Shown: positions 1 through 38,144 of the stretch, piece by piece | Layout of the letters: the number at the start of each line of letters is the position of its first letter | Position numbering within the stretch: the first letter of the stretch is position 1 | Sequence record: NZ_CP072379.1 | Strand: one strand, 5' to 3' | DNA: 38,144 bases | Source: a plasmid | Made by a program: the position numbers and the translations under genes | The notes under the pieces: generated by a model | What the model saw: only the letters and a program-made list of their open reading frames with translations | The model's database searches: none | Told to the model about the DNA's origin: nothing

Positions 1-3000
1 GCTGAATTTGCTGATACTCCTGCTCCTAAATGTGTTGTTTCAGCATATCTACTGAAATTGCTTCCTCCTGAACCAAACTTGTCTTCTCCTGAAAGAGATA
101 AGGCATTCAGGTTTACTTTGTTCACATCTAAAGCCAGATGATCTGCACTTAACATTCCGCCTGTCGATTCATAGCTATTTGCTTTAACAAATACAGTTCC
201 ATTTGAAGAAATTGTTCCCAAAGAGTTCACTTCTTCATGCTTAGTTCTGTCAAATTCGCCATTGTAATAGCCAACACTTCTCTTCGTTGTATCGTTTATC
301 ACTTTTCCATTGTCAGAAATTAAGACAACTGCTTCATTACCACTGATTTTTCCACCGATATTTTCGATATTTTCTACTGACTGAATGAAAGTTTTGTCTC
401 CAGTAATTTCTGAAAGTAAATTTGTTGCAGTTTCATTTTTTATAGTATTTGCCTGAACATAAGTAACTCCCCCATTACCAATTTTCATTCCATTATTTAC
501 AAAATTATCGGTTTTGATGTATGTCCCATTAACTCCACTAATTTTATTACGACCATCTGCAGTTATTGTATTCAAAGTATTTTTGCTTAAGTAAATTTTT
601 GGAACTAATACTTCAACACCATTAACATTTTGAGTAACATACCATATTAAATCTTTAGACAGTCCACTAATCTGCTCAGGTGTCAGCTCTTTTCCAACCT
701 GCAATCCCAATCTAGAACTTTCCATTCCTGCATTATCCATCAACGATTTTATCAAATCTTCATTAGATTTACCATTGATAAATGCTGTCCCTAATTGCTC
801 TGTCAATGCCCTAGTTATCAACTGATTTTCATAATATGCATCTCCAAGTCTTCTAACTCTGTTCCAGCTAGGCGTGTATCCTAATCTTGATAAAAAGTAA
901 TCACTTCCATAATACTTATTCAAGTCAACATATTTACTTCTAGTTTCCAGCAAATATTTTGAACTAGGATTCATATTCTGAGTAAACATTGCACTAGTCA
1001 ATAAAGGATTTACAGAAATTGTCCCAGTATTCAAAATTGCCTGAACAGATGACATATTATTCACAATTTGAATATTTGGATTCGCCAAATTTACATTAAC
1101 TGCACCATTTGTTGAAGAAATTCCTTTACCAATCGCATTTGTAAATAAGCTTCCAGCAACTCCATGTGTTACACTTCCATTATTGATTTTTCCATTTGCT
1201 TCAGTAATTGGAGATGTAATAACAGGAGCATTTATATTTACTACTGAACCTTCTATAATGCTTGGCTGTCCAGCTTCATATCCTATTTTTCCTTTTAGTA
1301 AATTTCCCTTATCATCAGTTAAAGTTCTTTTAAAAAATGTATCAGCAGACACTTTATTATGCCCTCTATGAAAAGCTACATAAACTTCTTCTCTTCCATT
1401 AGAAAGTTGAACTGCATTTCCTAATGTTACAGAATTTTCAAGACTTGAAGCATTGATATTTACAATACCTCCACCTGAAATTATACTATCCTTATTTTTT
1501 ACATTTCCTGAATTTATTGTAATATTTCCATTAGCTAACACTTTACCATATTCTGTTGTAGCATTACTTTTCATTTTTTCTTCTAATGCTATTTTGGGAA
1601 ACTTTACTGTTCCAGTTTTCATATCATTATGATTTCCTTCTTCCCCTATTTTCTCTTCGATCAAATCATAATGATTTGTAAATAAATATGATTTATATCC
1701 ATTTATTAAATTTGAATTTTTTAATTTCTCTAACCAATTACGCTGTGGAATTAAAACATCATTACTATGTTTACCCTTCGACATCTGCTTTCCTATTTTA
1801 TATATCCATCCATTATTTACTTCATTTTCGCTTAATTTTATTCCATCCCAAGTCTCATAATATTTCTCATACTTATCAAGGTTGCTGACTCTCCCAACAT
1901 TCTGAAAATCACTAGAAGTAATCAAAATATCTCCTGTAGCCTGAATCGTCCCAACATTGTTCACGATCTTTCCAGCATTCAGATCCATGTTTCCACCTAG
2001 AATTTCTCCCTCATCATTTAATATATCATTTCCTTTGATAATCAATGTCTGTCCACCGTAAATCGTCTTATCCTTGTTGTTTTGAACCTTGTTTTGAGCA
2101 TTAATTTCAAGATGTTTCTCAAATGCAATCAAATCATTGTTTGTAATGTCATTTCCACTAATTTTTCCATTATCTCCAGTAATTATTGCATTGTTCACAA
2201 TATTTCCTTGCCCATTAATAATAACTGTATCTGAAGAAATATCACGGTTATTTGTAAAGTCATTTGATGTAATCTGAATAAGCCCTGTACCCGTTGTATT
2301 TCCATTGTTTGTGATGTTTCTTCCTGAGATAATTAACCTTTGCTGTCCGTGAAGATTTCCATCTAAATTAATATCCTGCGTTGTTGTCAACACAGTGTTA
2401 TTAGCTTTAATTGTCCCAGTATTATCAAACTTCTGAGCATTCTGCATTGATATATCGCCTGATAGTATCTCTCCTGTATTCGTAATCTTTGAATTATCAA
2501 ATAAAATTTTGTTGTTAGATGCGACTTTACCATTATTCATAACATCTGCATTCGCTGAATTCACATCATTCATAGCCAAAATTTCCCCTGTATTTGTAAG
2601 TTTTTGAGTATCAAGATCTACATCTCTACTTGAATGAATCTGTCCACTATTTGTAGATTCATTTACTTTAGCCTTAACGTTGCCAGCACTAATTTTACCA
2701 GCATTTCTTAACTCAAATCCTTTAACTTCAACATTTTTCCCCTCAATATTTCCACCATTATGATTCACAAGTGAATCTGTAGCTGAAATATCAGAGTTAG
2801 TAGCAACTGTTCCTGAATTTTCCAATCTCTTAGATGAAATTTTGTCTCCTGACGCAATTTTTCCTGAATTTTTTACATTTTTAGCTGTTAATCTACCATT
2901 TGTAAGTATTTTACCGCCATTATCCACATCGTCTGCAGAAATTTTTCCTGACGCCAAGACTTTTCCAGTATTCGTTACATTTTTTGATTTAAAGTCTTTG

Positions 3001-4595
3001 GTATTAATTTTCCCTGAATTTTTCACATTATCAGTACTGATATTTTCCGCTTGAACTTCACCTGAATTTTCTGCATTTTTTCCTGACAAGTTACCATTTG
3101 CTAAGACTTTCCCGCTGTTTTTAATATCTTTTGAAACAGCTATATCGCTTCCTGTCTCTACATTTCCACTGTTTTCAAGATTTCCATTGACTGTAATTTT
3201 TCCATTTGACCTAACATCTCCTGAAGTTTCCAAATCATCTGTTGAAATTTTACCTACAGCTGCAATTTCTTTTGCATTTTTCACTTTTTTTGCTTTAAAA
3301 TTTCCTGCAGCAATGATTTTACCATTATTTGAAACATTATCTACCTGAATATTTTTCCCCGAAACTTTTCCAGATGATACAATATTTTTAGCTGTAAAAT
3401 CATCATTTGTCGATATCTCTCCAGTATTTTTTACATCTTTTGTGACCGTAACCTTATTAACTGAAGCCACTGACCCGCTATTATTTAATTTCCCTGAAAT
3501 CTGTGTCGTTTTTGAAACTTGAATTTTTCCTGAATTCGTTAAATCTTTTGTTTTCAAATTTCCATTTGCAAATATTTCAGAATCATTTTCAACATCTGCA
3601 TTCAAGCTAATATTACCATTAGCCTGTGTTTGACCTGCTAATTTTACAGTATTTGCTGTAATATTAATATCCTTGTCAGAACTGGCTATCTCTGATTGCG
3701 AATAATCAGAACCTTTAATTTCAATACCATTTCCCTTAATTTTAGCAACATTAATTTTACCGTCAGCTGTAATTTCCAGCTTTTCATCTTTCGAATAAAT
3801 TAATGCCCTTGAATTTACTCCAGCACCTTTATCTGTACTAATTATTCTAACCTGTCCAGCATACATTGACCCAAGATTACTTGCGTCTATAGCCACTGAA
3901 TTTATCCCACCTTTTGAAGTCACTGCTCCACTATTATCTACAAAATTTTCTCCCAAAGTTACGTCAACCTTGTTTCCGACAAGATTTCCCTGCATTTCCA
4001 AAGCTTTTGCGATAACATTAACATAGTCAGTATTTGTCGCATCAAATCCATTCGCTCCAATTACGACTCTCCCTTTTTCCACATCAATTCCTACAACATC
4101 TCCATCTTTCAGCTTAACTCTTCCTGTTGTCGGTATAAAATTCCTTATATTTATTGTTCCTGCCCCATTTAAGTAAATTCCATTTTCATTAGACAGAATC
4201 ACATTTACCTTATCACGGCTCAATGCTTCAATATATCCCTCAATTTGTGAACGGTTAGCACCGTTTACCTGCAGCAAGATTAAATTTGCAGCCTGATTTG
4301 GACCTAAATTCGGATTTGCATTAATTAGTCCAGCAAGATGGCTTCGTCCCAAATTATCAGCGTTATTAAGCACTTGACCTTCATGTCCAACATTATATTC
4401 CAAAAATTCATTAATACTTACACCCCGATTATTCGGAGTAGAAATATTAATAATTGGCGTTCCATTTGCTGAAGTGTCCAGTTTCGTATTGTGCTGAGAA
4501 TTAGGGTCCAGCACTAAATTTGCCGCGAAAATATTCATATTCATTGATACCAAAAGCAAAAATGCTACTGATTTTTTTAAAATTTTATTCTTCAA
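1..4595 (-). CDS. Two-partner-secretion exoprotein (TpsA; filamentous hemagglutinin/CdiA-like), N-terminal portion. The ORF runs off the left edge of the window and probably continues at 34946..38144 on a circular molecule.
   Basis: The minus-strand frame is open from a TTG start at 4595, preceded by GAAGGAGG, down to position 1. The N-terminus, MKNKILKKSVAFLLLVSMNMNIFAANL, looks like an extended signal peptide. It is followed by a TPS domain (NPNLGPNQAANLILLQVNGANRSQIEGYIE...) and then FHA-type repeats. The gene lies immediately downstream of tpsB on the same strand. Confidence 0.85.
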   Translation of the reverse strand, partial: MKNKILKKSVAFLLLVSMNMNIFAANLVLDPNSQHNTKLDTSANGTPIINISTPNNRGVSINEFLEYNVGHEGQVLNNADNLGRSHLAGLINANPNLGPNQAANLILLQVNGANRSQIEGYIEALSRDKVNVILSNENGIYLNGAGTINIRNFIPTTGRVKLKDGDVVGIDVEKGRVVIGANGFDATNTDYVNVIAKALEMQGNLVGNKVDVTLGENFVDNSGAVTSKGGINSVAIDASNLGSMYAGQVRIISTDKGAGVNSRALIYSKDEKLEITADGKINVAKIKGNGIEIKGSDYSQSEIASSDKDINITANTVKLAGQTQANGNISLNADVENDSEIFANGNLKTKDLTNSGKIQVSKTTQISGKLNNSGSVASVNKVTVTKDVKNTGEISTNDDFTAKNIVSSGKVSGKNIQVDNVSNNGKIIAAGNFKAKKVKNAKEIAAVGKISTDDLETSGDVRSNGKITVNGNLENSGNVETGSDIAVSKDIKNSGKVLANGNLSGKNAENSGEVQAENISTDNVKNSGKINTKDFKSKNVTNTGKVLASGKISADDVDNGGKILTNGRLTAKNVKNSGKIASGDKISSKRLENSGTVATNSDISATDSLVNHNGGNIEGKNVEVKGFELRNAGKISAGNVKAKVNESTNSGQIHSSRDVDLDTQKLTNTGEILAMNDVNSANADVMNNGKVASNNKILFDNSKITNTGEILSGDISMQNAQKFDNTGTIKANNTVLTTTQDINLDGNLHGQQRLIISGRNITNNGNTTGTGLIQITSNDFTNNRDISSDTVIINGQGNIVNNAIITGDNGKISGNDITNNDLIAFEKHLEINAQNKVQNNKDKTIYGGQTLIIKGNDILNDEGEILGGNMDLNAGKIVNNVGTIQATGDILITSSDFQNVGRVSNLDKYEKYYETWDGIKLSENEVNNGWIYKIGKQMSKGKHSNDVLIPQRNWLEKLKNSNLINGYKSYLFTNHYDLIEEKIGEEGNHNDMKTGTVKFPKIALEEKMKSNATTEYGKVLANGNITINSGNVKNKDSIISGGGIVNINASSLENSVTLGNAVQLSNGREEVYVAFHRGHNKVSADTFFKRTLTDDKGNLLKGKIGYEAGQPSIIEGSVVNINAPVITSPITEANGKINNGSVTHGVAGSLFTNAIGKGISSTNGAVNVNLANPNIQIVNNMSSVQAILNTGTISVNPLLTSAMFTQNMNPSSKYLLETRSKYVDLNKYYGSDYFLSRLGYTPSWNRVRRLGDAYYENQLITRALTEQLGTAFINGKSNEDLIKSLMDNAGMESSRLGLQVGKELTPEQISGLSKDLIWYVTQNVNGVEVLVPKIYLSKNTLNTITADGRNKISGVNGTYIKTDNFVNNGMKIGNGGVTYVQANTIKNETATNLLSEITGDKTFIQSVENIENIGGKISGNEAVVLISDNGKVINDTTKRSVGYYNGEFDRTKHEEVNSLGTISSNGTVFVKANSYESTGGMLSADHLALDVNKVNLNALSLSGEDKFGSGGSNFSRYAETTHLGAGVSANS

Positions 4596-4647
4596 ATATA
4601 CGCCTCCTTCTTTTCTGTTATCCTTAGTTTTTTTATCAATCTTTCAA

Positions 4648-6444
4648 TCAAAAAGAAATTTTCAATGCCGTATTAAAATATATTTCCTGCTTTTTCGGAT
4701 TCAAATATTCTGAGTGTGAAATTGGCTTTGCATACCCAAAATTAAAATCTAGATACTTTGTATCCAATCTAATCCCTGCCGTAGCACCTGTCATATATCC
4801 TTTCCCGTATTTTGAACTATCATTGTTGACTCTCACATATCCATAACTGTACCCAAAATATGGTGATACAATTGCTATTTTTTTTATAGGAATATTGTAA
4901 GATATTTCATTTCCAATCTCTATTGCTTTATCCCCTGAAATTGTACTCCTATGATAACCTCCTACACTTCCAACACCTCCTATAGACTGTCTCTCGCTCC
5001 CATAGAGCGTGTCATTTGAAAAAGTTGAATAAATGTTCGCCCTATATACAAAATGCTCTGTCACGGGCTTGTAATAGCTCATATCAAGCGTATACTTATC
5101 AAATTGTGCCTTAGGAGTTGTGCTAAGCTTCCCATCATCTATCTCTGCTCCAAAAATTTTAAGCCCTTTCTCATAACCTAAATTTACTCCAAAAAGTCCC
5201 TTAAACAGAGATGTCGTATAACTAATGTTAGCTGTACCTATTGCCAGCTTTCTATTAGATAAAACTGCTCCTTCCAAGTAATTATCATTATGCTTTCTTT
5301 TAATTCCAATTCCAGCTGTCAACTTACTTTTCTGATTTCTAAAGAGTATTTTATCTAAATTCATAGAAAGCGTATGACTGGAAGTATACAGGTCATAAAC
5401 TGTATTAGATGCATAAAAACTGCTTTCCTGAATACTTTTACTCGAACCTAGTTTCATTGTATAGTCTCTGAATTTCATCGTGTATCCGAAATTAAACATA
5501 TCCATACGCCTTTTATACGGCAGCCAGTCTCCCTTTGATGGATCATACCCAATTGGTCCAATTGGCAATATTTCTCCAGGTTTTAGTTGTTCTGCTCTTT
5601 TCTTCCAGCTTCTGTCAGGCATTTTCTTAGGAACGGTCAAATATGTAAAATATACATTGTCTCCTATCCCTAAAGGACTATCGATACTAAGGCTGACACC
5701 TTTTCTCCAAATACCATCCTGCTTGTTGTCTCCGTAATTATTTGAAATTAAGCTAACAGAATATTTATTTTTAAGAATATTTTTCACTTGAATTTTTGAA
5801 GTATTTTCTTTCTTTCCAGGTAATACCTCCATTGTCATGTTATTTGCCTGTATCGAATTAAAATTTTCTGTAGCCGTGTCTAAATCTCTTATATTGAAGA
5901 TTTCCCCCTTATTTTTCTTAAACATGAAAAACTCCTTTAATTTATCAAGACCATTTTCCGAATTAATTTTAATCTCCTCTATTTTTCCTGGAATAACTGC
6001 CAAATTTAATTTCCCTGTTGTCAGGTCATTATTAGACATAACTGTTACCGTCGAAGTTGTATATCCTTTTACAATTAATTTATTTGTGAATTCTGTTAAA
6101 AGATTTGTGATGTCCGCTGAACTTAATTCTAGATCCTTGTACTTGTCAATGATTCTTGATTTGTCTTTCTTTGACAGTAATCTATTATTGTCTCTTAAAT
6201 TAATTTCAGTAATTAAAAATTTTTTAGAATTGTCAGAAGAAACTATTCCTTTAGCTTCAACATTTGAGCCTTTATCAAATTGCGTATTTTCAAACTCTGA
6301 TTGTTTTTGCTTTTGTTCTATTCTAAGCCTTTCCTGTTCCAACTGTCTTTCTTGGTTATCTAAAATCTTTCTAGCTTCATTTTCAGGAGCTGACATACTT
6401 ATAACAGAAATTAATACTGCTAAAATTACAATAATTTTGTTCAT
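4648..6444 (-). CDS. TpsB-family outer-membrane transporter (ShlB/FhaC/CdiB-like) with a signal peptide and POTRA region
   Basis: A 598-aa ORF with an ATG at 6444 preceded by GGAGGTG. The GTG at 6453 given in the ORF track lies inside the Shine-Dalgarno sequence. A signal peptide MNKIIVILAVLISVISMSAP is followed by POTRA-like and beta-barrel sequence ending in a terminal F, as in ShlB/FhaC-family activators. It sits directly upstream of tpsA. Confidence 0.85.
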   Translation of the reverse strand: MNKIIVILAVLISVISMSAPENEARKILDNQERQLEQERLRIEQKQKQSEFENTQFDKGSNVEAKGIVSSDNSKKFLITEINLRDNNRLLSKKDKSRIIDKYKDLELSSADITNLLTEFTNKLIVKGYTTSTVTVMSNNDLTTGKLNLAVIPGKIEEIKINSENGLDKLKEFFMFKKNKGEIFNIRDLDTATENFNSIQANNMTMEVLPGKKENTSKIQVKNILKNKYSVSLISNNYGDNKQDGIWRKGVSLSIDSPLGIGDNVYFTYLTVPKKMPDRSWKKRAEQLKPGEILPIGPIGYDPSKGDWLPYKRRMDMFNFGYTMKFRDYTMKLGSSKSIQESSFYASNTVYDLYTSSHTLSMNLDKILFRNQKSKLTAGIGIKRKHNDNYLEGAVLSNRKLAIGTANISYTTSLFKGLFGVNLGYEKGLKIFGAEIDDGKLSTTPKAQFDKYTLDMSYYKPVTEHFVYRANIYSTFSNDTLYGSERQSIGGVGSVGGYHRSTISGDKAIEIGNEISYNIPIKKIAIVSPYFGYSYGYVRVNNDSSKYGKGYMTGATAGIRLDTKYLDFNFGYAKPISHSEYLNPKKQEIYFNTALKISF

Positions 6445-7161
6445 CGTTTGCACCTCCTTTCAAAAAATCTATTTTTTTTTTGACTTAGAATAATAACGAA
6501 TTATACAGGAATTTCAAAAAAATGTCAAGCTTTTGATAAAACATAGAAAGAATTGTATCAAAATTTTTAATTTTTAATACAGAACTTCCTTTCAAACATG
6601 CTCTATATCCTTCAAAAAGCGGTCAGATTTAACGAAAAATAGATTTTTGGTATAAATCCTTGGGTAATGGTAAAAGAATGCGTCTATGAGCTTTATTTTG
6701 CCAAATTTTGATTATTGATATAATTCTTTTGAGAATAAGGGAACTTTTTATAATAAAAAATATTAAAAACTACATTTTGGGAATTAAAGACTACAAGATT
6801 CATATAATGTAGTTTTATTTATTTTAAATTTTATTTTTTTATATAGAGGGGCTTTTTTATATACCATTTTTATATATTACTCTTTTAATATACCTTTTTA
6901 GATGGTCGCAAACACTTGTGAATACTGGTTTTGAATACATTAAAAAACAAGAAAATCAGTAATTAAAAACAAGTTTTTCAGTAGATTAAAAACAAGCACT
7001 TGTTGGGAATTATAATATTGATTAAATATCATAAAAAATATAATGATATTTAATATATCTATTCTTTTTAAAAAAGTTTTAAAATTTTTTATATTTTAAA
7101 ACTTTTTTAAAGTTTTTCCCCCCTCGGAAAGCACTATAAAATATGGCATAGAGTATATTTT

Positions 7162-7306
7162 AAAATAACAAAAAGTCTGTATTAAATAACAAAAAGTCTG
7201 TATTAAATAACAAAAAGTCTGTTATTAAATAACAAAAAGTCTGTTATTAAATAACAAAAAGTCTGTTATTAAATAACAAAAAGTCTGTATTAAATAACAA
7301 AAAATA
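7162..7306. repeat. Iteron array for rep1: six tandem copies plus one partial copy of a 21-22 bp unit, taaataacaaaaagtctgt(t)at
   Basis: Direct tandem repeats are seen 60-200 bp upstream of the rep1 start. An AT-rich palindromic stretch precedes them at 7061-7110 (aaaagttttaaaatttttt...tttaaaacttttttaaag) and ttaaaaacaag is repeated three times at 6940-7000. This is the classic layout of an iteron-type theta origin. Confidence 0.8.
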
Positions 7307-7371
7307 TAAAAAGATATGTATTTTTGATATTTTGTATGATATAATATAGAAAAAATAAGGATGTGTAAAAA

Positions 7372-8412
7372 ATGAATAAAATTGTAAAATTTCATAATGA
7401 TTTGAACAGTATTAAATTTTCTTCTTTTAGAGCTGTTGAATACGATCTTTTTTTTGCTATTTTATATAAATTAAAAGATAAACAGGAAGAAGAGATTATA
7501 TTGACTTTTGAAGAATTAAAAAAACTTTCTGAATATAAAAAAACTCAAAATAAATATTTTATAGATTCACTAATAGAAATAAATCAAAATTTATTATCTA
7601 TCAAATTAAACTTCAAAAATTATACTGAAGGACTTTATATTGGAGCTACTTTTTTTACTTATTACGAAATAAATGAACAAGAAAAAACTTTATCAATTTC
7701 AGTAAATCGGAAATTGACTTATTTAATTAACGATTTAACAAAAAATTTTACTCAATTAGAATTAAAGAAAATGTCTCAAATGAGTAGTAAATATTCAAAA
7801 ATAATTTTTCGATTTTTGAAACAGTATGATAATACTAAAAATAATACTAATTTTTGGGAAATTGAAATAAATGAGTTTAAAGAGTTGTTAAATATTCCTT
7901 CTTCGTATTTAATGGCAAATATTGATACTAGAATTTTAAAACCTGCATTATCAGAGTTATCTCCTCTTTTTTATAATTTAAAACTTATTAAAAAGAAAAG
8001 GGGGCGAAAGATAGATCGTTTAAGATTTGAATGGAATACAGAAACTGTTGAAATGAAAAAAAAGAAGGAAAATGAACCAAAAAAATCAGAAGTTGAATCA
8101 AAAAGAAAATACAAAATCATAGAAAATACTCCTAAAGTAGAAGAAAAAGAGAAAACTTTAAGTGAACAAATTAAAGAAGAACTTGAGATGGAACAAGAAG
8201 CTTTAAATAGAAGTACCACTTTATTAGGAGCATATATTGCTGGATTAAAAGATGTAACAAATAACTCAATTATAATCGATTCTAAAAGACGTATAAACTT
8301 GAGAAAAGAGAAAATTGAAAAATTGGAACAATTTTCTAATTTGGCTGATGACGAAATTGATGAGAGTTTGGAAAAAGTGATACAGAAAGTATTGGAGATG
8401 GAGATTAAGTAG
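7372..8412 (+). CDS. rep: Plasmid replication initiator, Rep_3 (RepB/RepA iteron-binding) family
   Basis: A 346-aa ORF with an AAGGATG Shine-Dalgarno sequence. The N-terminus, FHNDLNSIKFSSFRAVEYDLFFAILYKLKD, matches my recollection of the Rep_3 N-terminal region. The C-terminus is Lys/Glu-rich. The gene is preceded by an iteron array. Confidence 0.8.
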   Translation: MNKIVKFHNDLNSIKFSSFRAVEYDLFFAILYKLKDKQEEEIILTFEELKKLSEYKKTQNKYFIDSLIEINQNLLSIKLNFKNYTEGLYIGATFFTYYEINEQEKTLSISVNRKLTYLINDLTKNFTQLELKKMSQMSSKYSKIIFRFLKQYDNTKNNTNFWEIEINEFKELLNIPSSYLMANIDTRILKPALSELSPLFYNLKLIKKKRGRKIDRLRFEWNTETVEMKKKKENEPKKSEVESKRKYKIIENTPKVEEKEKTLSEQIKEELEMEQEALNRSTTLLGAYIAGLKDVTNNSIIIDSKRRINLRKEKIEKLEQFSNLADDEIDESLEKVIQKVLEMEIK

Positions 8413-8435
8413 TATTTTTTGTGTGTTTGAGGGAA

Positions 8436-8513
8436 TTTAAAAACAGGATGATAAAACTACCATCCTGTACCATATATTATATTTTGAGTTTACACAAAAT
8501 TCTGGACACTCTC
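8436..8513 (+). repeat. Junction element: hairpin (caggatg-N10-catcctg, 8444-8467) followed by a 28-bp unit gagtttacacaaaattctggacactctc (8486-8513)
   Basis: Seen directly in the sequence. The hairpin also recurs at 28387-28410. The 28-bp unit recurs at 9128-9155, 9156-9183 and 34114-34141. Its 13-bp core tttacacaaaatt recurs at 13369-13381 (reverse complement), 13412-13424, 15692-15704 and 25099-25111. Confidence 0.7.
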
Positions 8514-8536
8514 TTTTTACTATTACCACTTATTTT

Positions 8537-8800
8537 TTATTTATCTCCATAATGAGAACCACATTGAACAATTTTTATAATCCCATCTTCAATTTTATAA
8601 ACAATCCTGTTCCCAGCATCTATTCTTCTGCTCCAATATCCACTAAAATCATATTTCAGAGCTTCCGGTTTGCCAATTCCTGTATAGCCATTTCTATCAA
8701 TATCTTTTATAAGTTCCAAGATTCTTTTAAAAACTTTTTTATCATTTTTTGCCCAGTATTGAAATTCTTCCCATGCTTCATCAGTCCACGATTTAATCAT
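8537..8800 (-). CDS. yoeB: Type II toxin of the YoeB/Txe family
   Basis: The sequence MIKSWTDEAWEEFQYWAKNDKKVFKRILELIKDIDRNGYTGIGKPEALKYDFSGYWSRRIDAGNRIVYKIEDGIIKIVQCGSHY aligns almost along its whole length with my recollection of E. coli YoeB. It overlaps the upstream antitoxin ORF by 8 bp. The ORF-track start at 8845 is probably spurious. Confidence 0.8.
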   Translation of the reverse strand: MIKSWTDEAWEEFQYWAKNDKKVFKRILELIKDIDRNGYTGIGKPEALKYDFSGYWSRRIDAGNRIVYKIEDGIIKIVQCGSHYGDK

Positions 8801-9047
8801 AATCGACCTCATGAACCGTTCCACCTGTTTTTTCCATTTGCTCAATAGATTTTTTTAATCTTTCAATATTTTTTGGACTATAAAAAGGATCTGAATCTAA
8901 TTCAAATGGCATTCTTCTTTCACGAGTGAATTTTTTTGCAAAAATATTAAATGCTGTCCCTATTGAAATTCCTATGTCCTCACAAATTTTTTCCATTTCT
9001 TTCTTTGTATCTTTATCTATTCTAAAATTAACAACAACTTTTTCCAT
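8793..9047 (-). CDS. Antitoxin with a RelB/DinJ-like ribbon-helix-helix N-terminus and a YefM/Axe-like C-terminal tail
   Basis: An 84-aa ORF. NFRIDKDTKKEMEKICEDIGISIGTAFNIFAKKFTRERRMPFEL resembles the DinJ/RelB ribbon-helix-helix fold. The C-terminal SPKNIERLKKSIEQMEKTGGTVHE resembles the YefM C-terminal toxin-binding region. It is translationally coupled to yoeB. Confidence 0.65.
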   Translation of the reverse strand: MEKVVVNFRIDKDTKKEMEKICEDIGISIGTAFNIFAKKFTRERRMPFELDSDPFYSPKNIERLKKSIEQMEKTGGTVHEVDYD

Positions 9048-9127
9048 ATAACATCAATTCCTTTCGTTTGATATAATTATTATATCATTTGAAATTATTT
9101 TGTCAATATATTTAATAATATTTTTTT

Positions 9128-9183
9128 GAGTTTACACAAAATTCTGGACACTCTCGAGTTTGCACAAAATTATGGACTCTCTC
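9128..9183 (+). repeat. Two tandem 28-bp junction units (gagtttacacaaaattctggacactctc followed by gagtttgcacaaaattatggactctctc)
   Basis: Direct tandem copies of the 8486-8513 unit. Together with that copy they bracket the yoeB/antitoxin cassette in direct orientation. Confidence 0.7.
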
Positions 9184-9915
9184 TTAATATATTTTAAATT
9201 TTTCGCTCATCCTTTTAAAATTTCTTTCTTGAATATCATTGTATTTTTCAAAAAAGTCTTTTGGTAATTCATCTTTAAATAATTTTAATAATTCTTTATA
9301 TAATCTTCGTTCTTCTATACTAAGAGAATAAGAGCTTTTTGAAATTATTTTCTTAGAAGTAAATATCGTTACTTCATCTAAAGAAGTAGGACTCATATAT
9401 GCTCCTCTTTCATTGCTCAGATCTATAGAAGTTAATAAATTTAGAATTATTGAAGAATATTTGTTTTTAGAATCCATTACACTTTTCACGTATTTTTTTT
9501 CTTGTTTTTCGCCATTTTCATCAAATGAAAACCAGTGTAATTCTACTTGTTTACTATTTTTTTTTATAATCCATTTCCCGTATCCGTAGTTCTCATCTGG
9601 GGATACATCGTATTTATGTTTCTTATTGAAAGAACTATAATAATTGTCAATATTTTCTAAAGTAAAACATTTTAAAACTTTTTCTTTTACTAGTGATTCC
9701 ATAGAATCTATTTTAGATTTTAGTGGAAACAATTTAAAATAAAAAACTAATTCATCTTCGTTCTCTTTATTCAAAATATATCCATAGCCTTCAGAAGGTT
9801 CTGGTGGTTCTCCTCTAAAAAAATCATAGTAACTCAAGCTATTCAAATACATAGATTGCCAAGAATAGCTCACATTTCCAAATACTAAAAATAAAATCAC
9901 TATTAGTTTTTTCAT
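9184..9915 (-). CDS. Secreted hypothetical protein (signal peptide, no lipobox Cys)
   Basis: A 243-aa ORF with an N-terminal MKKLIVILFLVFGNVSYS signal-like segment. The rest of the protein is Lys/Tyr/Asp-rich and I do not recognise a family. Confidence 0.5.
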   Translation of the reverse strand: MKKLIVILFLVFGNVSYSWQSMYLNSLSYYDFFRGEPPEPSEGYGYILNKENEDELVFYFKLFPLKSKIDSMESLVKEKVLKCFTLENIDNYYSSFNKKHKYDVSPDENYGYGKWIIKKNSKQVELHWFSFDENGEKQEKKYVKSVMDSKNKYSSIILNLLTSIDLSNERGAYMSPTSLDEVTIFTSKKIISKSSYSLSIEERRLYKELLKLFKDELPKDFFEKYNDIQERNFKRMSEKFKIY

Positions 9916-10182
9916 TATTTATCATCCTTTTTGATTTCCAAAATTTTTAATCCGTTAAATTCTATGGTTTCTCCTATTTTCATTTTTTCAAAACCTTTAT
10001 GTTTTTTATTAATTTTTTCTATAATATTTAACGGAGTTCCTTTATATCCTTTTTCTAATGCTGTTATAAAATTATCAGATTTAGAAACATAAAAAATCTA
10101 TTAATATTTCTTTCTTCTGCTTGTCTTACACCTTCAAAGCTTTTATACCAATTTTTATCAACATCTAATTGGAGTGTCCCCA

Positions 10183-10440
10183 AAAATTTAGACTATTTTT
10201 TTAAGCAATTTTTTCATTTTTTTTCTTTATGCTTTCTTCGTATTCATTTGGACTTGTAAATCCTATTTTACTGTGGATCCTGCTATTATTATACCATATT
10301 TCTATATACTCGTATATTCCAGTTCTTAAATTTTCTAAATTTTCACTATGTACATATTCTTTTTTCAATGTTGTATGGAATGATTCCATGTAGACATTAT
10401 CATAAGGATTCCCTTTTCTGCTATAAGATATGGAGTGTAC
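10183..10440 (-). mobile_element. Truncated IS remnant (IS3-like rve transposase C-terminus plus terminal repeat tggagtgtccccaaaaatttagacta)
   Basis: The ORF 10201..10389 encodes ...ESFHTTLKKEYVHSENLENLRTGIYEYIEIWYNNSRIHSKIGFTSPNEYEE, a typical OrfB C-terminus of the IS3 family. The terminal roughly 80 bp, including the 26-bp end sequence, recur at 30713-30790. There is no DDE core or orfA, so the element is truncated. A second IR-like sequence, tggagtgtacctaaaagtttgac, at 10432 in the same orientation marks the truncation point. Confidence 0.65.
10201..10389 (-). pseudogene. IS3-family transposase OrfB, C-terminal fragment only
   Basis: A 62-aa fragment covering the C-terminal end of the rve integrase core. 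Confidence 0.65.
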
Positions 10441-10607
10441 CTAAAAGTTTGACTTTTTGGTATAAAAAAGGGCTCAAATCGATTGTAAATGGTCTTAAAA
10501 TTGAAATGAGATTTTTTGATTGAATTTTAGGAAAAGAAGTGGTATACTATGGGTAAGAAAAAACCATTAGCGTGGAAAATATAAATTGCAGAAAACAGAC
10601 TCTCTTC

Positions 10608-10637
10608 TTGAAGCAGGGTCTTTTTTTATGTTATAAT
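10608..10637 (+). promoter_or_regulatory. Candidate sigma70 promoter: TTGAAG, 17-bp spacer, TGtTATAAT
   Basis: The -35 box TTGAAG is at 10608-10613. A 17-nt spacer precedes an extended -10 box TGTTATAAT ending at 10637. It lies about 45 nt upstream of the strong Shine-Dalgarno sequence GGGGGGTGA of the small ORF at 10691. The -35 box lies within the loop of an upstream hairpin (10597-10621). Confidence 0.4.
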
Positions 10638-10690
10638 ATTTCGTCAAGAATGCAAACTTGGCAAATTCACGCTAATGGGGGGTGAGATAA

Positions 10691-10756
10691 ATGTTTTATG
10701 ATTTGACGGTTCTAGTAGCAATAATCGTAGTATCTTTGATTATTAGCAAACGATAG
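10691..10756 (+). CDS. 21-aa hydrophobic peptide MFYDLTVLVAIIVVSLIISKR, a candidate type I toxin-like membrane peptide
   Basis: The ORF is too short for the ORF track. It has a strong Shine-Dalgarno sequence, ggggggtgagataaATG. The peptide has a single transmembrane helix and a basic C-terminus. A promoter lies upstream and an intrinsic terminator immediately downstream. Confidence 0.35.
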   Translation: MFYDLTVLVAIIVVSLIISKR

Positions 10757-10784
10757 TTGAATCATCATCGGCACCCGAATATGT

Positions 10785-10822
10785 CTGTCAGTTGAAATAT
10801 ACTGGCAGATTTTTATATCTTT
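10785..10822 (+). terminator. Rho-independent terminator (ctgtcag-N10-ctggcag then atttttatatctttt)
   Basis: A 7-bp stem with one G-U pair is followed by a T-rich tract, 29 nt after the stop of the small ORF. Confidence 0.45.
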
Positions 10823-10958
10823 TAGGTGTCCGCAACAATGCATAAATAAATGAATAGAAGACACTATAAGGGTACTTTGATTTTGACGAGTAACCTTAAA
10901 TTGTGTTATAATTAATTTATCAAAGTTATTATATCGTTTTTCTTTTCAAAGAATAATA

Positions 10959-11915
10959 TTAAATTTCATACTTCCTAAACCAATTTTCAAAATGCTGAAA
11001 ATTACTAAATTTAAAATTTTGTAAATGGTTATCATCTACATTTTTAACAGTTACAATTAATTCCTCATTAATTTCTTTAAAATTAATGATATTTAAATAA
11101 TTATATCTCTCAAATACTTTATCTTTCATTTTTATTTTTCGATTTATATAATTAATAGCTTTTTCAGGATTGTTTACTTTAAATTCTTTTTCTAGAATAT
11201 TTCCACAAATCTCCCTAAATTCTTTTTTTGTTTCCTTTTTACCAGATTTTTTAAATCTAAACTCATAACCTGAAACTTTACTTCTTCCTCGTCCTAAAGA
11301 ATTCTTATATTTTTTGATAACTTTTAAATTAAATTCTTCTCCGAGTTCGTTCATTATTGGTTTCAAAATTTTGCTATCAATCTTGTCTGTTTTATAACTT
11401 TGTGGAATATCTAATAAGTACTTAAATTCTTCAATACTAACAATCCAAATTCCTGTGTATCTAAACTGTTTCATTCTTCGATAAAATTCTTTTGTATAAG
11501 TAGACTTAAAATTCACAAATTCTTCTAATTCAAATCTTGTAAAATTTGATGTTAATTCATTTAAGACATACTTAAATTCTTCATTTATTCCAATTGTAAC
11601 AATTTGTTTTTCAACATTAATTGTATATTTTGTAAATAAAACGAACCGAGTCCATTCAACATCATCACCTATACGAATATTGCATTTTAAAAGCTTGTTG
11701 TAAGCACTGTCTAGCGTATTTACAAAATTCTTCATATCATTGTAAGGATATTTAATTAATTTTTTCAAATACTTAAAATCAAATTCTACATACTTTAAAC
11801 CTTGGTCTCTAATTCTGCTACAAATTGATATTAATAAATTAATTTCTGTGGAATTGAATTTTCTTAATGCTACTGTATTCATATCATTATTAAATTTTAC
11901 AACTTCATTAGCCAT
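10959..11915 (-). CDS. rep: Second plasmid replication initiator, Rep_3 family
   Basis: An ATG at 11915 follows GGAGGTTTGT. The N-terminus is MANEVVKFNNDMNTVALRKFNSTEINLLISICSRIRDQGLKYVEFDF. Overall it resembles rep1 and the Rep_3 architecture. An iteron array lies immediately upstream at 12025-12152. Confidence 0.8.
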   Translation of the reverse strand: MANEVVKFNNDMNTVALRKFNSTEINLLISICSRIRDQGLKYVEFDFKYLKKLIKYPYNDMKNFVNTLDSAYNKLLKCNIRIGDDVEWTRFVLFTKYTINVEKQIVTIGINEEFKYVLNELTSNFTRFELEEFVNFKSTYTKEFYRRMKQFRYTGIWIVSIEEFKYLLDIPQSYKTDKIDSKILKPIMNELGEEFNLKVIKKYKNSLGRGRSKVSGYEFRFKKSGKKETKKEFREICGNILEKEFKVNNPEKAINYINRKIKMKDKVFERYNYLNIINFKEINEELIVTVKNVDDNHLQNFKFSNFQHFENWFRKYEI

Positions 11916-12024
11916 ACAAACCTCCAAATTTTATTTTTAAATCCTAAATTAGTAAATTCGTTTTAATTATACACCCAAAAAAATAATTTTTCAACCCTTA
12001 GGGTTAAAAATGGTGATTTTCATG

Positions 12025-12152
12025 TTATTTTTGGGTGGTTTAATTAATTAAGCTTTGTTGTTTTTGGGTGGTTTATTTGTTATTTTTGGGTGGTTTAATC
12101 AATAAAATTTTGTTATTTTTGGGTGGTTTATTGTTATTTTTGGGTGGTTTAA
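12025..12152. repeat. Iteron array for rep2: five copies of ttatttttgggtggttta with alternating spacing of about 22 and 34 bp
   Basis: Direct repeats are seen upstream of rep2. A small perfect inverted repeat, aaccct-t-agggtt, lies at 11993-12005. Confidence 0.8.
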
Positions 12153-12783
12153 TAATACTCTAGACAAGTAAAAATGCGGTTTGTAGAGTACCTAAAAGTA
12201 TAAAAAAAGAGTATATATATAAAAGGTATAATAAAATAGGTTCTATTTTTTAAATAAAAAAAACTCAAAAGTATTTTCAACCCCAAAATAACCAAAATTT
12301 GAAATAAATAAAATAACCCTATTTCAATCAAAAATATAATTCCCTGACTCCCAAAATGTAGTTTTTAATATTTTTGTAACAAAAAAGTATCTTTACTGCT
12401 TATTACTTTTTACAATTCACTATTTTCCATTTTCAAAAAAATTTTACTTCTCCTTTTTATTGATTTTACTTAATGAAAATGCTATAATAAATATACCATA
12501 GTGGAAAAAGATCCATAGATGTATACAAAATAAAAACATAAAAATAAGGAGAGTAACAACTCTCCTTTTGTTATTTCCAAGTTTCTCCAATTATAATAAT
12601 TATTGTTTGTAAAATTACTATAACCAAGATTTTTATCCATAACTTTTCCATAGATGTATAATCTCCTTTCTTTCAAGGATTATTAAAATTATATCATTCT
12701 TTTCTCTATTTTAAAAAATAAAGCTATTGTATTGATAATATATTGAAATATTGATACAATAAACAAAAAAGGAGATGATTACT

Positions 12784-13044
12784 ATGACAAATGCAAGTTT
12801 GAACATCAGACTAGACAAAGAAACAAAAGACAAAGCAAATGAACTATTTAATAAATTCGGAATAAGTATGACTACTGCTGTAGTTATGTTTTTAAGAACA
12901 GCAATTAGGGAAAATAGAATTCCTTTTGAGTTAAAATTAAACGAACCTAGTAATATAACGCTTCAAGCCATTGAAGAAGGAAGAAGAATAGCAAATGATG
13001 GTTACGATAACATAAAGGAGTTGAGAGAGGCACTTGGCGTATAA
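12784..13044 (+). CDS. relB: RelB/DinJ-family antitoxin
   Basis: MTNASLNIRLDKETKDKANELFNKFGISMTTAVVMFLRTAIRENRIPFEL is ribbon-helix-helix DinJ/RelB-like. The second ATG, at 12784, has proper Shine-Dalgarno spacing after AAGGAG. A toxin reading frame follows immediately downstream. Confidence 0.75.
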   Translation: MTNASLNIRLDKETKDKANELFNKFGISMTTAVVMFLRTAIRENRIPFELKLNEPSNITLQAIEEGRRIANDGYDNIKELREALGV

Positions 13045-13310
13045 AGTTAAATTTACAGGACAATTCAAAAAAGATTTAAAATTAGCAAAAAAACAAAGGA
13101 AAAGATCTTGATAAATTGTTTAATGTGATAGAAATATTAGAAAAAGGAGAAAAACTCGAAAAAAAGTATAAAGACCATAGTTTATCAGGAGAATATAAAG
13201 GAACAAGAGAATGCCATATTGAACCTGACTGGTTACTAGTTTATGAAATAATGAACGATGTATTAATACTTATGCTATAGCGATTAGGTTCACATTCTGA
13301 ACTATTTTAA
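13034..13310 (+). pseudogene. yafQ: YafQ/RelE-family toxin, inactivated by a frameshift in an A-run near 13100 and an in-frame TAG at 13278
   Basis: Frame 1 reads YKVKFTGQFKKDLKLAKKQRK and then stops. The next frame reads DLDKLFNVIEILEKGEKLEKKYKDHSLSGEYKGTRECHIEPDWLLVYEIMNDVLILML, then TAG, then RLGSHSELF and a stop. Joined across the frameshift this gives a YafQ-like protein. There is no clean ATG start. Confidence 0.6.
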
Positions 13311-13360
13311 GAATTCAATTCTATGTAAACTTAAAATCAAGATGATGATTCTATCATCCC

Positions 13361-13439
13361 GATTTAATTTTGTGTAAACTAATAGATGAATTCAGTATTT
13401 CGCTATTCTATTTACATAAAATTTACGCATCCATTTAAA
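13361..13439. repeat. Junction element: core tttacacaaaatt in reverse orientation (13369-13381) next to a hairpin gatgat-N6-atcatc, plus a second motif tatttcgctattctatttacataaaatttacgcatccatttaaa (13396-13439)
   Basis: The second motif recurs at 15677-15714 (tacttcgctattctatttacacaaaatt...) and 25094-25130 (ctattttacataaaattttttacgcacccatataaaa). Confidence 0.6.
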
Positions 13440-13579
13440 CCCCTATATAGTTGCTTTGCACCGCTTGATACTTTATATTATCAATATATTTTTTTCTGCT
13501 ATTTTATTCAAATGTTTTTCTTTTTTTATAACTAATTAAAGTAAAATATGTTGTAATTTTCATACCTTTACTTAAACCT

Positions 13580-15244
13580 TTATTTATAAGCAACTTTCAC
13601 TTCTTTCCCATGAAATGCAATCCCAATCTTCAAGATATTTTTTATCCCTCTTGCCTTTAGTTTAGTATCATATTTCTTCTCATCAATCTGTTTCAATGCC
13701 TTCTGTGCTCTCTCTTCCATCCCCTTTTTCGTCTTCGATATTTTAAATTCCATAAGGTAAGCTTTCTCGTTACTTTTTATTGGAATCATGGCAAGATCAT
13801 ATCTTCCGTATCCACTTTCATCATTCGAAATAATTTCATATTTCCCCATTAAAAATCCTACAAGCCCTATCATAAACACTTGGTATATTTTTTCCATTTC
13901 CTTGTCCAAGTCAAAAAAGCTCAGCATATTTATCATTATTTCTCCTAATGTTTCCTCAAATTTCTTGATATCTTCATTCTCAAGAGCCTTTATCAAAACA
14001 CTAGTTTTCACTTCTGTTCCAAAAAATCTGTTTAAAAACATATTACCAAAATATTTCCGTATTTCCTTATTTGGAATTCTCAAGTTATAAACATCTGTAT
14101 ATTCTGAAGTTACATCTATTTCCTTCTGTTTTTCATCTTTTGTCAAATATCCACTATATAAAAGTAATTGCCATATTTCATCATTATTATTTAAAAGACT
14201 TTTTATCGTAGTTCCATCAGAAATATATTTTTCAATGCTTTCCCCATCGGTAAATCGTTTTAAATCATCATAAACACTTTCTCCAGCATGATCAAGCATA
14301 TTTTCTAGAAGTGTATTCCCTGAAACATTTGCCCAATATGCCTTGATTTCTTTTTCTCTTACATAATTTACAATAGACCAAGGATTGTATACTTTACTTT
14401 CTCCAAAAATATATCCGTTATACCATTCTCTAACTTCTTCAATTTTGTATTTCATGTCAAAATACTCAAGCATTTCAATTACTTCATTTTCAAGAAGTCC
14501 AAAATATTCTGAATAATCCTTGCTTAAAATCGTATTTACATAAAGATTATTTAAACCAGAGAATATCCCTTCTTTTATGATTCTAGTTATTCCTGTTAAA
14601 ATACCATATTTTAACGAATTATTAGTCTTTAACGCTGAACTATAAAATGTTTGAAAAAAATTTATTGCTTCATTGTAGTATCCTTTATCAAAAGCATTTA
14701 TTATTGGAGCGTCGTATTCATCTATTAAAATTATGACTTTTTTTTCATAATACCTATAAAGACTATCTGCCAAAAATTTTAAAGACATTATGTAGTCTGC
14801 ATCTTCTTTTTCATAAAGCACTTTTTCAAATTTTTTTTTATCCCATTCATTCATTTTTTCTCTAATATACTCAAATTCAACGTATAAATCAAAAATAAAT
14901 AACTTCAATCTTTTTAAACATTCTTCCCAAGTGTCTCCTTTTAAATCCTTCAGTGAAATAAAAATTACAGGGTATTTTCCCTGTTCACTCATATATTCAC
15001 TATCAGATACTTTCAAATTTTCAAAAAGTTTTTTATTTTCTTCTTTATCTTCTACATCAAAAAAATATTTCAACATCGACATATTCAATGTTTTTCCAAA
15101 TCTACGTGGTCTTGTAAATAATGTAACTTTCGATTTATTCATTAACATTTCGTCTATTAATAAAGTTTTATCTACGTAATAATATTCATCTTGTATCAAC
15201 TCTTTAAAATCTTCAATTCCCACAGGAATAGCTTTTTTTCTCAT
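13580..15244 (-). CDS. AAA-ATPase-like protein with a C-terminal PD-(D/E)XK nuclease-like domain, of the 'predicted AAA-ATPase' family common in Fusobacteria and Bacteroidetes
   Basis: A 554-aa ORF. The N-terminus is MRKKAIPVGIEDFKELIQDEYYYVDKTLLIDEML...FTRPRRFGKTLNMSMLKYFF, with a Walker-A-like RPRRFGKT motif. In the C-terminal third, GYGRYDLAMIP...EKAYLMEFKISKT looks like a PD-(D/E)XK-like motif. Its C-terminal 153 aa and 3' flank are duplicated at 30187-30710. A 30-bp copy of its 3' end lies at 33970-33998. Confidence 0.75.
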   Translation of the reverse strand: MRKKAIPVGIEDFKELIQDEYYYVDKTLLIDEMLMNKSKVTLFTRPRRFGKTLNMSMLKYFFDVEDKEENKKLFENLKVSDSEYMSEQGKYPVIFISLKDLKGDTWEECLKRLKLFIFDLYVEFEYIREKMNEWDKKKFEKVLYEKEDADYIMSLKFLADSLYRYYEKKVIILIDEYDAPIINAFDKGYYNEAINFFQTFYSSALKTNNSLKYGILTGITRIIKEGIFSGLNNLYVNTILSKDYSEYFGLLENEVIEMLEYFDMKYKIEEVREWYNGYIFGESKVYNPWSIVNYVREKEIKAYWANVSGNTLLENMLDHAGESVYDDLKRFTDGESIEKYISDGTTIKSLLNNNDEIWQLLLYSGYLTKDEKQKEIDVTSEYTDVYNLRIPNKEIRKYFGNMFLNRFFGTEVKTSVLIKALENEDIKKFEETLGEIMINMLSFFDLDKEMEKIYQVFMIGLVGFLMGKYEIISNDESGYGRYDLAMIPIKSNEKAYLMEFKISKTKKGMEERAQKALKQIDEKKYDTKLKARGIKNILKIGIAFHGKEVKVAYK

Positions 15245-15384
15245 AAAATCACGCCCTCTTTTATTTTAAATTTCAATATATTAATTATACCATAACCTGA
15301 TATTTAAAATAAAGTCATTTGAACGCTCTGTGACGCTTTTTTTAGTTTTTTGACTAATTAATTACATTTTATTTTAAAAGCTCT

Positions 15385-15480
15385 TGAAACTGTATCTTTA
15401 CTTGTCTAGAGAATTATTAAGTCACCCAAAAATAACATAAAAATCATCATTTTTAAGCCTAAAGGTTGAAATTCTTAAAG
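15385..15480 (-). repeat. Orphan inverted partial copy of the rep2 origin segment (RC of about 11985-12170 with the iterons collapsed to one)
   Basis: ctttacttgtctagagaattattaagtcacccaaaaataacataaaaatcatcatttttaagcctaaaggttgaa is the reverse complement of catttttacttgtctagagtattattaaaccacccaaaaataaca...aatcaccatttttaaccctaagggttgaa around rep2. Confidence 0.65.
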
Positions 15481-15587
15481 ACACCTACTCGATAGAAAAA
15501 ATCTATAAAGTACTAGTTTTATTTTTAGGTATCTTCAAGTACTGATAAATAAAGGGATAAATTGTATAAAAGGGGGAGATGTTGTAA

Positions 15588-15628
15588 CAAAAGAGGGGAA
15601 GATCCGTTATTTACTTTCCCCTTTTTGA
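15588..15628 (-). terminator. Bidirectional intrinsic terminator (aggggaag...cttcccct stem with T/A runs on both sides) downstream of the LacI-family gene
   Basis: GC-rich stem gaggggaag-loop-ctttcccct followed by ttttt on the + strand and ttttg on the - strand. It lies between the AAA-ATPase start and the lacI-like stop. Confidence 0.45.
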
Positions 15629-15676
15629 GAGTGTACAGAATTTTGTATAAATTAATAGAAAATATAGTAAATTTAA

Positions 15677-15714
15677 TACTTCGCTATTCTATTTACACAA
15701 AATTATAGACATTT
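15677..15714 (+). repeat. Junction element tacttcgctattctatttacacaaaattatagacatttt
   Basis: Its left half matches the motif at 13396-13439. It contains the core tttacacaaaatt followed by atagacat, which resembles the atggacactctc arm of the 28-bp unit. Confidence 0.6.
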
Positions 15715-15734
15715 TAGATTTTTCTGTTTTGTTT

Positions 15735-16742
15735 TTATATTTTTTGACAACTTTCTCTTTCTATTAATTCAATAGGTAGAAAAACTTTCTTATGATAGTC
15801 TCTTCTACCTTCTAATAATTCAACTAAAGAATTTACTGTTTCTTGAGCTATTAATTTTGTATCTATTTTTATAGTTGTCAAAGGTGGTGTATAATATTTT
15901 GATAATTTTAAATTGTTAAATCCTATTATTGATATATCTTCTGGAATTCTTAGTTTATTTTCTCTAATTGCTTTGTATGCTCCCATTGCTATTGAATCAT
16001 TTCCACAAAAAATTGCTGTTGGTCTATCTTCTAATTCTAAAATTTCTTTCATCATTGAATAACCACTTTCTGTAGAAAAGTCTCCAATTTTTACATATTC
16101 TTCATTGTATAACCCTTCTTTTAGCATTATTTCTTTAAAGTATTTTTCACGAAAATCTACTAAATTTTTTACTACTTTATTCCTTCCTACTAGTAACCCT
16201 ATTTTTTTATGATTTAGTTTTAGAATATAGTTTATAACTATTTCTACTGAGTTTTTTGTATCAAATTTTATGTAATCTATGAAATTATCTGTATCGTATA
16301 CATCTACACAAATAATATTTTTATTTAATTCTTTAAAGAATTTCAATTTTTCTTTACTTACTTCACCTATAAAAATAATTGCATCTGTAAAAGAAAAAAT
16401 TGATATCTCATTTGATTTTATCATTTTTTTTATGTCGTCTAAATTAAAAAATTTTATTTTTGAAAAAATCCTTTTTAAATTATTTTCTAAATTTATTTTT
16501 AAAGATACGAAATATGGATCATCACTTTCAATTTTTTTATCAAAACATTTTATTATTGAAATATTAGATTGTGATATTTTACTTTTATTTCTTTTTTTTA
16601 CGTAATTTAGTTGTTTTACAGCTTCTAGAACTTTCTCTTTTGTAAAAGCACTAACTTCGAAACTTTCATCATTATTTAAAATTCTCGAAACTGTTGTTAT
16701 AGAAACTCCTGCTTTTTTTGCAACTTCTCTAATTGTAGCCAT
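15735..16742 (-). CDS. LacI/GalR-family transcriptional regulator
   Basis: A 335-aa ORF. The N-terminal helix-turn-helix MATIREVAKKAGVSITTVSRILNN is typical of the LacI family and is followed by a periplasmic-binding-protein-like effector domain. It is the last gene of the minus-strand lac cluster. Confidence 0.8.
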   Translation of the reverse strand: MATIREVAKKAGVSITTVSRILNNDESFEVSAFTKEKVLEAVKQLNYVKKRNKSKISQSNISIIKCFDKKIESDDPYFVSLKINLENNLKRIFSKIKFFNLDDIKKMIKSNEISIFSFTDAIIFIGEVSKEKLKFFKELNKNIICVDVYDTDNFIDYIKFDTKNSVEIVINYILKLNHKKIGLLVGRNKVVKNLVDFREKYFKEIMLKEGLYNEEYVKIGDFSTESGYSMMKEILELEDRPTAIFCGNDSIAMGAYKAIRENKLRIPEDISIIGFNNLKLSKYYTPPLTTIKIDTKLIAQETVNSLVELLEGRRDYHKKVFLPIELIERESCQKI

Positions 16743-16813
16743 TTTTCTCCTTTTTATTAAAAAATTTTACTGTAAAAAGGGGATAACTAAAACTATCCCC
16801 TAAAAAAACTCTA

Positions 16814-18259
<1,446 letters not shown>

Positions 18260-18279
18260 TTAGTATTAAAATACATTAA

Positions 18280-19983
18280 TTAATCTTGAAATTGTTTTTG
18301 TACAAAATCTAATGCACCTTTACCATCACGAGTCAATTTAATATACTGAGCTCCTTCAGTTTTAGCTAATTTAATTCCTAATTTATCAGTTTCTGCTTTC
18401 ATATCTTCAAAATTTGATGCAACTTGTGGTGCAAGAATAACTAAATCAAATTCAGGAAGTATTTCACGATGTGCACCATACCCACCTGCTGCAGCTTTAA
18501 CAGGAACATTAAATTCTTTTGCTGCTTTATTTAAAGCGTTAGCTAGAAGTCCACTTGTTCCTCCACCGGCACACAATACAAGTACATTTGTTTCTTTTGT
18601 TATATTATTTTTAACAGCCTCAGTTTTTTCAACACCAGCTTTTTTAAGAATATTATCTGCTTTTTCAGTATTAAAGTTAGCAGCTACTTTATCTTTTAAT
18701 TCGTTATTTGTAGTTCCTAGACGTTCTTCTTCAAGAATTTGTTTATCGTATACTTTTATGAATGGATAATAAATAATAAAGTCCACAACTACTAAAAGTG
18801 CCGCTAAAACAAATGATAATATTTGAAGATTTGTTCCCAATATTATTCCCAATGGTCCTGGAGTTGTCCATGGAAGGTTAGCAGTAAAGCTGTTCATTCC
18901 AAGCACATCTATAAATATTTTAAAAATCCAAACATTTACTATTGGTGCAAAGATAAATGGTATAAAGAATACTGGATTTAATACAATTGGAGCACCAAAT
19001 AAAAGTGGTTCATTTACACCAAAGAATGTAGGTACTACAGAAGCACGTCCAATAGCTTTATTTCTCTTAGATTTACAAATCCACATAAACATAAATGGCA
19101 CTATTAAAGTTGCTCCAGTTCCTCCCATTGTAACTATAAACATTTGTGTTCCTGAAGTTAAGATTTTATCCGCATGTTGTCCAGCTCTCATAAGATTTAA
19201 GTTTGCATCTATATTAGCATAAGTAACAACTGCAATAGCTGGTTCTACAATTGAAGGTCCATGAATTCCAACAAACCAGAAGAACGCAAAAGCTCCAAAG
19301 ATAATAGTAATTCCTACATATCCATCGGCTGCTGAGAATAATGGCCCAAAAAGTTTACCTACTGCTTCTGCAACTCCTGTACCAATAAAATGACGTACAA
19401 GAATGTCAAGAACGTAAAGTGATACAACTGATAAAGTAAATGGTATTACATCTTTAAAAACTTGTGAAATATTAGGTGGAACTTCTGAAGGCATTTTAAT
19501 AGTTACTTCATTTTTTATACAAAATTTATAAATAGTTACAGTTATAAATGATGCTAAAAATGCAGTTAAAAGTCCTTTTGTCCCCAAGAATCCAGTTGAA
19601 AATCCATCTTTAGTGGGATCTGCTGCTAACAATAACAAACCAACCATCGAAGCTAAAAGTGTAGAAATATAATTAACTTGATTAGTTGCTGGCATAGAAC
19701 GATTTACAGAATCTGTTAAAGATTTAGCTGTTGTTCCAGCTACTAAAAATGCTAAAATTCCCATAGAATAGCTGTATGGTTTCATTAATAAAGCTTCTAT
19801 ACTTTTTGGCCAAAAAAATCCAAAAGCATTTGGAACATAAGCAATTAAGATAAAAATACTAGAAAATAATATAACGGGCATCCCAGCTATAAAACCATCC
19901 CGAATCGCTCTTAAATATATATTCCGAGATAATTTTTCAAAAAAAGGTTTCCCTTTTTCTATAAATTCAATCAGTTTTTCCAT
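18280..19983 (-). CDS. lacE: PTS lactose-specific EIICB component
   Basis: A 567-aa polytopic membrane protein with a C-terminal IIB domain ([23 protein letters not shown]). Its start overlaps the lacF stop (TAATG). Confidence 0.9.
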
Positions 19984-20300
19984 TACTTTGCTCCTCTTTT
20001 ATATAATTCTATTAAATGTTTCATTAATTCTTTCAGTAATATTGTTGTCATTAAATGGTCTTGTCCATGAACCATAATGAAACTTATTTCCAAATTTTCT
20101 CCAGCTGATTCTTTAGCTAAAATATCTGTTTGTGCATTATGTGCACCAACTAAGCATTCTTCAGCTTCTTTTACTAAGTTTTCAGCTTCTTCAAATTCTC
20201 CATTTTGAGCTTTATTTAATGCAATCATTAATTTAGATCTTGCATCTCCTGCATAAGCTACTATTTCAAATCCAACCATTGTTACATCTTCTTTAGTCAT
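19983..20300 (-). CDS. lacF: PTS lactose-specific EIIA component
   Basis: [24 protein letters not shown]...[28 protein letters not shown] closely matches my recollection of staphylococcal LacF. The start at 20300 follows GGAG with a 9-nt spacer. The longer start at 20351 in the ORF track is unlikely. Confidence 0.85.
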
Positions 20301-20440
20301 AGTGATTTTCTCCTTTTCAATTATTATTTGGTTATTTATACGTATTTGCAAAATACAATTGTTTTTATTTGTAACAAGGGGTAGACTCCCCTTGCTAATA
20401 CTACTGTTTAATTTTTTTATTACATATAATTTATATTATT

Positions 20441-21418
20441 TTATTTTTCTTTCCAAGATGTAGCAGTTTTTGCAACTACTTCATTTAATTCTTCAATATT
20501 TTTTCTTCCAACTGTATTTAACCAGTTTACTGTAGCTTCTTCTCCGTCTTTTGCGAATACTTCTACTCCATTTGCCCAAGTTGCTCTTCCACATAATACT
20601 CCATTAAATTTAGCTCCTGAATCATGAGCGAATTTCAATGTATCTTGGAATAATTTTGCACTAACTCCAGCACTTAAATAAATGTATGGCAAGTTTGTTG
20701 CTTCATCTTGTTGTTTGAAATAGCTTGCTGCTTCTTCTTTAGTATAAACAACTTCTCCATCAGCAAATCCTTCAACATATTTCATATTTACAGGAACCTC
20801 TACTTTCAATACATCTACGTTATATCTTGGTTTAGAGAATTCTTTCATTGCTTCGATAACTTTTCTTGGTTTCAATTTTGCAAATTCTGCTGTGCTGTTG
20901 TCAGCATCTTTGTAGTTGTAGCTTAAAATTTCTAAGAAGAATGGAATATCTTCAGCTACGCATTCAGCTCCAACTCTTTCCATGTATGCTCTCTTTTGAT
21001 TGTTGATTTCATCACTTTCATCTACGTCATAGTATAATAAGAATTTTACAGCATCTGCTCCTTCTTCTTTTAATCTTTTTGCAGACCAGTCAACAAGGCA
21101 ATCTGGCAATCTTCCAACTGCATTTGCATCATATCCAGTTTTTTCATAAGCTAATAACAATCCTGCATTTTTATCTCTAGCTTTTGCTGCATCCAATCCA
21201 TATTCAGGATCTAACAAGATTGAAGAAGAGTATTTTGTTAAATGTTTTGAAACTAATACTTTAAATTCTTTTATTTGTTCAGCTGTTGCTTCTGAAGCTT
21301 GATGTTTATTCAACATTTTTTTCAAAGCTCCTCTTTGGTCAATTGCTAAAGCTGATATAAATCCATTTTCATCACTTAAATTTTCTAAATATTTTCTTTT
21401 TTGTGCTGTTAATTTCAT
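20441..21418 (-). CDS. lacD: Tagatose-1,6-bisphosphate aldolase
   Basis: A 325-aa ORF of the LacD/DeoC-like class I aldolase type. It sits in the lacABCD position. Confidence 0.85.
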
Positions 21419-21654
21419 GTTTTTTTCCTCCTAAAAATATTAATAGTTTTGTTAATACTTGTATTTTGTTAAATATTATTTTTATATACAGTCATTATTT
21501 CAGTACTCTGAACTTTAATTTGTTTTCCAGCTTTCAGAAATTTTTTTAATTTATTAGCTTTTTTATTTGTGAAGGAATTCAATCATATTTTTTAAATTTT
21601 GAAAGCTGGAAGCAATTTTTAATAACTATAGTATCTTCACTAAAAAAATTTTGA

Positions 21655-22593
21655 TTATAAATTAATAATTTCAATTTTTTTAAATAATTCTTCATATTTA
21701 TCTAAATTCACAAACCCCGTTAATTTTTCCATTGCATTTAACATCCCAAGGACATTTGCCTTTCTTAATAAAGTTTCATCACTCGCATTTTCATGAATTG
21801 CTGATGTTATTCCTGCAACTGTTGAATCTCCTGAACCTACAGGATTTACGACTTCTATTTTAGGAACATTCACTTTATAAAATTTATCATTGTGTTTTGC
21901 AAAAGCTCCATCTGCTCCAAGTGAAACAATTATCCATTCAATTTTTTCAAATAATTTATCTTTTAAAATTTCTTTTAGTTCATTTGGATTTTTAGATACA
22001 TCTTTTCCAATTAATTGAGACAATTCTTCTGTATTAGGTTTTATTACTTTAGGTTTATAATTATTTTTTAAAACTTCTATTAGTGCTTTTCCTGAACAGT
22101 CTAATACAACTGGTTTTTCATATTTTTCACAGATTCCAATCATTTTTGAATAATAATTAGTTTCCAATCCATCTGGTAAACTTCCTGAAATAGCGATAAT
22201 TTTAGTATTTTCATTTTTTACTAATTCTTCGAAGTGCTTTAAAAAATTTTCACTTTCAGATTTTGTTATAGTTGGCCCTTTTTCTAAAATTTCAGTTTGA
22301 TTCCCTTCATGCAAAATTGCAATACAGTTTCTAGTTTCCCCTGAAATTTCAAAAAAATCATTTTTAATTCCTGTTTGTAATAATTTTTCTTTAATATCAG
22401 TTCCTAAAGCACCACCTATAAGTCCAGTTGCAACAACTTCATCATCTAATTGTTTTAATACTCTTGTAACATTTAAGCCTTTTCCACCAGGAGTTTTACT
22501 AACCTTAGCTACTCTATTTACAGTATCTAAATTAAATTCTTCCAAAGGATATGAAATGTCAACAGAGGGATTCATTGTTACTGTTAAAATCAT
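21655..22593 (-). CDS. lacC: Tagatose-6-phosphate kinase (PfkB family)
   Basis: A 312-aa ORF with the PfkB-family C-terminal motif [11 protein letters not shown] (aligned with the second PfkB motif, which normally ends DTxGAGD) and GG-containing N-terminal region. It sits in the lacC position. Confidence 0.85.
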
Positions 22594-22712
22594 TTTAACT
22601 AACTCCTTTCTTTAAAATCGAACTTAAGAAAGAAAAGAATATAAACAGGTTAAATTTTAAGTTCGATTTTAAATTTCATTATATAATCAAAAAATTTAAA
22701 AATTAAATTTTT

Positions 22713-23228
22713 CTAGTCTTTGTATTCTCCTCTGTCCCATTTTGCTAAAAATTCATCAAAAAAGTCATCTTTTTCTTGATTAGGATTTACAGTTTCTATT
22801 GCTTTAATTTTTGCAATTAATTTTTCACTTTCTTCTGTCTTTTTATATTCTGCTTTTATAAAAGCTTCTACAATATCAAATAATAATAATTTTCCTGTTA
22901 TTGCACCACCAAATCCAATTACATTTGCATTCAAATGTTCTTTTGCATAAAGTGCTGAAGTCATATCTCTTACTAGAGCTGAACGGATTCCTGGAACTTT
23001 ATTTACACTATTATTAATTCCAACTCCTGTTCCACAAATACAAACACCTAAGTCAGCTTTTCCATTTACTACAGCTTCTCCAACTCTTCTACCATAAATT
23101 GGATAATGTGTTCTTGTAAAATCATAAGTTCCACAATCTAAAACTTCATAACCTTTTGATTTCAAAAAATCCGATAATGCCATTTTCACATCGGTTACTA
23201 TGTGATCACATCCAATTGCAATTTTCAT
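22713..23228 (-). CDS. lacB: Galactose-6-phosphate isomerase subunit B
   Basis: [46 protein letters not shown]...[13 protein letters not shown] closely matches my recollection of staphylococcal LacB (RpiB/LacAB family). Confidence 0.9.
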
Positions 23229-23275
23229 ATTTTTTCCCATCCTTCATCATTTTTTTAATTTTTAAACTAAATAAA

Positions 23276-23698
23276 CTAACACATTTTATTTAACATATCT
23301 ACTCTAATTTGATGTCTTCCACCGTCATAAGGAGCACTTAAAAAATCTTTTACGATATTTTTAGCAAGTCCTTTTCCAACAATTTCAGAACCTATTGTAA
23401 TAATTCTAGAGTTGTTATGTCTTCTAGTCATATATGCTGATCTTTCATCAGAAACTTCTGCTGCTATCATTCCTTTTATTTTTGTAGCAACCATAAAGCT
23501 TCCTGCTCCATATGCATCAAACACAATTCCTAAATTATCATCATCTGATAAAACTTCTTTTGCTACTGCATAAGTTGTATCTACAAAATCTTTATCTTCT
23601 GATTTATCAATTACATCATACCCATTTTCTAAAAGATAATTTTTGATATAATCTTTTAATTCTTTACCCTCTACATCTGAACCTAATACAACTTTCAT
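23276..23698 (-). CDS. lacA: Galactose-6-phosphate isomerase subunit A
   Basis: [31 protein letters not shown]...[15 protein letters not shown] matches LacA. The ATG at 23698 has AAGGAG 9 nt upstream. The upstream extension to 23764 is unlikely. Confidence 0.9.
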
Positions 23699-24013
23699 TA
23701 TGGTCATCTCCTTTATTTTATTTTGTTTTGCTTTTCTGTTAAAATTATAACCTAAAAAGAACAAAAAACAATAGTTTTTGTTTATATTTCAAACATAAAA
23801 TTGTTCGTTTGTTTACTAAATGTTTTTATAAGAGTTGTTTTTAAAACCATTTTTAAAGATTTTTTATTGAGTAAACAAATTTTGGAATATTAAGATTAAG
23901 GGTTTGATATGAGATCATAAAAAAAAAAGTACCAAAAATATTTAGGATTTTAGTACTTTTTTACAAATAATCAAAGATGGTCTATTATTTTAGATATTTG
24001 TTCAAATTAAAAA

Positions 24014-24760
24014 TTAAATAATTAGATTCGTATATTTTTCAATATTATTTAAAGTTTTATTTTCTACAGTATTAGTTACAACTCCAGTTAATTTATCTAA
24101 TGTATAAAAATTTATAAAATCTATTTTTTCCATTTTTGAATCATCAACTAACAAATATTTTTCTTCTGAATTATTTAAAACAATTTCTTGAGTGTAACTT
24201 TCTTCAAATGTAGAAGTCATAATATTATTTTCTTTTATTGCATTGCAACTAAAAAATGCTTTATTAAAATTTGTATTTTCTAGTATCATATTCGCTATTT
24301 CTCCTACAAATGATTTTGTTATTTTTCTAAATTCTCCTCCAACAAGAAATACGTTAAAGGTTTCACTTTTTTTTGAAAATAAAATTTCAAAAATAGGCAA
24401 ACAATTTGTTAATACTCTTAATGATTTAAGATTGATTTCTTTTGCTAATAATTCTACCGTAGTTCCAGGACCTAAAAAAATTGTATCTCCTTCTTCGATT
24501 AATTCTAAAGCTTTTAATGCTATTTCTTTCTTTTTTTCCACATTTAAAACAGATTTATCCTCATGAGATAATTCTTTATATTGGCTTTTGGCTCCTCCAT
24601 GTATTCTTTTTAATATTCCTAATTCTTCTAGTTCTGTAAAATCACGTCTTACTGTCATATCAGAAACATTTAAACTTTCTACTATATCAGAAACTCTAAC
24701 TGTTCCTTTTTGTTCAATTATTTTTGTTATTGCTTCTAGTCGTTCTTCTTTACTTAGCAT
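24014..24760 (-). CDS. lacR: DeoR-family lactose operon repressor
   Basis: A 248-aa ORF with an N-terminal DeoR helix-turn-helix (EERLEAITKIIEQKGTVRVSDIVESLNVSDMTVRRD) and a C-terminal sugar-phosphate-binding domain. It lies upstream of lacA as in the staphylococcal and streptococcal lac operons. A terminator-like hairpin at 23926-23968 separates it from the lacA promoter region. That region carries a 10-bp inverted repeat tttgtttact...agtaaacaaa (23805-23880). Confidence 0.85.
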   Translation of the reverse strand: MLSKEERLEAITKIIEQKGTVRVSDIVESLNVSDMTVRRDFTELEELGILKRIHGGAKSQYKELSHEDKSVLNVEKKKEIALKALELIEEGDTIFLGPGTTVELLAKEINLKSLRVLTNCLPIFEILFSKKSETFNVFLVGGEFRKITKSFVGEIANMILENTNFNKAFFSCNAIKENNIMTSTFEESYTQEIVLNNSEEKYLLVDDSKMEKIDFINFYTLDKLTGVVTNTVENKTLNNIEKYTNLII

Positions 24761-25093
24761 CTGAAAACACCTTCTTTTGATTTTGAATATTATTTTTAAT
24801 TATTTCTTTAGAGATTTTATCATTATTTATACAAAAATTGTATCATAAGAGTATCCTTTTTTCAATTTTTTTACAAAAAAATCAATTCATCTCCCACTTA
24901 TAGAAGTCGGAGACTTCTTGCTATCTTTTTGTTAAATTAACAAATAGAACTTGTAAAGGATATTTGAAACCACTATTTATAATACATTTATTTCTGTCAC
25001 TTATTTTTAAATCAATTTGCAACACTTTTAAGTCAGATTTTATATCTTCTTGTATATTTCTCTTTTCATTAATTTCTAAATAGAAAAATGATA

Positions 25094-25130
25094 CTATTTT
25101 ACATAAAATTTTTTACGCACCCATATAAAA
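25094..25130 (+). repeat. Junction element ctattttacataaaattttttacgcacccatataaaa
   Basis: Matches the motif at 13407-13439. It lies between the lac module and the mob gene. Confidence 0.55.
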
Positions 25131-25156
25131 TTTGGATATTCCTAAAACTCTTATTA

Positions 25157-27142
25157 TTATCTTGAATTTATAAAATCTTTAGTATTTTTTTTGATTTTCT
25201 TGATTGTGTTAGTAATGACTTTTTTGAATATTTTAAATTTCTTCTTTAATTTATTAAGTATTTTTTCCATATTGGATAGACATTCATTTTTTTCATCATA
25301 TTCATAATTGTAGTAGCTATAATCTTCAGCATAATTTAGTATATCGAATACTTTGTTATTATCTTCGTCCTCTTGACTTTCTAAACCTTTCAAAAGCGTT
25401 ATTTCACTATCTTCTATGTCGTTATTTTCAAAAATTTCCACAGCATTATCAATTCGATCAAATGTTTCAAATTCAAACTTTCTGTAAAGATTTTTATTGA
25501 ATTGAAATGGAAAATCATTAATAACAAAATCTTTATTCTTTTTTATTTCATTGTAATGATTCAAGATTAACTCTTCTTTTACTTCATCTTCAATCTCTTT
25601 AATTTCTTTATCGCTTAGCGAAACTTTCTGGCGAATTTGTTCTTTTAAATTTTCAATTTCAGTTTTCTGATTATTAAGAAGCTCTTGTTTTTTAGCTAGA
25701 TGGTTTTTTTTAAGTTGTTTTAGCTCAATTTCGAGCTTCTGTTTTTCATTAACGTTAATCATATTGAGCTCTAATCTTGCTGTATTGATATTTTGATTTA
25801 ATAGAGCATTTTCATTTTCTAATTCTTGTTTTTTTACTTTAAGCTTTTCTATATCTTCAGAGAGAACAGTTTTTAAATCATTGAATGTACTTTTAAAGGC
25901 AGCTCTGGTATTTTTATCTAAATTCTTTAAAAAATTATTTAAATTGGCGTCTAATGATTTTAACTTTTCAACTGCATTATCATTTATAGAAAAATTACCA
26001 TCTCTAATTATTTCTTGTGTTTTTAAATATTCTTTTTGATATTCCTCAAATGTCATTTCTGATTTTCTTTTAATTTCTAATTCCTTTAAGTTCATTTGTA
26101 ATAATTCATCGAATTCAATCTGATTCATTTGTTTGTTATTAAATTTTTCAATAAGTTGTTTTTTTCGATAATTTATTTTATCTCTCAAATCTTTTAAATT
26201 TTCTGCATTTTTATAATTACTATTTTCTAAAGTTTTAACGATTTCTATTTTATCATCCAAAATTTGTTCAGCGATGTTTTTAAATTTTGTAAATTCATCT
26301 GTTTTAGATATAAAGTCAACAAATTGTTGGTGTACGTCATCTTTAAAAAAATTTATTAATTTATTACAACTTTGATCATAGTAATATTTTTTAGTTCTTT
26401 CTTTTTTATTAACTTTATCAATCATTTTTTCTGACTGTTTTTTGTAGTTTTTTTCTATATAAAAATTTTCAAAATCTTTATATTTATCAAAATTTTTAAT
26501 GACATCAAAATTCTGTAAGTCAAACAGTTTACAAAAAGCTATTTTGTCATTAACTTTTTTGTCAATTTTATGAAAATTTTTGGTATCAATCTCAAATTTT
26601 TTTAGTTGTCTCGCACATCTTGTTTTTAATGTTTTTATTATTCTCAAATTTTTATTTTTTATTATTTCAGAGTCACTCATTTTTTCGTTTATTTTTCGTT
26701 GGGCAAACATTGTATGCATATGAAGATTATCCTCATCACGATGTACTACACAATACACAATATTTTCTTCTTCCATATTTAATTTTTTCATTAAAAATTT
26801 TAGATTATTTTCGAAATATTTTTTTATTTCTTCTTGAGTTAAAATCATGTTTAAATCAATATTTGTTTTATTATTTAATTCAAGTTCCCGTATGTTAATT
26901 TTACTTAAAAAACATACAATATCTTTAGAATTTTGTTCAACTTCAACATCATTAAATTGTTCATTTAGAATTTCTTCATTAAAATCTCGAATTTTAATAT
27001 TTAGAGTACTCAAATTTTTATTAACATTATTTGCATAATTTTCAGAGACTCTTGTAGCTTCATTTACATAACTTTTTATCGTATTTTTTTGCTTAACACT
27101 TGATAAAGTTGTAGCTTTATTTAAAAAATTTAACTGTATCAT
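25157..27142 (-). CDS. mob: Mobilization relaxase, Mob/Pre (MobV) family, with a long coiled-coil C-terminal extension
   Basis: VVHRDEDNLHMHTMF around residue 130 fits the MobV HxDE...PHxH metal-binding motif. The C-terminal roughly 450 aa are heptad-like and Lys/Glu/Asn-rich. Candidate oriT inverted repeats lie immediately upstream. Confidence 0.7.
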   Translation of the reverse strand: MIQLNFLNKATTLSSVKQKNTIKSYVNEATRVSENYANNVNKNLSTLNIKIRDFNEEILNEQFNDVEVEQNSKDIVCFLSKINIRELELNNKTNIDLNMILTQEEIKKYFENNLKFLMKKLNMEEENIVYCVVHRDEDNLHMHTMFAQRKINEKMSDSEIIKNKNLRIIKTLKTRCARQLKKFEIDTKNFHKIDKKVNDKIAFCKLFDLQNFDVIKNFDKYKDFENFYIEKNYKKQSEKMIDKVNKKERTKKYYYDQSCNKLINFFKDDVHQQFVDFISKTDEFTKFKNIAEQILDDKIEIVKTLENSNYKNAENLKDLRDKINYRKKQLIEKFNNKQMNQIEFDELLQMNLKELEIKRKSEMTFEEYQKEYLKTQEIIRDGNFSINDNAVEKLKSLDANLNNFLKNLDKNTRAAFKSTFNDLKTVLSEDIEKLKVKKQELENENALLNQNINTARLELNMINVNEKQKLEIELKQLKKNHLAKKQELLNNQKTEIENLKEQIRQKVSLSDKEIKEIEDEVKEELILNHYNEIKKNKDFVINDFPFQFNKNLYRKFEFETFDRIDNAVEIFENNDIEDSEITLLKGLESQEDEDNNKVFDILNYAEDYSYYNYEYDEKNECLSNMEKILNKLKKKFKIFKKVITNTIKKIKKNTKDFINSR

Positions 27143-27249
27143 ATTTTTTGTCTCCTATCTGTAATTTTTTTATCAAAAAAATTATAAATTATTGAAAAAT
27201 TTTATGCAAAAAATGAAGATTTTCTTTATTTTAATTGAATAATAACGAC

Positions 27250-27330
27250 TAATGTTGTAATCTCGCTTACCACATTTTCGAAGAAAATGTTGCGAGTAAG
27301 GGGAAAAATCCCCTTAACCCCTTATTTGTT
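27250..27330. other. Candidate oriT (two inverted repeats upstream of mob)
   Basis: acattttc-gaa-gaaaatgt has an 8-bp perfect stem and aagggg-aaaaat-cccctt a 6-bp stem. Both sit about 110-190 bp upstream of the mob start in a non-coding region. This is the arrangement typical of MobV oriTs. Confidence 0.4.
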
Positions 27331-27924
27331 GCTACATTGATTAATTTTTTTTAAATTTACAGTCGATTTTTATTAATTAGTTTTTTTTGTACGATAGGCG
27401 TTTAACCGTGATTAAATAGATTTATAACTTAAATAGCAATAATTTATAATTAATTAATCTAAGAGAAGAAATTTTTTTGATTTTTTTTTTATAAAAATAT
27501 ATGAACTTTTTCAAAAAAAATAGTTGTTTTAACAACTATTCTGTATTAATTTTATTAAGTTTTTTTTCTCACTTTTTTCAATTTTACCATTCTATTTTTT
27601 TATAAATTTATAAATATTTTAGGATTCTTTTCAATCCATTTTTTATAAAAATTTTCAATAAATTTTTAGAGATTTTACTCACTGAATTACATCAAATTTT
27701 ACTCCTAATATTTGATTATTTTTTTTTTAATTTTCTTCTATTATTTTTATAAACTGAATACATATATTCCTATCTTTTTATTTTATAAAAACAGATAGAT
27801 TTGAAAAAATGAATTTAAGTTTAGGTATGTCAAAAAATATAATAAAAATGAACTTATTCGATAAACATTTTTATAAAATTTATTTAAGTAAAAAGTTATT
27901 TTAAATTATACAAAATATAAAAAA

Positions 27925-28266
27925 ACTCAAGGACGTGGAAGAAGTCGTGTTTCAGGATTTGAATTTAGATTTAAAAAATCTGGTAAAAAGGAAACAAAAA
28001 AAGAATTTAGGGAGATTTGTGGAAATATTCTAGAAAAAGAATTTAAAGTAAATAATCCTGAAAAAGCTATTAATTATATAAATCGAAAAATAAAAATGAA
28101 AGATAAAGTATTTGAGAGATATAATTATTTGAATATCATTAATTTTAAAGAAATTAATGAGGAATTAATTGTAACTGTTAAAAATGTAGATGATAACCAT
28201 TTACAAAATTTTAAATTTAGTAATTTTCAGCATTTTGAAAATTGGTTTAGGAAGTATGAAATTTAA
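27925..28266 (+). pseudogene. Truncated third rep copy, covering only the C-terminal 112 aa of a rep2-like initiator
   Basis: The translation GRGRSRVSGFEFRFKKSGKKETKKEFREICGNILEKEFKVNNPEKAINYINRKIKMKDKVFERYNYLNIINFKEINEELIVTVKNVDDNHLQNFKFSNFQHFENWFRKYEI is nearly identical to the rep2 C-terminus (10959-11300). The 3' flank homology continues for about 50 bp. Confidence 0.8.
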
Positions 28267-28386
28267 TATTATTTTTTGAAAATAGAAACTATATAATAAC
28301 TTTAAGAAAAAAAACATTCAATATAATTTGATAAATAAAAATTACAGAAATAAGACTCTTTTCTTTAAGTAGAGGGTGTGTAAAAA

Positions 28387-28433
28387 CAGGATAATAAAAC
28401 TACCATCCTGTACCATATATCTGGACACTCTCC
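28387..28433 (+). repeat. Hairpin caggataataaaactaccatcctg plus a right half-unit ctggacactctcc (left half deleted)
   Basis: Matches 8444-8513 but lacks tatattttgagtttacacaaaatt. Confidence 0.6.
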
Positions 28434-28544
28434 ATAAATCTCCAAATACTATATAGTATTTAGAGGGTTACGCAAAAATTTTTACACACTCTAGTTACTT
28501 TTTAAATCAGTTTTACTGTATCTGAAAATTAAGAACTTTAGTTA

Positions 28545-29150
28545 AATGTAATCGTAGCAGTAGCTCTTCCAGAACTTTTTCCTTCTCTTCTATAAGAATG
28601 AAATTTTTCATCAAATGTATCTTCATTTGTTGTGATCAAATTTTCTTCTTTTATTCCAAGTTTTAATACCATTATTTCATAAAATTTTTACTGCATTCCA
28701 ATTTTTAGTCCCGTTAGTACATTTTCAACTTTTGTTCCATAATTTTTTTCCATTTCCAATAATCCAGATTTCATAATTTCTTTAAACATTTCAGACCATC
28801 CTGAATGCCAGACTCCAATAACTTAATTTTACTTTTGTCAAAAATCCATCAATGTATTCGTCTTTTTCATAATAACATTTCGTTGTATCTTCACTAATAA
28901 TTTTCACATTGTTAGAATGCGTCTAAAATGCCATTACTTCCTGTTTATCCATTAAATTAAGTTCTTTTCCAGCAACTTTTCACGATTTTTTTTCTGTATT
29001 CCCTTTACCTGATTTTCAACTTGGCAATAGTCAGACATATTTCCAGCAATTTTTTTCTATAAACCGCTGTGAGACCGTATTTTTTAAACTCTTCAATATA
29101 AAAGTAATTCTCTTTTTCTATAAACATTTCTGCTCCTTTTTTCCCATTTT
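28545..29150 (-). pseudogene. Decayed gene of unknown function with at least three frameshifts or stops
   Basis: Minus-strand frames give MFIEKENYFYIEEFKKYGLTAVYRKKLLEICLTIAKLKI... / ...VKIISEDTTKCYYEKDEYIDGFLTKVKLSYWSLAFRMV / WSEMFKEIMKSGLLEMEKNYGTKVENVLTGLKIGMQ / KFYEIMVLKLGIKEENLITTNEDTFDEKFHSYRREGKSSGRATATITFN. The sequence is protein-like but broken across three frames. I do not recognise a family. Confidence 0.4.
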
Positions 29151-29158
29151 TTATCTTT

Positions 29159-30091
29159 TTACAAAAATATCATTATAATATACCCTGAAATTATAGAAAA
29201 AATCCAAAGCATAATACCAAACAAAAGATTTTTCCCCATCATTTTTTTAATAGTCTGTACATTTAATGAAGTTCCAATCATATAAAGTGCAAGGGATAAT
29301 AGCATTTTCCCTATTTGAGTAAGTAAACTGTAAATTGCTGGTAAATTTATTATTGTTGCAACAATTGAAGCTAAAATGAAAAATAATATAAAAATCGGAA
29401 ATTTAATCTTCTTATTTTCAGATTTATTTAAAATGCTAAGAATGATAACTATTGGAATAATCCAAAGAGTTCTGGTAAGTTTCATAATTGTAGCTATTCT
29501 CAAAGCTTCTGTGCTGTGAAAAGCTGCAGCTGATACTACCGAACTTGTATCATGAATGCTTAGTGCAGTCCATATTCCAGTTTGTTCAGCATTTAACTTA
29601 AAATAATTTATAAAAAATGCAAAAAGAAATAATGCAACTGTATTTAAAATAAATACTATCCCCGTAGACAAGGCAATATCTTCATCAGAAGCTTCAATTA
29701 CTGGAGAAGTTGCCGCAATAGCACTTCCACCACAAATTGCAGTCCCAAACACAATTAATTGTGATAACTTCTTTTCCATTTTAAAAATTTTTGCAAAAAA
29801 TAACCCGATACTTATAACTACAATCAAACTAATTGCCGTCTGAAAAATCCCTTTACTTCCAACAGCAACAACCTTACTTATGCTAAGTCCAAATCCAAAA
29901 AATACGACAGCTGAATTTAGTGTAAGTTTTTCTATTTTCCCTAAATTTTTTGGAACTAGAATTAAACTGAAACTCGCCATAATAATTCCCATAAGAAGAG
30001 ATATTCCCGAAGCAAAAGCGTGAACACTTTTAATTAATGGAAGTATTAACGCAATTACACATCCCACATAAAATATTATTTTTTTATTCAT
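29159..30091 (-). CDS. YeiH/UPF0324-family integral membrane protein (putative sulfate-exporter family)
   Basis: A polytopic membrane ORF with the GTAICGGSAIAATSPVI motif characteristic of the YeiH family. The ATG at 30091 (MNKKIIF) follows AGGAGTG. Confidence 0.65.
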   Translation of the reverse strand: MNKKIIFYVGCVIALILPLIKSVHAFASGISLLMGIIMASFSLILVPKNLGKIEKLTLNSAVVFFGFGLSISKVVAVGSKGIFQTAISLIVVISIGLFFAKIFKMEKKLSQLIVFGTAICGGSAIAATSPVIEASDEDIALSTGIVFILNTVALFLFAFFINYFKLNAEQTGIWTALSIHDTSSVVSAAAFHSTEALRIATIMKLTRTLWIIPIVIILSILNKSENKKIKFPIFILFFILASIVATIINLPAIYSLLTQIGKMLLSLALYMIGTSLNVQTIKKMMGKNLLFGIMLWIFSIISGYIIMIFL

Positions 30092-30142
30092 ATTATCACT
30101 CCTAACTTTCAAAATATTTTTATTGTTTTTTCCTATTTAAAA

Positions 30143-30178
30143 ATTGCAGAAATAAGACTCTTTTCTTTAAGTAGAGTC
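30143..30178 (+). terminator. Hairpin and T-run (agactc-N13-gagtct ttttttt). Diverged copies of the same motif lie at 28343-28365 and 10597-10628.
   Basis: A 6-bp stem is followed by seven T residues. The flanking sequence attgcagaaataagactcttttctttaagtagag is shared by the three loci. Confidence 0.4.
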
Positions 30179-30237
30179 TTTTTTTCTAACTAATTAAAGT
30201 AAAATATGTTGTAATTTTCATACTTTTACTTAAACCT

Positions 30238-30699
30238 TTATTTATAAGCAACTTTCACTTCTTTCCCATGAAATGTAATCCCAATCTTCAAGATATTTTT
30301 TATCCCTCTTGCCTTTAGTTTAGTATCATATTTCTTTTCATCAATCTGTTTCAAAACTTTCTGTGCTATCTTTTCCATTTCATTTTTTGTCTTTGATATT
30401 TTAAATTCCATAAGATAAGCTTTTTCATTGCTTTTTATTGGAATCATCACAAGGTCGTATCTTCCATATCCACTTTCATCATTTGAAATAATCTCATATT
30501 TCCCCATTAAAAATCCTACAAGCCCTATCATAAACACTTGGTATATTTTTTCCATTTCCTTGTCCAAGTCAAAAAAACTTAACATATTTATCATTATTTC
30601 TCCTAATGTTTTCTCAAATTTCTTAATATCTCCATTTTCAAGTGCTTTTATCAAAATATTTGTTTTTACTTCTGTTCCAAAAAACTTGTTTAAGAACAT
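30238..30699 (-). pseudogene. C-terminal 153-aa fragment of a second AAA-ATPase/PD-(D/E)XK gene, truncated by IS insertion at about 30712
   Basis: DNA at 30187-30710 is over 90% identical to 13530-14055, including the 3' flank. The homology ends abruptly at the IS terminal repeat ggagtgtccccaaaaatttagacta. Confidence 0.8.
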
Positions 30700-30712
30700 A
30701 TTACCAAAATAT

Positions 30713-31055
30713 GGAGTGTCCCCAAAAATTTAGACTATTTTTAAGCAATTTTTTTGTTTCCTTTCTTTATGGCTTTCTTCGTATTCATTTGGACTTTTAA
30801 AATTTAATACTTTTCTTGATATATTATTGTATCTGCTGCAGTATCTTTTTACTGACCTTCTTAATTCTTCCAGACTTCTAAATCTTTTTCCTAAATAATA
30901 ATTACTGTCTAGCCTGTGGCTTCTTTCCACTTTCCCATTCTGCCACGGCGAATACGGTCTTGTTGTCATGTATTCTATCCAGCTTTAACTCAAATAGTGT
31001 CTTTTTGCCATTTTCCGCATTCGTAAACTCCCTGCCGTTATCACTTTGTATTTTT
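30713..31055 (-). mobile_element. IS remnant (rve-type DDE transposase, frameshifted and 5'-truncated) with the same 26-bp terminus as the remnant at 10183
   Basis: The ORF 30730..30969 encodes TRPYSPWQNGKVERSHRL...SPNEYEE. An upstream shifted frame reads SDNGREFTNAENGKKTLFELKLDRI, the third acidic-residue region of an rve integrase. The first roughly 80 bp match 10183-10265. Confidence 0.6.
30730..30969 (-). pseudogene. rve-type transposase C-terminal fragment (IS481/IS3-like)
   Basis: Contains the PYSPWQNGKVER motif. A frameshift relative to the upstream DNGREF segment breaks the gene. Confidence 0.55.
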
Positions 31056-31126
31056 TTATTTTAAAATTTATATGATCTTGATATAGGTAATATTCTTTTT
31101 CGAGCAATACTCCAAAATAATCAATA

Positions 31127-31399
31127 TTATTTTATGACTAACTCTAAAATTAGTTTTAATGAACTTACTATATTGATTAATACGGTTATTATTAATGTTA
31201 AATAAACCGTCATCCATTTATTTAATGATAATAAATTTTTTAATAACCAAAAAAATAATATCATTTGCGGAAGAATAAATAATATTATTTTAAATATACT
31301 TATTCTATAAATTAAATATGTTTTAATCATTGTAGAAAAAAGATCTACAAATATAAATATAGTTATGCTCATTGTGATATTTTTATCATCTTTTTTCAA
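31127..31399 (-). CDS. Small hypothetical membrane protein (about three transmembrane segments), doubtful
   Basis: A 90-aa ORF with a TTG start after AGGAAG and hydrophobic segments. It lies in AT-rich DNA downstream of the par operon. Confidence 0.25.
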   Translation of the reverse strand: MKKDDKNITMSITIFIFVDLFSTMIKTYLIYRISIFKIILFILPQMILFFWLLKNLLSLNKWMTVYLTLIITVLINIVSSLKLILELVIK

Positions 31400-31417
31400 A
31401 ATTACTTCCTTCTTTCT

Positions 31418-31645
31418 TTATTTCCAATTTTGAACTTCTTTTAAAAATATTGCTCTTCTAGGCGAAACATAATAATTAGAATTTTTACTTTTATCGTATT
31501 CTCTAAGTTTCCATAATCTAGTTTTCATTTCTGATAATTTTATGTTAGTATGATTTATCTTATTGTATTTTATCGGAATAATGTCAACGCTATCGGAATA
31601 TAATATACTAATTATCGGAATAATATTTTCTTTAAAAAATATCAA
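31418..31645 (-). CDS. Small hypothetical protein, doubtful
   Basis: A 75-aa ORF directly downstream of the parB-like gene. I do not recognise any motif. Confidence 0.2.
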   Translation of the reverse strand: MIFFKENIIPIISILYSDSVDIIPIKYNKINHTNIKLSEMKTRLWKLREYDKSKNSNYYVSPRRAIFLKEVQNWK

Positions 31646-31651
31646 AAAATT

Positions 31652-32284
31652 TTAAGTTAAAGATTTAATTTGCTCCTCAATATCTCTAATTTCTTCTCTT
31701 ATCTTTTTTATCAAGTGTTGCCTTTTTACTTTTTCTCTCGTTAAAAAAATTCTTCTTTCTTCCACATCTGATAACTTTACTGCTTCTTTCTGTTCTTCAA
31801 TTTCTTTTAATTTTAAACTTGGATTATCTGATTTTATTACTTCTATAATTTCAGTTTCTTGAAAGTTTTCTTTTTTATGCCCTGTTAAAGTTTTTACAGT
31901 TCTGTTAGGTAATGTTAAAACCTTCTCTGGTTCTTCAAGTCCCTTAGCTTGATATTCTAAATATAATGAATATTTTCTTATTGCTACATTTGCACTGTCT
32001 CTATCTATACCTAATTTTTCTATCCATTTTCCAAATGACCCATTTCCTTTATTTGAAAAAATTTGATTGGCTTCAAATATTGCTTTTGAATATTTAAAAA
32101 TATGTTCCATTGACTTTTCTTTATGGAATGTTATGTCGTTTTCATATTTTATAAGCTCTTCTTTTTCTGTTCCTGATATATCAAGTTCTTCATAATCTAT
32201 ATTATAAATACTTTCAATCTTTGCTACTACAGGAACTTTCTTGCTATTAATTTTACTAAGATCTAAATTAAATTTTTTGCTCAT
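31652..32284 (-). CDS. Putative partition adaptor or centromere-binding protein (ParB-like partner of ParA)
   Basis: A 210-aa charged protein whose start overlaps the parA stop (ATGA). Its position and size fit a plasmid ParB/ParG-like partner. I do not recognise a diagnostic motif. Confidence 0.45.
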   Translation of the reverse strand: MSKKFNLDLSKINSKKVPVVAKIESIYNIDYEELDISGTEKEELIKYENDITFHKEKSMEHIFKYSKAIFEANQIFSNKGNGSFGKWIEKLGIDRDSANVAIRKYSLYLEYQAKGLEEPEKVLTLPNRTVKTLTGHKKENFQETEIIEVIKSDNPSLKLKEIEEQKEAVKLSDVEERRIFLTREKVKRQHLIKKIREEIRDIEEQIKSLT

Positions 32285-33021
32285 TTTATCCCCTCTTTTT
32301 TTATCATTTCTTTTGCTAAGCTACTATAATCTTTTGCTCCATTTGCATTTTTTGAATAATCAAATATTGATTGATGTGTAACAATACATTCCGATAAAGC
32401 CACATTTTTTCTTATTATACTTTTTAGTAAATAATCTTTATATTCTTCTTTCAACTGTTCCTGTATTTGTTCCGACAATGCTGTTTTTTCTTTTCTAATT
32501 AATATAATTCCCGATATATCTTTTCCCAATCCTTTTGTAAAATTAATCGTAGCATTAAGTCCTAAAAGCTCATTTATTCCAGGTAAAATTACAGGATAAA
32601 CACTTGAAGTGTAAATTGCTGAAGTCGTATACGCATTAAATGCTGGAGCGGTATCAAATATTATAACATCATAATTTTCTGATAGATTTTCTAAAAAATT
32701 ATTCAACAGTTGATAATAATATGGTCCTTGATTTCTTAATTCTTCCATATCTTTTTCTGCTTCAGTCCCAGCACTTATTAAATATAAATTTTTATTTAAT
32801 TTTTCGGGTTGAAAGTCATTTGTTCTTTCAAGTAAATAATCTCCTAACGAAAAATTTAATTCATTAACATTTATTCCAAAATTTGTAGAAAGATTTAACT
32901 GCGGATCAGTATCGATTGCCAAAGTTTTTAATCCCTGCTTTGAAAAATAATGTGCCAAATTAAAAACCGTTGTTGTTTTACCACAACCACCTTTATTATT
33001 AACTATTGCTATTTTTTTCAT
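32281..33021 (-). CDS. parA: ParA/Soj-family partition ATPase
   Basis: MKKIAIVNNKGGCGKTTTVFNLAHYF is a deviant Walker A motif (KGGxGKT). The ATG at 33021 follows AGGGAGG. It is about 247 aa long. Confidence 0.85.
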   Translation of the reverse strand: MKKIAIVNNKGGCGKTTTVFNLAHYFSKQGLKTLAIDTDPQLNLSTNFGINVNELNFSLGDYLLERTNDFQPEKLNKNLYLISAGTEAEKDMEELRNQGPYYYQLLNNFLENLSENYDVIIFDTAPAFNAYTTSAIYTSSVYPVILPGINELLGLNATINFTKGLGKDISGIILIRKEKTALSEQIQEQLKEEYKDYLLKSIIRKNVALSECIVTHQSIFDYSKNANGAKDYSSLAKEMIKKEGIK

Positions 33022-33095
33022 AACATCCTCCCTAAAAATAAATTTTTTTATCACTTTTAGTATAACATTATTTATAAAAAAATCAATTTTTTTAA

Positions 33096-33117
33096 TTTGT
33101 CAGTCATGACTGACAAA
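33096..33117. promoter_or_regulatory. Perfect 22-bp palindrome tttgtcagtca|tgactgacaaa, a candidate par operator or centromere-like site
   Basis: Arms of 11 bp with no spacer lie 75 bp upstream of the parA start in non-coding DNA. Confidence 0.45.
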
Positions 33118-33186
33118 CTGATTTTTTATTTCTGAATGTAAAAAAAATCAAAGAAAATCATAAATTATCTTCAGTTTTTCCCCTAC

Positions 33187-33828
33187 TTATTTTAAAATAC
33201 TATCTAAATTTACAAGTTTGCTATTGATATCTGAAAAACTCAAGTTAGCATAAATTAAAGTATTGTTTATATTTTTATGACCAAGAACTTTCTTTAATTC
33301 TGCTAATGATAATCCAGCGTTTAGTAAATGTACTGCTCGACTGTGACGGAATACATGCGTATGTGCAAACTTCTTATCAATTCCTAACTTTTCAAATAAA
33401 CGTTTCATGTATCTATTTGTGTGATTTTCATCAGCTCTTCCTTTTCTAGAATTTCGTGCAATATAGTCTTTACTTGTTAATCCCAAATGTAGCTGCTGTT
33501 CTAGTAATAGAGCATAAAGTTCTGATGACATAACAATTTCCTTGTAATCCTTAAATTTTTGTTTTGAGTTATTGATTTTTGCCACTGTTAGATTTTTCCC
33601 CCTGTAATTAATTTTCTGTATATCACTATACTTTAAGTTAACTACTTCATTAATTCTTGCTCCTAATTCATATAGTAATGAAAATACTACTTTGTAATTA
33701 AGACTTGCATTTTCAATAATTTTTTTTATATCTGATTCACTAAGATATTTAACCTTTTCTTCTTTTTCATCTTTTTCATCATCTATAAGAATTATATCAT
33801 TTCTATTTTGTATAAAAATATCCTTCAT
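33187..33828 (-). CDS. Short tyrosine recombinase (catalytic domain only, 213 aa)
   Basis: GARINEVVNLKYSDI carries the catalytic Arg I. HTHVFRHSRAVHLLNAGLSLAELKKVLGHKNINNTLIYANL carries the H-x-x-R, His and Tyr nucleophile motifs. There is no N-terminal core-binding domain. Confidence 0.75.
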   Translation of the reverse strand: MKDIFIQNRNDIILIDDEKDEKEEKVKYLSESDIKKIIENASLNYKVVFSLLYELGARINEVVNLKYSDIQKINYRGKNLTVAKINNSKQKFKDYKEIVMSSELYALLLEQQLHLGLTSKDYIARNSRKGRADENHTNRYMKRLFEKLGIDKKFAHTHVFRHSRAVHLLNAGLSLAELKKVLGHKNINNTLIYANLSFSDINSKLVNLDSILK

Positions 33829-34096
33829 TTTAGTTCCTTTCTATAAGGAATTTTTTTTTTTATCTCATACCTTATTAATAATAATTATATAATATAAATT
33901 ATCAAAAAACAATATCAATTTTAGAACTTAAAACAAAAAGGTATGAAAATAATTCATTTCCACACCTTATTTTAAGCCTCAATTTATAAGCAACTTTCAC
34001 TTTTTCTGTTCAGATTATTAAATATATAACTATATTTTAACAGAAAAATTTTTTTTTAGCCATAACAAAAACCTCCAAATATTATATAGTTGTTTT

Positions 34097-34141
34097 ACCA
34101 TATATTATATTTTGAATTTACACAAAATTATGGACACTCTC
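34097..34141 (+). repeat. Junction element taccatatattatatttt followed by a 28-bp unit gaatttacacaaaattatggacactctc
   Basis: Matches 8468-8513. It lies about 290 bp upstream of the recombinase gene start, and both are on the same side of the module. Confidence 0.65.
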
Positions 34142-34223
34142 GCATCTCCTATTTTATGTCCGATATTTTGGATATATTTCAACAAAAAATCATCTGATTT
34201 TTTAGATAATTGTTTATAGAACT

Positions 34224-34403
34224 TATTTTTCTATCCTTTTTATTAGTTTACCTTTGATATAAATTTCTTCTGCTATTATTTTTCCATTCAAATTATATTC
34301 CTTACATAATCCACAAAGTCTTTCTTTTTCATCAAAAGAAACTTTAAATACAACTTTTTCATTTTTCCTTCTAATGCTATTTCTGAAAACTATATTGTTT
34401 CAT
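34224..34403 (-). pseudogene. Frameshifted small ribbon-helix-helix-like ORF
   Basis: MKQYSFQK is followed, after a frameshift, by NSIRRKNEKVVFKVSFDEKERLCGLCKEYNLNGKIIAEEIYIKGKLIKRIEK. The KVSFDEKERL...EYNL pattern resembles a ribbon-helix-helix DNA-binding protein of the CopG/MobC/antitoxin type. Confidence 0.25.
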
Positions 34404-34429
34404 TTCTACACTCTTTTATGAATACTCTC

Positions 34430-34945
34430 TCAATAATAGGGAATTTCAATATCATACCATCTTTTAAACCTAATTCCGATTTTATCTATAATAAATTCTG
34501 TTTCTTGATTTTTTAATTTTTTATTTTTAATAAATATCTTAAACTCAAAATAATTTCTATCGTATTCATAAAATCTTGTCCTAATTTTTTTATATATCTT
34601 TTTTTTATCTAAAATTTTTTTTAATTCTTCTTCTGATATTTCATATGTACAAAAACGCTTCTTCTCAAAGCATTGTAAGTTGTCTAAGTTTTTATTTACT
34701 AAAATTTCTCCTAATTTTTTATTATGATATATTATTTCAATTTTTTCCAATATATACTCCCTATTTAATTGTGGATCAAGATAAATGGAAAGATAATTAT
34801 CTTCCACTAACAAGTTATCAACCTTATTATTTTCATTTACTGCAAAACTTTTACTAATTCCAGCTAATTCATAATTTCCAAAATCTTTAAAATATATAAA
34901 AACTAATATAAAAATTGATATTAAAATTACAATTTTTTTTCTCAT
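34430..34945 (-). CDS. Small exported protein directly coupled to the tpsA 3' end, a candidate CdiI-like immunity protein
   Basis: A 171-aa ORF whose ATG immediately follows the tpsA TAA (TAAATG). The N-terminus MRKKIVILISIFILVFIYF is a signal peptide or membrane anchor. I do not recognise a family. Confidence 0.5.
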   Translation of the reverse strand: MRKKIVILISIFILVFIYFKDFGNYELAGISKSFAVNENNKVDNLLVEDNYLSIYLDPQLNREYILEKIEIIYHNKKLGEILVNKNLDNLQCFEKKRFCTYEISEEELKKILDKKKIYKKIRTRFYEYDRNYFEFKIFIKNKKLKNQETEFIIDKIGIRFKRWYDIEIPYY

Positions 34946-37900
34946 TTATCTTCCTTTATTATCTTTATGATATTCTTCTAATTCTTTAAATCCAACATGG
35001 GTTATTCCTTTTTTTCTAGCCCATTCAGAAATTTTTGAATAATTTAAACTTATAGTTTTGGCTAATTTATCATAATCCTCCCTTTCTTTTTTTGTTGATT
35101 TATCATTTATTCCCGTACCATGCTGTTTCCAATTACTTACATCTGTAAAATAATGTTTTCCTGCTTCCAATAACTCTACTGGATTAGAAAGATTTTCATA
35201 CGTATAGTAATCAAACGTTCCTATATTAATTGGATCCTTCACAACTTTTTTTAAGTCTGAAGTAAACACAATTTCTCTTCCATTTTCTTTATTGACAAAT
35301 TTTATATTTAGTCCCCCTGTTACTTTAATTTTTCCACCAATCATATTATGATATACTGCTTCTTTAGCTGAAACTCTTTCATACTTTTCAGGATGTTTTT
35401 TAAATTCTTCAATAGCTTCTTTATGATTCAACGCAACTAAATAATAATAATTAATTTTTTCTCTTTCTTTTTTATCACTGGAATAAGCACTCCAATTTAC
35501 TAAATATTTAGTAAAACGAGAATCAATTTCTTTTTTATATTCTTTATTGTTTAGATATTTTTCCCAACTTATAGAATCAGCTATTTTCTTTTCTTCATAT
35601 GCTTCTATAAAAGCACGTAGAACATTTGCTTTTTCTTTATCAGTATTAAACATTTTTTTACTATGATATTCAGAAGGAACTATTGTCTTATCCCCCACAT
35701 TCTCACCAAAATCAACATTGGAATAATCTTTCCCGTCTGATTGAATATTGATAGCTGGATTGTCATCCTTGTATTTTTCAGAAAAGTACTCATTTGAAGC
35801 CCTTCCTGTACTTTCAAGCCCTTTTTCATCTGTTCCTGTCTTTCTCTGTCTACCTTCAACTTTTCCTATTACGTGGCTTCCCTCTTCAACTATTGTTCCA
35901 ATAAGTCCAGCCTTTGTCATATTTTTCGAATCTTGTGCATTGATTATTATTGTTTTAATTCCATAATCATCTACATATGCTGTTCCTGTCTTTGGTTTTC
36001 CTTTTTCATCTAATAATTGTGGAGAATTTTTAGGATCTGAAAATATGATGTTTATGTCATATCCTAAATCCTTGTAGGCATCCTTAAAAATACCTGCTAT
36101 TTCAGTATCTACTGTCTTACCTATCAATCTTTCGCTCGTTATATTTTCAAGACTCTTGTCCAGTCTAACTTCTGAAAGCTGCCCAAAGAAGTTCCTGTTG
36201 TCATCCCCTCTGTCGTGAATTGACTCTTTTATTGCCCATTTTATGTCATTTATTTCCTCTTTGGCTTTCCCAATATCCTCTTTCAGTTTACCAGGATTAG
36301 TAAGATATTCTATAACCTGTGGCTCCACATTGATATTTGTTCTGCTATGAGTGTCCTTTATTATTTCATTGGCTTTACTTATGTCAGTATTTATAGGTGC
36401 TCCTTCATCTCTTCCTATTTCAGGACTTCCTATGACAGTATTTCTTGTGATTCCTTGCTTATCTCTGCTATCCTGATTGAATCCAACATTGGTAATTTTT
36501 GGGTTTCCTCCAAGTGAAACTCCTATTGAACCTCCTGTTGTTGTCATTGTATCATAATTTTGGATATCTTTTCCAGCATAAGTGTCAATTCTGAATGTAG
36601 AGTTCCCTTCCTTGCCTATTACAGCTCCAGTATTTTCAACTGTTCCAACATGAAGGTTGCTTCCTTCTCCAACAACGAATGTACTTTGATTGTCTACAAA
36701 TGCCCTGTTTCCATTTGTTCTACTTGCATTTATATTTACTGATGTTGGAATTCCTTGAGAACTCACTCCTACGCTCATTCCTTTACTGCTTCCAGTTGTT
36801 GTGCTTGTATTCTGTCTTGAAATAACTTCAACTTTTCCAATGTTTCCTGTTACTTTTCCACCTTCCTGATTAAATCCTGAAAGTGTCATTGTTCCAGTAT
36901 TATTGTGAACTTCATTTACATTTTGAAAATTACCATTTTGATAAATAGTTTCAGTTGTATTTTGATTACTTTTACTTGCTGAAATACTTCCACCGTTTCC
37001 AGTTGTCTGCATTTTGTGTCCATAACCTACTGTTGCACTTGCATTTATTCCTTTACTTGAACTTGATGAATTACTGCTGTTGTGCAATTCTACGGCTTCT
37101 TTTCTAATATTTTCAACATTGTTGTAAACGAATGTTCCGCCTTGTGCTTGTGTTCCTTGATATTCAATATTTTTTACATTGTTGTAAGTTATGCTTGAAT
37201 TTCCATCGGTAGGTTTCATTGTAGTTATAACAGCACTTTCTGTGTGCGAATCAGAGCTACTCTTAGATTTAGATATTCCAGCGTTTACTCCAATATTGGC
37301 ATAAAAATTATTGTTGGCTGAAGCATTTTTTACTCCTTGTTTTCCAACACTTCCATTAACATCATAGTTTGTCTGTCTTGTTCCTTGATTGTCTGCAAGT
37401 CCTTTAATTGTGCCAGTTACTGCATTTATTGCAGTCATTGCTCCACCAGCAGTATCGCCGTCCTTAACCTGTTTTACAGCATTCCCAGCCTGTTTTGCCC
37501 TGTCTAATATTGGGCTGTTTATTCCTGCTGAAATTCCAAAACTGCTGCTTTTACTTTCCGTATGCACATCTCTCGTATCAATTCTTGCTCCATATTTTAC
37601 ATCGCCATTATTGATTTGAATATTTCCGTATTCAAAGTTTGTAGCCGTAATTTCTGCACCTTTATTCAATACAGAACCATCTCCAATTTGTAAGTTAGAG
37701 CCAGCATTTATCGTACTCTTCTCATCGTATGAATTTTGTGATTTTCCATAACTTAATGAGGCTGTTCCGTGACTTATTCCACCTGAGAATCCTTTTTTCT
37801 TGTTCTCTTCAAAATAGCTATTGTGTAGCTGTTGTGCATCTGTTGTAAGTTTTCCACCAATATATGTATTATCTCCAAGCACAACGTTACTTCCAATTGA

Positions 37901-38144
37901 ATTTATATCGCCTAATATTACAGCGTTCTCTCCAAGCATTAGGTTACTTGCTGAATTTTCTTCAGTATGTGAATTTTTGTAGCTGCTTTTTGATGACATG
38001 AAACCTTTGCTTGTGCTTTTTGATTCATTTTCATAACTGTTTACTGCCGACTCTACTTTTATATTTCCTATTACTGTAAGTCCTGTCGTATCTTTTGCGA
38101 TAAATGATGAACCTTTTAAGTTCATATCTCCAACTGTTCCTGAA
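34946..38144 (-). CDS. C-terminal portion of the TpsA/CdiA-like exoprotein (FHA-2-like repeats plus a roughly 500-aa non-repetitive C-terminal region). The ORF continues past the right edge of the window.
   Basis: The frame is open from 38144 to the stop at 34946. Ser/Gly/Asn/Thr-rich beta-helix repeats (…ESKSSSFGISAGINSPILD…) give way after about residue 560 to a charged, non-repetitive domain (…VENTGAVIGKEGNSTF… to …HVGFKELEEYHKDNKGR). The frame at 38144 is continuous with the tpsA frame at position 1. Confidence 0.8.
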   Translation of the reverse strand, partial: SGTVGDMNLKGSSFIAKDTTGLTVIGNIKVESAVNSYENESKSTSKGFMSSKSSYKNSHTEENSASNLMLGENAVILGDINSIGSNVVLGDNTYIGGKLTTDAQQLHNSYFEENKKKGFSGGISHGTASLSYGKSQNSYDEKSTINAGSNLQIGDGSVLNKGAEITATNFEYGNIQINNGDVKYGARIDTRDVHTESKSSSFGISAGINSPILDRAKQAGNAVKQVKDGDTAGGAMTAINAVTGTIKGLADNQGTRQTNYDVNGSVGKQGVKNASANNNFYANIGVNAGISKSKSSSDSHTESAVITTMKPTDGNSSITYNNVKNIEYQGTQAQGGTFVYNNVENIRKEAVELHNSSNSSSSSKGINASATVGYGHKMQTTGNGGSISASKSNQNTTETIYQNGNFQNVNEVHNNTGTMTLSGFNQEGGKVTGNIGKVEVISRQNTSTTTGSSKGMSVGVSSQGIPTSVNINASRTNGNRAFVDNQSTFVVGEGSNLHVGTVENTGAVIGKEGNSTFRIDTYAGKDIQNYDTMTTTGGSIGVSLGGNPKITNVGFNQDSRDKQGITRNTVIGSPEIGRDEGAPINTDISKANEIIKDTHSRTNINVEPQVIEYLTNPGKLKEDIGKAKEEINDIKWAIKESIHDRGDDNRNFFGQLSEVRLDKSLENITSERLIGKTVDTEIAGIFKDAYKDLGYDINIIFSDPKNSPQLLDEKGKPKTGTAYVDDYGIKTIIINAQDSKNMTKAGLIGTIVEEGSHVIGKVEGRQRKTGTDEKGLESTGRASNEYFSEKYKDDNPAINIQSDGKDYSNVDFGENVGDKTIVPSEYHSKKMFNTDKEKANVLRAFIEAYEEKKIADSISWEKYLNNKEYKKEIDSRFTKYLVNWSAYSSDKKEREKINYYYLVALNHKEAIEEFKKHPEKYERVSAKEAVYHNMIGGKIKVTGGLNIKFVNKENGREIVFTSDLKKVVKDPINIGTFDYYTYENLSNPVELLEAGKHYFTDVSNWKQHGTGINDKSTKKEREDYDKLAKTISLNYSKISEWARKKGITHVGFKELEEYHKDNKGR

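Follow-up and report, generated by a model that had tools for sequence, protein, structure and literature searches.

The stretch of DNA analysed here (sequence record NZ_CP072379.1, 38,144 bp, referred to below as the window) has an open reading frame of tpsA type running off each of its two ends on the minus strand, which raises the question of whether these are the halves of one gene on a circular molecule. We consider it highly probable that they are, and that the window represents, in full, a circular plasmid of Leptotrichia type measuring about 38.1 kb, whose record was opened inside tpsA. Such a plasmid would combine a CDI-like TpsA/TpsB/immunity locus with a plasmid backbone and a lac cargo. 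The two open-ended halves would then arise from writing the circle as a line from an arbitrary base within tpsA. What can be read directly is that the halves join without a seam, that homologues are colinear with the joined product, that independent assemblies are circularly permuted with respect to the window, and which genes are present; closure of the molecule itself is what we infer from its own sequence together with these other assemblies.

The reading frame is the first element of this argument. The first-pass annotation had followed a tpsA frame from position 4595 to the open end at position 1 and on to 38144, with a GCT alanine codon at the junction and a stop-free product of about 2,597 residues, and translation bears this out to the base. 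From 4595, 1,531 codons are read without a stop and two bases are left at position 1. The third base of the split codon is position 38144, so that the complements of positions 2, 1 and 38144 read GCT (Ala), and reading on gives a single frame of exactly 2,597 codons without internal stop, closed by the stop codon at 34946-34948. The junction peptide is ...HLGAGVSANS-A-SGTVGDMNLKGSSF..., and the plus strand reads ...TTCCTGAA up to position 38144, followed by GCTGAATT... from position 1. The TTG at 4595 is taken as the start of tpsA because the frame is closed by a stop codon 16 codons before it, in agreement with the starts of homologues such as P0002. A terminal-repeat check detected no overlap of 8 bp or more between the two window ends, which thus meet without any duplicated sequence. 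The TPS domain and the C-terminal region occur together in the joined gene only.

Colinearity with FhaB/CdiA-type homologues, which the same annotation had proposed as a check, was found throughout. The junction region (residues 1500-1565) is spanned by all of the 120 best homologues (2,350-3,130 residues, up to 96% identity), and at residue level the alignment has no gap there, the same alanine at the split codon, and no residue missing or added. The agreement of frames, whose chance had been put at about 1 in 3, is real, but this figure understates the evidence, as the halves abut at the identical base in homologues. Several tpsA-like genes do occur in Leptotrichia genomes and plasmids, so that one might imagine a linear piece of a larger replicon with its ends falling by chance in two different tpsA paralogues. 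However, the halves abut at the same base of a homologous gene, with neither overlap nor gap, for which we roughly estimate a chance of 1 in 7,800 if a 7.8-kb gene were cut at two unrelated points. The length of the window is also not round, as expected of a whole record, and its content is that of a complete plasmid devoid of chromosomal housekeeping genes. A linear origin is thus scarcely credible, and the circle is retained in what follows.

Independent assemblies bring a second line of evidence. Flanking sequence other than the opposite end had been named as an argument against closure; what lies beyond window position 1 in the scaffold L001, in scaffold_112 (L049, L042 and L053), in L011 and in 30 other contigs is the sequence found at 38144. 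The junction is crossed by a single HSP in 33 of the 40 loci compared, and the junction 44-mer is present exactly in 23 stretches of metagenome contigs. In L001, the adjacent bases 14595 and 14596 correspond to window positions 1 and 38144, with 99% identity on both sides (300-bp bins) and 0 gaps. The two L001 HSPs differ in identity (98.6% versus 92.5%); a discontinuity at the junction was considered as the cause and rejected, the drop beginning about 1.3 kb past it, near residue 1958.

The closest relative is ENA PETT22-1_SAMN20225234_METAG-scaffold_112 (38,788 bp), which is effectively the same plasmid with the same gene order. One HSP of 33,341 bp at 98.75% identity runs from window position 32592 down to 1 and on from 38144 to 37442. 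The own ends of scaffold_112 fall between the tpsA stop and the recombinase gene, where the window is continuous and bridges the break. Since each molecule crosses the break of the other, the two are, as judged from their sequences, circular permutations of one map, scaffold_112 being opened at another point and having a longer tpsA allele (3,046 residues) with a different distal part. The order tpsB, intact tpsA, small ORF, the exact recombinase of the window and ParA is found in L060 and L062. Two scaffolds of one sample (VALL22-1_SAMEA10741767 scaffolds 3468 and 5494; L003 and L045) are 99.98% identical to window positions 24430-35796 and 9830-20317, that is over 11.4 and 10.5 kb, as fragments stopping inside tpsA. 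Altogether, each of the 38,144 links between neighbouring bases of the circle lies within an independent HSP that is 1 kb or longer and has an identity of 97% or higher.

A larger molecule, with two tpsA paralogues or as a cointegrate or multimer, could nevertheless have been closed falsely by the assembler through long and highly similar tpsA sequence. The gene indeed belongs to a mosaic, repeat-like family with several alleles per metagenome, short-read assemblies often break inside it (L003 and L017 end there), and in some relatives further pieces of tpsA or orphan C-terminal modules are present (L008, L054-L059). The exact allele of the window was not found in one piece in independent assemblies, the best full-length homologue of the joined TpsA being 88-89% identical and the 96%-identical homologues differing at the C-terminal tip. 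Against such a collapse, identity to L001 and scaffold_112 runs smoothly over the junction, at 99% to either side and without an indel, relatives that share the gene order and have only one tpsA are of nearly equal size (38,788 and 38,080 bp), and the gene order on both tpsA flanks agrees with independent contigs. We therefore regard a collapsed larger molecule as improbable, and a closed circle with one tpsA as the preferred reading. In annotation, the record should accordingly be taken for a closed circle and tpsA entered as a single gene that crosses the record origin. Otherwise, gene calling would yield two partial genes or a pseudogene for tpsA, and the only TpsA toxin of the plasmid would be missed.

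Searches of other collections were of less help. The junction 42-mer had 0 matches in a collection of genome contigs, which is uninformative since a record opened at this point cannot hold the junction and species representatives may be without the plasmid; the Mob protein had one match there, on a rearranged MAG contig (L002, 98% identity). Megablast of both window halves against PLSDB gave partial matches only, all but one to Leptotrichia plasmids, and the window plasmid is thus absent from PLSDB. The cumulative GC skew is monotonic, because nearly all genes lie on one strand, and gives nothing on origin, terminus or closure.

Table 1. Features of the window, in order of position (1 to 38,144)
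Feature	Position	Strand	Evidence
tpsA 5' part, residues 1-1531 and two bases of codon 1532	1..4595	-	translation; PF05860
tpsB, predicted outer-membrane transporter, 598 aa from ATG	4648..6444	-	PF03865, PF08479, PF17287, all above cut-off
Iterons, 22-bp unit x6.5 (98% matches), directly 5' of Rep_3 gene 1	7163..7303		repeat search
Rep_3 replication initiator 1, 346 aa	7372..8412	+	PF01051 and PF21205
dif-like site copy 1, 28 bp	8486..8513	+	site search
YoeB toxin and RelB antitoxin cassette	8537..9047	-	Pfam
dif-like site copies 2 and 3, 28 bp each, tandem	9128..9183	+	repeat and site search
Rep_3 replication initiator 2, 322 aa	10959..11927	-	Pfam
Iterons, 21-22-bp units, 5' of Rep_3 gene 2	12023..12157		repeat search
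RelB antitoxin (12775-13044), then YafQ-type toxin gene	12775..13280	+	Pfam
Lactose PTS/tagatose-6-phosphate operon	15735..24760	-	Pfam per gene; NCBIfam
Mob_Pre/MobV-type relaxase, 661 aa	25157..27142	-	Pfam, NCBIfam
ParA partition ATPase	32281..33054	-	Pfam
Xer-like tyrosine recombinase, 213 aa	33187..33828	-	Pfam, NCBIfam
dif-like site copy 4, 28 bp, some 290 bp 5' of the recombinase gene	34114..34141	+	site search
Putative cognate immunity protein, 171-aa ORF	34430..34945	-	directly 3' of tpsA; co-variation
TpsA variable C-terminal (putative toxin) domain, residues ~2351-2597	34949..35689	-	identity collapse relative to 96%-identical homologues
tpsA 3' part, third base of codon 1532 to residue 2597 and stop	34946..38144	-	translation; PF13332

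The gene content (Table 1) fits a plasmid. Two rep genes, par, mob and toxin-antitoxin pairs had already been recognized by the first-pass annotation, and Pfam and NCBIfam searches agree with it. Both Rep_3 genes score above the Pfam cut-off, each with its own 21-22-bp iterons upstream, which suggests a role in replication. The 210-aa ORF downstream of ParA (31652-32284) may, by its position, encode the ParA partner. The YafQ-type toxin gene is broken by a stop codon in the window, whereas it is intact (81 aa) in the relatives L011 and L042. Together with ParA, a MobV-type relaxase, an Xer-like recombinase and toxin-antitoxin genes, the two Rep_3 initiators and their iterons would supply the needs of a low-copy mobilisable plasmid, and the Rep/iteron, Par and Mob functions, like the toxin and immunity functions of the TpsA locus, are presumably active.

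The tpsA junction lies within what appears to be a CDI-like two-partner secretion locus, made of tpsB, tpsA and the 171-aa ORF, with a putative toxin and immunity protein. TpsA starts with a signal-peptide-like segment, followed by a TPS secretion domain at residues 30-283 (PF05860, 164 bits against a cut-off of 33.5), and has haemagglutinin repeats at residues 1821-1987 (PF13332). The adjacent gene, which ends 53 bp before the tpsA start, encodes an Omp85-type TpsB with two POTRA domains and a ShlB barrel; the public assembly collection has exactly this TpsB protein in 326 of its blocks. This combination of an N-terminal TPS domain with a neighbouring transporter is that of type Vb secretion, and TpsA would be exported via TpsB.

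The distal end of TpsA is set off from its conserved shaft. Compared with L001, identity is 81-100% (300-bp bins) and falls to about 25-30% past residue ~2350, the C-terminal domain starting directly after the motif GENVGD. At this boundary there is no VENN string and no PF04829 match. Homologues of the domain form only 7 clusters among those found, and the window-type domain is invariably followed by the 171-aa ORF (L003-L007). The more alike two C-terminal domains are in sequence identity, the more alike are the ORFs downstream of them (r = 0.98, 91 pairs, 0 discordant), as expected if TpsA carries a variable toxin tip with the cognate immunity gene next to it. Neither the tip nor the 171-aa ORF has a match in Pfam, NCBIfam or PDB sequences, and an AlphaFold model (pLDDT 75) found no PDB fold match (best E = 0.64); the tip might be a toxin of undescribed fold.

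With CdiB/CdiA/CdiI, including the plasmid-encoded systems of E. coli EC93 (PMC8190604), and with the TpsA systems of meningococci, in which cassettes are exchanged at the 3' end (PMC3848433), the locus shares the order tpsB-tpsA-small ORF, the N-terminal TPS domain, the long haemagglutinin-repeat shaft and a variable C-terminal domain that has a sharp boundary and co-varies with the ORF behind it; orphan C-terminal/immunity pieces are likewise found in its relatives. It differs from these systems in its break after GENVGD, with no VENN (PT-VENN) motif, in a tip and a putative immunity ORF that match no known family or fold, and in its host phylum, Fusobacteriota.

The cargo of the plasmid would be a complete lac operon, with LacA, LacB, LacC, LacD, IIA, IICB and 6-phospho-beta-galactosidase all in one cluster. 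Its genes are lacR (DeoR family), lacA, lacB, lacC, lacD, lacF (IIA), lacE (IICB), lacG (6-phospho-beta-galactosidase; equivalog TIGR01233, 858 bits against a cut-off of 561) and a LacI-family regulator. Lactose catabolism and a CDI-like competition system are thereby brought together on one plasmid.

Closed plasmids of Leptotrichia that share the core of the window plasmid have been described before, and the window is a further representative of a plasmid family found very commonly in public metagenome assemblies. Best DNA matches place the window in the same host genus as these closed plasmids, which come from the complete genomes reported in PMC6914741 and have a similar size range (18-35 kb), whereas DNA identity is patchy, with 1-11% of each half-window query matched at 74-94%. 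One of them, the circular plasmid pJCM16777-1 of Leptotrichia wadei JCM16777 (NZ_AP019830.1, 32,202 bp), shares a very large TpsA with a small ORF downstream of it, as well as ParA, ShlB/TpsB, Rep_3 and RelB/RelE-type toxin-antitoxin genes; it has another tpsA allele and C-terminal tip, and its annotation includes neither a lac operon nor a Mob_Pre relaxase. In a report of complete Leptotrichia genomes with closed plasmids (PMC6914741), the passages on plasmids give plasmid numbers per strain and do not describe gene content. The current understanding is unchanged, wider interest being confined to the cassettes flanked by a 28-bp site.

This dif-like site, of consensus GAGTTTACACA-AAATTN-TGGACACTCTC, occurs 4 times in the window (0 expected) and 62 times in the window and related loci together; it is also present in pJCM16777-1. 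Homology to 10 of 16 related contigs breaks at copy 4. Breakpoints lie within 30 bp of such a site in 34 of 276 cases, versus 2.1 expected, among contigs that are interrelated and that have other hot spots at 27.9 kb and 30.1 kb. As a side lead, the site may mark module boundaries throughout this Leptotrichia plasmid family. More tentatively, and with rather less than even confidence, Leptotrichia Rep_3 plasmids might be built of cassettes bounded by this site and recombined by their own 213-aa tyrosine recombinase, a process that might also exchange toxin/immunity pairs and join plasmid to chromosome. Toxin-antitoxin pairs would be among these cassettes, as would Rep_3 replicons and orphan tpsA-CT/immunity pairs, and possibly the lac operon as well. 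The exact recombinase is found in 605 blocks of the public assembly collection.

One contig bears on the life style of the element. L061 (k141_286455, 38,210 bp) has MreC, RecO, EF-G and LacZ directly upstream of the exact recombinase of the window, ParA and the following genes to Mob, with a variant 28-bp site at the boundary between chromosome and backbone. With a tyrosine recombinase next to the conserved site as a further hint, the element could be integrated in the chromosome of at least some hosts and be an integrative mobilisable element excising as a circle. A stably replicating plasmid is nevertheless strongly preferred, integration being very unlikely: two Rep_3 genes, each with iterons, and ParA are present in the window, its closed relatives were deposited as circular plasmids, and L061 could have arisen as a chimera in metagenome assembly, fused at the repeated site. 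Either life style is compatible with circular closure of the record.

The closest parallel to such a modular organization is provided by the dif modules (pdif) of Acinetobacter Rep_3 plasmids (PMC13141974, PMC6449649), where a 28-bp site likewise lies at the edges of toxin-antitoxin and accessory modules, at which related plasmids differ. If the cassette model holds, dif-module-like shuffling would extend outside Acinetobacter, would also swap contact-dependent toxin/immunity cassettes and could join a plasmid to a chromosome. In contrast to the Acinetobacter sites, those of the window are mostly in direct, not alternating, orientation and have weak dyad symmetry, and a short tyrosine recombinase gene of the plasmid itself adjoins one of them.

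That the window is a complete circular plasmid, with tpsA split by the record ends, had been proposed in the first-pass annotation and now appears very probable, on the grounds of gap-free homologues, circular permutation and the coverage of all adjacencies. Every feature recorded in that annotation was found in the sequence at its coordinates. The minus-strand frame starting at 4595 is indeed open at position 1, with a TTG start, 1,531 sense codons and bases 2 and 1 left over, and the frame ending at 34946 (stop codon 34946–34948) is open at 38144, which is a third codon position as claimed. Bases 2, 1 and 38144 read GCT, the expected Ala codon, and joining the ends yields the predicted single stop-free frame of 2,597 codons, with the peptide ...HLGAGVSANS-A-SGTVGDMNLKGSSF... 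over the junction. Upstream of 4595, the frame meets a stop after 16 codons; the same starting residue is seen in close homologues. A complete TpsA is encoded by the joined gene only, its secretion domain lying at one window end and its tip at the other. No terminal overlap of at least 8 bp was detected between the first and last window bases. The chance frame agreement of about 1 in 3 invoked earlier holds for the frame alone, the external evidence being far stronger.

A protein search gave 1,764 relatives of the joined TpsA, the best 120 of which are full-length TpsA-type proteins of 2,350–3,130 aa, with at most 96% identity. A correct closure had been expected to give a product colinear with FhaB/CdiA homologues, and a wrong one to leave a large segment missing at the junction. 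The top BLASTP HSP crosses residues 1500–1565 in 120/120 of these best relatives, with no gap at the junction. The multiple alignment of 17 of them is gap-free over 45 residues on each side, and AGVSANSASGTVGDMNLKG, split-codon Ala included, is nearly invariant. At the DNA level, neighbouring positions 14595 and 14596 of the independent metagenome scaffold L001 (36,253 bp) align to window positions 1 and 38144, with 99% identity on both sides (300-bp bins) and no indels; identity first drops ~1.3 kb past the junction (aa ~1958) and does not collapse until past aa ~2350. A junction-spanning 44-nt string has exact matches in 23 metagenome-contig stretches, and a single HSP covers the junction in 33 of the first 40 loci retrieved; in the related locus L011, one such HSP is 15.8 kb long (98.9% identity). 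The exact abutment of the halves effectively rules out a linear fragment whose ends lie in two tpsA paralogues; by our own estimate, two cut points unrelated to each other would meet at exactly the same base of a 7.8-kb gene with a chance of ~1 in 7,800. A circle falsely closed or collapsed at the repeat-like tpsA is very improbable, given the smooth identity over the join and the almost equal size of single-tpsA relatives (38,788 and 38,080 bp).

The circular permutation was observed with the ENA scaffold PETT22-1_SAMN20225234_METAG-scaffold_112 (38,788 bp), reassembled from three overlapping loci with no conflicting bases. One 33,341-bp HSP of 98.75% identity runs along window 32592 to 1, then 38144 to 37442. 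This scaffold starts upstream of the recombinase gene and ends 7 bp past its own tpsA stop, an interval which is unbroken in the window (34946 down to 33828). Each linear sequence therefore bridges the ends of the other, as a circular map predicts. Two related loci (L060 and L062) show the gene order tpsB, intact tpsA, small ORF, a 213-aa recombinase identical to that of the window, and ParA. One further sample yielded two scaffolds with 99.98% identity to window 24430–35796 and 9830–20317. When all fetched contigs are pooled, 38,144 of 38,144 circle adjacencies, 38144 to 1 included, lie within at least one independent HSP (at least 1 kb and 97% identity). The split tpsA is a routine effect of writing a circular replicon linearly, and in practice it should be annotated as a single gene over the record origin.

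The plasmid gene content noticed at first (two rep genes, par, mob, toxin–antitoxin) is supported by domain matches for each, and the minus strand carries nearly all genes (see table). From this content, the window is predicted to be a self-sufficient mobilisable backbone with two cargo modules. A repeat array lies immediately upstream of each Rep_3 gene, as expected of iteron origins.

Features of the plasmid and their positions in the window
Feature	Position	Strand	Remarks
tpsA	4595..1 / 38144..34946	minus	TPS domain (aa 30-283) on one half; haemagglutinin repeats (aa 1821-1987) and C-terminal tip on the other
tpsB	4648-6444	minus	two POTRA domains, ShlB barrel
171-aa ORF	34430-34945	minus	directly after tpsA
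Xer-like tyrosine recombinase	33187-33828	minus	213 aa
ParA	32281-33054	minus	
PF03601 membrane protein			
Mob_Pre/MobV relaxase	25157-27142	minus	
lacR-lacABCD-lacFEG operon	15735-24760	minus	complete, with LacI-family regulator; LacG above equivalog cut-off
AAA-ATPase/PD-(D/E)XK protein			
Rep_3 initiator 1	7372-8412	plus	
Rep_3 initiator 2	10959-11927	minus	
YoeB/RelB pair			
Second RelB	12775-13044		separate from the pair
Direct-repeat arrays	7163-7303, 12023-12157		21-22-bp units
28-bp site	8486-8513, 9128-9155, 9156-9183, 34114-34141		
28-bp site, degenerate	15627-15654, 15689-15716		
Direct repeat	13519-13818 / 30177-30476		duplicated 3' end of AAA-ATPase/PDDEXK_9 gene, 92% identity
Direct repeat	10197-10260 / 30738-30801		two integrase-core (rve) gene fragments
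66-nt repeat family	10553-10618 / 28309-28374 / 30111-30176		

The best DNA matches in PLSDB are Leptotrichia plasmids but for one, every match being partial, and PLSDB 2024 holds no closed record closely matching the window; the single genome-collection match is a MAG of an uncultured Leptotrichia. The closed circular Leptotrichia wadei plasmid pJCM16777-1 (32,202 bp) has the same ParA/TpsB/TpsA/small ORF/Rep/RelB core, so this kind of plasmid is already known, and the window adds to a family of Leptotrichia Rep_3 plasmids with TPS/CDI-like loci. The exact TpsB and recombinase were found in 326 and 605 blocks, respectively, of the public assembly collection, which makes the family very common among sequenced metagenomes.

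By analogy with established two-partner secretion/CDI systems, TpsB would export TpsA, the shaft of which would present a variable, putative C-terminal toxin domain, and the putative immunity ORF downstream would protect the producer. This proposal is supported by the collapse of identity right after the motif GENVGD (aa 2347) between tpsA alleles otherwise 96% identical, and by co-variation with the downstream ORF: the identities of the C-terminal 230 residues and of this ORF correlate (r = 0.98, 91 locus pairs, none discordant). TpsA has no VENN motif, which argues against strict CdiA membership. No Pfam, NCBIfam or PDB family match was found for its C-terminal ~247 aa (34949–35689) or for the 171-aa ORF; homologues of this domain form 7 clusters only, and no PDB fold matches an AlphaFold model of the tip, which is of moderate confidence (pLDDT 75). 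Together they form a putative toxin/immunity pair of no known type. In nine related loci (L008, L010, L054–L059 and L002), tpsA fragments truncated at the N-terminus, along with orphan C-terminal/immunity pieces, lie beside full tpsBA or replace it, which suggests exchange of toxin-tip cassettes; the 171-aa ORF is an orphan in L002, and L010 has one of equal length.

The window has four copies of the 28-bp sequence GAGTTTACACAAAATT(C/A/T)TGGACACTCTC, also written GAGTTTACACAAAATTNTGGACACTCTC, all in a single orientation, against 0 expected. The copies at 8486 and 9128/9156 flank the YoeB/RelB cassette; that at 34114 lies ~290 bp upstream of the recombinase gene, and homology to 10 of 16 related contigs ends there. 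There are 62 copies when related loci, among them the closed L. wadei plasmid, are scanned along with the window; they lie at the edges of Rep_3, toxin–antitoxin, recombinase and orphan C-terminal/immunity modules. Among informative homology breakpoints, 34 of 276 are no more than 30 bp away from a site, versus 2.1 expected (~16-fold enrichment), the contigs being mutually related, so that the p-value overstates the case. Hot spots are also present away from the site, the strongest at 27.9 and 30.1 kb. The arrangement is similar to that of dif modules in Acinetobacter Rep_3 plasmids (PMC13141974, PMC6449649), from which it differs by its mostly direct repeats and its own plasmid-borne recombinase; it could be a cassette system of the dif-module kind. 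In the contig L061 (k141_286455, 38,210 bp), the chromosomal genes MreC, RecO, EF-G and LacZ are placed immediately upstream of the window's exact recombinase–ParA–...–Mob backbone, with a variant site, GGGTGTGTCCAAAATTTTGTGTAAACC, at the chromosome/backbone boundary (locus ~9640–9700). This may be either a chromosomally integrated copy or a metagenome chimera; in both cases it touches the life style of the plasmid, not the closure of the window record.

After the second RelB, a YafQ/RelE-type toxin gene (13034–13280) is interrupted by a stop codon, an intact 81-aa gene being present in three related loci (L011, L042 and L045); the antitoxin appears to have been kept and its toxin lost. Window 27143–29158 is an AT-rich 2-kb stretch with no ORF of at least 60 aa. 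It includes a Rep_3 remnant (27912–28309), an inverted copy of 398 nt that is 95% complementary to part of a Rep_3 gene (10916–11313). In L050 and L052, an intact third Rep_3 gene and a Fic gene occupy this place, between the PF03601 gene and Mob, so the stretch seems to be a deletion remnant. The lac/tagatose operon, with identical LacC, is also found in apparently chromosomal contigs (L047, 116 kb; L051, 182 kb), where its neighbours are type III CRISPR-Cas genes and a zinc ABC transporter, and therefore moves between chromosome and plasmid. IS remnants and recombination scars probably account for the dispersed direct repeats; in the 66-nt family, two copies adjoin the strongest breakpoint hot spots.

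Follow-up and report, generated by a model that had tools for sequence, protein, structure and literature searches.

A plasmid-borne two-partner secretion locus from Leptotrichia that probably encodes a CDI-kind polymorphic toxin system

To our knowledge, nearly all of what has been worked out about CDI comes from Proteobacteria. The human mouth is rich in Leptotrichia and Fusobacterium, the latter of which has been linked to colorectal tumours; in the literature on CDI in either genus we found catalogue-level bioinformatic mentions only. T5SS polymorphic toxins have been catalogued in fusobacteria (PMC3482391), and plasmid-borne CDI is also exemplified by E. coli EC93 (PMC8190604). The domain order of CdiA and its PT motifs have been reviewed, and the published boundary motifs are VENN, (E/Q)LYN, WVHN, TENN, LYVT, DAMV, NEALV and LPEN (PMC9086364). 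In proteobacterial CdiA, the pre-toxin region is marked in Pfam by PT-VENN and DUF637; these two are also the pre-toxin domains in the T5SS row of the table in PMC3482391, where HINT is the only protease. Release of the C-terminal toxin region (CT) from CdiA was called not well characterised in a 2022 review, and envelope targets are rare among the CdiA toxins covered there, the majority being nucleases or ionophores (PMC9086364).

Here we analyse a window of 38,144 nucleotides (NZ_CP072379.1), the whole of the DNA considered. We conclude, with a probability of about 0.85, that its plasmid-borne locus, hosted by Leptotrichia, is a CDI-kind polymorphic toxin system of type Vb (two-partner secretion), for which we infer both toxicity and immunity.

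Replicon, gene layout and TpsA architecture

The window, which has ∼27% GC, is a Leptotrichia-like circular plasmid; its best plasmid matches are from Leptotrichia shahii, L. wadei, and L. hofstadii. It encodes ParA, a Mob_Pre relaxase, and a tyrosine recombinase, and has two Rep genes; a lactose/tagatose operon is also aboard. The locus is compact and, given the relaxase, probably mobilisable, such that a competition weapon could spread together with the lactose/tagatose operon.

All features located below lie on the minus strand. The first gene, tpsB (4648..6444; ATG at 6444, stop at 4648-4650), encodes a CdiB-like Omp85 transporter of 598 aa with a signal-peptide-like N-terminus, matching the Pfam models ShlB (E 6e-53), POTRA_2 (E 6e-16), and POTRA_3 (E 2e-9). 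The cdiA-like gene, tpsA, follows in two parts: the 5′ part (1..4595; aa 1-1531 plus 2 nt) begins with a TTG at 4595 preceded by a GGAGG ribosome-binding site, and the 3′ part (34946..38144; aa 1532-2597 plus the stop codon, 34946-34948) continues in frame over the window origin. The putative immunity gene, ORF171 (34430..34945; 171 aa), starts with an ATG immediately behind the tpsA TAA. The first-pass annotation had proposed this transporter gene at 4648-6444, a TpsA of 2,597 aa, and an adjoining 171-aa ORF, and we find all three exactly there. It had also taken the split coordinates of tpsA to mean that the gene wraps around the window origin. This proves correct because a metagenome contig, L009, aligns contiguously over the junction; a homologue that spans the junction rules out both a chance ORF and an assembly artefact at the origin. 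Moreover, tpsA lies within a stop-to-stop frame of 2,613 codons, which in DNA of 27% GC is not due to chance.

A promoter-like site, TTGACA-17-TATAAT (6500..6528), lies ∼56 nt 5′ of the tpsB ATG and is called solely on its 12/12 match to the consensus. Downstream of the locus is a terminator-like hairpin with a T-run (33938..33968; one found versus 0.1 expected). Taken together, sequence and comparison identify the three genes as a predicted single operon, with a consensus-like promoter before it and a terminator-like hairpin after it. The interval between ORF171 and the recombinase gene holds no intact ORFs, only MORN-like and RelE/ParE-like fragments, the former being all that we found in this window by way of an orphan CT/immunity module.

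TpsA runs from a TPS domain through β-helix-type repeats, a central nonrepeat region, FHA-2 repeats, and a pre-toxin region to a variable toxin domain of ∼248 aa, the first three of these elements lying in the 5′ part of the gene. The TPS domain (PF05860; aa 30-283; 3747-4508) was detected at a Pfam E value of 7e-48 and also by TIGR01901 (adhes_NPXG), and PDB searches matched the TpsA N-terminus to FhaB Fha30 and HpmA (E 1e-28 to 1e-31). The FHA-2-type repeats (Fil_haemagg_2, PF13332; aa 1821-1987; 36779..37279) were detected at E 8e-15. There is no Cys residue in all 2,597 aa. A cdiB-cdiA-cdiI layout had been suggested from gene order; the ShlB/POTRA, TPS, and Fil_haemagg_2 matches support it, as does a downstream ORF that co-varies with the CT. 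The label "E. coli-type" holds for the B-A-I gene order only, since the host is a member of the Fusobacteriota.

C-terminal polymorphism and cassette exchange

A search with the last 497 aa of TpsA returned 845 homologues, many of which cover the first half only, at 85 to 90% identity. The boundary motif DGKDYSNVDFGENVGD (aa 2335-2350; 35690..35737), which includes FGENVGD and appears to be a functional analogue of VENN, is present in 119 of the 120 best homologues, whose sequences diverge directly after it: following FGENVG, the CTs of these 120 form 12 or more unrelated clusters, while the pre-toxin region keeps 72 to 95% identity whichever CT follows. Known toxin domains occur among the sister CTs (Ntox50; PT-TG with GH-E), and an orphan in L007 carries EndoU. 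FGENVGD is not among the boundary motifs published in PMC9086364. The last ∼500 aa had been proposed as the site of a polymorphic toxin; this stands for the last ∼248 aa (CT; aa 2351-2597; 34949..35689), but the ∼250 aa before them form a conserved pre-toxin region.

The CT and the next ORF change together. Their identities (CT/next ORF) are 96/99, 81/76, and 42/40% in successively more distant pairs and 34/24% for a Fusobacterium locus; where CT identity drops to 31%, no similarity between the next ORFs is detectable, and unrelated CTs are followed by unrelated ORFs. ORF171 homologues always lie behind this CT family. At the DNA level, the CT plus immunity cassette (34356..35692) is 98 to 100% identical to L007, L008, and L009, versus 68 to 89% for the upstream part of tpsA, and this step in identity falls at the boundary motif; the 98 to 100% identical cassette was found in several independent samples. 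The relatives L002, L003, and L007 to L009 also carry arrays of orphan CT/immunity modules, with SUKH and Imm49-type genes nearby. Sequence comparison thus shows that the predicted toxin and immunity genes move together as a cassette, with recombination at the conserved FGENVGD motif, as had been anticipated in the suggestion that the C-terminal domain and the downstream ORF might be swapped as a unit.

A zincin-like pre-toxin region

The conserved pre-toxin region spans aa 2100-2349 (35693..36442) and closes with ENVGD where VENN would be expected. PT-VENN (PF04829), DUF637 (PF04830), and PT-TG, which the first-pass annotation had listed among the domains to look for, gave no Pfam match at E ≤ 0.1 to either whole TpsA or its last 497 aa; TPS, Fil_haemagg_2, and ShlB/POTRA from the same set of searches are present. 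Instead, modelling gives the pre-toxin core (aa ∼2195-2349; 35693-36157) a zincin-like fold, in which a β-sheet is followed by a predicted active-site helix that bears the motif EEGSHVIGKVEG (aa 2285-2296; 35852..35887). This motif is HExxH-like with the first His replaced by Glu: EEGSH (aa 2285-2289) stands in place of the canonical sequence, and no Pfam metallopeptidase model matches the domain at E ≤ 0.1. EE[GQL]SH is kept in Leptotrichia and Fusobacterium, and some Fusobacterium copies have Lys instead of the Glu downstream of EExxH. The canonical form, HEKAH, is confined to distant Fusobacterium N-domains; hhalign sets EE..H on this HEKAH, albeit weakly (E 0.001, probability 21%). With its first metal-binding His changed to Glu, the zincin-like domain may be catalytically dead. 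It constitutes a pre-toxin module other than PT-VENN or DUF637, with a protease-like fold at the very point where the toxin has to be released.

By analogy with E. coli CdiBAI, TpsB would export the TpsA filament, contact with a neighbouring cell would lead to delivery of the C-terminal region into that neighbour's envelope, the toxin would be cut off near the ENVGD motif, and ORF171 would protect sibling cells. The adjacent zincin-like pre-toxin domain may perform the cut. An extended version, in which the EExxH zincin is an active built-in protease that cuts at about ENVG|D in the target periplasm and the CT is the founder of a new fold of antibacterial enzymes aimed at the envelope, countered by a periplasmic immunity protein with a transmembrane anchor, is speculative and in our judgement unlikely; if true, it would provide a concrete mechanism for the CdiA-CT release step.

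Toxin and immunity families, rival readings and known systems

The CT is hydrophilic and bipartite, with a variable helical N-terminal part (aa 2351-2430) and a conserved core (aa ∼2430-2555) that includes the invariant residues H2464, K2480, E2489, H2529, D2533, and D2546. Its family is small: at 50% identity it makes up ∼45 clusters in a set of 1.8 billion representative proteins, and there were 24 matches, mostly fragments, when the profile of the CT alignment was searched against a set of 5.8 billion proteins. The profile search added a chromosomal copy in Fusobacterium polymorphum but yielded no annotation. The CT occurs behind three different pre-toxin regions, behind HExxH N-domains, and once behind a double-glycine-type leader. 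No toxin family in Pfam or NCBIfam matched TpsA, its last 497 aa, or 22 diverse CT relatives; searches of PDB sequences with the CT (phmmer and profile hmmsearch) gave nothing below E 0.1. An AF2 model of the CT (pLDDT 83, pTM 0.79) had no fold match, including in a Foldseek search of viral structures, and no nuclease matched the CT in fold or sequence. Compared by eye, the order of the invariant residues does not fit ColM (DxYDx5HR), PD-(D/E)xK, HNH, or the H-Y-E ART pattern, nor PLA2 HD, GxSxG lipase, or the E-D-T of T4 lysozyme; because none of these patterns fits, we assign no chemistry to the CT.

ORF171 has one N-terminal hydrophobic/transmembrane segment (aa 5-23), and the bulk of the protein is predicted to lie outside the cytoplasm. 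A Cys92/Cys99 pair is kept in its family down to 40% identity and is missing in a more distant Fusobacterium homologue. The candidates in L003 and L019 have one transmembrane segment each, and the F. polymorphum candidate is polytopic; the 189-aa ORF of L003 has no sequence similarity to ORF171. That all immunity candidates for this CT family are membrane proteins suggests an envelope target. From these candidates and from a hydrophilic CT with invariant H/K/E/H/D/D residues, we consider the CT most likely to be an enzyme that works on an envelope-associated substrate, either in the periplasm or on the outer side of the inner membrane; it is probably not a pore-former, nor a nuclease of the cytoplasm. 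The locus would then hold an uncharacterised toxin/immunity pair for which the topology of the immunity protein suggests a target in the cell envelope.

Alternatively, an immunity protein anchored in the membrane could block import of a cytoplasmic toxin. Most characterised CdiA-CTs are cytoplasm-acting enzymes, and H, K, E, and H residues such as the invariant ones here are compatible with acid-base RNase chemistry. The CT could accordingly be a cytoplasm-acting enzyme, for instance a metal-independent RNase using His/Lys/Glu/His, with its N-terminal ∼80 aa serving as an inner-membrane entry domain and ORF171 binding the toxin in transit or blocking import. The sister CTs GH-E, Ntox50, and EndoU, located at this same site, are nucleases, in keeping with such a role. 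Nuclease immunity proteins are, however, typically soluble and cytoplasmic, whereas every candidate here has transmembrane segments, one being polytopic; the lack of any fold or sequence match to a nuclease also argues against it, and the double-glycine leader of one relative suggests action from outside the cell. Even though the bipartite CT recalls the division of E. coli CdiA-CT into an entry half and a toxin half (PMC9086364), we regard a cytoplasmic enzyme as rather unlikely.

Two further readings were considered. TpsA might be an adhesin or hemolysin (FHA, HMW1, or ShlA/HpmA-like) acting on host cells, with an unrelated membrane protein encoded downstream: the best PDB matches of the TPS domain are FhaB and HpmA, RefSeq names the relatives "filamentous hemagglutinin," and Leptotrichia is host associated. 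We know of no adhesin or hemolysin TpsA that features polymorphic CTs, co-varying ORFs, and orphan arrays, whereas here one motif is followed by no fewer than 12 unrelated CT families, of which several contain known antibacterial toxin domains, the CT and next ORF co-vary tightly across a step in DNA identity, and relatives carry orphan toxin/immunity arrays with SUKH and Imm49-type genes nearby. We therefore reject this hardly credible reading because the C-terminus is highly polymorphic, is not of an adhesin or hemolysin type, and co-varies with the downstream ORF, precisely the observations on which the first-pass annotation had staked its proposal. The plasmid copy might also be decaying and deliver no toxin: the HExxH-like motif no longer has its first His, leaving a dead zincin, and orphan modules would have been lost from a pseudogenised downstream interval where only MORN-like and RelE/ParE-like fragments remain. 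All three genes are nevertheless intact, including a 7.8-kb ORF in AT-rich DNA; the promoter-like site matches at 12/12 positions; the cassette is 98 to 100% identical in several independent samples; and conservation of EE[GQL]SH across two genera argues for a selected variant rather than decay, which we consider improbable.

The preferred reading, a CDI-kind system with an envelope-acting enzyme, invites comparison with colicin M and its immunity protein, Cmi, in topology only. Cmi has one N-terminal transmembrane anchor and a periplasmic domain with a Cys pair, and colicin M acts in the periplasm; here too a hydrophilic toxin is paired with a small protein that has one N-terminal transmembrane helix and a predicted extracytoplasmic Cys-pair domain, but there is no sequence or fold similarity, and the ColM motif DxYDx5HR is absent. 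As in HINT/BIL-type release, a self-processing-type domain directly precedes the toxin, with the pre-toxin motif at its end (PMC9086364), which suggests built-in CT release; in contrast to HINT/BIL, the domain is zincin-like, its motif is a noncanonical EExxH, and its activity is putative. A small HExxH-type zincin N-terminal to a variable toxin is likewise found with the releasing metallopeptidases of the PVC-metallopeptidase/DUF4157 type (Zhang et al. 2012; PMC3482391), from which this domain differs by its Glu in place of the first His and by the absence of a Pfam metallopeptidase match at E ≤ 0.1.

The locus is also close to CdiBAI of E. coli and other Enterobacteriaceae (CdiA classes I to IV), with which it shares the B-A-I order, an Omp85 TpsB with two POTRA domains, the succession of TPS, repeats, central nonrepeat region, FHA-2, pre-toxin region with boundary motif, and variable CT, an immunity gene adjoining the stop codon, and orphan CT/immunity modules in relatives. 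Unlike those systems, it belongs to the Fusobacteriota, lacks PT-VENN and DUF637, uses FGENVGD as its boundary motif, and combines a zincin-like pre-toxin core and a membrane-anchored putative immunity protein with uncharacterised CT and immunity families. It joins an uncharacterised toxin to an unusual linker (pre-toxin) domain within a kind of system that is already known.

Gene order and domains of the locus

We regard this locus as a CDI-like polymorphic toxin/immunity locus, with a probability of about 0.85. All three of its ORFs lie on the minus strand where the first-pass annotation had placed them: tpsB (4648-6444; 598 aa, with ShlB, POTRA_2, and POTRA_3 domains); tpsA (2,597 aa), which runs from a TTG at 4595, preceded by GGAGG, to base 1 and then from 38144 to a stop at 34946; and a putative immunity ORF of 171 aa (ORF171; 34430-34945), whose ATG lies directly 3' of the tpsA TAA. 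The tpsA frame comprises 2,613 codons from stop to stop and stays in frame across base 1. A metagenome contig from a relative (L009) aligns contiguously over this junction, confirming that the locus spans the origin of the window and ruling out the wrap as an artifact. A site 56 nt upstream of tpsB is promoter-like solely by its 12/12 match to the σ70 consensus, and a terminator-like hairpin lies 3' of the locus.

TpsA has an N-terminal TPS domain (aa 30-283; E = 7e-48) that matches the FhaB and HpmA structures, Pfam Fil_haemagg_2 (FHA-2) repeats at aa 1821-1987, and no cysteine among its 2,597 residues. The TPS and FHA-2 models named in the first-pass annotation were matched, but PT-VENN, DUF637, and PT-TG were not, nor was any toxin model, with either the whole of TpsA or its last 497 aa. 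A central nonrepeat segment (aa ∼1056-1188; window 1032-1430, minus strand) has no DNA alignment to L009, which is otherwise collinear; this segment is a candidate variable receptor-binding region, comparable to the CdiA RBD.

The variable C terminus and its downstream ORF

Searching with the C-terminal 497 aa of TpsA, we found 845 relatives. Some cover 91 to 100% of the query at 50 to 78% identity; a larger group covers only its first ∼50%, at 85 to 90% identity, and some of these end in other toxin Pfam domains (Ntox50; PT-TG plus GH-E). The motif DGKDYSNVDFGENVGD (aa 2335-2350 in TpsA) is common to the relatives that we read, and alignment is lost right after it: among the best 120 of the 845 matches, the post-motif tails cluster into at least 12 unrelated families. 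We therefore recognize a conserved pre-toxin region (aa ∼2100-2350) followed by a putative polymorphic toxin domain (CT; aa 2351-2597). The last ∼500 aa had been proposed as the polymorphic toxin position; this holds for the variable last 248 aa but not for the conserved stretch before them.

The CT family formed only 45 clusters in an exhaustive phmmer search of 1.84 billion representative proteins, and CT has no sequence match in Pfam or PDB, even with the family profile. Its structural model (pLDDT 83, pTM 0.79) combines helices with a small four-stranded sheet. Across 22 diverse members, H2464, K2480, E2489, H2529, D2533, and D2546 are invariant, and N2430, Y2431, N2465, G2487, D2502, T2508, N2510, G2541, and R2553 nearly so. 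This residue pattern, together with the absence of any hydrophobic segment in CT, suits an enzyme better than a pore-former. Judged by sequence context, CT is a mobile module: FHA-type proteins carry members of its family after no fewer than three different pre-toxin regions, a chromosomal island of Fusobacterium polymorphum has the family after HExxH N-domains, and one protein has it after a leader of the double-glycine type. That leader (VTEEELYLINGG) is N-terminal in a 424-aa metagenomic protein (P0168), where a low-complexity linker follows it and the CT core is C-terminal; this is a hint that the toxin domain can also be exported in the manner of a bacteriocin. The F. polymorphum island (CP056004.1; 3000-11600 of the compared locus, L011) consists of repeated modules in the order HExxH N-domain, conserved AEAKLVPEKDKE junction, variable C-terminal domain, and small multi-TM ORF. 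One of these variable domains belongs to the window's CT family, and we saw no TPS domain or signal peptide in the modules.

ORF171 homologues form only 15 clusters among 5.8 billion proteins, and in every locus recovered the homologue lies directly 3' of a CT of the window's family. The proposal that CT and the downstream ORF are exchanged as a unit is borne out by identities that fall together across homologous tpsA loci. Relative to the window, pre-toxin, CT, and next-ORF identities are 85 to 88%, 96%, and 99% in three relatives (L007-L009); 72%, 81%, and 76% in L001; 84%, 42%, and 40% in L002; and 91%, 31%, and none detectable in L003. In a Fusobacterium MAG (L019), CT is 34% and the next ORF 24% (E = 1e-4) identical, while L006, whose CT is GH-E, has a 94.5% identical pre-toxin region followed by an unrelated CT and an unrelated ORF. 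DNA identity to L007-L009 is 68 to 89% 5' of the motif and 98 to 100% from the motif (∼35693) to ∼74 nt beyond the ORF171 stop (∼34356); this step is the signature of toxin/immunity cassette exchange by recombination at the pre-toxin motif.

Arrays of orphan modules in relatives start inside the FHA-2 or pre-toxin region, each module with its own small ORF, and SUKH and Imm49, typical polymorphic-toxin immunity genes, lie near them. The window has no intact orphan module and no intact ORF between ORF171 and the recombinase gene, only two degraded stretches. One (34226-34399, minus strand), a stop-interrupted fragment that begins NNIVFRNS and ends in CKEYNLNGKIIAEEIYIKGKLIKRIEK before a stop, weakly resembles MORN_2, a YwqK-antitoxin-like repeat (E = 0.0045, below cutoff), and may be what is left of an orphan immunity gene. 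The other (∼33956-34147) is ∼90% identical in DNA sequence to a RelE/ParE-family toxin gene of Leptotrichia shahii plasmid NZ_AP019828.1 and holds no intact ORF; by this similarity it is apparently a decayed toxin-antitoxin remnant.

Predicted pre-toxin fold and proposed site of toxin action

In an AF2 model of aa 2100-2352, the N-terminal end is poorly modeled and aa ∼2195-2295 are confident (pLDDT about 85 to 94); in this confident part, a helix and a three-stranded sheet precede a long helix bearing EEGSHVIGKVEG. The latter corresponds to HExxH with Glu in place of the first His; the canonical motif, GHEKAHMNTYDEG, occurs in Fusobacterium proteins whose CT, of the same family, follows a different N-domain. 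hhalign placed EE..H on HE..H (E = 0.001; probability 21%, from shallow alignments), and EE[GQL]SH is kept in Leptotrichia, Leptotrichiaceae, and Fusobacterium, including F. necrophorum ATCC 25286. On these grounds we call the predicted fold zincin-like, with moderate confidence. The Glu downstream of EE[GQL]SH is replaced by Lys in some copies, and it is doubtful that the domain is an active releasing protease. An 88%-identical pre-toxin copy lies on a 6.4-kb contig (NZ_CALJPC010000103.1) labeled as an uncultured Campylobacter MAG; all other genome matches are to Leptotrichia, Leptotrichiaceae, or Fusobacterium. Mis-binning is likely, horizontal transfer less so.

ORF171 has a single N-terminal TM segment after MRKK, and its other ∼150 aa are predicted to lie outside the cytoplasm. 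Its Cys92/Cys99 pair is kept down to 40% identity and is absent from the 24%-identical Fusobacterium homologue. The next ORFs of L003 and L019 each have an N-terminal TM segment (one in the L003 candidate), and the F. polymorphum immunity candidate is polytopic. Because the putative immunity protein is membrane anchored or embedded and is predicted to face the periplasm, and the toxin is hydrophilic and enzyme-like, there is perhaps an even chance that the target lies in the envelope: the toxin would then act in the periplasm, on the outer leaflet of the inner membrane, or on a lipid-linked substrate. Membrane-located immunity would also serve against a nuclease that acts in the cytoplasm and has an entry domain, if import or transit were blocked at the membrane, a reading that we consider unlikely.

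Plasmid carriage and relation to known systems

The window is a circular plasmid of 38,144 bp (GC, ∼27%) with genes for ParA (32281-33054), two Rep-type initiators (7372-8412, plus strand; 10959-11927, minus strand), a tyrosine recombinase (33187-33828), and a Mob_Pre relaxase (25157-27142). In a comparison with 72,556 plasmids, Leptotrichia plasmids alone gave close DNA matches. A related metagenomic plasmid (L008, 14884-17446) has a ParA/Rep backbone 89% identical to the window's and an identical CT/ORF171 cassette; it carries an extra orphan module (485-aa CT gene plus 185-aa TM ORF) that the window lacks. The plasmid's cargo is a lactose/tagatose-6-phosphate pathway (15735-22593, minus strand, plus 24014-24760) encoding a LacI-type regulator, GH1 phospho-β-galactosidase, PTS EIIC-IIB, LacD-type aldolase, PfkB kinase, and DeoR regulator, so the competition locus travels with a sugar-utilization operon. 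A 554-aa protein (13580-15244, minus strand) has a predicted AAA-ATPase domain and a C-terminal PD-(D/E)XK nuclease domain (PDDEXK_9).

The locus resembles E. coli cdiBAI in architecture and, by analogy, would do so in function; it has the transporter, TPS domain, FHA-2 repeats, polymorphic C terminus, and covarying downstream ORF of a CDI system, and the PT-VENN/DUF637 pre-toxin domain is replaced here. Fusobacterial T5SS polymorphic toxins were catalogued in 2012 (PMC3482391), and our literature search found no experimental work on them. In the T5SS row of that catalogue's table, the pre-toxin domains are DUF637 and PT-VENN, and the sole releasing protease is HINT (PMC3482391). The pre-toxin motifs published for CdiA are VENN, (E/Q)LYN, WVHN, TENN, LYVT, DAMV, NEALV, and LPEN (PMC9086364); the ENVG boundary motif of this TpsA is not among them. 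New here are the pre-toxin module and the motif that bounds it, the toxin/immunity family, and carriage on a plasmid alongside a lac-PTS/tagatose operon.

Follow-up and report, generated by a model that had tools for sequence, protein, structure and literature searches.

A Leptotrichia plasmid that probably carries two intact iteron-type Rep_3 replicons of differing specificity and has probably been rebuilt by rep-module exchange

The window analysed here (the whole stretch of 38,144 nucleotides) is a complete circular ~38.1-kb plasmid of an uncultured oral-type Leptotrichia, and it probably combines on one molecule two intact iteron-type Rep_3 theta replicons of differing specificity, a structure that was probably built by rep-module exchange. 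In a relative (L021) the two window ends adjoin each other (8575/8576), a FhaB-like frame of 2,613 codons closes uninterrupted across the end junction, and overall GC is ~25%. The first-pass annotation had proposed two complete Rep_3 modules with unrelated iterons, and this "multi-replicon" reading is supported, as rep1 and rep2 are both full-length genes encoding WH1 and WH2 domains and each has its own array. The rep1 module comprises:

6760..6782, + strand: 23-nt box ATATTAAAAACTACATTTTGGGA, ~600 bp upstream of rep1, with an identical copy upstream of rep2
7000..7125, no strand: AT-rich stretch, candidate DNA-unwinding region, GC 10% over 7000-7099, adjoining the rep1 iterons
7163..7306, + strand: iterons of rep1, six exact copies of the 16-mer core phased at 21-22 bp and a further, partial unit
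7372-8412, + strand: rep1, a 346-aa Rep_3 initiator, WH1+WH2 in codons 1-221, type-A C-terminal tail in codons ~215-346
8443..8468, no strand: hairpin 3' of rep1, terminator-like in the scan on the - strand, where the T-run lies

The rep2 module comprises:

10959-11915, - strand: rep2, a 318-aa Rep_3 initiator, WH1+WH2 and a type-B C-terminal tail (...FENWFRKYEI)
11966..11994, - strand: best promoter-like site for rep2, TTGAAA-17-TATAAT, 11/12
12023..12151, + strand: rep2 iteron array, five 20-mers
12349..12371, - strand: the 23-nt box again, ~435 bp upstream of rep2

Profile searches matched Rep1 to Rep3_N (E 9e-22, 78.3 bits, full profile 1-141) and Rep3_C (E 8e-14, 52.1 bits, full profile length), and Rep2 likewise to both profiles in full (E 2e-24, 87.0 bits and E 2e-8, 35.0 bits, respectively), with cut-offs of 22.4 bits for Rep3_N and 21.1 bits for Rep3_C. 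Among PDB sequences Rep1 gave only weak matches, to F RepE (E ~1e-3), and Rep2 gave none. Both proteins fall inside the length range of their homologues (308-357 aa), and their N-domains are 40-47% identical to Reps of Staphylococcus, Carnobacterium and Enterococcus. Comparison of Rep1 with Rep2 showed 35% amino acid identity over 216 alignable residues, C-terminal tails that are unalignable (24%) and unrelated, and iterons that are mutually unrelated, which agrees with placement of the two in different clades.

The rep1 iteron ATAACAAAAAGTCTGT was found in six exact copies at 7165-7288 with spacings of 21, 21, 22, 22 and 22 bp, followed by a seventh, partial unit at ~7291-7306, and TRF described the array with period 22, 6.5 copies and a score of 261, in keeping with the six ~22-bp iterons first reported. 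The rep2 iteron TGTTATTTTTGGGTGGTTTA was likewise found in the five copies first counted (12023-12151; spacings of 33, 22, 33 and 21 bp), of which four are exact and one has a single mismatch. Shuffled sequences gave 0 matches for either iteron (100 shuffles for rep1). The rep1 cores lie 84-209 bp upstream of the start codon, and the rep2 iterons 108-236 bp upstream of theirs, an ATG preceded by GGAGG. An AT-rich stretch also lies beside the rep2 array (GC 17% at 12200-12299), and the unwinding regions of both origins were judged by base composition only. The DnaA box TTATCCACA, allowing <=1 mismatch, was absent from 6700-7372 and 11915-12400 and showed no enrichment in the whole window; such boxes are found in many, not all, iteron-plasmid origins. 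The 23-nt box ATATTAAAAACTACATTTTGGGA is similar to iterons that belong to another, third type of Rep, that of the L. wadei plasmid repB.

No sigma-70-like promoter match was scored for rep1, and only a TGnTATAAT element was seen by eye at ~7340-7348, upstream of which the partial seventh iteron is the sole operator candidate. At rep2, the best promoter match is overlapped in its spacer and -10 by an inverted, imperfect iteron-like TTATTTTTTTGGGTGTA and in its -35 hexamer by a palindrome (11988-12010), and together these two elements may constitute an autoregulatory operator. The hairpin 3' of rep1 is read as the rep1 terminator by position only.

By analogy with the Rep_3/iteron plasmid initiators F RepE, R6K pi and pPS10 RepA, each Rep would bind only its own directly repeated iterons through two winged-helix domains, and this binding would open the adjacent AT-rich stretch and recruit the host replisome, while each rep promoter would be repressed by its cognate Rep at an iteron-like operator. 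Interference between the two origins is not expected, because the iteron sets and DNA-binding domains are unrelated. If both origins fire, initiation would be redundant and the plasmid may tolerate a co-resident plasmid with which it has one replicon type in common.

rep1 and rep2 occurred together, with identical proteins, in three samples, and in five further samples other intact alleles occupied the rep1 slot. The same two-rep arrangement recurs in at least eight independent metagenome assemblies, which argues that it is not a chimera. A metagenomic contig falsely joining two plasmids via common repeats might be suspected from the many internal repeats of the plasmid, but is scarcely credible given that the order rep1, toxin/antitoxin, 243-aa ORF, rep2 was recovered in at least eight samples with differing assemblers and that reference plasmids from cultured strains show the same multi-rep layout.

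Comparison with relatives placed the variation in the rep1 slot within one segment:

7126..8014, + strand: specificity cassette (iterons, promoter and rep1 codons 1-214), the sole segment differing from relative L010

Nucleotide identity to this relative was 56-86% per 50-nt window inside 7126-8014 and 88-100% in the flanks, and a rep1-slot allele of 75% identity differed only in this segment and carried a different six-unit iteron. Four N-domain types (36-62% amino acid identity) each had their own six-unit array at 21-22 bp, with tails that were 82-98% identical. The 3' boundary of the exchange is formed by the conserved C-terminal tail, the terminator and a 28-bp Xer-type site. The rep genes of this plasmid family are mosaics, in which a variable cassette of iterons, promoter and WH1-WH2 is flanked upstream by a conserved origin region and downstream by a conserved block of tail, terminator and 28-bp site.

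Alternatively, one replicon only, most likely rep2, could drive replication, with the other Rep_3 gene a passenger that is silent, decaying or in a non-replicative role such as the exclusion of competing plasmids. Exact Rep2 was indexed in 71 blocks of the collection in comparison to 7 contigs for exact Rep1, and Rep2 occurred with several different rep1-slot alleles, although the relatives were retrieved by exact Rep2 identity and the constancy of rep2 among them exists by construction. In one relative (L012) rep1 is frameshifted, an A8 run having lost 1 nt, and the array is three iterons shorter, which could mean that rep1 is dispensable; these lesions sit in a homopolymer and a tandem repeat, where short-read assemblies typically err. 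All rep1-slot alleles have their full length and evolve under purifying selection (dN/dS over codons 1-214, 0.34), and the six-unit array co-varies with the DNA-binding domain, a pattern that is difficult to account for unless origin function is selected. We therefore consider a single driving replicon unlikely and retain the reading of two working replicons.

Module boundaries on the plasmid coincided with a set of short sites:

8486..8513, + strand: 28-bp imperfect palindrome (11-6-11), GAGTTTACACA/AAATTC/TGGACACTCTC, at the 3' boundary of the rep1 module, where homology with three relatives stops
8537..9047, - strand: YoeB toxin/RelB antitoxin module, between two 28-bp sites
9128..9183, + strand: two tandem 28-bp sites, where synteny breaks repeatedly (at 9155 in three relatives)
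33187..33828, - strand: short Xer-like tyrosine recombinase of 213 aa, a candidate to act at the 28-bp sites
34114..34141, + strand: 28-bp site ~290 bp upstream of the recombinase gene, where homology with two relatives stops

The consensus GAGTTTACACA/AAATTC/TG(G/T)ACACTCTC consists of two 11-bp arms forming an imperfect inverted repeat around a 6-bp spacer, and in the TGTACA variant the arms match at 7/11 positions as read by eye. The window holds five copies in comparison to zero expected by chance. Homology with relatives stops at 8510-8516 (3 loci), 9127/9155 (4 loci) and 34141-34147 (2 loci), so that boundaries coincide with sites that make up only 0.4% of the plasmid. The ATAA-spacer-TTAT motif conserved in XerC/XerD sites (PMC11705084) is absent from the 28-bp site, in which the spacer is flanked by ACA and TGG/TGT.

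Remains of further rep2-type modules were observed at three places:

13428..13442, + strand: partial rep2-type iteron (ATTTAAACCC) at the left edge of block 13443-15423
15381..15471, + strand: rep2-type origin relic with distal flank, one iteron (15418-15437, 2 mismatches) and proximal flank
27890..28309, + strand: rep2-type pseudogene, tail only, codons ~194-318 plus 43 nt of 3' flank

The third rep copy had been described as the last 112 codons of a rep2-like gene with its 3' flank. A rep2-like 3' fragment with flank is indeed present (nucleotide similarity to rep2 over 27890-28309, 423 nt, 93.6%), but tblastn extended it to 117 codons (rep2 codons 202-318, 95.7% amino acid identity), and its 5' end has no usable start codon. 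An A-rich microhomology (27898-27925) marks its junction with the region upstream of mob. In one relative (L022) a complete rep2 module lies close to this mob gene, and in another (L030) the fragment is retained with more of the rep2-type 3' flank, as far as the IS remnant, in agreement with the proposed decay of a redundant copy. The third copy would be the rest of another rep2-type module after a deletion ending at the WH2/tail junction. The origin relic, which contains a sixth rep2-type iteron, is 85-89% identical to the rep2 origin, is inverted relative to it and is followed by no rep gene. As this relic of a rep2-type origin lies elsewhere on the plasmid, rep modules appear to have been repeatedly gained and lost. 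The relic and the partial iteron were not among the features first listed, and the block 13443-15423 is absent from two relatives (L011 and L019).

An IS remnant had been placed between rep1 and rep2; it belongs to the IS3 family and has a counterpart elsewhere on the circle:

10168..10425, - strand: IS3-family right-end remnant, terminal repeat near 10172 and last 62 transposase codons (10201-10389)
30713..30969, - strand: second IS3-family right-end remnant, in the same orientation

The ORF at 10201-10389 (- strand) matches rve_2 (E 6e-12) and encodes the last 62 aa of a transposase of the IS3 family. The presence of two related remnants in the same orientation, which split the circle into two arcs with one intact rep each, gives weak support to a classical cointegrate, in which two single-replicon plasmids fused via IS3-family copies that have since decayed. 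One partner would have contributed rep1, parA, the recombinase and the FhaC/FhaB secretion pair, and the other rep2, mob and the lactose/tagatose operon. The two toxin-antitoxin pairs of the plasmid would also fit, and a preprint (bioRxiv 10.64898/2026.01.09.696371) describes fusion with subsequent deletion as common among the multireplicon plasmids of Staphylococcus aureus. Neither remnant is complete, however, and they have in common only ~100 nt at the IS end (~90% identical, estimated from the alignment), their transposase parts being 44% identical. Moreover, the first remnant forms part of the 3' flank of rep2 and is found together with the rep2-type fragment in L030, and the boundaries at which relatives differ lie elsewhere (at 7126/8014, 27925 and the 28-bp sites). 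The 40 contigs that carry Rep2 or Mob and those retrieved via Rep1, a limited and biased sampling, included no relative with one arc or one replicon only. We regard the cointegrate history, with one fusion of two single-replicon plasmids at the IS remnant, as possible but improbable. Of the fusion of at least two replicons first proposed, the multi-replicon part stands, but a single fusion is not established, as relatives show cassette replacement in the rep1 slot and module swaps at the 28-bp sites. The structure would rather have been built, and may still be undergoing rebuilding, by rep-module exchange and not by one datable fusion.

Two intact reps with leftovers are the usual state of plasmids in Leptotrichia and are ordinary rather than surprising, as six of the seven Leptotrichia plasmids in PLSDB with a Rep2 homologue have 2-3 Rep_3 loci. 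pJMUB3934p1 (NZ_AP019836.1) has three full rep genes and JCM16776p1 (NZ_AP019828.1) two plus a fragment; both are from the same genus and, like the present plasmid, have a ShlB/FhaB pair, ParA, Mob, many toxin-antitoxin pairs and type-B tails, with Reps 49% identical to Rep2. They differ in that nucleotide homology to 6900-12400 is limited to YoeB/RelB, the IS remnant and ~100 nt of rep, in having other iterons and in lacking the lactose/tagatose operon. IncF plasmids (FIA/FIB/FII) similarly carry several replicons, one being free to diverge or decay while another maintains the plasmid, but they combine replicon types including the antisense-RNA-controlled FII, in contrast to the uniformly iteron-type Rep_3 modules found here. 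In lactococcal and enterococcal Rep_3 theta plasmids (pCI305/pWV02-like), rep is preceded by 22-bp iterons, and many compatible plasmids of this kind can reside in a cell because Rep and iterons co-vary; unlike these, the present plasmid has Leptotrichiaceae-specific C-terminal tails and several replicons per molecule.

In multi-replicon Acinetobacter Rep_3 plasmids, short Xer-type pdif/dif sites bound exchangeable modules such as toxin-antitoxin pairs and mediate cointegration of co-resident Rep_3 plasmids (PMC11705084; PMC13141974). The 28-bp 11-6-11 sites described here similarly bound a toxin-antitoxin module and the 3' ends of rep modules, and synteny breaks exactly at them. The two systems differ in host phylum (Fusobacteriota here), in the direct orientation of the sites around the toxin-antitoxin module and in the plasmid encoding its own short Xer-like recombinase, and recombination at these sites is predicted from sequence. 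This can tentatively be interpreted as a dedicated replicon-switching architecture in Leptotrichia plasmids, a possible though not the favoured outcome, in which iterons and WH1-WH2 would be swapped as a cassette set between an invariant upstream origin region and an invariant block of tail, terminator and recombination site, and the short Xer-like recombinase would shuffle whole modules at the 28-bp sites. If true, this would represent a module system of pdif-like kind outside Acinetobacter, through which the incompatibility group is changed while the backbone stays fixed.

Profile searches identified two intact Rep_3 genes on the plasmid, rep1 and rep2, whose products far exceeded the Pfam cut-offs over the complete Rep3_N and Rep3_C profiles and have lengths inside the range of their homologues (308–357 aa). 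A PDB sequence search returned weak RepE matches only for Rep1 and none for Rep2, so the domain assignment rests on Pfam. The features between and near the two genes were as follows:

7372–8412, plus strand: rep1, 346 aa, full Rep3_N (winged helix WH1) and Rep3_C (winged helix WH2) profile matches
8537–9047: YoeB/RelB pair, between rep1 and rep2
between rep1 and rep2: ORF of 243 aa with no family match
10168–10425: IS3-family remnant between rep1 and rep2, last 62 codons and terminal repeat
10959–11915, minus strand: rep2, 318 aa, ATG seven bases after GGAGG, full Rep3_N and Rep3_C matches
15381–15471, inverted relative to rep2: collapsed rep2-type origin, both flanks and one iteron, 85–89% identical to the rep2 origin

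Each gene is preceded by its own iteron array. Six exact copies of ATAACAAAAAGTCTGT at 21–22 bp spacing, followed by a partial seventh unit, lie 84–209 bp upstream of rep1, and TGTTATTTTTGGGTGGTTTA is repeated five times, once with a mismatch at one position, 108–236 bp upstream of rep2 with spacings of 33, 22, 33 and 21 bp; neither motif occurred in 100 shuffles of the window. The first-pass annotation had described two complete Rep_3 modules with six and five iterons, respectively, separated by an IS remnant, and all of this was confirmed, the iterons by count and the IS as an IS3-family element, with slight coordinate corrections overall. An AT-rich stretch is present on the far side of both arrays (GC 10% at 7000–7099 for rep1 and 17% at 12200–12299 for rep2) in a window of about 25% G+C. 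The only promoter candidate for rep1 was a TGnTATAAT element read by eye, while the top-scoring promoter-like site of rep2 (TTGAAA-17-TATAAT, 11994–11966) is overlapped by an inverted, imperfect iteron-like sequence and its -35 hexamer by a palindrome (11988–12010). No DnaA box was found in either origin and the window as a whole showed no enrichment, and an Rfam scan of the entire window matched no family, giving no sign of antisense-RNA copy control. GC skew gave no pointer to an active origin, as the genes nearly all share a strand and cumulative skew drops almost monotonically.

Further upstream of the two genes (435–600 bp), an identical 23-nt box was found at 6760–6782 (plus strand) and 12349–12371 (minus strand) within stretches of ~150 nt that are ~75% identical between the two regions. 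All close relatives have the box upstream of their rep modules, and it is similar to the iterons of an L. wadei plasmid repB. An RNA hairpin was considered for it and rejected, as the second arm is unconserved upstream of rep2 and the box resembles iterons of another Rep type.

Rep1 and Rep2 share 35% identity over 216 WH1–WH2 residues, their C-terminal parts are unalignable, and their closest reference relatives are Leptotrichia Reps at 45–49% for Rep2 and lie below 42% for Rep1; they belong to different clades by any typing threshold. The multi-replicon part of the earlier description is well supported.

The closest database records to the window were Leptotrichia plasmids, and a genome scan located rep1 at 97% amino acid identity in a metagenome-assembled genome with the label uncultured Leptotrichia sp., in which both window ends are contiguous on one contig (L021, 8575/8576). 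Closing the window to a circle produced a single open frame of 2,613 codons on the minus strand, running from 4643 across the junction to 34949, that encodes an FhaB-like exoprotein downstream of an FhaC-like transporter gene (4648–6453). Together these two observations show the window to be a complete 38,144-bp plasmid. Its remaining cargo includes a RelB/YafQ pair, an AAA-ATPase/PD-(D/E)XK gene, a MobV-type relaxase, ParA and a short Xer-like recombinase of 213 aa (33187–33828). In the window, stop codons interrupt the 5' portion of the gene for the YafQ toxin (13035–13115), which is intact in the related contig L003, and the toxin of this pair may therefore be inactive. Adjoining the relaxase gene is a lactose-PTS and tagatose-6-phosphate operon (15735–24760, minus strand) coding for a LacI-type regulator, GH1 phospho-beta-galactosidase, EIICB, EIIA, LacD, LacC, LacB, LacA and a DeoR regulator.

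Seven contigs carry exact Rep1, and contigs with exact Rep2 are spread over 71 index blocks. The order rep1 slot, YoeB/RelB, ORF, rep2 was observed on every contig long enough, indicating that the arrangement is no assembly chimera. States of the rep1 slot included identical Rep1 (3 samples), a 344-aa allele (4), two further full rep genes (1) and a frameshifted rep1 (1), while the constancy of rep2 in the second contig set holds by construction, as these contigs were picked by identity to Rep2. Of the seven PLSDB plasmids from Leptotrichia that carry a Rep2 homologue, six have two to three Rep_3 places, and the full rep genes annotated number three in pJMUB3934p1 and two, plus a fragment, in JCM16776p1. 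Several Rep_3 genes each, with stray fragments, is the norm for Leptotrichia plasmids.

Alignment of window positions 6301–9300 with the related contig L010, scored per 50-nt window, showed 88–100% identity throughout except at 7126–8014 (approximately 13928–14790 in L010), where identity fell to 56–86%. This segment corresponds exactly to the iterons, the promoter and rep1 codons 1–214 (WH1–WH2); the L010 allele carries its own, different six-unit iteron, and dN/dS over the replaced codons was 0.34. Four N-domain types, 36–62% identical to one another, were found in the plasmid family, every one with its own six-unit array at 21–22 bp spacing, while the tails joined to them are 82–98% identical. 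The rep genes here are thus mosaics of two parts, with the WH2/tail junction as a recurrent crossover point. A second tail type, ending FENWFRKY, is found in Rep2 and the reference Leptotrichia Reps.

The purifying selection and the co-variation of Rep with iterons argue that rep1-type modules are in use. The frameshifted rep1 of contig L012 argues weakly against this and may be an assembly error. An A8 run is located within rep1 at 8049–8056, just past the WH2 domain, and L012 has A7 in its place, which shifts the frame and removes the rep1 tail; the difference reflects either a fault of the assembly or a site prone to slippage. The L012 frameshift and iteron loss, considered as natural proof that rep1 is dispensable, were downgraded, as they lie in an A8 run and a tandem array, both prone to short-read assembly error.

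The third, truncated rep2-like locus of the first-pass annotation proved real, at the slightly corrected coordinates 27890–28309. It matches the 3' end of rep2 at 93.6% identity, covers codons 202–318 (tblastn) plus 43 nt of flank, lacks a start codon and begins at the same WH2/tail junction where N-domains and tails are joined. In comparison, a full rep2 module lies on this side of the relaxase gene in the related locus L022, L030 has kept the tail fragment together with rep2-type flank extending up to the IS remnant, and in other relatives a Fic gene is found at this breakpoint (27925). Short A-rich microhomology is present at the fragment's junction. The fragment is best explained as what a deletion left of a formerly complete module. 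Alternatively, it and the collapsed origin at 15381–15471 could be opposite ends of a single rep gene that the lac-mob segment has split, which they flank in the same orientation; however, in L022 a complete rep2 is followed immediately downstream by the origin relic, and among relatives each junction varies independently of the other.

Other relics were observed beside the deletion residue and the collapsed origin. An AAA-ATPase_like/PDDEXK_9 block (13443–15423), bounded by rep2-type iteron-like sequences, is missing from relatives L011 and L019, and a truncated second copy of its 3' end lies at 30177–30712 (92–95% identical). Positions 15571–15625 are weakly similar to the final iteron and its proximal flank in the origin of a 58%-identical rep1 homologue in L021, and may be left over from a fourth type of replicon. 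Positions 28500–29150, which separate the rep2-type fragment from the Cons_hypoth698 gene, hold many short frames with no ORF of at least 70 aa and look like a decayed gene.

Module boundaries frequently coincided with a 28-bp imperfect palindrome (11-6-11; GAGTTTACACA|AAATTC|TGGACACTCTC) found five times in the window, with none expected by chance, and also in L002, L011 and L020–L022:

8486–8513: 28-bp site
9128–9183: 28-bp sites
15627–15654, minus strand: 28-bp site
34114–34141: 28-bp site

One site lies 74 bp past the rep1 stop codon, after a terminator-like hairpin, and in relatives a site lies downstream of every rep gene with a tail of the rep1 type. Two sets bracket the YoeB/RelB module, and one site precedes the recombinase gene by ~290 bp. 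Relatives repeatedly lose homology to the window at these sites (8510–8516 in three loci, 9127/9155 in four and 34141–34147 in two). Among these loci is the L. shahii plasmid, which has the toxin-antitoxin module without the sites, homology stopping at their inner edges. A half-site relic was also observed after a copy of the rep1 terminator hairpin (28372–28433). The arrangement is similar to Acinetobacter Rep_3 plasmids with dif modules and Xer-mediated cointegration (PMC11705084, PMC9927589, PMC13141974), although the ATAA/TTAT motif of XerC/D sites is missing from the 28-bp palindrome. A literature search on pdif in Fusobacteria found nothing relevant.

The first-pass annotation had also proposed a cointegrate. 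The plasmid may have arisen by one-step fusion, since two directly oriented IS3 end remnants divide the circle into arcs that carry a single rep apiece. What was actually seen to change between relatives is the exchange of modules and cassettes.

Cas13a comes from Leptotrichia, a genus common in the mouth. Our literature search found no paper on Leptotrichia plasmid replication or replicons, and these plasmids are essentially undescribed. The plasmid is an ordinary, well-formed case of a known architecture in a little-studied genus; specificity-cassette replacement and dif-like module boundaries are modestly interesting side observations, and none of these results overturns current understanding. 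Shuttle vectors for Fusobacteriota could take their replicons from the two compact, well-delimited origin-plus-rep modules, and the joint replacement of Rep and iterons on an otherwise identical backbone is a natural case that bears on how plasmids escape incompatibility.

Follow-up and report, generated by a model that had tools for sequence, protein, structure and literature searches.

Judged by their nucleotide sequence, the 28-bp units that surround the yoeB toxin–antitoxin operon of the investigated plasmid are terminal inverted repeats (TIRs) of an IS256-family insertion sequence (IS). They very probably descend from decayed IS256-family elements, and recombination between such dispersed TIRs would shuffle the gene modules of the plasmid. 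Our verdict is that the decayed IS ends serve as short recombination or joining points, which amounts to ordinary plasmid mosaicism and explains the striking repeat layout in ordinary terms. In oral Leptotrichia plasmids, these IS256-family fragments fall on the seams of a highly mosaic plasmid population, and the 28-mer is a useful marker of module boundaries and contig breaks in these assemblies. The window analyzed here comprises 38,144 nucleotides of plasmid NZ_CP072379.1, and the features around the operon are as follows.

7372-8412, + strand: Rep3-family replication initiator gene (PF01051/PF21205)
8433-8485, + strand: subterminal part of an IS256-family right end, with a hairpin at 8443-8468 followed by TACCATATATTATATTTT
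8486-8513, + strand: unit 1, the right TIR of a truncated IS, whose outer tip is the C at 8513
8537-8800, - strand: yoeB toxin gene, translated from the ATG at 8800 into 87 aa (PF06769, E=4e-34; TIGR02116, 100 bits)
8793-9047, - strand: RelB/DinJ-family antitoxin gene (PF04221, TIGR02384)
9048-9127, - strand: operon promoter region, TTGACA-16-TATAAT at 9106->9079, then the palindrome TGATATAAT-A-ATTATATCA
9128-9155, + strand: unit 2, a solo 28-bp IS256-family TIR, with the main breakpoint at its outer tip (9155)
9156-9183, + strand: unit 3, a decayed solo TIR, which abuts the stop codon of the 243-aa gene at 9184
9184-9915, - strand: 243-aa gene, the module adjoining the tandem units on their right side

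Architecture of the toxin–antitoxin region

The sequence of the unit is GAGTTTACACAAAATTCTGGACACTCTC. Units 1 and 2 are mutually identical over these 28 nt, or over 32 nt if the preceding TTTT is included. Unit 3 follows unit 2 head-to-tail, matches unit 1 at 25/28 positions and carries the decayed form TGCAAA where the other units have TGTAAA. All three lie on the + strand with the outer IS tip pointing rightward, and the intact yoeB/relB-dinJ operon thus sits between two identical direct repeats. The sequence-only reading had described this arrangement (unit, yoeB, antitoxin, unit, unit, all in one orientation), and its positions and layout were borne out by sequence comparison. None of 100 dinucleotide-preserving shuffles contained a match to the unit. 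Beyond the three units noted at that time, the window harbors at least five additional pieces of this IS256-family element.

The bracketed operon has the features of a type II toxin–antitoxin system, i.e., adjacent small genes that overlap by 8 nt, the domains of both partners with profile scores above their cut-offs, and a consensus promoter with a palindrome. The yoeB DNA is 96% identical to the annotated Txe/YoeB gene of the L. shahii plasmid NZ_AP019828, and the antitoxin protein is listed in identical form in 1763 blocks of the assembly index. A promoter scan recovered the operon promoter as a 12/12 match to the consensus, with TG. The region 9048-9127 is conserved in the unit-less loci L003, L004 and L144, hence it belongs to the toxin–antitoxin module and not to the IS. 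By its sequence, the pair constitutes an ordinary addiction module that is self-contained and has a promoter of its own, and its transcripts would end at the hairpin of the neighboring IS end, which on the - strand resembles an intrinsic terminator (8468->8443).

Terminal inverted repeats of the IS256 family

The identity of the unit was directly apparent from a chromosomal copy in L. rugosa (L097, 5235-6595), an IS256-family element whose transposase gene is broken by an internal stop. The unit is identical at 28/28 positions to the right-end TIR of this element (6568-6595), in which the transposase gene is followed by the hairpin, TACCATATATTATATTTT and the copy of the unit. The conserved stretch around unit 1 extends beyond the 28 bp and reaches left to 8433; its 81 nt (8433-8513) share 98.8% identity with the final 81 nt of the L. 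rugosa element. A complete IS of 1332 bp from Comamonas (L081) encodes a 408-aa transposase that exceeds the cut-offs of PF00872 (411 bits) and of the NCBIfam model IS256 (NF033543, 431 bits), and it ends with GAGGGTGTGCAGAATTTTGTGTAAAC..., which agrees with the unit at 24/28 positions.

This assignment extends across unrelated phyla, where the sequence of the unit was found at the ends of transposase genes and chromosomal IS copies. In 60 of the 121 genome matches, an IS256 transposase lies no more than 400 nt away on the side predicted to be internal, and 42 more of them are cut by a contig end. Perfect 8-bp target duplications flank seven of the 15 complete copies in other genomes, thereby fixing the outer tip at ...CTC. 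Target-site duplications, which measure 8-9 bp in this family, were not seen to flank the L. rugosa copy, nor any of the remnants and miniature elements of the window. Units 1 and 2 and the copy at 34114-34141 carry TGTAAA at TIR positions 20-25, which is the subterminal motif of the IS256 family (PMC7780238), and the unit agrees with the definition of a family TIR applied here (about 24-41 bp with a subterminal TGTAAA). It equals the TIR of full-length members of the family, which comprises IS256 and ISCth4 and is characterized by a Mutator-type DDE transposase, and it shares with the right TIR of ISCth4 both the subterminal TGTAAA and a TTTACA hexamer resembling a -35 box. Full copies measure about 1.33-1.36 kb and in part show 8-bp target duplications, whereas the window contains only a right end of ~80 bp, a left end of ~95 bp, miniature elements and bare 28-bp TIRs.

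A BLAST search of the window revealed no IS256 transposase or remnants of it, and the transposase is also missing from two complete reference plasmids. The search for full-length Leptotrichia copies on PLSDB plasmids retrieved only end fragments at high identity, and the nearest full transposase genes in it are clostridial (about 66%). Nothing specific was found in the literature on IS256 in Leptotrichia.

The position of the units next to the Rep3 gene and upstream of both the toxin–antitoxin promoter and the ParA operon, together with their partial dyad symmetry, would also suit binding sites of plasmid-maintenance proteins, namely, Rep iterons, a partition centromere or an antitoxin operator. 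This seems scarcely credible, given that the same sequence terminates chromosomal IS copies in unrelated phyla and that the promoter and palindrome of the operon are conserved where units are absent. Rep iterons are ruled out by a separate array of 22 bp x 6.5 at 7163-7303, which is unrelated to the 28-bp unit. Inspection by eye showed no suitably spaced pair of hexamers in the unit and its conserved flank, so that a promoter created by the unit was rejected. The sole promoter-like match of the scan inside the units is weak (9/12, TGGACA-17-AATTAT, 9145-9173, + strand), spans units 2 and 3 and faces no gene. A CRISPR-like repeat was ruled out by the lack of spacers, and Rfam gave no match anywhere in the window.

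Module boundaries at the units

Homology to related plasmids and oral-metagenome contigs stops exactly at the edges of the units, as was directly visible in the comparisons. Breakpoints are located at 9154-9156 in 20 loci, at 8510-8520 in seven and at 9127-9133 in three, and elsewhere in the window at 25098 and 25128 in 11 loci. The flanking sequences fall into 16 left and 38 right clusters that occur in 44 combinations. The sequence past unit 2 (after 9155) can be sorted into eight or more 24-nt flank clusters, among which several are related.

The inner side of unit 2 is constant. It is devoid of subterminal IS sequence and fused to the toxin–antitoxin promoter in every contig that has unit 2, and the junction TTTTTTT/GAGTTTACAC (promoter side/unit 2) is unchanged wherever it occurs. 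The 3' end of the Rep3 gene and the adjacent IS-end remnant likewise recur as a block in three loci (L017, L055, L082). The 243-aa gene, for which Pfam gave no match, occurs with unit 3 in L125-L134, L143, L110 and L156. In the latter two loci, unit 3 stays with the gene in new surroundings: the junction CTCTC/TTAATA..TTTTAAATTTTTCGCTCATCC is found again in L110, where an IS left-end remnant precedes it, and in L156, where it comes after a diverged IS right end that immediately follows a Rep3 gene, with no toxin–antitoxin pair. The tandem doubling had been regarded as the scar of a former junction, and two modules do meet here, unit 2 with the toxin–antitoxin promoter and unit 3 with the 243-aa gene.

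If the pair were a cassette, a single unit should remain where it is missing, and such an empty site was observed once. Locus L055 consists of the Rep3 end, one unit and flank R14, while L140 contains the Rep3 end, a unit, the toxin–antitoxin pair, a second unit and the same flank; the directly observed difference is exactly the pair plus one unit. The pair was also detected, with 93-96% identity, without flanking units in plasmids of L. shahii and L. wadei and in L144.

The direct-repeat layout and the empty site favor a true excisable cassette, with the units as sites of a site-specific recombinase (attC-like, Xer/dif-like or recognized by the 213-aa recombinase of the plasmid). Strand exchange would then be expected inside CAAAATTC. 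This explanation is very improbable, although three further observations are compatible with it: a unit precedes the gene of the tyrosine recombinase (33187-33828) by 286 bp, the unit shows partial 9-8-9 dyad symmetry (its best dyad, 7/9 complementary), and the variation of unit 2 is limited to the outer arm, as for a central crossover. The unit is, however, an IS256 TIR that borders transposase genes in different phyla, and the copy upstream of the recombinase proved to be a truncated IS left end that still includes the transposase start codon. Among seven aligned recombinase upstream regions, one (L170) is without an IS remnant and others have a different, left-type TIR. Units are present in two complete plasmids, of L. 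shahii and L. wadei, from which a homologue of the tyrosine recombinase is absent. On these grounds, the unit was rejected as a site of this enzyme, which moreover scores only 59.8 bits against the 265-bit cut-off of TIGR02249 (integron integrase) and 69-70 bits in comparison with about 330 for XerC/D. The existence of the pair without units also argues against a cassette.

As in integron cassettes (attC), the repeat is located just 3' of the stop codon of each module, in gene orientation. Unlike in those, there is no attC structure and no IntI or attI/Pc platform; the attC pattern RYYYAAC ... GTTRRRY is not present, the GTTRRRY core being absent from either strand of the unit. No integron integrase is adjacent, and the only tyrosine recombinase in the window lies 24 kb away. 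Integron cassettes are usually devoid of a promoter of their own, whereas this module has one (12/12). The pdif modules of Acinetobacter plasmids, in which XerC/XerD sites flank toxin–antitoxin or resistance genes, are comparable with respect to the 28-bp repeats, the small modules that are often toxin–antitoxin systems, the mosaic plasmids and the recurrence of the same module in different contexts. In a pdif site, two 11-bp Xer-binding arms with imperfect dyad symmetry enclose a 6-bp spacer (11-6-11), and the sites on either side of a module have opposite orientations (C/D then D/C). In contrast, the repeats investigated here are direct, their 11-6-11 arms are complementary at only 6/11 positions, and they are IS ends. 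The earlier idea of a mobile cassette holds insofar as the units are real junction points, but these are IS256 TIRs and neither attC-like nor dif-like. Direct 28-bp repeats around a toxin–antitoxin pair need not be dif-like or integron-like, which calls for caution in comparable cases. A composite transposon carrying the pair was rejected, because the flanking TIRs are direct and not inverted and target duplications are missing.

Proposed joining routes and further IS256 debris

According to the favored explanation, unit 1 is the tip of a truncated right IS end of ~80 bp just past the Rep3 gene, unit 2 a solo TIR fused to the toxin–antitoxin promoter, and unit 3 an older, mutated solo TIR of the neighboring 243-aa gene. 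We infer that recombination between dispersed TIR copies, which share 28-80 bp of sequence, is the most likely route of joining, and that in many cases another crossover, located in the homologous rep gene, would complete the exchange. An IS256 transposase supplied from elsewhere in the cell may contribute through occasional end-joining or deletion. Together these processes would shuffle gene modules among plasmids and could add or delete the toxin–antitoxin pair.

Three observations support crossovers inside the repeats or in rep. First, the seven aligned regions upstream of the recombinase gene directly display left-type, right-type and hybrid TIRs in front of one and the same gene, which is indicative of crossovers inside the repeat. 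Second, the outer 12 nt of unit 2 contain all five of its variable positions (P about 0.008 for an even spread), and several variants are restricted to one right-hand flank cluster. Third, six loci (L135, L136, L138-L141) share a block that ranges from 7967, inside rep, to 9155 in unit 2 and does not extend from unit to unit.

Several findings do not follow from this account in its simplest form. The inner edges of the solo units 2 and 3 are also sharp homology boundaries (9127/9128; unit 2/unit 3), hence a simple IS insertion is insufficient and an extra deletion or an unusual joining event is needed; an ATATTTT microhomology was possibly involved in such a deletion. Whole units are repeatedly trailed by whole or 5'-truncated units that keep the outer tip, exemplified by a partial tip of 13 nt after unit 1 in L127-L132 and by tips of 6-9 nt after unit 2 next to Mob. 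These recurrent head-to-tail TIRs and partial tips are not predicted by plain homologous recombination, and a length of 28 bp is close to the lower limit for RecA-type recombination. The absence of an IS256 transposase gene from the window, the internal stop in the one full-length Leptotrichia copy examined (L097) and the lack of target duplications around the remnants and this copy also count against our explanation.

The bare TIRs may alternatively be actively used by an IS256-family transposase supplied in trans, which would excise TIR-bounded modules such as the toxin–antitoxin pair, join them head-to-tail or insert them beside other TIRs in a manner resembling IS26 translocatable units. 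We regard this as unlikely. Each solo unit is a complete minimal TIR; in ISCth4, the transposase needs no more than 26 bp of TIR to bind, and its hold on the recipient TIR is loose (PMC7780238). The junction of units 2 and 3 and the partial tips resemble a joining targeted to TIRs, the outer tip of unit 2 borders at least eight flank clusters, and the 9-8-9 dyad lets the inner edge of the unit faintly mimic the tip. The absence of the transposase from the window and from both reference plasmids and the lack of target duplications stand against this possibility. Moreover, the cluster-specific variants in the outer half of unit 2 better fit crossovers within the repeat than the movement of fixed ends, and the block shared by six loci starts inside rep and not at a TIR. 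We are not aware of a description of such a conservative reaction for any enzyme of the IS256 family.

The arrangement resembles IS26 translocatable units and IS-mediated mosaicism, as modules are bounded by directly oriented IS-derived repeats that mark the junctions and one pair of variants differs by a single module plus a single repeat copy. IS26 units, however, carry a whole IS26 with its transposase and move by a characterized conservative reaction, while the repeat described here comprises only the 28-bp TIR of another family, IS256. It also differs from IS256 circles with their inverted right-spacer-left junction, since two bare TIRs are arranged head-to-tail and direct. The use of solo TIRs by a trans-acting transposase would, if true, be the only aspect beyond the routine. 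Bare 28-bp TIRs would then be portable sites for a chromosomal transposase that exchanges cassettes, including their head-to-tail joining, and would amount to a cassette-exchange system assembled from solo IS ends and comparable to the translocatable units of IS26 or to pdif modules; we consider this improbable.

The decayed IS ends of the favored explanation are not confined to the toxin–antitoxin region, and the remaining debris of the window is distributed over four sites.

15627-15717: miniature element of ~91 bp with two inverted IS256-type TIRs
25098-25122, + strand: left-type IS256 TIR (BLAST match to IS positions 10-34)
28372-28493, + strand: IS256 debris
34047-34141, + strand: truncated IS left end with the TIR at 34114-34141 (outer tip 34141, 2 mismatches to the unit)

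The truncated left end, which corresponds to the TIR upstream of the tyrosine recombinase/ParA operon, matches positions 24-104 and 1325-1370 of the L. rugosa IS in the BLAST comparison. It retains subterminal sequence, a ribosome-binding site and the first transposase codons (ATGGCTAAAAA, read on the - strand). The TIR at 25098-25122 abuts the 3' flank of the Mob_Pre gene module. Within the debris at 28372-28493, the first part (28372-28432) is an internally deleted miniature element composed of left tip, hairpin and right tip, and the second (28447-28493) is another left-type end. The miniature element at 15627-15717 consists of a TIR on the - strand (15627-15654, 4 mismatches) and a degenerate partner on the + strand (~15690-15717), and comparable elements are present on the L. 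rugosa chromosome (L057) and in L118, L039 and L004 (8071-8147).

Repeat units and the toxin-antitoxin operon

Our comparison of the repeats, strands and gene order confirmed the organization of the locus, including its coordinates and identities, and the initial description of a toxin-antitoxin pair located between units of the same orientation is therefore accurate.

Features of the toxin-antitoxin locus
8486-8513, +, unit 1, GAGTTTACACAAAATTCTGGACACTCTC, by repeat comparison
8537-8800, -, YoeB toxin gene, between units 1 and 2
8793-9047, -, RelB/DinJ antitoxin gene, overlapping the toxin gene by 8 nt
9106 to 9079, -, promoter of the operon, a perfect TTGACA-16-TATAAT
9128-9155, +, unit 2, GAGTTTACACAAAATTCTGGACACTCTC, identical to unit 1
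9156-9183, +, unit 3, head-to-tail after unit 2, 25/28 match

Units 1 and 2 are identical over 28 nt, or 32 nt with the preceding TTTT included, and 100 dinucleotide-preserving shuffles yielded no match to the unit. A predicted intrinsic terminator of the operon is formed by the hairpin at 8443-8468. No Rfam family of structured RNA matched anywhere in the window.

The units as IS256-family ends

A degenerate version of the unit, scanned against one genome per species, retrieved at least 120 loci. Among the matches listed, Comamonadaceae, Vogesella and Rhodanobacter account for most, and contig ends are often no more than ~100 nt away, as is usual for a multicopy IS. One Comamonas contig (L081) consists of exactly one 1332-bp element that begins with GAGGGTGTGCAGAATTTTGTGTAAACGG, encodes a protein of 408 aa and terminates with the inverted partner. 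This protein belongs to the Mutator-type transposases of the IS256 family (PF00872, 411 bits; NCBIfam NF033543, 431 bits at a cut-off of 150 bits), and the window unit, read from its CTCTC end (GAGAGTGTCCAGAATTTTGTGTAAACTC), agrees with the end of this element at 24/28 positions. An IS256 transposase is present at most 400 nt away on the predicted IS-interior side in 60 of the 121 matches listed, and 42 more are interrupted by a contig end. Perfect 8-bp target duplications in 7 of 15 complete copies define the last C of CTCTC as the IS tip. The unit harbors TGTAAA at positions 20-25 of the terminal inverted repeat (TIR), a subterminal motif that is conserved across the IS256 family according to the structural study of ISCth4, for which 26 bp of the TIR are enough for transposase binding (PMC7780238). 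On the chromosome of L. rugosa (L097), the order is an IS256 transposase gene disrupted by an internal stop, then ...GAATTTAAAAACAGGATGATAAAAATACCATCCTGTACCATATATTATATTTT and a copy of the unit that agrees at 28/28 positions; window positions 8433-8513 are 98.8% identical to the last 81 nt of this element, which identifies unit 1 as the tip of a right IS end that has been truncated. These comparisons show that the units are IS256-family TIRs.

The sequence-only reading had regarded the layout as integron-cassette-like or dif-module-like, which would let the pair excise or move. This kind of site is not supported: the unit lacks a GTTRRRY core, its 11-6-11 dyad matches at only 6/11 positions and every unit is in direct orientation. 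Moreover, the 213-aa tyrosine recombinase of the plasmid scores far under the IntI, XerC and XerD cut-offs and is missing from two complete unit-carrying plasmids.

Further IS256-type sequences in the window
15627-15654, -, further unit copy
25098-25122, 28372-28432 and 28447-28493, degenerate unit fragments
34114-34141, +, further unit copy

The sequence-only reading had overlooked these pieces. The copy at 34114 represents the left IS end that matches the right end, and it retains a ribosome-binding site together with the beginning of the transposase gene (ATGGCTAAAAA); no IS256 transposase was found within the window. The stretch 15627-15717 is a miniature element of ~91 bp with two inverted IS256-type TIRs and without coding capacity. 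Comparable elements of 70-90 bp are present on the L. rugosa chromosome (L057, ~7279) and an L. wadei plasmid (L004, 8071-8147). Near the locus, the stretch 10201-10389 (-) is a remnant of another, unrelated IS and codes for the last 62 aa of a transposase of the IS3 family (rve).

Unit edges as seams of the plasmid mosaic

We compared more than 40 related stretches obtained from exact-protein look-ups and a metagenome scan for the junction of promoter and unit 2. The closest PLSDB records are plasmids of L. shahii and L. wadei. In these and in locus L144, the toxin-antitoxin pair occurs without flanking units at 93-96% identity, and homology to the window ends exactly at 8514 and 9127; the supposed dependence of the pair on the repeats was hence not borne out. 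The units are unlikely to serve as an operator, since loci without units also preserve the promoter and its palindrome. The promoter-unit 2 junction is identical across all contigs that have it, and beyond the outer tip at 9155 the 24-nt flanks fall into at least eight clusters, among them several variants of the region downstream of Mob_Pre. Homology ends at 9154-9156 in 20 loci, at 8510-8520 in seven, at 25098/25128 in 11 and at 34141 in one. Unit edges are accordingly shown to be seams of the plasmid mosaic, and the proposal that the repeats mark module junctions holds.

The sequence-only reading had also suggested a search for an empty site with a single unit, which was found. Locus L055 has the order Rep3 end, one unit and R14 (one of the right-hand flank clusters), and L140 has Rep3 end, unit, toxin-antitoxin pair, unit and R14; identity is 97% across 630 nt on the R14 side and 77% on the Rep3 side. 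The pair plus one unit has hence been gained or lost at least once. In the L. wadei plasmid L004 (NZ_AP019830), the antitoxin gene at 15838-16194 is all that is left of the pair; its homology begins at window position 8771, indicating that yoeB was deleted and the antitoxin orphaned.

Unit 3 keeps company with the neighboring 243-aa gene across loci. An IS left-end remnant is fused to the same stop-codon flank of this gene in L110. In L156 a Rep3 gene is followed by a diverged IS right end, whose TIR resembles unit 3, and by the 243-aa gene, without an intervening toxin-antitoxin pair. The tandem doubling, initially viewed as a junction scar, is thus the seam of two modules that each brought one TIR. 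A partial tip of 13 nt (TCTGGATACTCTC) lies directly outside the complete unit 1 in L127-L132 (e.g. L127, 4403-4443), and tips of 6-9 nt (ACACTC, ACACTCCTC, AAACTCTC) are located between unit 2 and the Mob flank in L136-L138, L142, L155 and L160.

Probable recombination between IS ends and the plasmid setting

The same recombinase gene is preceded by a left-type TIR in L161 and L167, a right-type TIR in the window and L166, and a hybrid in L163 and L168 (~1180-1220 in these five loci, 34096-34141 in the window). Hybrid TIRs hence exist, and the mixture of types suggests that IS ends sharing ~13-28 nt have undergone gene conversion or crossover. Variation within unit 2 is restricted to five positions, all among its outer 12 nt (P ~0.008 under an even spread of variation), and several variants are confined to a single right-hand flank cluster each. 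The block common to the window and six loci (L135, L136, L138-L141) extends from 7967, inside rep, to 9155, a pattern that suggests two crossovers, one within the homologous rep gene and the other at the TIR. The same six contigs harbor a chimeric rep with first-rep homology only from 7967 and an N-terminal part like the second type.

The many dispersed TIR copies would supply short, portable stretches of homology (28-80 bp) and shuffle modules by recombining with one another; the toxin-antitoxin pair could be lost through exchange of unit 1 with unit 2 and gained through the reverse. Simple recombination leaves the head-to-tail and truncated-tip junctions unexplained, and simple insertion the sharp inner edges of solo units. 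Both features may reflect microhomology-mediated deletion, for which ATATTTT, present in the toxin-antitoxin promoter as well as in the subterminal IS sequence, would offer the shared stretch. Alternatively, a putative transposase may act in trans and join one tip beside another TIR. The only reading of greater interest, in which a transposase acting in trans still uses solo TIRs for cassette exchange, is rather improbable. Known biology explains the repeat layout: decayed IS256-family ends mark plasmid mosaicism and probably also mediate it.

Other modules of the plasmid
1-6453 and 34946-38125, -, two-partner secretion system, spanning both window ends
4648-6453, its ShlB/FhaC transporter
7163-7303, iterons of the first replicon, 22 bp x 6.5
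7372-8412, +, Rep3 gene of the first replicon
10959-11927, -, Rep3 gene of a different replicon
12023-12157, its iterons, 21-22-bp repeats in a 55-bp period
15735-19983, -, lactose PTS/GH1 sugar-use cluster (LacI-family regulator, GH1 phospho-beta-glycosidase, PTS EIIC-EIIB)
31652-32284, -, 210-aa protein without Pfam match, recombinase-ParA operon
32281-33054, -, ParA ATPase, same operon
33187-33828, -, very short tyrosine recombinase (213 aa), same operon

The window is a mosaic Leptotrichia plasmid that also carries a Mob_Pre gene. Its very large filamentous-haemagglutinin-like gene runs off both ends, between which there is no overlap; judging by related contigs of 38,080 and 38,210 bp, the plasmid appears to be a ~38-kb circle cut inside this gene. 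The iterons form separate 22-bp arrays, which excludes the units as Rep iterons. The identical recombinase protein is present in 605 assembly-index blocks, and the 210-aa protein may be a ParB-like adaptor. The sugar-use cluster directly adjoins the miniature element. A second RelB-family antitoxin gene (12775-13044, +) is followed by a 54-aa ORF (13116-13280, +) that could be a truncated RelE/YafQ-type toxin.

Follow-up and report, generated by a model that had tools for sequence, protein, structure and literature searches.

A conserved cassette on Leptotrichia-type plasmids encoding a 21-residue hydrophobic peptide, a candidate RNA-controlled toxin

The peptide gene and its expression signals

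The window analysed here, the whole 38,144-nt stretch of plasmid DNA (record NZ_CP072379.1), contains an open reading frame (ORF) for a 21-residue peptide, MFYDLTVLVAIIVVSLIISKR, at 10691–10756 (stop codon included; ATG at 10691). This ORF and the features described below lie on the plus strand unless otherwise stated. The peptide is hydrophobic (GRAVY 1.77), has a net charge of +1 and ends in KR; its hydrophobic stretch is short, ~14–16 residues. The 5' untranslated region (UTR) of its mRNA, placed at 10644–10690 with an inferred start, holds the Shine–Dalgarno (SD) sequence GGGGGGTGA at 10677–10685. The predicted duplex of this sequence with the 16S tail reaches −14.3 kcal/mol, the top value in a scan of the window. 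The promoter of the peptide mRNA, P1 (10608–10637), is composed of TTGAAG at 10608–10613, 18 nt of spacer and TGtTATAAT ending at 10637. Behind the ORF lies an intrinsic terminator (10783–10815), with a stem at 10783–10810 and a T-run. Its fold is strand-asymmetric, −13.8 kcal/mol on the plus strand and −7.6 kcal/mol on the minus strand, and it is the sole terminator-like match in 9500–12000, where 0.4 are expected. Two stem substitutions in relatives preserve pairing (G.U to G-C in L009, G-C to G.U in L011). A preliminary description of this DNA had proposed a self-contained mini-gene with a strong SD, a 21-residue hydrophobic ORF and a terminator 3' of it, and this anatomy is confirmed. Its promoter boxes also stand, but it had given the spacer as 17 nt. 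The set of expression signals is complete, with the distances between them as expected.

A second promoter with an extended −10 box, P0, is found upstream at 10520–10548 (TTGAAT, 17 nt, TGgTATACT). Apart from a single change to its spacer in L009, it is invariant in all copies of the cassette described below. The window contains 26 promoter-like sites with an extended −10 box, versus 12.5 ± 4 in simulations, and three of them (10520, 10608 and 10883) are clustered on the plus strand. Downstream of P0 there is a bulged hairpin at 10597–10621, followed by T7 up to 10627. The −35 box of P1 falls within its loop and 3' arm. The earlier suggestion that a hairpin here overlaps the −35 box is correct; that it sequesters the promoter is not the reading we prefer. 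The hairpin is best read as the putative intrinsic terminator of P0 (10597–10627), because it is followed by T7, because its fold is stronger on the plus strand (−11.2 kcal/mol) than on the minus strand (−5.7 kcal/mol), an asymmetry that favours plus-strand function, and because paralogous copies occur at 30138–30185 and 28333–28372, adjoining other genes.

A partition-function fold predicts that the SD core is almost always paired within the peptide mRNA. One partner is an anti-SD motif in the 3' UTR, CACCC at 10772–10776, whose predicted pairing with the SD core at 10680–10684 has a probability of ~0.47. The alternative partner is UCAC at 10667–10670, with a probability of ~0.42. The unpaired probability is at most 0.09 at four of the five core positions and 0.43 at 10681. 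Sequestration of the SD in the full-length transcript has been shown for aapA1 (PMC5416894).

The whole window was scanned on both strands for ORFs of 14–60 residues that include a hydrophobic stretch and whose SD duplex is at least as stable as −7 kcal/mol. Three ORFs were returned, two of them (the 21-residue ORF included) with a terminator behind. In records of Leptotrichia plasmids that total ~100 kb (L001, L044–L046), the same filter returned a 26-residue family alone; the scanned set of related contigs yielded the 21-residue and 26-residue families and nothing else. Membrane-associated type I toxins are shorter than 60 residues, with a hydrophobic helix and a positive C-terminus (PMC8309996), and the traits of the peptide are compatible with theirs. 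Its ORF shows the generic type I toxin features of small size (below 60 residues), hydrophobicity, a predicted transmembrane helix and translation signals of its own. A Pfam search of the peptide gave no family at E ≤ 10, and NCBIfam gave only CcoM, at a non-significant E of 0.22, far below the cutoff. Neither collection yielded a significant profile match to Fst/Ldr, Ibs, TisB, Hok or other curated toxin families, so the likeness to Fst, Ibs and TisB drawn in the preliminary description does not extend to family membership by sequence. PADLOC found nothing either. Toxin sequences of this kind are too weakly conserved for effective homology searching (PMC8309996). We also considered the ORF as a leader peptide or attenuator and rejected this; the plus strand is empty downstream in the window, and the rep gene that follows in relatives is served by its own promoter.

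A cassette with fixed boundaries

Alignments of related contigs delimit a conserved cassette of ~310 nt, 10503–10814, that is intact across different flanks. At its left edge, L003, L011 and L022 become homologous at 10503, L041 already at 10482; at its right edge, insertions and deletions in the relatives begin directly after 10814. There are at least four left junctions and at least three right junctions, and the boundaries are kept. The conserved unit therefore differs from the one first delimited, 10597–10822, in that it starts at ~10503 and includes a second promoter. More than 30 metagenome or MAG contigs carry it almost unchanged, in Leptotrichia-type plasmid context wherever a taxon can be assigned. 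The plasmid analysed here carries two Rep_3 genes, iterons and several type II toxin–antitoxin (TA) pairs, and it matches Leptotrichia plasmids best at both the DNA and the protein level, which bears out the plasmid context proposed earlier. In six related contigs, the cassette lies directly upstream of the iterons and rep gene of a Rep_3 replicon. Around the cassette lie the remnant of an IS3-family element, solo inverted repeats and the vestige of a rep promoter.

Substitutions are found in 5 columns of the 312-nt cassette versus 26 columns in 336 nt of the adjacent IS remnant, a polymorphism ~5-fold below that of the flank. Fisher's test was computed solely on counts that include gap columns (73 vs 5), and the substitution-only p of ~2e-4 is an estimate. 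The peptide is identical in all copies except L012, where S15F, the single substitution in the ORF, is non-synonymous. L012 is rearranged; it retains the ORF and terminator, but P1, the leader and the region of the small RNA described below are gone. In every other copy P0 is inherited together with the ORF. As the copies are near-identical, they carry neither covariation for RNA–RNA pairing nor a synonymous versus non-synonymous signal. The low polymorphism could come from recent spread instead of selection.

The distribution of the cassette is very narrow. PLSDB plasmids gave no match to 10400–10960 (blastn) or to the peptide (tblastn), so that the search of other plasmids suggested with the preliminary description yielded nothing there and found its copies on the metagenome and MAG contigs instead. 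The cassette region was not matched in phage records, and peptide patterns in IMG/VR gave 0 matches or unrelated hydrophobic ORFs without an SD. Genome and metagenome collections were each covered by a single exact-pattern scan; a back-translated peptide pattern matched one of 185,579 species-level genomes in GTDB, an uncultured Leptotrichia MAG, and a relaxed pattern matched 25 loci in JGI metagenomes, of which 6 are true copies with identical peptides. The identical Rep protein and the IS remnant led to further contigs, in which the cassette showed no additional variation.

A candidate partner RNA and the proposed mechanism

The predicted transcript of P0 is a small RNA of ~73 nt at 10555–10627, with its start placed from the −10 box and its 3' end from the terminator. 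Its region shows zero substitutions in any cassette copy. A segment at 10564–10590, defined by an 11-nt perfect inverted repeat and by duplex prediction, is imperfectly complementary to the mRNA leader, over 21 bp. Pairing involves 10564–10576 with 10666–10678 (13 bp), 10586–10590 with 10651–10655 (5 bp) and 3 further base pairs. The duplex amounts to −25.3 kcal/mol versus −13.4 ± 2.4 for shuffled sequences, and none of 1000 shuffles equals it. This is comparable to the −22.1 kcal/mol duplex between the antitoxin and the translation initiation region (TIR) of the better-supported 26-residue module. The 13-mer of the pairing segment has no other occurrence in the window at up to 2 mismatches. 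In a window-wide duplex scan the locus ranks ~10th of ~1900 for pairing with the leader; the loci that outrank it are all on the plus strand, mostly where long ORFs are on the minus strand. The preliminary description had seen no evident antisense RNA gene, a statement now overtaken by this candidate partner upstream. The complementary arms of the small RNA and the leader could also have been left behind by an inverted duplication, in a region that is mosaic and rich in IS elements.

Rfam 15 covariance models gave no relevant match at E ≤ 10 in 9800–12400, and no gathering-level match was obtained in the whole window; a CRISPR repeat match (RF01348, E = 5.5) was dismissed as noise. A coding role of the P0 transcript was discarded, its only frame having 11 codons and starting upstream of the predicted transcription start. 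A countertranscript for Rep copy control was likewise discarded, as the complement of the small RNA is present solely in the leader of the mini-gene. The 17-mer CCATTAGCGTGGAAAAT of the small RNA occurs in 10 viral contigs (8 with the same 20-mer), in unrelated GC-richer or different contexts, and we attribute this to chance.

We tentatively read the cassette at 10503–10814 as a type I TA-like module with a co-directional upstream antitoxin RNA, a reading whose probability we put somewhat short of even. P1 would give an mRNA of ~170 nt for the single-helix hydrophobic peptide with its basic C-terminus, a presumed membrane toxin. This mRNA would be poorly translated, its SD being nearly always paired with UCAC upstream or CACCC in the 3' UTR. 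P0, directly upstream and in the same direction, would produce the ~73-nt RNA ending at the hairpin and U7 that overlap the −35 box of P1. In this RNA the 5' part is unstructured and may pair with the leader at 10651–10678, as far as the SD's 5' edge. Such pairing may keep ribosomes off the mRNA, make it a target for cleavage, or both, which is why we propose the small RNA as the antitoxin. As the pairing stops at the edge of the SD, a translational block is not guaranteed. On plasmid loss, decay of the unstable small RNA would allow synthesis of the peptide. On computational evidence, the fixed cassette and a predicted upstream RNA able to pair with the message make a plasmid "addiction" toxin under RNA control, so far unrecognised, the most likely identity of the gene. 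Of the interpretation offered in the preliminary description, which is partly supported, the type I toxin reading is still the best explanation.

It is quite improbable, in our view, that a type I-like toxin is controlled here by something other than an upstream co-directional RNA. A minus-strand antisense RNA would run as a full complement from the weak promoter-like site CTGACA-16-GATGAT (10791–10764) to the hairpin at 10621–10597. The site was found by our scan, an A-run lies upstream of the hairpin, and the paralog at 30146–30188 folds equally well on both strands. However, the −10 element GATGAT is poor (9/12 matches for the site, no TG), such sites occur at chance frequency, and the weak minus-strand hairpin is without a clean T-run. 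Control purely in cis would rely on the folds of the mRNA itself, or on read-through transcripts from P0 in which 10564–10590 pairs with 10651–10678. Both predicted SD partners are indeed inside the mRNA, and L012 has the ORF without the upstream RNA; against either variant, P0 has an extended −10 box and accompanies the ORF everywhere except in L012.

Just as improbable is a real but non-toxic small membrane protein, a modulator of a membrane protein or part of a plasmid–host interface, with the upstream RNA an ordinary regulator or unrelated. Many small hydrophobic bacterial proteins are not toxins, the expression signals and conservation apply equally to such a protein, and the faint NCBIfam resemblance, below significance, is to small membrane subunits such as CcoM. 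Yet the gene stands by itself as a single cistron without a partner gene, and its neighbours are replication functions, on a plasmid that carries many addiction modules; its distribution is very narrow, and a strong but sequestered SD with a dedicated complementary RNA resembles a toxin-control design. Improbable, too, is the absence of any functional peptide gene, with transcripts that act as RNAs or a fortuitous mosaic between IS and replicon fragments. The junk-like surroundings suit this idea, as do the recycled P0 terminator, the absence of comparative evidence for coding, and a peptide that was never called as a gene among ~15 billion proteins and is found in a single species-level genome. 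Against it, it is very unlikely that two extended −10 promoters, the window's strongest SD at the proper distance, a hydrophobic ORF, an anti-SD and two terminators came together by chance, and several independent rearrangements respected the boundaries of a cassette less polymorphic than its flank.

Comparison with known systems and a second module

The systems tisB/IstR-1, shoB/OhsC, zorO/OrzO and dinQ/AgrB are type I systems of Enterobacteria. The cassette would share with them a small hydrophobic peptide, a small RNA gene that lies upstream and does not overlap the ORF, limited complementarity (~13–21 bp) in the toxin 5' UTR, and a folded, poorly translated mRNA. Unlike theirs, which is divergent, its candidate small RNA gene is co-directional; its complementarity comes from an inverted repeat, its putative small RNA terminator overlaps the P1 promoter, and it is plasmid-borne, in Fusobacteriota and without sequence similarity to them. 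The par locus (fst RNA I/RNA II) of the Enterococcus plasmid pAD1 has convergent transcripts, a shared bidirectional terminator and direct repeats. It resembles the cassette in being a plasmid-borne, stability-type locus by a replicon, with a small hydrophobic peptide and a (here putative) antitoxin that pairs with the TIR through repeats and not by simple overlap; the cassette differs in having no direct TIR repeat, no convergent promoter and a strand-asymmetric terminator.

The ShoB/OhsC system is also covered in PMC8309996, as is IbsC, which has 19 residues and remains toxic when truncated to 15. The 21-residue peptide is similar to Ibs in size and composition, very short and almost wholly hydrophobic. 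In contrast to ibs/Sib, where Sib is a fully overlapping antisense RNA, the cassette has no convincing minus-strand promoter or terminator; for such a layout that strand offers the weak site described above and a poor terminator. In Helicobacter pylori, folding of the full-length aapA1 mRNA impedes translation, the small RNA IsoA1 blocks it further, and activation requires 3' processing (PMC5416894). SD sequestration by mRNA folding, with a small RNA as an additional block, would be common to both, but IsoA1 is a cis-antisense RNA from the opposite strand (PMC5416894) and the candidate small RNA of the cassette lies on the strand of the ORF. Type III loci (ToxIN, CptIN and TenpIN) have been reported in Fusobacterium and Leptotrichia (PMC3401426). 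Their order of promoter, antitoxin RNA, terminator and toxin gene, all co-directional, is that proposed for the cassette. We rejected a type III assignment; such systems combine a tandem-repeat RNA with the ~170-residue endoribonuclease that it binds, whereas there are no tandem repeats in 10300–10960, the ORF encodes 21 residues and the presumed toxin has its own promoter.

That the cassette represents a previously undescribed type I TA family, the first in Fusobacteriota, with a new co-directional layout and the −35 box of P1 inside the small RNA terminator, seems to us unlikely, though a serious possibility. Transcription and termination of the antitoxin would then be physically coupled to use of the toxin promoter, as the terminator carries its −35 box; this would come on top of pairing in trans at the leader and the edge of the SD, and such a tandem layout would be a new regulatory geometry. 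We know of no characterised type I system with a co-directional upstream antitoxin gene. Titles and abstracts of the literature searched describe no type I TA system in Fusobacteriota. Most characterised type I modules come from Firmicutes, Enterobacteria and Helicobacter/Campylobacter, and a validated pair on Leptotrichia plasmids would widen this range. Genetic tools for Leptotrichia are still limited; validated modules would supply plasmid-stability tools. If the new-family reading is true, the RNA-controlled peptide toxins of these plasmids number at least two, unrelated to each other and both unannotated, the second being the par-like 26-residue module.

Annotation pipelines miss functional-looking genes on these plasmids, both the 21-residue peptide and the 26-residue module, which is unannotated in four complete plasmids. 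The latter module lies at 12440–12725 in the window and has a par/Fst-like layout with covarying repeats. This layout comprises predicted convergent transcripts, a bidirectional terminator that they share, and direct repeats that provide the TIR complementarity.

Anatomy and chance controls

The mini-gene has the parts attributed to it in the preliminary description. The strong Shine-Dalgarno (SD) sequence, GGGGGGTGA (10677-10685, + strand), the 21-aa hydrophobic ORF (peptide MFYDLTVLVAIIVVSLIISKR; ATG at 10691, stop codon ending at 10756, +) and the mRNA terminator (10-bp stem, 10783-10810, and T-run, +) were all found in the sequence as noted. Its promoter, P1, was read from the sequence as TTGAAG at 10608 and TGtTATAAT ending at 10637 (+). 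The hexamers are as previously given, but we count a spacer of 18 nt, not 17.

Both strands of the window were scanned for ORFs of 14-60 aa that contain a hydrophobic segment of 14 residues and whose SD/anti-SD duplex is at -7 kcal/mol or stronger. Three ORFs passed; the SD of the 21-aa ORF, at -14.3 kcal/mol, is much the strongest, and this ORF also has a terminator. Applied to Leptotrichia plasmid records totaling ~100 kb (L001, L044-L046), the identical filter returned only a second, 26-aa family; from the related contigs scanned it returned only the 21-aa and 26-aa families. Extended -10 promoter-like sites number 26 in the window versus 12.5±4 in simulated sequences; good ones are located before genes, and three cluster on the + strand at 10520, 10608 and 10883. 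The window is AT-rich (GC ~19-36%), and coincidental hexamers, without conservation, had been named as a possible refutation. The enrichment of the sites and the conservation of the cassette speak against this. Such an anatomy is not expected by chance in AT-rich DNA.

The unit had been placed at 10597-10822. The mini-gene is present there, but alignment of related contigs gives a different extent, a conserved cassette at 10503-10814, whose ends are constant while the flanks vary. The left junction is at 10503 in L003, L011 and L022 (joined to different sequence) and at 10482 in L041; an IS-end-like left flank is common to the window, L009, L028, L029, L036 and L040. To the right of the T-run (10814), the window, L003 and L022 run on directly, L011 has 41 extra nt before shared sequence resumes, and L009, L012, L028, L029, L036, L040, L041 and L060 have ~190 extra nt. 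Because these boundaries are kept, the cassette takes in a second promoter, P0 (TTGAAT at 10520, a 17-nt spacer and TGgTATACT ending at 10548, +). Here the cassette behaves like an insert that can be exchanged. At L003 12436-12897, both cassette flanks (window 10428-10520 and 10809-10848) surround ~330 nt of unrelated sequence, and this site adjoins the iterons of the other Rep_3 gene.

The window lacks the extra segment (L028 7552-7740 and equivalents), which would fall between 10814 and 10815; L011 has its first 41 nt only. Short ATTTTT repeats at the junctions suggest repeated deletions. The segment contains ATAAAACATTTA, 12 nt perfectly complementary, on the same strand, to the start-codon region of the mini-gene, and a 13-bp perfect palindrome, TATTATAAAAGAC...GTCTTTTATAATA.

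A candidate small RNA and the predicted fold of the peptide mRNA

The hairpin at 10597-10621 exists and overlaps the P1 -35 box, as described before; it is better read as a terminator than in the promoter-sequestering role then proposed. On the + strand a bulged hairpin (-11.2 kcal/mol) with U7 after it is predicted. The predicted - strand fold of the same DNA is much weaker (-5.7 kcal/mol), since G.U pairs turn into mismatches there. The hairpin and its 5' flank have paralogs at 30138-30185 (85% identity; between two - strand genes, folding equally on both strands) and at 28333-28372 (82%; ~70 nt past a rep 3' remnant at 28150-28265, and truncated by IS-end-like sequence). The hairpin is therefore a recycled terminator element, reused around the plasmid. 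The paralogs have TTTAAG where the cassette has TTGAAG, and the P1 -35 box thus spelled is placed in the loop and 3' arm of the P0 terminator.

P0 and this terminator would define a transcript of ~73 nt (~10555-10627, +) that lacks a meaningful ORF and matches nothing in Rfam. No antisense RNA gene had been evident in the preliminary description; this candidate partner RNA lies upstream and is complementary to the leader. A repeat search found a perfect 11-nt inverted repeat (10564-10574 versus 10668-10678), which RNAduplex extends to 13 bp + 3 bp + 5 bp, the last between 10586-10590 and 10651-10655. The predicted duplex has an energy of -25.3 kcal/mol, compared with -13.4±2.4 for 1000 dinucleotide shuffles of the 5' part of the small RNA (0/1000 as good), and is similar to the antitoxin duplex of the second module described below. 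The target stops at the first two G residues of the SD. No second copy of the 13-mer with two or fewer mismatches occurs in the window. As a harsher control, each 36-nt segment of the plasmid was tested for pairing with the leader. The small-RNA locus ranks ~10th of ~1900; the better-ranked loci are C-rich + strand segments, mostly where long ORFs run on the - strand. We estimate the chance probability of the complementarity at ~0.5-1%, not lower.

A partition-function fold over 10644-10816 suggests that the peptide mRNA is locked. Within the SD core (10680-10684), the predicted probability of being unpaired is 0.09 or less at four positions out of five, and 0.43 at 10681. The core is predicted to pair with UCAC at 10667-10670 (probability ~0.42) and with CACCC at 10772-10776 in the 3' UTR (~0.47), and codons 3-6 with the stop-codon surroundings. 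The folding z-score of the whole transcript is -1.9. In aapA1, folding of the full-length transcript was shown experimentally to impede translation and sequester the SD (PMC5416894); in the mini-gene this is a prediction.

Substitutions occupy 26 of 336 nt in the neighboring IS remnant versus 5 of 312 nt in the cassette among six haplotypes sharing the left flank; the Fisher p of ~2e-4 for these counts is our estimate, as the computed test had included gap columns. Across all copies, the variable cassette sites, whose positions are approximate (two alignments differ by 1-3 nt at some sites), are 10512, 10531, 10643, 10631 (TG to TA in the P1 extended -10 box, L011), 10684 (T to G in the SD, L040), 10734 (S15F in the peptide, L012) and five in the 58-nt 3' UTR. 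The candidate small-RNA span has none in any copy, and two terminator-stem substitutions preserve pairing. Pairing and reading frame carry no covariation or dN/dS signal because the copies show no sequence diversity.

A second module and the reading of the cassette

In a second mini-gene, at 12440-12725, a 26-aa hydrophobic ORF (peptide MEKLWIKILVIVILQTIIIIIGETWK; 12651-12571, - strand) follows a - strand promoter (TTTAAA at 12715, a 16-nt spacer, TGaTATAAT at 12688) and the SD AAAGGAGA. It shares a bidirectional terminator (12567-12546) with a facing convergent + strand promoter (TTGATT at 12460, a 17-nt spacer, TGcTATAAT at 12488). Four complete Leptotrichia plasmids carry homologs, unannotated in all; the L. 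wadei and L. trevisanii peptide reads MDKLWIKILIIIALQIAIILIEEFWK. Pfam, NCBIfam and Rfam gave no match. The translation initiation region is directly repeated past the terminator, and both copies change together: both are TATACATCTATGGA in the window (12660-12647 and 12525-12512) and TATACACTTATGG in L045 and L046. Between the window and the plasmids of L. wadei and L. trevisanii, the covarying start-region repeats differ as TATACATCTATGG versus TATACACTTATGG. A 14-nt stretch complementary to the start-codon region would therefore be part of the convergent RNA (-22.1 kcal/mol). A convergent RNA complementary to the start-codon region is the par/Fst layout, which this module resembles in its convergent promoters, shared bidirectional terminator and direct start-region repeat, with real covariation. 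It indicates that Leptotrichia plasmids use RNA-controlled small hydrophobic peptides, and its presence raises the prior for the 21-aa cassette.

The best-supported reading of the cassette, held tentatively at somewhat less than an even chance, is a type I toxin-antitoxin-like module. The interpretation in the preliminary description is partly supported: its toxin reading is kept, with the wider cassette, the upstream terminator and a candidate antitoxin RNA added. The 21-aa peptide has no match to a curated toxin family in Pfam, NCBIfam or PADLOC. IbsC, at 19 aa, is still toxic when reduced to 15 aa (PMC8309996). We infer all of the functional steps: the membrane-type peptide would be the toxin, its mRNA would be self-sequestered, and that mRNA would be targeted by the small RNA encoded directly upstream in the same direction. 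In the known geometries, the RNA gene overlaps in antisense, converges on a shared terminator or lies upstream in divergent orientation, and the layout here differs from all three. The gene order is like that of type III loci; unlike these, the cassette has no RNA repeats and no protein RNase. It would be an unannotated module of the type I kind, possibly with a new gene geometry.

That the arrangement is fortuitous, or a mosaic acting purely at the RNA level, is unlikely. It is quite improbable that a toxin is governed by some other controller, be it antisense RNA from a weak - strand promoter or cis folds alone, such as those predicted for the SD. A non-toxic small membrane protein has a similarly low probability. 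Weak points of the type I reading are the lack of diversity among the copies, the narrow distribution and the variant in L012. L012 (uncultured Leptotrichia MAG CAURGH010000026.1, 2498-2700) is the only GTDB genome with the peptide. Its cassette homology begins within the SD G-run (window 10681); the ORF (S15F) and terminator are retained, and the small RNA and native promoter are gone. The 5' half is replaced by a GAGGGTGTGTAAAAA... element, probably an IS or MITE end, with two further copies in the window (28373-28492 and 34074-34141). This arrangement fits a silenced remnant but is also compatible with a harmless ORF.

Distribution and place on the replicon

The window is, judging from its matches, part of a Leptotrichia-type plasmid. 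Outside the shared type II toxin-antitoxin genes, PLSDB DNA matches are only to L. shahii, L. wadei, L. trevisanii, L. hofstadii and L. hongkongensis plasmids; the type II genes are widely shared (60-90% identity, mostly Enterococcus plasmids). The Rep protein gene adjoining the mini-gene (10959-11927, -; Rep3_N and Rep3_C domains) encodes a product at most 49% identical to the Rep proteins of those Leptotrichia plasmids. The window also has a second Rep_3 gene (7372-8412), 22-nt iterons (12023-12157), YoeB/RelB and YafQ/RelB pairs and a two-partner secretion locus. The C-terminal part of an IS3-family transposase remains at 10201-10389 (-; rve_2), and IS150-like terminal repeats (TGGAGTGTnCCnAAAAnTTTnGAC) occur in three copies in one orientation (~10170-10200, 10430-10458 and 30706-30740). 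The mini-gene is therefore placed in a mosaic of IS debris, with IS-derived sequence at 10166-10460 and 30706-30801.

The exact Rep protein of the window, from its ATG start, was found in at least 22 ENA metagenome contigs, and the IS-remnant product in 24 additional contigs. A search for the peptide on other plasmids, proposed earlier, gave no match to cassette or peptide in PLSDB; the back-translated peptide pattern matched six metagenome contigs, from JGI or elsewhere, and a single GTDB genome, an uncultured Leptotrichia MAG. Phage records gave no match either. Its distribution is very narrow, with one GTDB species.

In six related contigs (L028, L029, L036, L040, L041 and L012), the cassette is followed downstream, in the same direction, by iteron-like repeats, a promoter and a Rep_3 gene ~70% identical in DNA to the window's rep. 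The cassette is thus, we infer, a replicon-associated accessory. Such a position is the usual location of stability modules. In the window, an inverted rep has taken the place of the co-directional one. A near-consensus extended -10 promoter (10883-10912, +; TTGACG, 18 nt, TGtTATAAT) reads into the convergent rep gene from its 3' end; its equivalent in related contigs follows iteron-like TATAAGGG repeats and drives the co-directional Rep_3 gene. Given the replacement, it is most simply explained as a vestigial rep promoter that an inversion or replacement left behind. RNA from it could be antisense to the rep 3' end.

Follow-up and report, generated by a model that had tools for sequence, protein, structure and literature searches.

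The window, the whole 38,144-nucleotide stretch of plasmid DNA analysed here (NZ_CP072379.1), carries a two-partner-secretion locus on its minus strand. The gene tpsB (4648..6453) encodes an Omp85-type transporter of 601 aa with Pfam matches to ShlB (6e-53), POTRA_2 (6e-16) and POTRA_3 (2e-9), and adjoins the toxin gene tpsA on the upstream side of the latter. The frame of tpsA continues over the ends of the window, where base 38144 joins base 1, and comprises 2,580 codons without an internal stop; since it is unbroken across this junction, the record is circular. A homologue (P0136) spans the same junction with 86% identity over 200 aa. The N-terminal part of tpsA (1..4544, minus strand) contains a signal region, a TPS domain (Pfam, 3e-48) and a repeat shaft. 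Its open frame reaches from about 4640 to base 1 with an ATG at 4544, and the real start may lie a few codons upstream of this ATG. The C-terminal part (34946..38144, minus strand; 1,065 aa plus stop by translation) consists of FHA repeats (Pfam Fil_haemagg_2, 6e-19), a pre-toxin region and a variable tip. It is followed by a candidate immunity gene for a protein of 171 aa (34430..34945, minus strand) and, downstream of the operon, by a terminator-like hairpin with a T-run (33938..33968, minus strand), the sole such site in 33700..35100, where shuffled sequences gave an expectation of 0.0. The locus is best explained as a polymorphic toxin operon of type Vb, tpsB-tpsA-imm, borne on a plasmid of a Leptotrichia-like host, with toxin tip and immunity gene at its end. 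Among PLSDB plasmids searched by megablast, coverage was only 4–15%, in the conserved pre-toxin part, and came from two L. wadei plasmids.

Relatives of TpsA are about 88–90% identical to it up to the motif DFGENVGD (35690..35713, minus strand, read as ...SNVDFGENVGD), which ends the conserved pre-toxin region. The alignment is near-identical before this point and unrelated after it, with tips that include Ntox50, GH-E/PT-TG and others. This breakpoint shows the last 247 aa of TpsA (34949..35689, minus strand) to be a swappable, putatively toxic tip (CT), composed of an N-terminal helical sub-domain, a conserved core and C-terminal helices. An earlier note on this DNA had taken the toxin region as extending to 35800 and the toxin as the last 280 aa. 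Both toxin strings quoted there were located at the C-terminal end of the large ORF that stops at 34946 on the minus strand, and the tip does lie in that region, but it starts at 35689, so that the last 280 aa take in about 37 aa of conserved pre-toxin sequence.

With tpsB beside the gene for a giant TpsA that combines a TPS domain with FHA repeats, the locus resembles CdiB/CdiA/CdiI. As in CDI, the boundary is sharp, the C-terminal toxin is exchangeable, the immunity gene lies directly 3' and relatives contain orphan toxin/immunity arrays. Unlike CDI, the Pfam scan gave no match in TpsA to the VENN motif (PF04829), to PF04830 or to DUF637/FHA-2, the string [VIA][ED]NN does not occur in any of its 2,580 aa, and the boundary is DFGENVGD, which plays the role of VENN in CdiA. 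The gene order tpsB-tpsA-imm and the location on a Fusobacteriota plasmid further set the window system apart, as do an immunity protein with a membrane anchor and a predicted periplasmic orientation, and a tip belonging to no nuclease or ionophore family. More distant members of the tip family do have VENN and DUF637.

The candidate immunity gene is read in the frame of tpsA, from which it is separated by a lone TAA (34946..34948), and a Shine-Dalgarno-like AAGGAAG (34950..34956, minus strand) falls within the final codons of tpsA, with 4 nt between it and the immunity ATG. The ORF is real, with an ATG start at 34945 on the minus strand and the N-terminus MRKKIVILISIFILVFIYF as quoted previously. 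After MRKK, hydropathy delineates a transmembrane anchor at residues 5–21 (IVILISIFILVFIYFKD; 34883..34933, minus strand), with a mean Kyte-Doolittle value of 2.46 over 17 residues and three K/R on its N-side versus one on its C-side. Because three K/R precede the segment, and reading of the sequence revealed neither a lipobox nor a good AxA cleavage site after it, the N-terminus looks like an uncleaved N-in/C-out anchor, not a cleaved signal peptide; of the two options proposed before, signal peptide or anchor, only the latter is retained. Topology of the immunity proteins was predicted by simple rules rather than by a dedicated predictor, and the positive-inside rule gave the same C-out orientation in one-TM and two-TM homologues. 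The protein also has a cysteine pair, C92/C99, kept in five of six homologues, whereas in the sixth both cysteines are replaced together. From the positive-inside rule and the paired cysteines we infer that the soluble domain of about 150 aa faces the periplasm, in line with the proposal that the protein resides outside the cytoplasm.

Fifteen database homologues of the 171-aa ORF were found at 61–99% identity, and four independent metagenome contigs carry the tip at 96% followed by the same ORF at 99.4%, in the same TAA-ATG arrangement. On this sequence evidence the pairing of tip and ORF is more than chance. Three further loci gave toxin/immunity identities to the window pair of 57/43% (L001), 46/41% (L005) and 34/28% (L003). 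Toxin and immunity sequences thus diverge in parallel. Lying directly 3' of the tip, conserved and changing in step with it, the ORF has the behaviour expected of a cognate immunity gene.

CT residues 96–215 (35045..35404, minus strand) form a conserved catalytic-looking core, defined by a library-wide HMM search and two alignments (A3 and A5). In the alignment of 62 diverse family members, H114 (35348..35350), E139 (35273..35275), H179 (35153..35155) and D183 (35141..35143; all minus strand) are invariant, and K130, G157-T158-x-N160, G191, D196 and R203 nearly so. The core of about 110 aa was found in 269 clusters (library-wide search, clusters at 50% identity) from Fusobacteriota, Proteobacteria, Spirochaetota and Firmicutes, on FHA, VENN-type CdiA and Rhs proteins; when the core profile was run in a word-index protein search, 25 matches came back, none of them named. 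These searches show that the core defines a widespread, unnamed family of putative toxins with an invariant H...E...H-x3-D set. Stand-alone copies also exist: one has a lipobox (L009, 5652-6293), and spore-forming Firmicutes possess N-anchored core copies, each coupled to an N-anchored partner. These anchored relatives in Firmicutes sit in the spoIVA-hup neighbourhood. Lipobox and anchors indicate export of the domain in these settings as well.

The AlphaFold2 model of the window tip (pLDDT 80, pTM 0.75) predicts a helical N-terminal sub-domain of 95 aa; modelled alone, the core is mixed alpha/beta (pLDDT 87). At curated thresholds, neither the tip, nor the 171-aa ORF, nor the 62 family members, nor 10 partner proteins matched any Pfam or NCBIfam family. 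Searches of PDB sequences, whether started from single sequences or from the family profile, gave no match for the tip or the family, and Foldseek against PDB gave no fold match (best E 3.7). The suggestion that the C-terminal region is not a described toxin fold was hence borne out in Pfam, NCBIfam, PDB sequences and Foldseek-PDB; likewise, Pfam, NCBIfam and PDB linked it to no known non-toxic domain. The best PDB sequence match, NGTYNYY of influenza HA2 (E 0.08), was taken as chance, and weak Foldseek matches to the kinase C-lobe (TM 0.2) yielded no fold assignment. The ColM motif DxYD(x5)HR, the PLD motif HxK(x4)D and HExxH were sought in full TpsA, and all are absent. Because of the H/E/H/D set, several enzyme classes were weighed, namely LAS/VanY-type and Amidase_3-type zinc hydrolases, zinc phospholipase C and HD phosphohydrolases; none was kept as a family assignment, since no fold similarity emerged. 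Amidase, muramidase and lipase families showed neither sequence nor fold similarity to the tip, and Lipocone membership was rejected on secondary structure. As the fold is like nothing solved, any enzymatic class is a guess from the conserved residues.

At each of the about 20 loci that were read, of which roughly 15 are independent, the gene next to the toxin encodes a membrane protein. These partners either are N-anchored with a soluble domain or are small proteins of three to four TM helices. The former type occurs in the window and at L001, L003 and L005, and also at the Rhs-linked L006 if a GTG start at 8480 is used. Polytopic partners were found at L002, L008 and L009, and partners of 83–125 aa with three TM helices, sharing the layout MK-TM1-TM2-KKK-TM3, at all six genome loci from Rickettsiales, Pseudodesulfovibrio, Methylocystaceae and Sphaerochaeta, one of which (L011) is the same contig as L008; the related proteobacterial loci were gathered with a narrower alignment (A6). 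Small downstream proteins of three to four TM helices are present in most non-Leptotrichia loci. No locus read contained a soluble cytosolic-type immunity candidate.

Small polytopic immunity is also typical of pore-forming and ionophoric toxins, a counterpoint to an enzymatic tip. Membrane-embedded CdiI proteins are known for CDI ionophores (PMC11630599), so that an exported immunity protein, unusual as it is for CDI, where CdiI is mostly cytoplasmic as previously stated, has a precedent. With these ionophores the window system shares CDI-type delivery and membrane immunity, and the small partners of most non-Leptotrichia loci are of the ionophore-immunity type (PMC11630599). A weak, sub-threshold match to Colicin_im (E 0.05) also falls on the anchor region of the 171-aa ORF. 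The tip could then be a non-enzymatic ionophore or pore-former, the membrane partners acting as in-membrane immunity, as in CDI ionophores and pore-forming colicins. We consider this quite unlikely. CDI ionophores are hydrophobic five-helix bundles, whereas the models give a mixed alpha/beta core and no such bundle; a hydrophobic helix (hydropathy of at least 1.6 in a 19-residue window) occurs in 0 of 86 cores, with a median maximum of 0.39 and a maximum of 0.41 for the window tip, which is strongly charged (40 K and 27 E). What favours an enzyme over a pore is the lack of a hydrophobic helix in the cores together with the four invariant residues, which are polar and of the kind typically found in catalytic or metal sites.

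An enzymatic tip, a nuclease for instance, might still have its site of action in the cytoplasm, with the membrane protein blocking its import or exposing its domain to the cytoplasm. The enzymatic CdiA-CT toxins characterised so far are DNases and RNases entering via an N-terminal entry domain (PMC9086364), nucleases too carry H/E/H/D sets, and the window tip has its helical N-terminal sub-domain. We nevertheless hold the probability of cytoplasmic action to be low, though appreciable. Against it stand the lack of a soluble cytosolic-type immunity candidate at every locus, the positive-inside rule and paired cysteines that place the immunity domain outside, the stand-alone members with a lipobox or N-terminal anchor, and the failure to match any nuclease family or fold. 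The cytoplasm-entry domains of characterised CdiA-CTs are longer than about 85 aa, and in VENN-type members only some 85 aa separate the boundary motif from the core, which leaves little room for such a domain. As a counterpoint to periplasmic action, the 95-aa helical part of the window tip could itself be a small entry domain.

Since a membrane-bound immunity partner is always present, the likely target of the toxin is the cell envelope, not DNA or RNA. The expectation that an exported immunity protein points to an envelope or periplasmic target gains support from the comparison across loci, with a membrane partner at each one read. We favour, with somewhat better than even confidence, a tip that represents a new enzymatic toxin family whose site of action is the periplasm or the surface of the inner membrane, where the anchored immunity protein would block it. 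Having crossed the outer membrane of the target cell, the tip would stay out of the cytoplasm and work enzymatically in the periplasm or on the periplasmic side of the inner membrane, most probably as a metal-dependent hydrolase with H114, E139, H179 and D183, a guess from the conserved residues. Its substrate would probably be membrane-associated: a lipid-linked cell-wall precursor, a phospholipid head group or peptidoglycan near the membrane. The 171-aa protein, held in the inner membrane by its N-terminal anchor, would protect the producer and its siblings as its domain binds and blocks the tip at the same location; in other lineages a mini-protein of three to four TM helices would do the blocking.

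Known toxins provide parallels for an enzyme of this kind. Immunity to ColM-type lipid II-cleaving bacteriocins is either anchored and periplasmic or integral to the membrane (PMC5277000). Colicin M with Cmi or PmiA-type immunity thus combines a soluble enzyme of the periplasmic side with a dual immunity pattern, as here (PMC5277000), but the window tip has neither the DxYD(x5)HR motif nor the ColM fold. For Lipocone toxins, an action on lipid head groups outside the cytoplasm has been either inferred or demonstrated, and their periplasmic action was deduced from TM or lipoprotein immunity (PMC12419801). TelC/TipC and the Lipocone toxins resemble the window system in their conserved His/Glu/Asp and in immunity proteins that are all TM or lipoproteins (PMC12419801); the tip differs in lacking the four-helix cone with His in H2, Glu in H3 and Asp in H4 (TelC, Min-Wnt). 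The envelope-degrading enzymes of type VI secretion are likewise neutralised by exported immunity, although their secretion route differs. Their Tae, Tge and Tle effectors act in the periplasm, and the corresponding immunity proteins are the periplasmic Tai, Tgi and Tli.

According to a 2022 review, the CDI/TPS toxins characterised to date cut DNA or RNA or form pores; a periplasm-acting enzymatic tip, if true, would be a new killing mode for type V systems. More tentatively, and at below-even confidence, the H-E-H-D core may represent an undescribed fold of metal-dependent envelope enzyme, the first periplasm-killing enzymatic CDI/TPS toxin, shared by type V and Rhs systems in several phyla, with for example lipid II or undecaprenyl-linked precursors or phospholipid head groups as substrates, and with two unrelated membrane immunity types, both new. 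With two such types, the neutralisation of a toxin at the membrane surface could be studied in a clean system. Action from the periplasm would require no inner-membrane receptor and would therefore change how resistance can arise. As the family comprises 269 unnamed clusters and matches no fold solved so far, working out the biochemistry of one member would give hundreds of proteins an annotation, and it could point to a new target in the envelope that is of interest for antibacterials.

Carried on a small plasmid of an oral commensal, the system bears on how strains compete in the human mouth. In bacteria associated with a host, FHA-type proteins often serve as adhesins, and the window copy deviates at the near-invariant N160, having D where at least 90% of the family have N. 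TpsA could hence be mainly an adhesin or a host-directed effector, with a tip that is not antibacterial and an unrelated 171-aa ORF. This seems very improbable to us for a tip that sits at a cassette-exchange point common to known antibacterial toxin domains, occurs in orphan toxin/immunity arrays, co-varies with the downstream ORF and shares its core with Rhs and VENN-type CdiA carriers. As an antibacterial toxin, the window tip may be attenuated, because of D160 and because it differs from the metagenomic copies by 10 substitutions, versus one in the immunity gene.

At this locus, tpsB-tpsA-imm form a polymorphic toxin operon of type Vb. The transporter gene tpsB (4648..6453, minus strand) encodes a ShlB domain (Pfam, 6e-53) and two POTRA domains, and an open frame from ~4544 down to base 1 encodes the TPS secretion domain (3e-48). 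The 3' end of tpsA lies in a very large minus-strand ORF with FHA repeats (Pfam Fil_haemagg_2, 6e-19), its stop reaching 34946. The 2 bases left at position 1 and the 1 at 38144 make up one codon inside tpsA; once joined, tpsA runs for 2,580 codons without an internal stop (TpsA, ~2,580 aa), and a metagenomic homologue spans the junction gap-free with 86% identity over 200 aa. It follows that the window represents a whole circular molecule, 38,144 bp in size. The gene for the 171-aa partner, imm (34430..34945, minus strand), shares its reading frame with tpsA and starts with an ATG directly after the TAA stop, the one stop codon between them; AAGGAAG is found 4 nt ahead of the ATG, and a terminator-like hairpin (33968..33938) 3' of imm is the sole such site in the region.

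With the last 501 aa of TpsA as query and the matches aligned, many proteins were 86-91% identical to TpsA as far as ...DGKDYSNVDFGENVGD and unrelated beyond. Some of these relatives continue into Ntox50 (PF15542) or GH-E/PT-TG (PF14410/PF14449) tips. Judged from the alignments, this pattern is the one left by cassette exchange in polymorphic toxins, and it delimits a variable toxin tip of 247 aa (CT; 34949..35689, minus strand). The conserved pre-toxin region ahead of it (35690..36460, minus strand) contains GLIGTIVEEGSHVIGKVEG and has itself no significant matches; its relatives show weak matches to Peptidase_M48 (1e-4), located upstream of the tip, and to Tox-MPTase4 (4e-4), and the region is possibly a degenerate module resembling a processing peptidase. 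On Leptotrichia-type chromosomal contigs (L002, L003, L005 and L020) there are long arrays of FHA fragments truncated at the 5' end. Each fragment has its own tip, EndoU and the window tip's family among them, and a small gene downstream, with SUKH, DKNYY and Rep3 genes interspersed; these arrays are orphan toxin/immunity islands.

The 171-aa protein has 15 homologues with 61-99% identity. On four independent contigs a 96%-identical tip is followed by a 99.4%-identical 171-aa ORF with the TAA-ATG arrangement kept, and farther tips are paired with farther homologues of the partner: measured against the window pair, toxin and immunity protein are 57% and 43% identical in L001, 46% and 41% in L005, and 34% and 28% in L003, where the immunity alignment is weak. 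Such parallel divergence is, as far as sequences can tell, the behaviour of cognate toxin-immunity pairs, and the adjacency, the four conserved pairs and the jointly falling identities uphold the role of immunity partner that the earlier note considered for this ORF. That the tip is instead a host-directed adhesin tip and its neighbour an unrelated ORF is very improbable in view of the cassette boundary, the orphan toxin/immunity arrays and the co-variation of the two. In a near-identical database protein of 197 aa (P0121), W stands at a TGA and at two more stops; this longer version is a gene-calling artefact, and the DNA of the four metagenomic copies (L019-L022) has the window's stop codon.

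The partner is predicted to be membrane-bound. Its residues 5-21 are strongly hydrophobic, with MRKK ahead, and the positive-inside rule gives an N-in/C-out orientation; in the two-TM homologue of L005, an RKKK loop between the helices likewise places the conserved domain outside. Thus, of the signal peptide or anchor with an external domain that had been proposed, the anchor and the orientation are supported, but a lipobox is absent and no good signal-peptidase site was seen on reading of the sequence. A C92/C99 cysteine pair occurs in five of six partner homologues, the sixth having tyrosine at both positions, as would be expected of a disulfide and would fit a periplasmic domain. An N-terminal anchor plus soluble domain is found downstream of the tip in the window, L001, L003 and L005. 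The Rhs-linked L006 protein was called without an anchor, and a GTG at 8480 adds MKRIIIGLTITVSIVLAIVFF. The downstream proteins of L002, L008 and L009 are polytopic (82-141 aa). A scan of one genome per species added L011-L016 (three Rickettsiales MAGs, Pseudodesulfovibrio, Methylocystaceae and Sphaerochaeta; L011 is on the same contig as L008), where all six partners, of 83-125 aa, have three predicted TM helices in the layout MK-TM1-TM2-KKK-TM3. Together with those of L008, L009 and L002, they form a loosely similar class with an I/L-P motif in TM1 and a KK(K/R) loop before TM3, matching no Pfam family, and represent a candidate new immunity family. No soluble cytosolic-type immunity candidate was found at any locus read.

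The tip is common to seven sub-families with 26-80% identity to the window copy, and when 1.84 billion cluster representatives were searched exhaustively with the profile, 269 clusters came up at E ≤ 1e-3, 61 of them at ≤ 1e-10. The common part is a ~110-aa core (CT residues ~96-205), mostly at the extreme C-terminus; among its carriers are FHA proteins, proteins of CdiA type that also have DUF637 and PT-VENN, and Rhs proteins or fragments of Rhs tips. Its invariant residues are of catalytic type: H114, E139, H179 and D183 are present in 62 of 62 diverse members, and K130, G157, T158, N160, G191, D196 and R203 are conserved in at least 90% of these. Scans of the family members with Pfam and NCBIfam gave no model that covers the core. 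In proteobacterial members (P0254, P0208, P0204, P0218 and others), a conserved helical linker of ~85 aa leads from the (A/V)ENNYL boundary to the core; its four conserved cysteines (C-x4-6-C ... C-x5-6-C) suggest two disulfides, and the Leptotrichia versions of the linker are free of cysteine. A weak match of the family profile (E 0.08; CT ~135-166, window ~35192..35287) to 'C..I.NGTYNY..Y' of influenza haemagglutinin HA2 is almost certainly due to chance.

AlphaFold2 models reached pLDDT 80 and pTM 0.75 for the whole tip (8 sequences) and pLDDT 87 and pTM 0.76 for the core (44 sequences). The core model has H114 at the end of a short helix, K130 and E139 on beta-hairpins, the G-T-x-N motif in a loop, H179 and D183 on a long helix capped by G191, and R203 on a further helix. 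Foldseek of both models against PDB gave no match below E 3.7, and a PDB sequence search with the family profile found no solved relatives; the view that the C-terminal region is not a described toxin fold therefore stands within these searches and Pfam/NCBIfam. Both amino-acid strings quoted for it earlier occur in the window sequence.

We infer an enzyme that never reaches the cytoplasm: the tip would work in the periplasm or on the outer surface of the inner membrane, probably as a metal-dependent hydrolase built on H114/E139/H179/D183, and the partner would block it there. Lipid-linked wall precursors, phospholipid head groups or peptidoglycan near the membrane are our guesses for the substrate; one close to the membrane would account for protection by partners as different as an anchored domain and a tiny 3-TM protein. 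An ionophore or pore-former would fit the small polytopic partners (PMC11630599), but is unlikely, as the tip is highly charged, the polar residues of the core are invariant and none of 86 cores has a hydrophobic helix. It is rather unlikely that the tip is a cytoplasmic enzyme whose import the partner blocks at the membrane: its 95-aa helical N-terminal sub-domain could be an entry domain, and VENN-type members have ~85 aa with four conserved cysteines ahead of the core, but the partner is predicted to face outside and stand-alone homologues are exported.

One of these (L009:5652-6293) is a 213-aa lipoprotein with the signal MKKLVLILLLSIIINSC and lipobox IINSC; in an orphan array, its gene comes directly after that for the 4-TM partner belonging to a VENN-type CdiA tip. 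Two contigs of spore-forming Firmicutes encode N-anchored copies with all conserved residues intact, after an HU gene (hup; L017:2501-4481 and L018:838-2637), in L017 with spoVIF-spoIVA also upstream. A gene for a larger protein follows closely, in L017 one for an N-anchored WG-repeat protein with a 17-nt overlap. Two readings fit here: a housekeeping enzyme of the envelope, or a simple toxin pair that is secreted.

By analogy, the closest functional precedents would be the lipid II-cleaving ColM-type bacteriocins, whose immunity proteins are anchored periplasmic or integral membrane proteins depending on lineage (PMC5277000), and the Lipocone toxins, for which periplasmic action was inferred from immunity proteins that are all TM proteins or lipoproteins (PMC12419801). 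The working logic of the locus resembles that of ColM and TelC, but the tip has neither the motif nor the fold of ColM; it also differs from Lipocone in secondary structure, with no fold match, and shows no hydrophobic bundle of CDI ionophore type. The architecture is that of CDI loci, but VENN and DUF637 are both absent from the window TpsA. The characterised CDI toxins, which are DNases, RNases and pore-formers according to a 2022 review (PMC9086364), differ in immunity type and in the predicted site of action, and the window tip's family and fold are unnamed. Polymorphic toxins are a familiar framework; not familiar are the toxin family, its two immunity classes and, as inferred, enzymatic action in the periplasm by a type V system.

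Compared with L019-L022, the window has 10 amino-acid substitutions in the tip and 1 in the immunity protein. They include N160D, at a position conserved in at least 90% of members, and Y190H (region 35141..35350, minus strand). This suggests that the toxin is changing faster, or decaying, relative to its immunity gene; judging by its sequence, the window copy could retain full activity, have a changed specificity or be attenuated.

The replicon is a plasmid, as follows from two Rep3-type initiators (7372..8412, plus; 10959..11927, minus), a Mob_Pre-like relaxase (25157..27142), a ParA ATPase (32281..33054) and a short tyrosine recombinase of 213 aa with the catalytic domain only (33187..33828), the latter three on the minus strand. 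The nearest named relatives are from Leptotrichia wadei, and in PLSDB the plasmid was matched closely only over short stretches, by two L. wadei plasmids. Between imm and the terminator, an unlisted frame (~34226..34366, minus strand), KNEKVVFKVSFDEKERLCGLCKEYNLNGKIIAEEIYIKGKLIKRIEK*, gave a weak, below-threshold MORN_2 match (E 0.002) and appears to be what is left of a MORN-repeat gene at its 3' end; our guess is that it is possibly an older immunity gene. The plasmid also carries a lactose/tagatose-6-phosphate-type sugar block (15735..24760, minus strand) with a LacI-family regulator, GH1 phospho-beta-glycosidase, PTS EIIC-IIB, LacD-type aldolase, PfkB kinase, LacAB/RpiB isomerase and DeoR repressor. 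A full-length AAA-ATPase_like plus PDDEXK_9 protein of 554 aa is encoded at 13580..15244 (minus strand), and a second ORF of 153 aa with the PDDEXK_9 part only (30238..30699, minus strand) looks like a duplicated or truncated copy of its gene.
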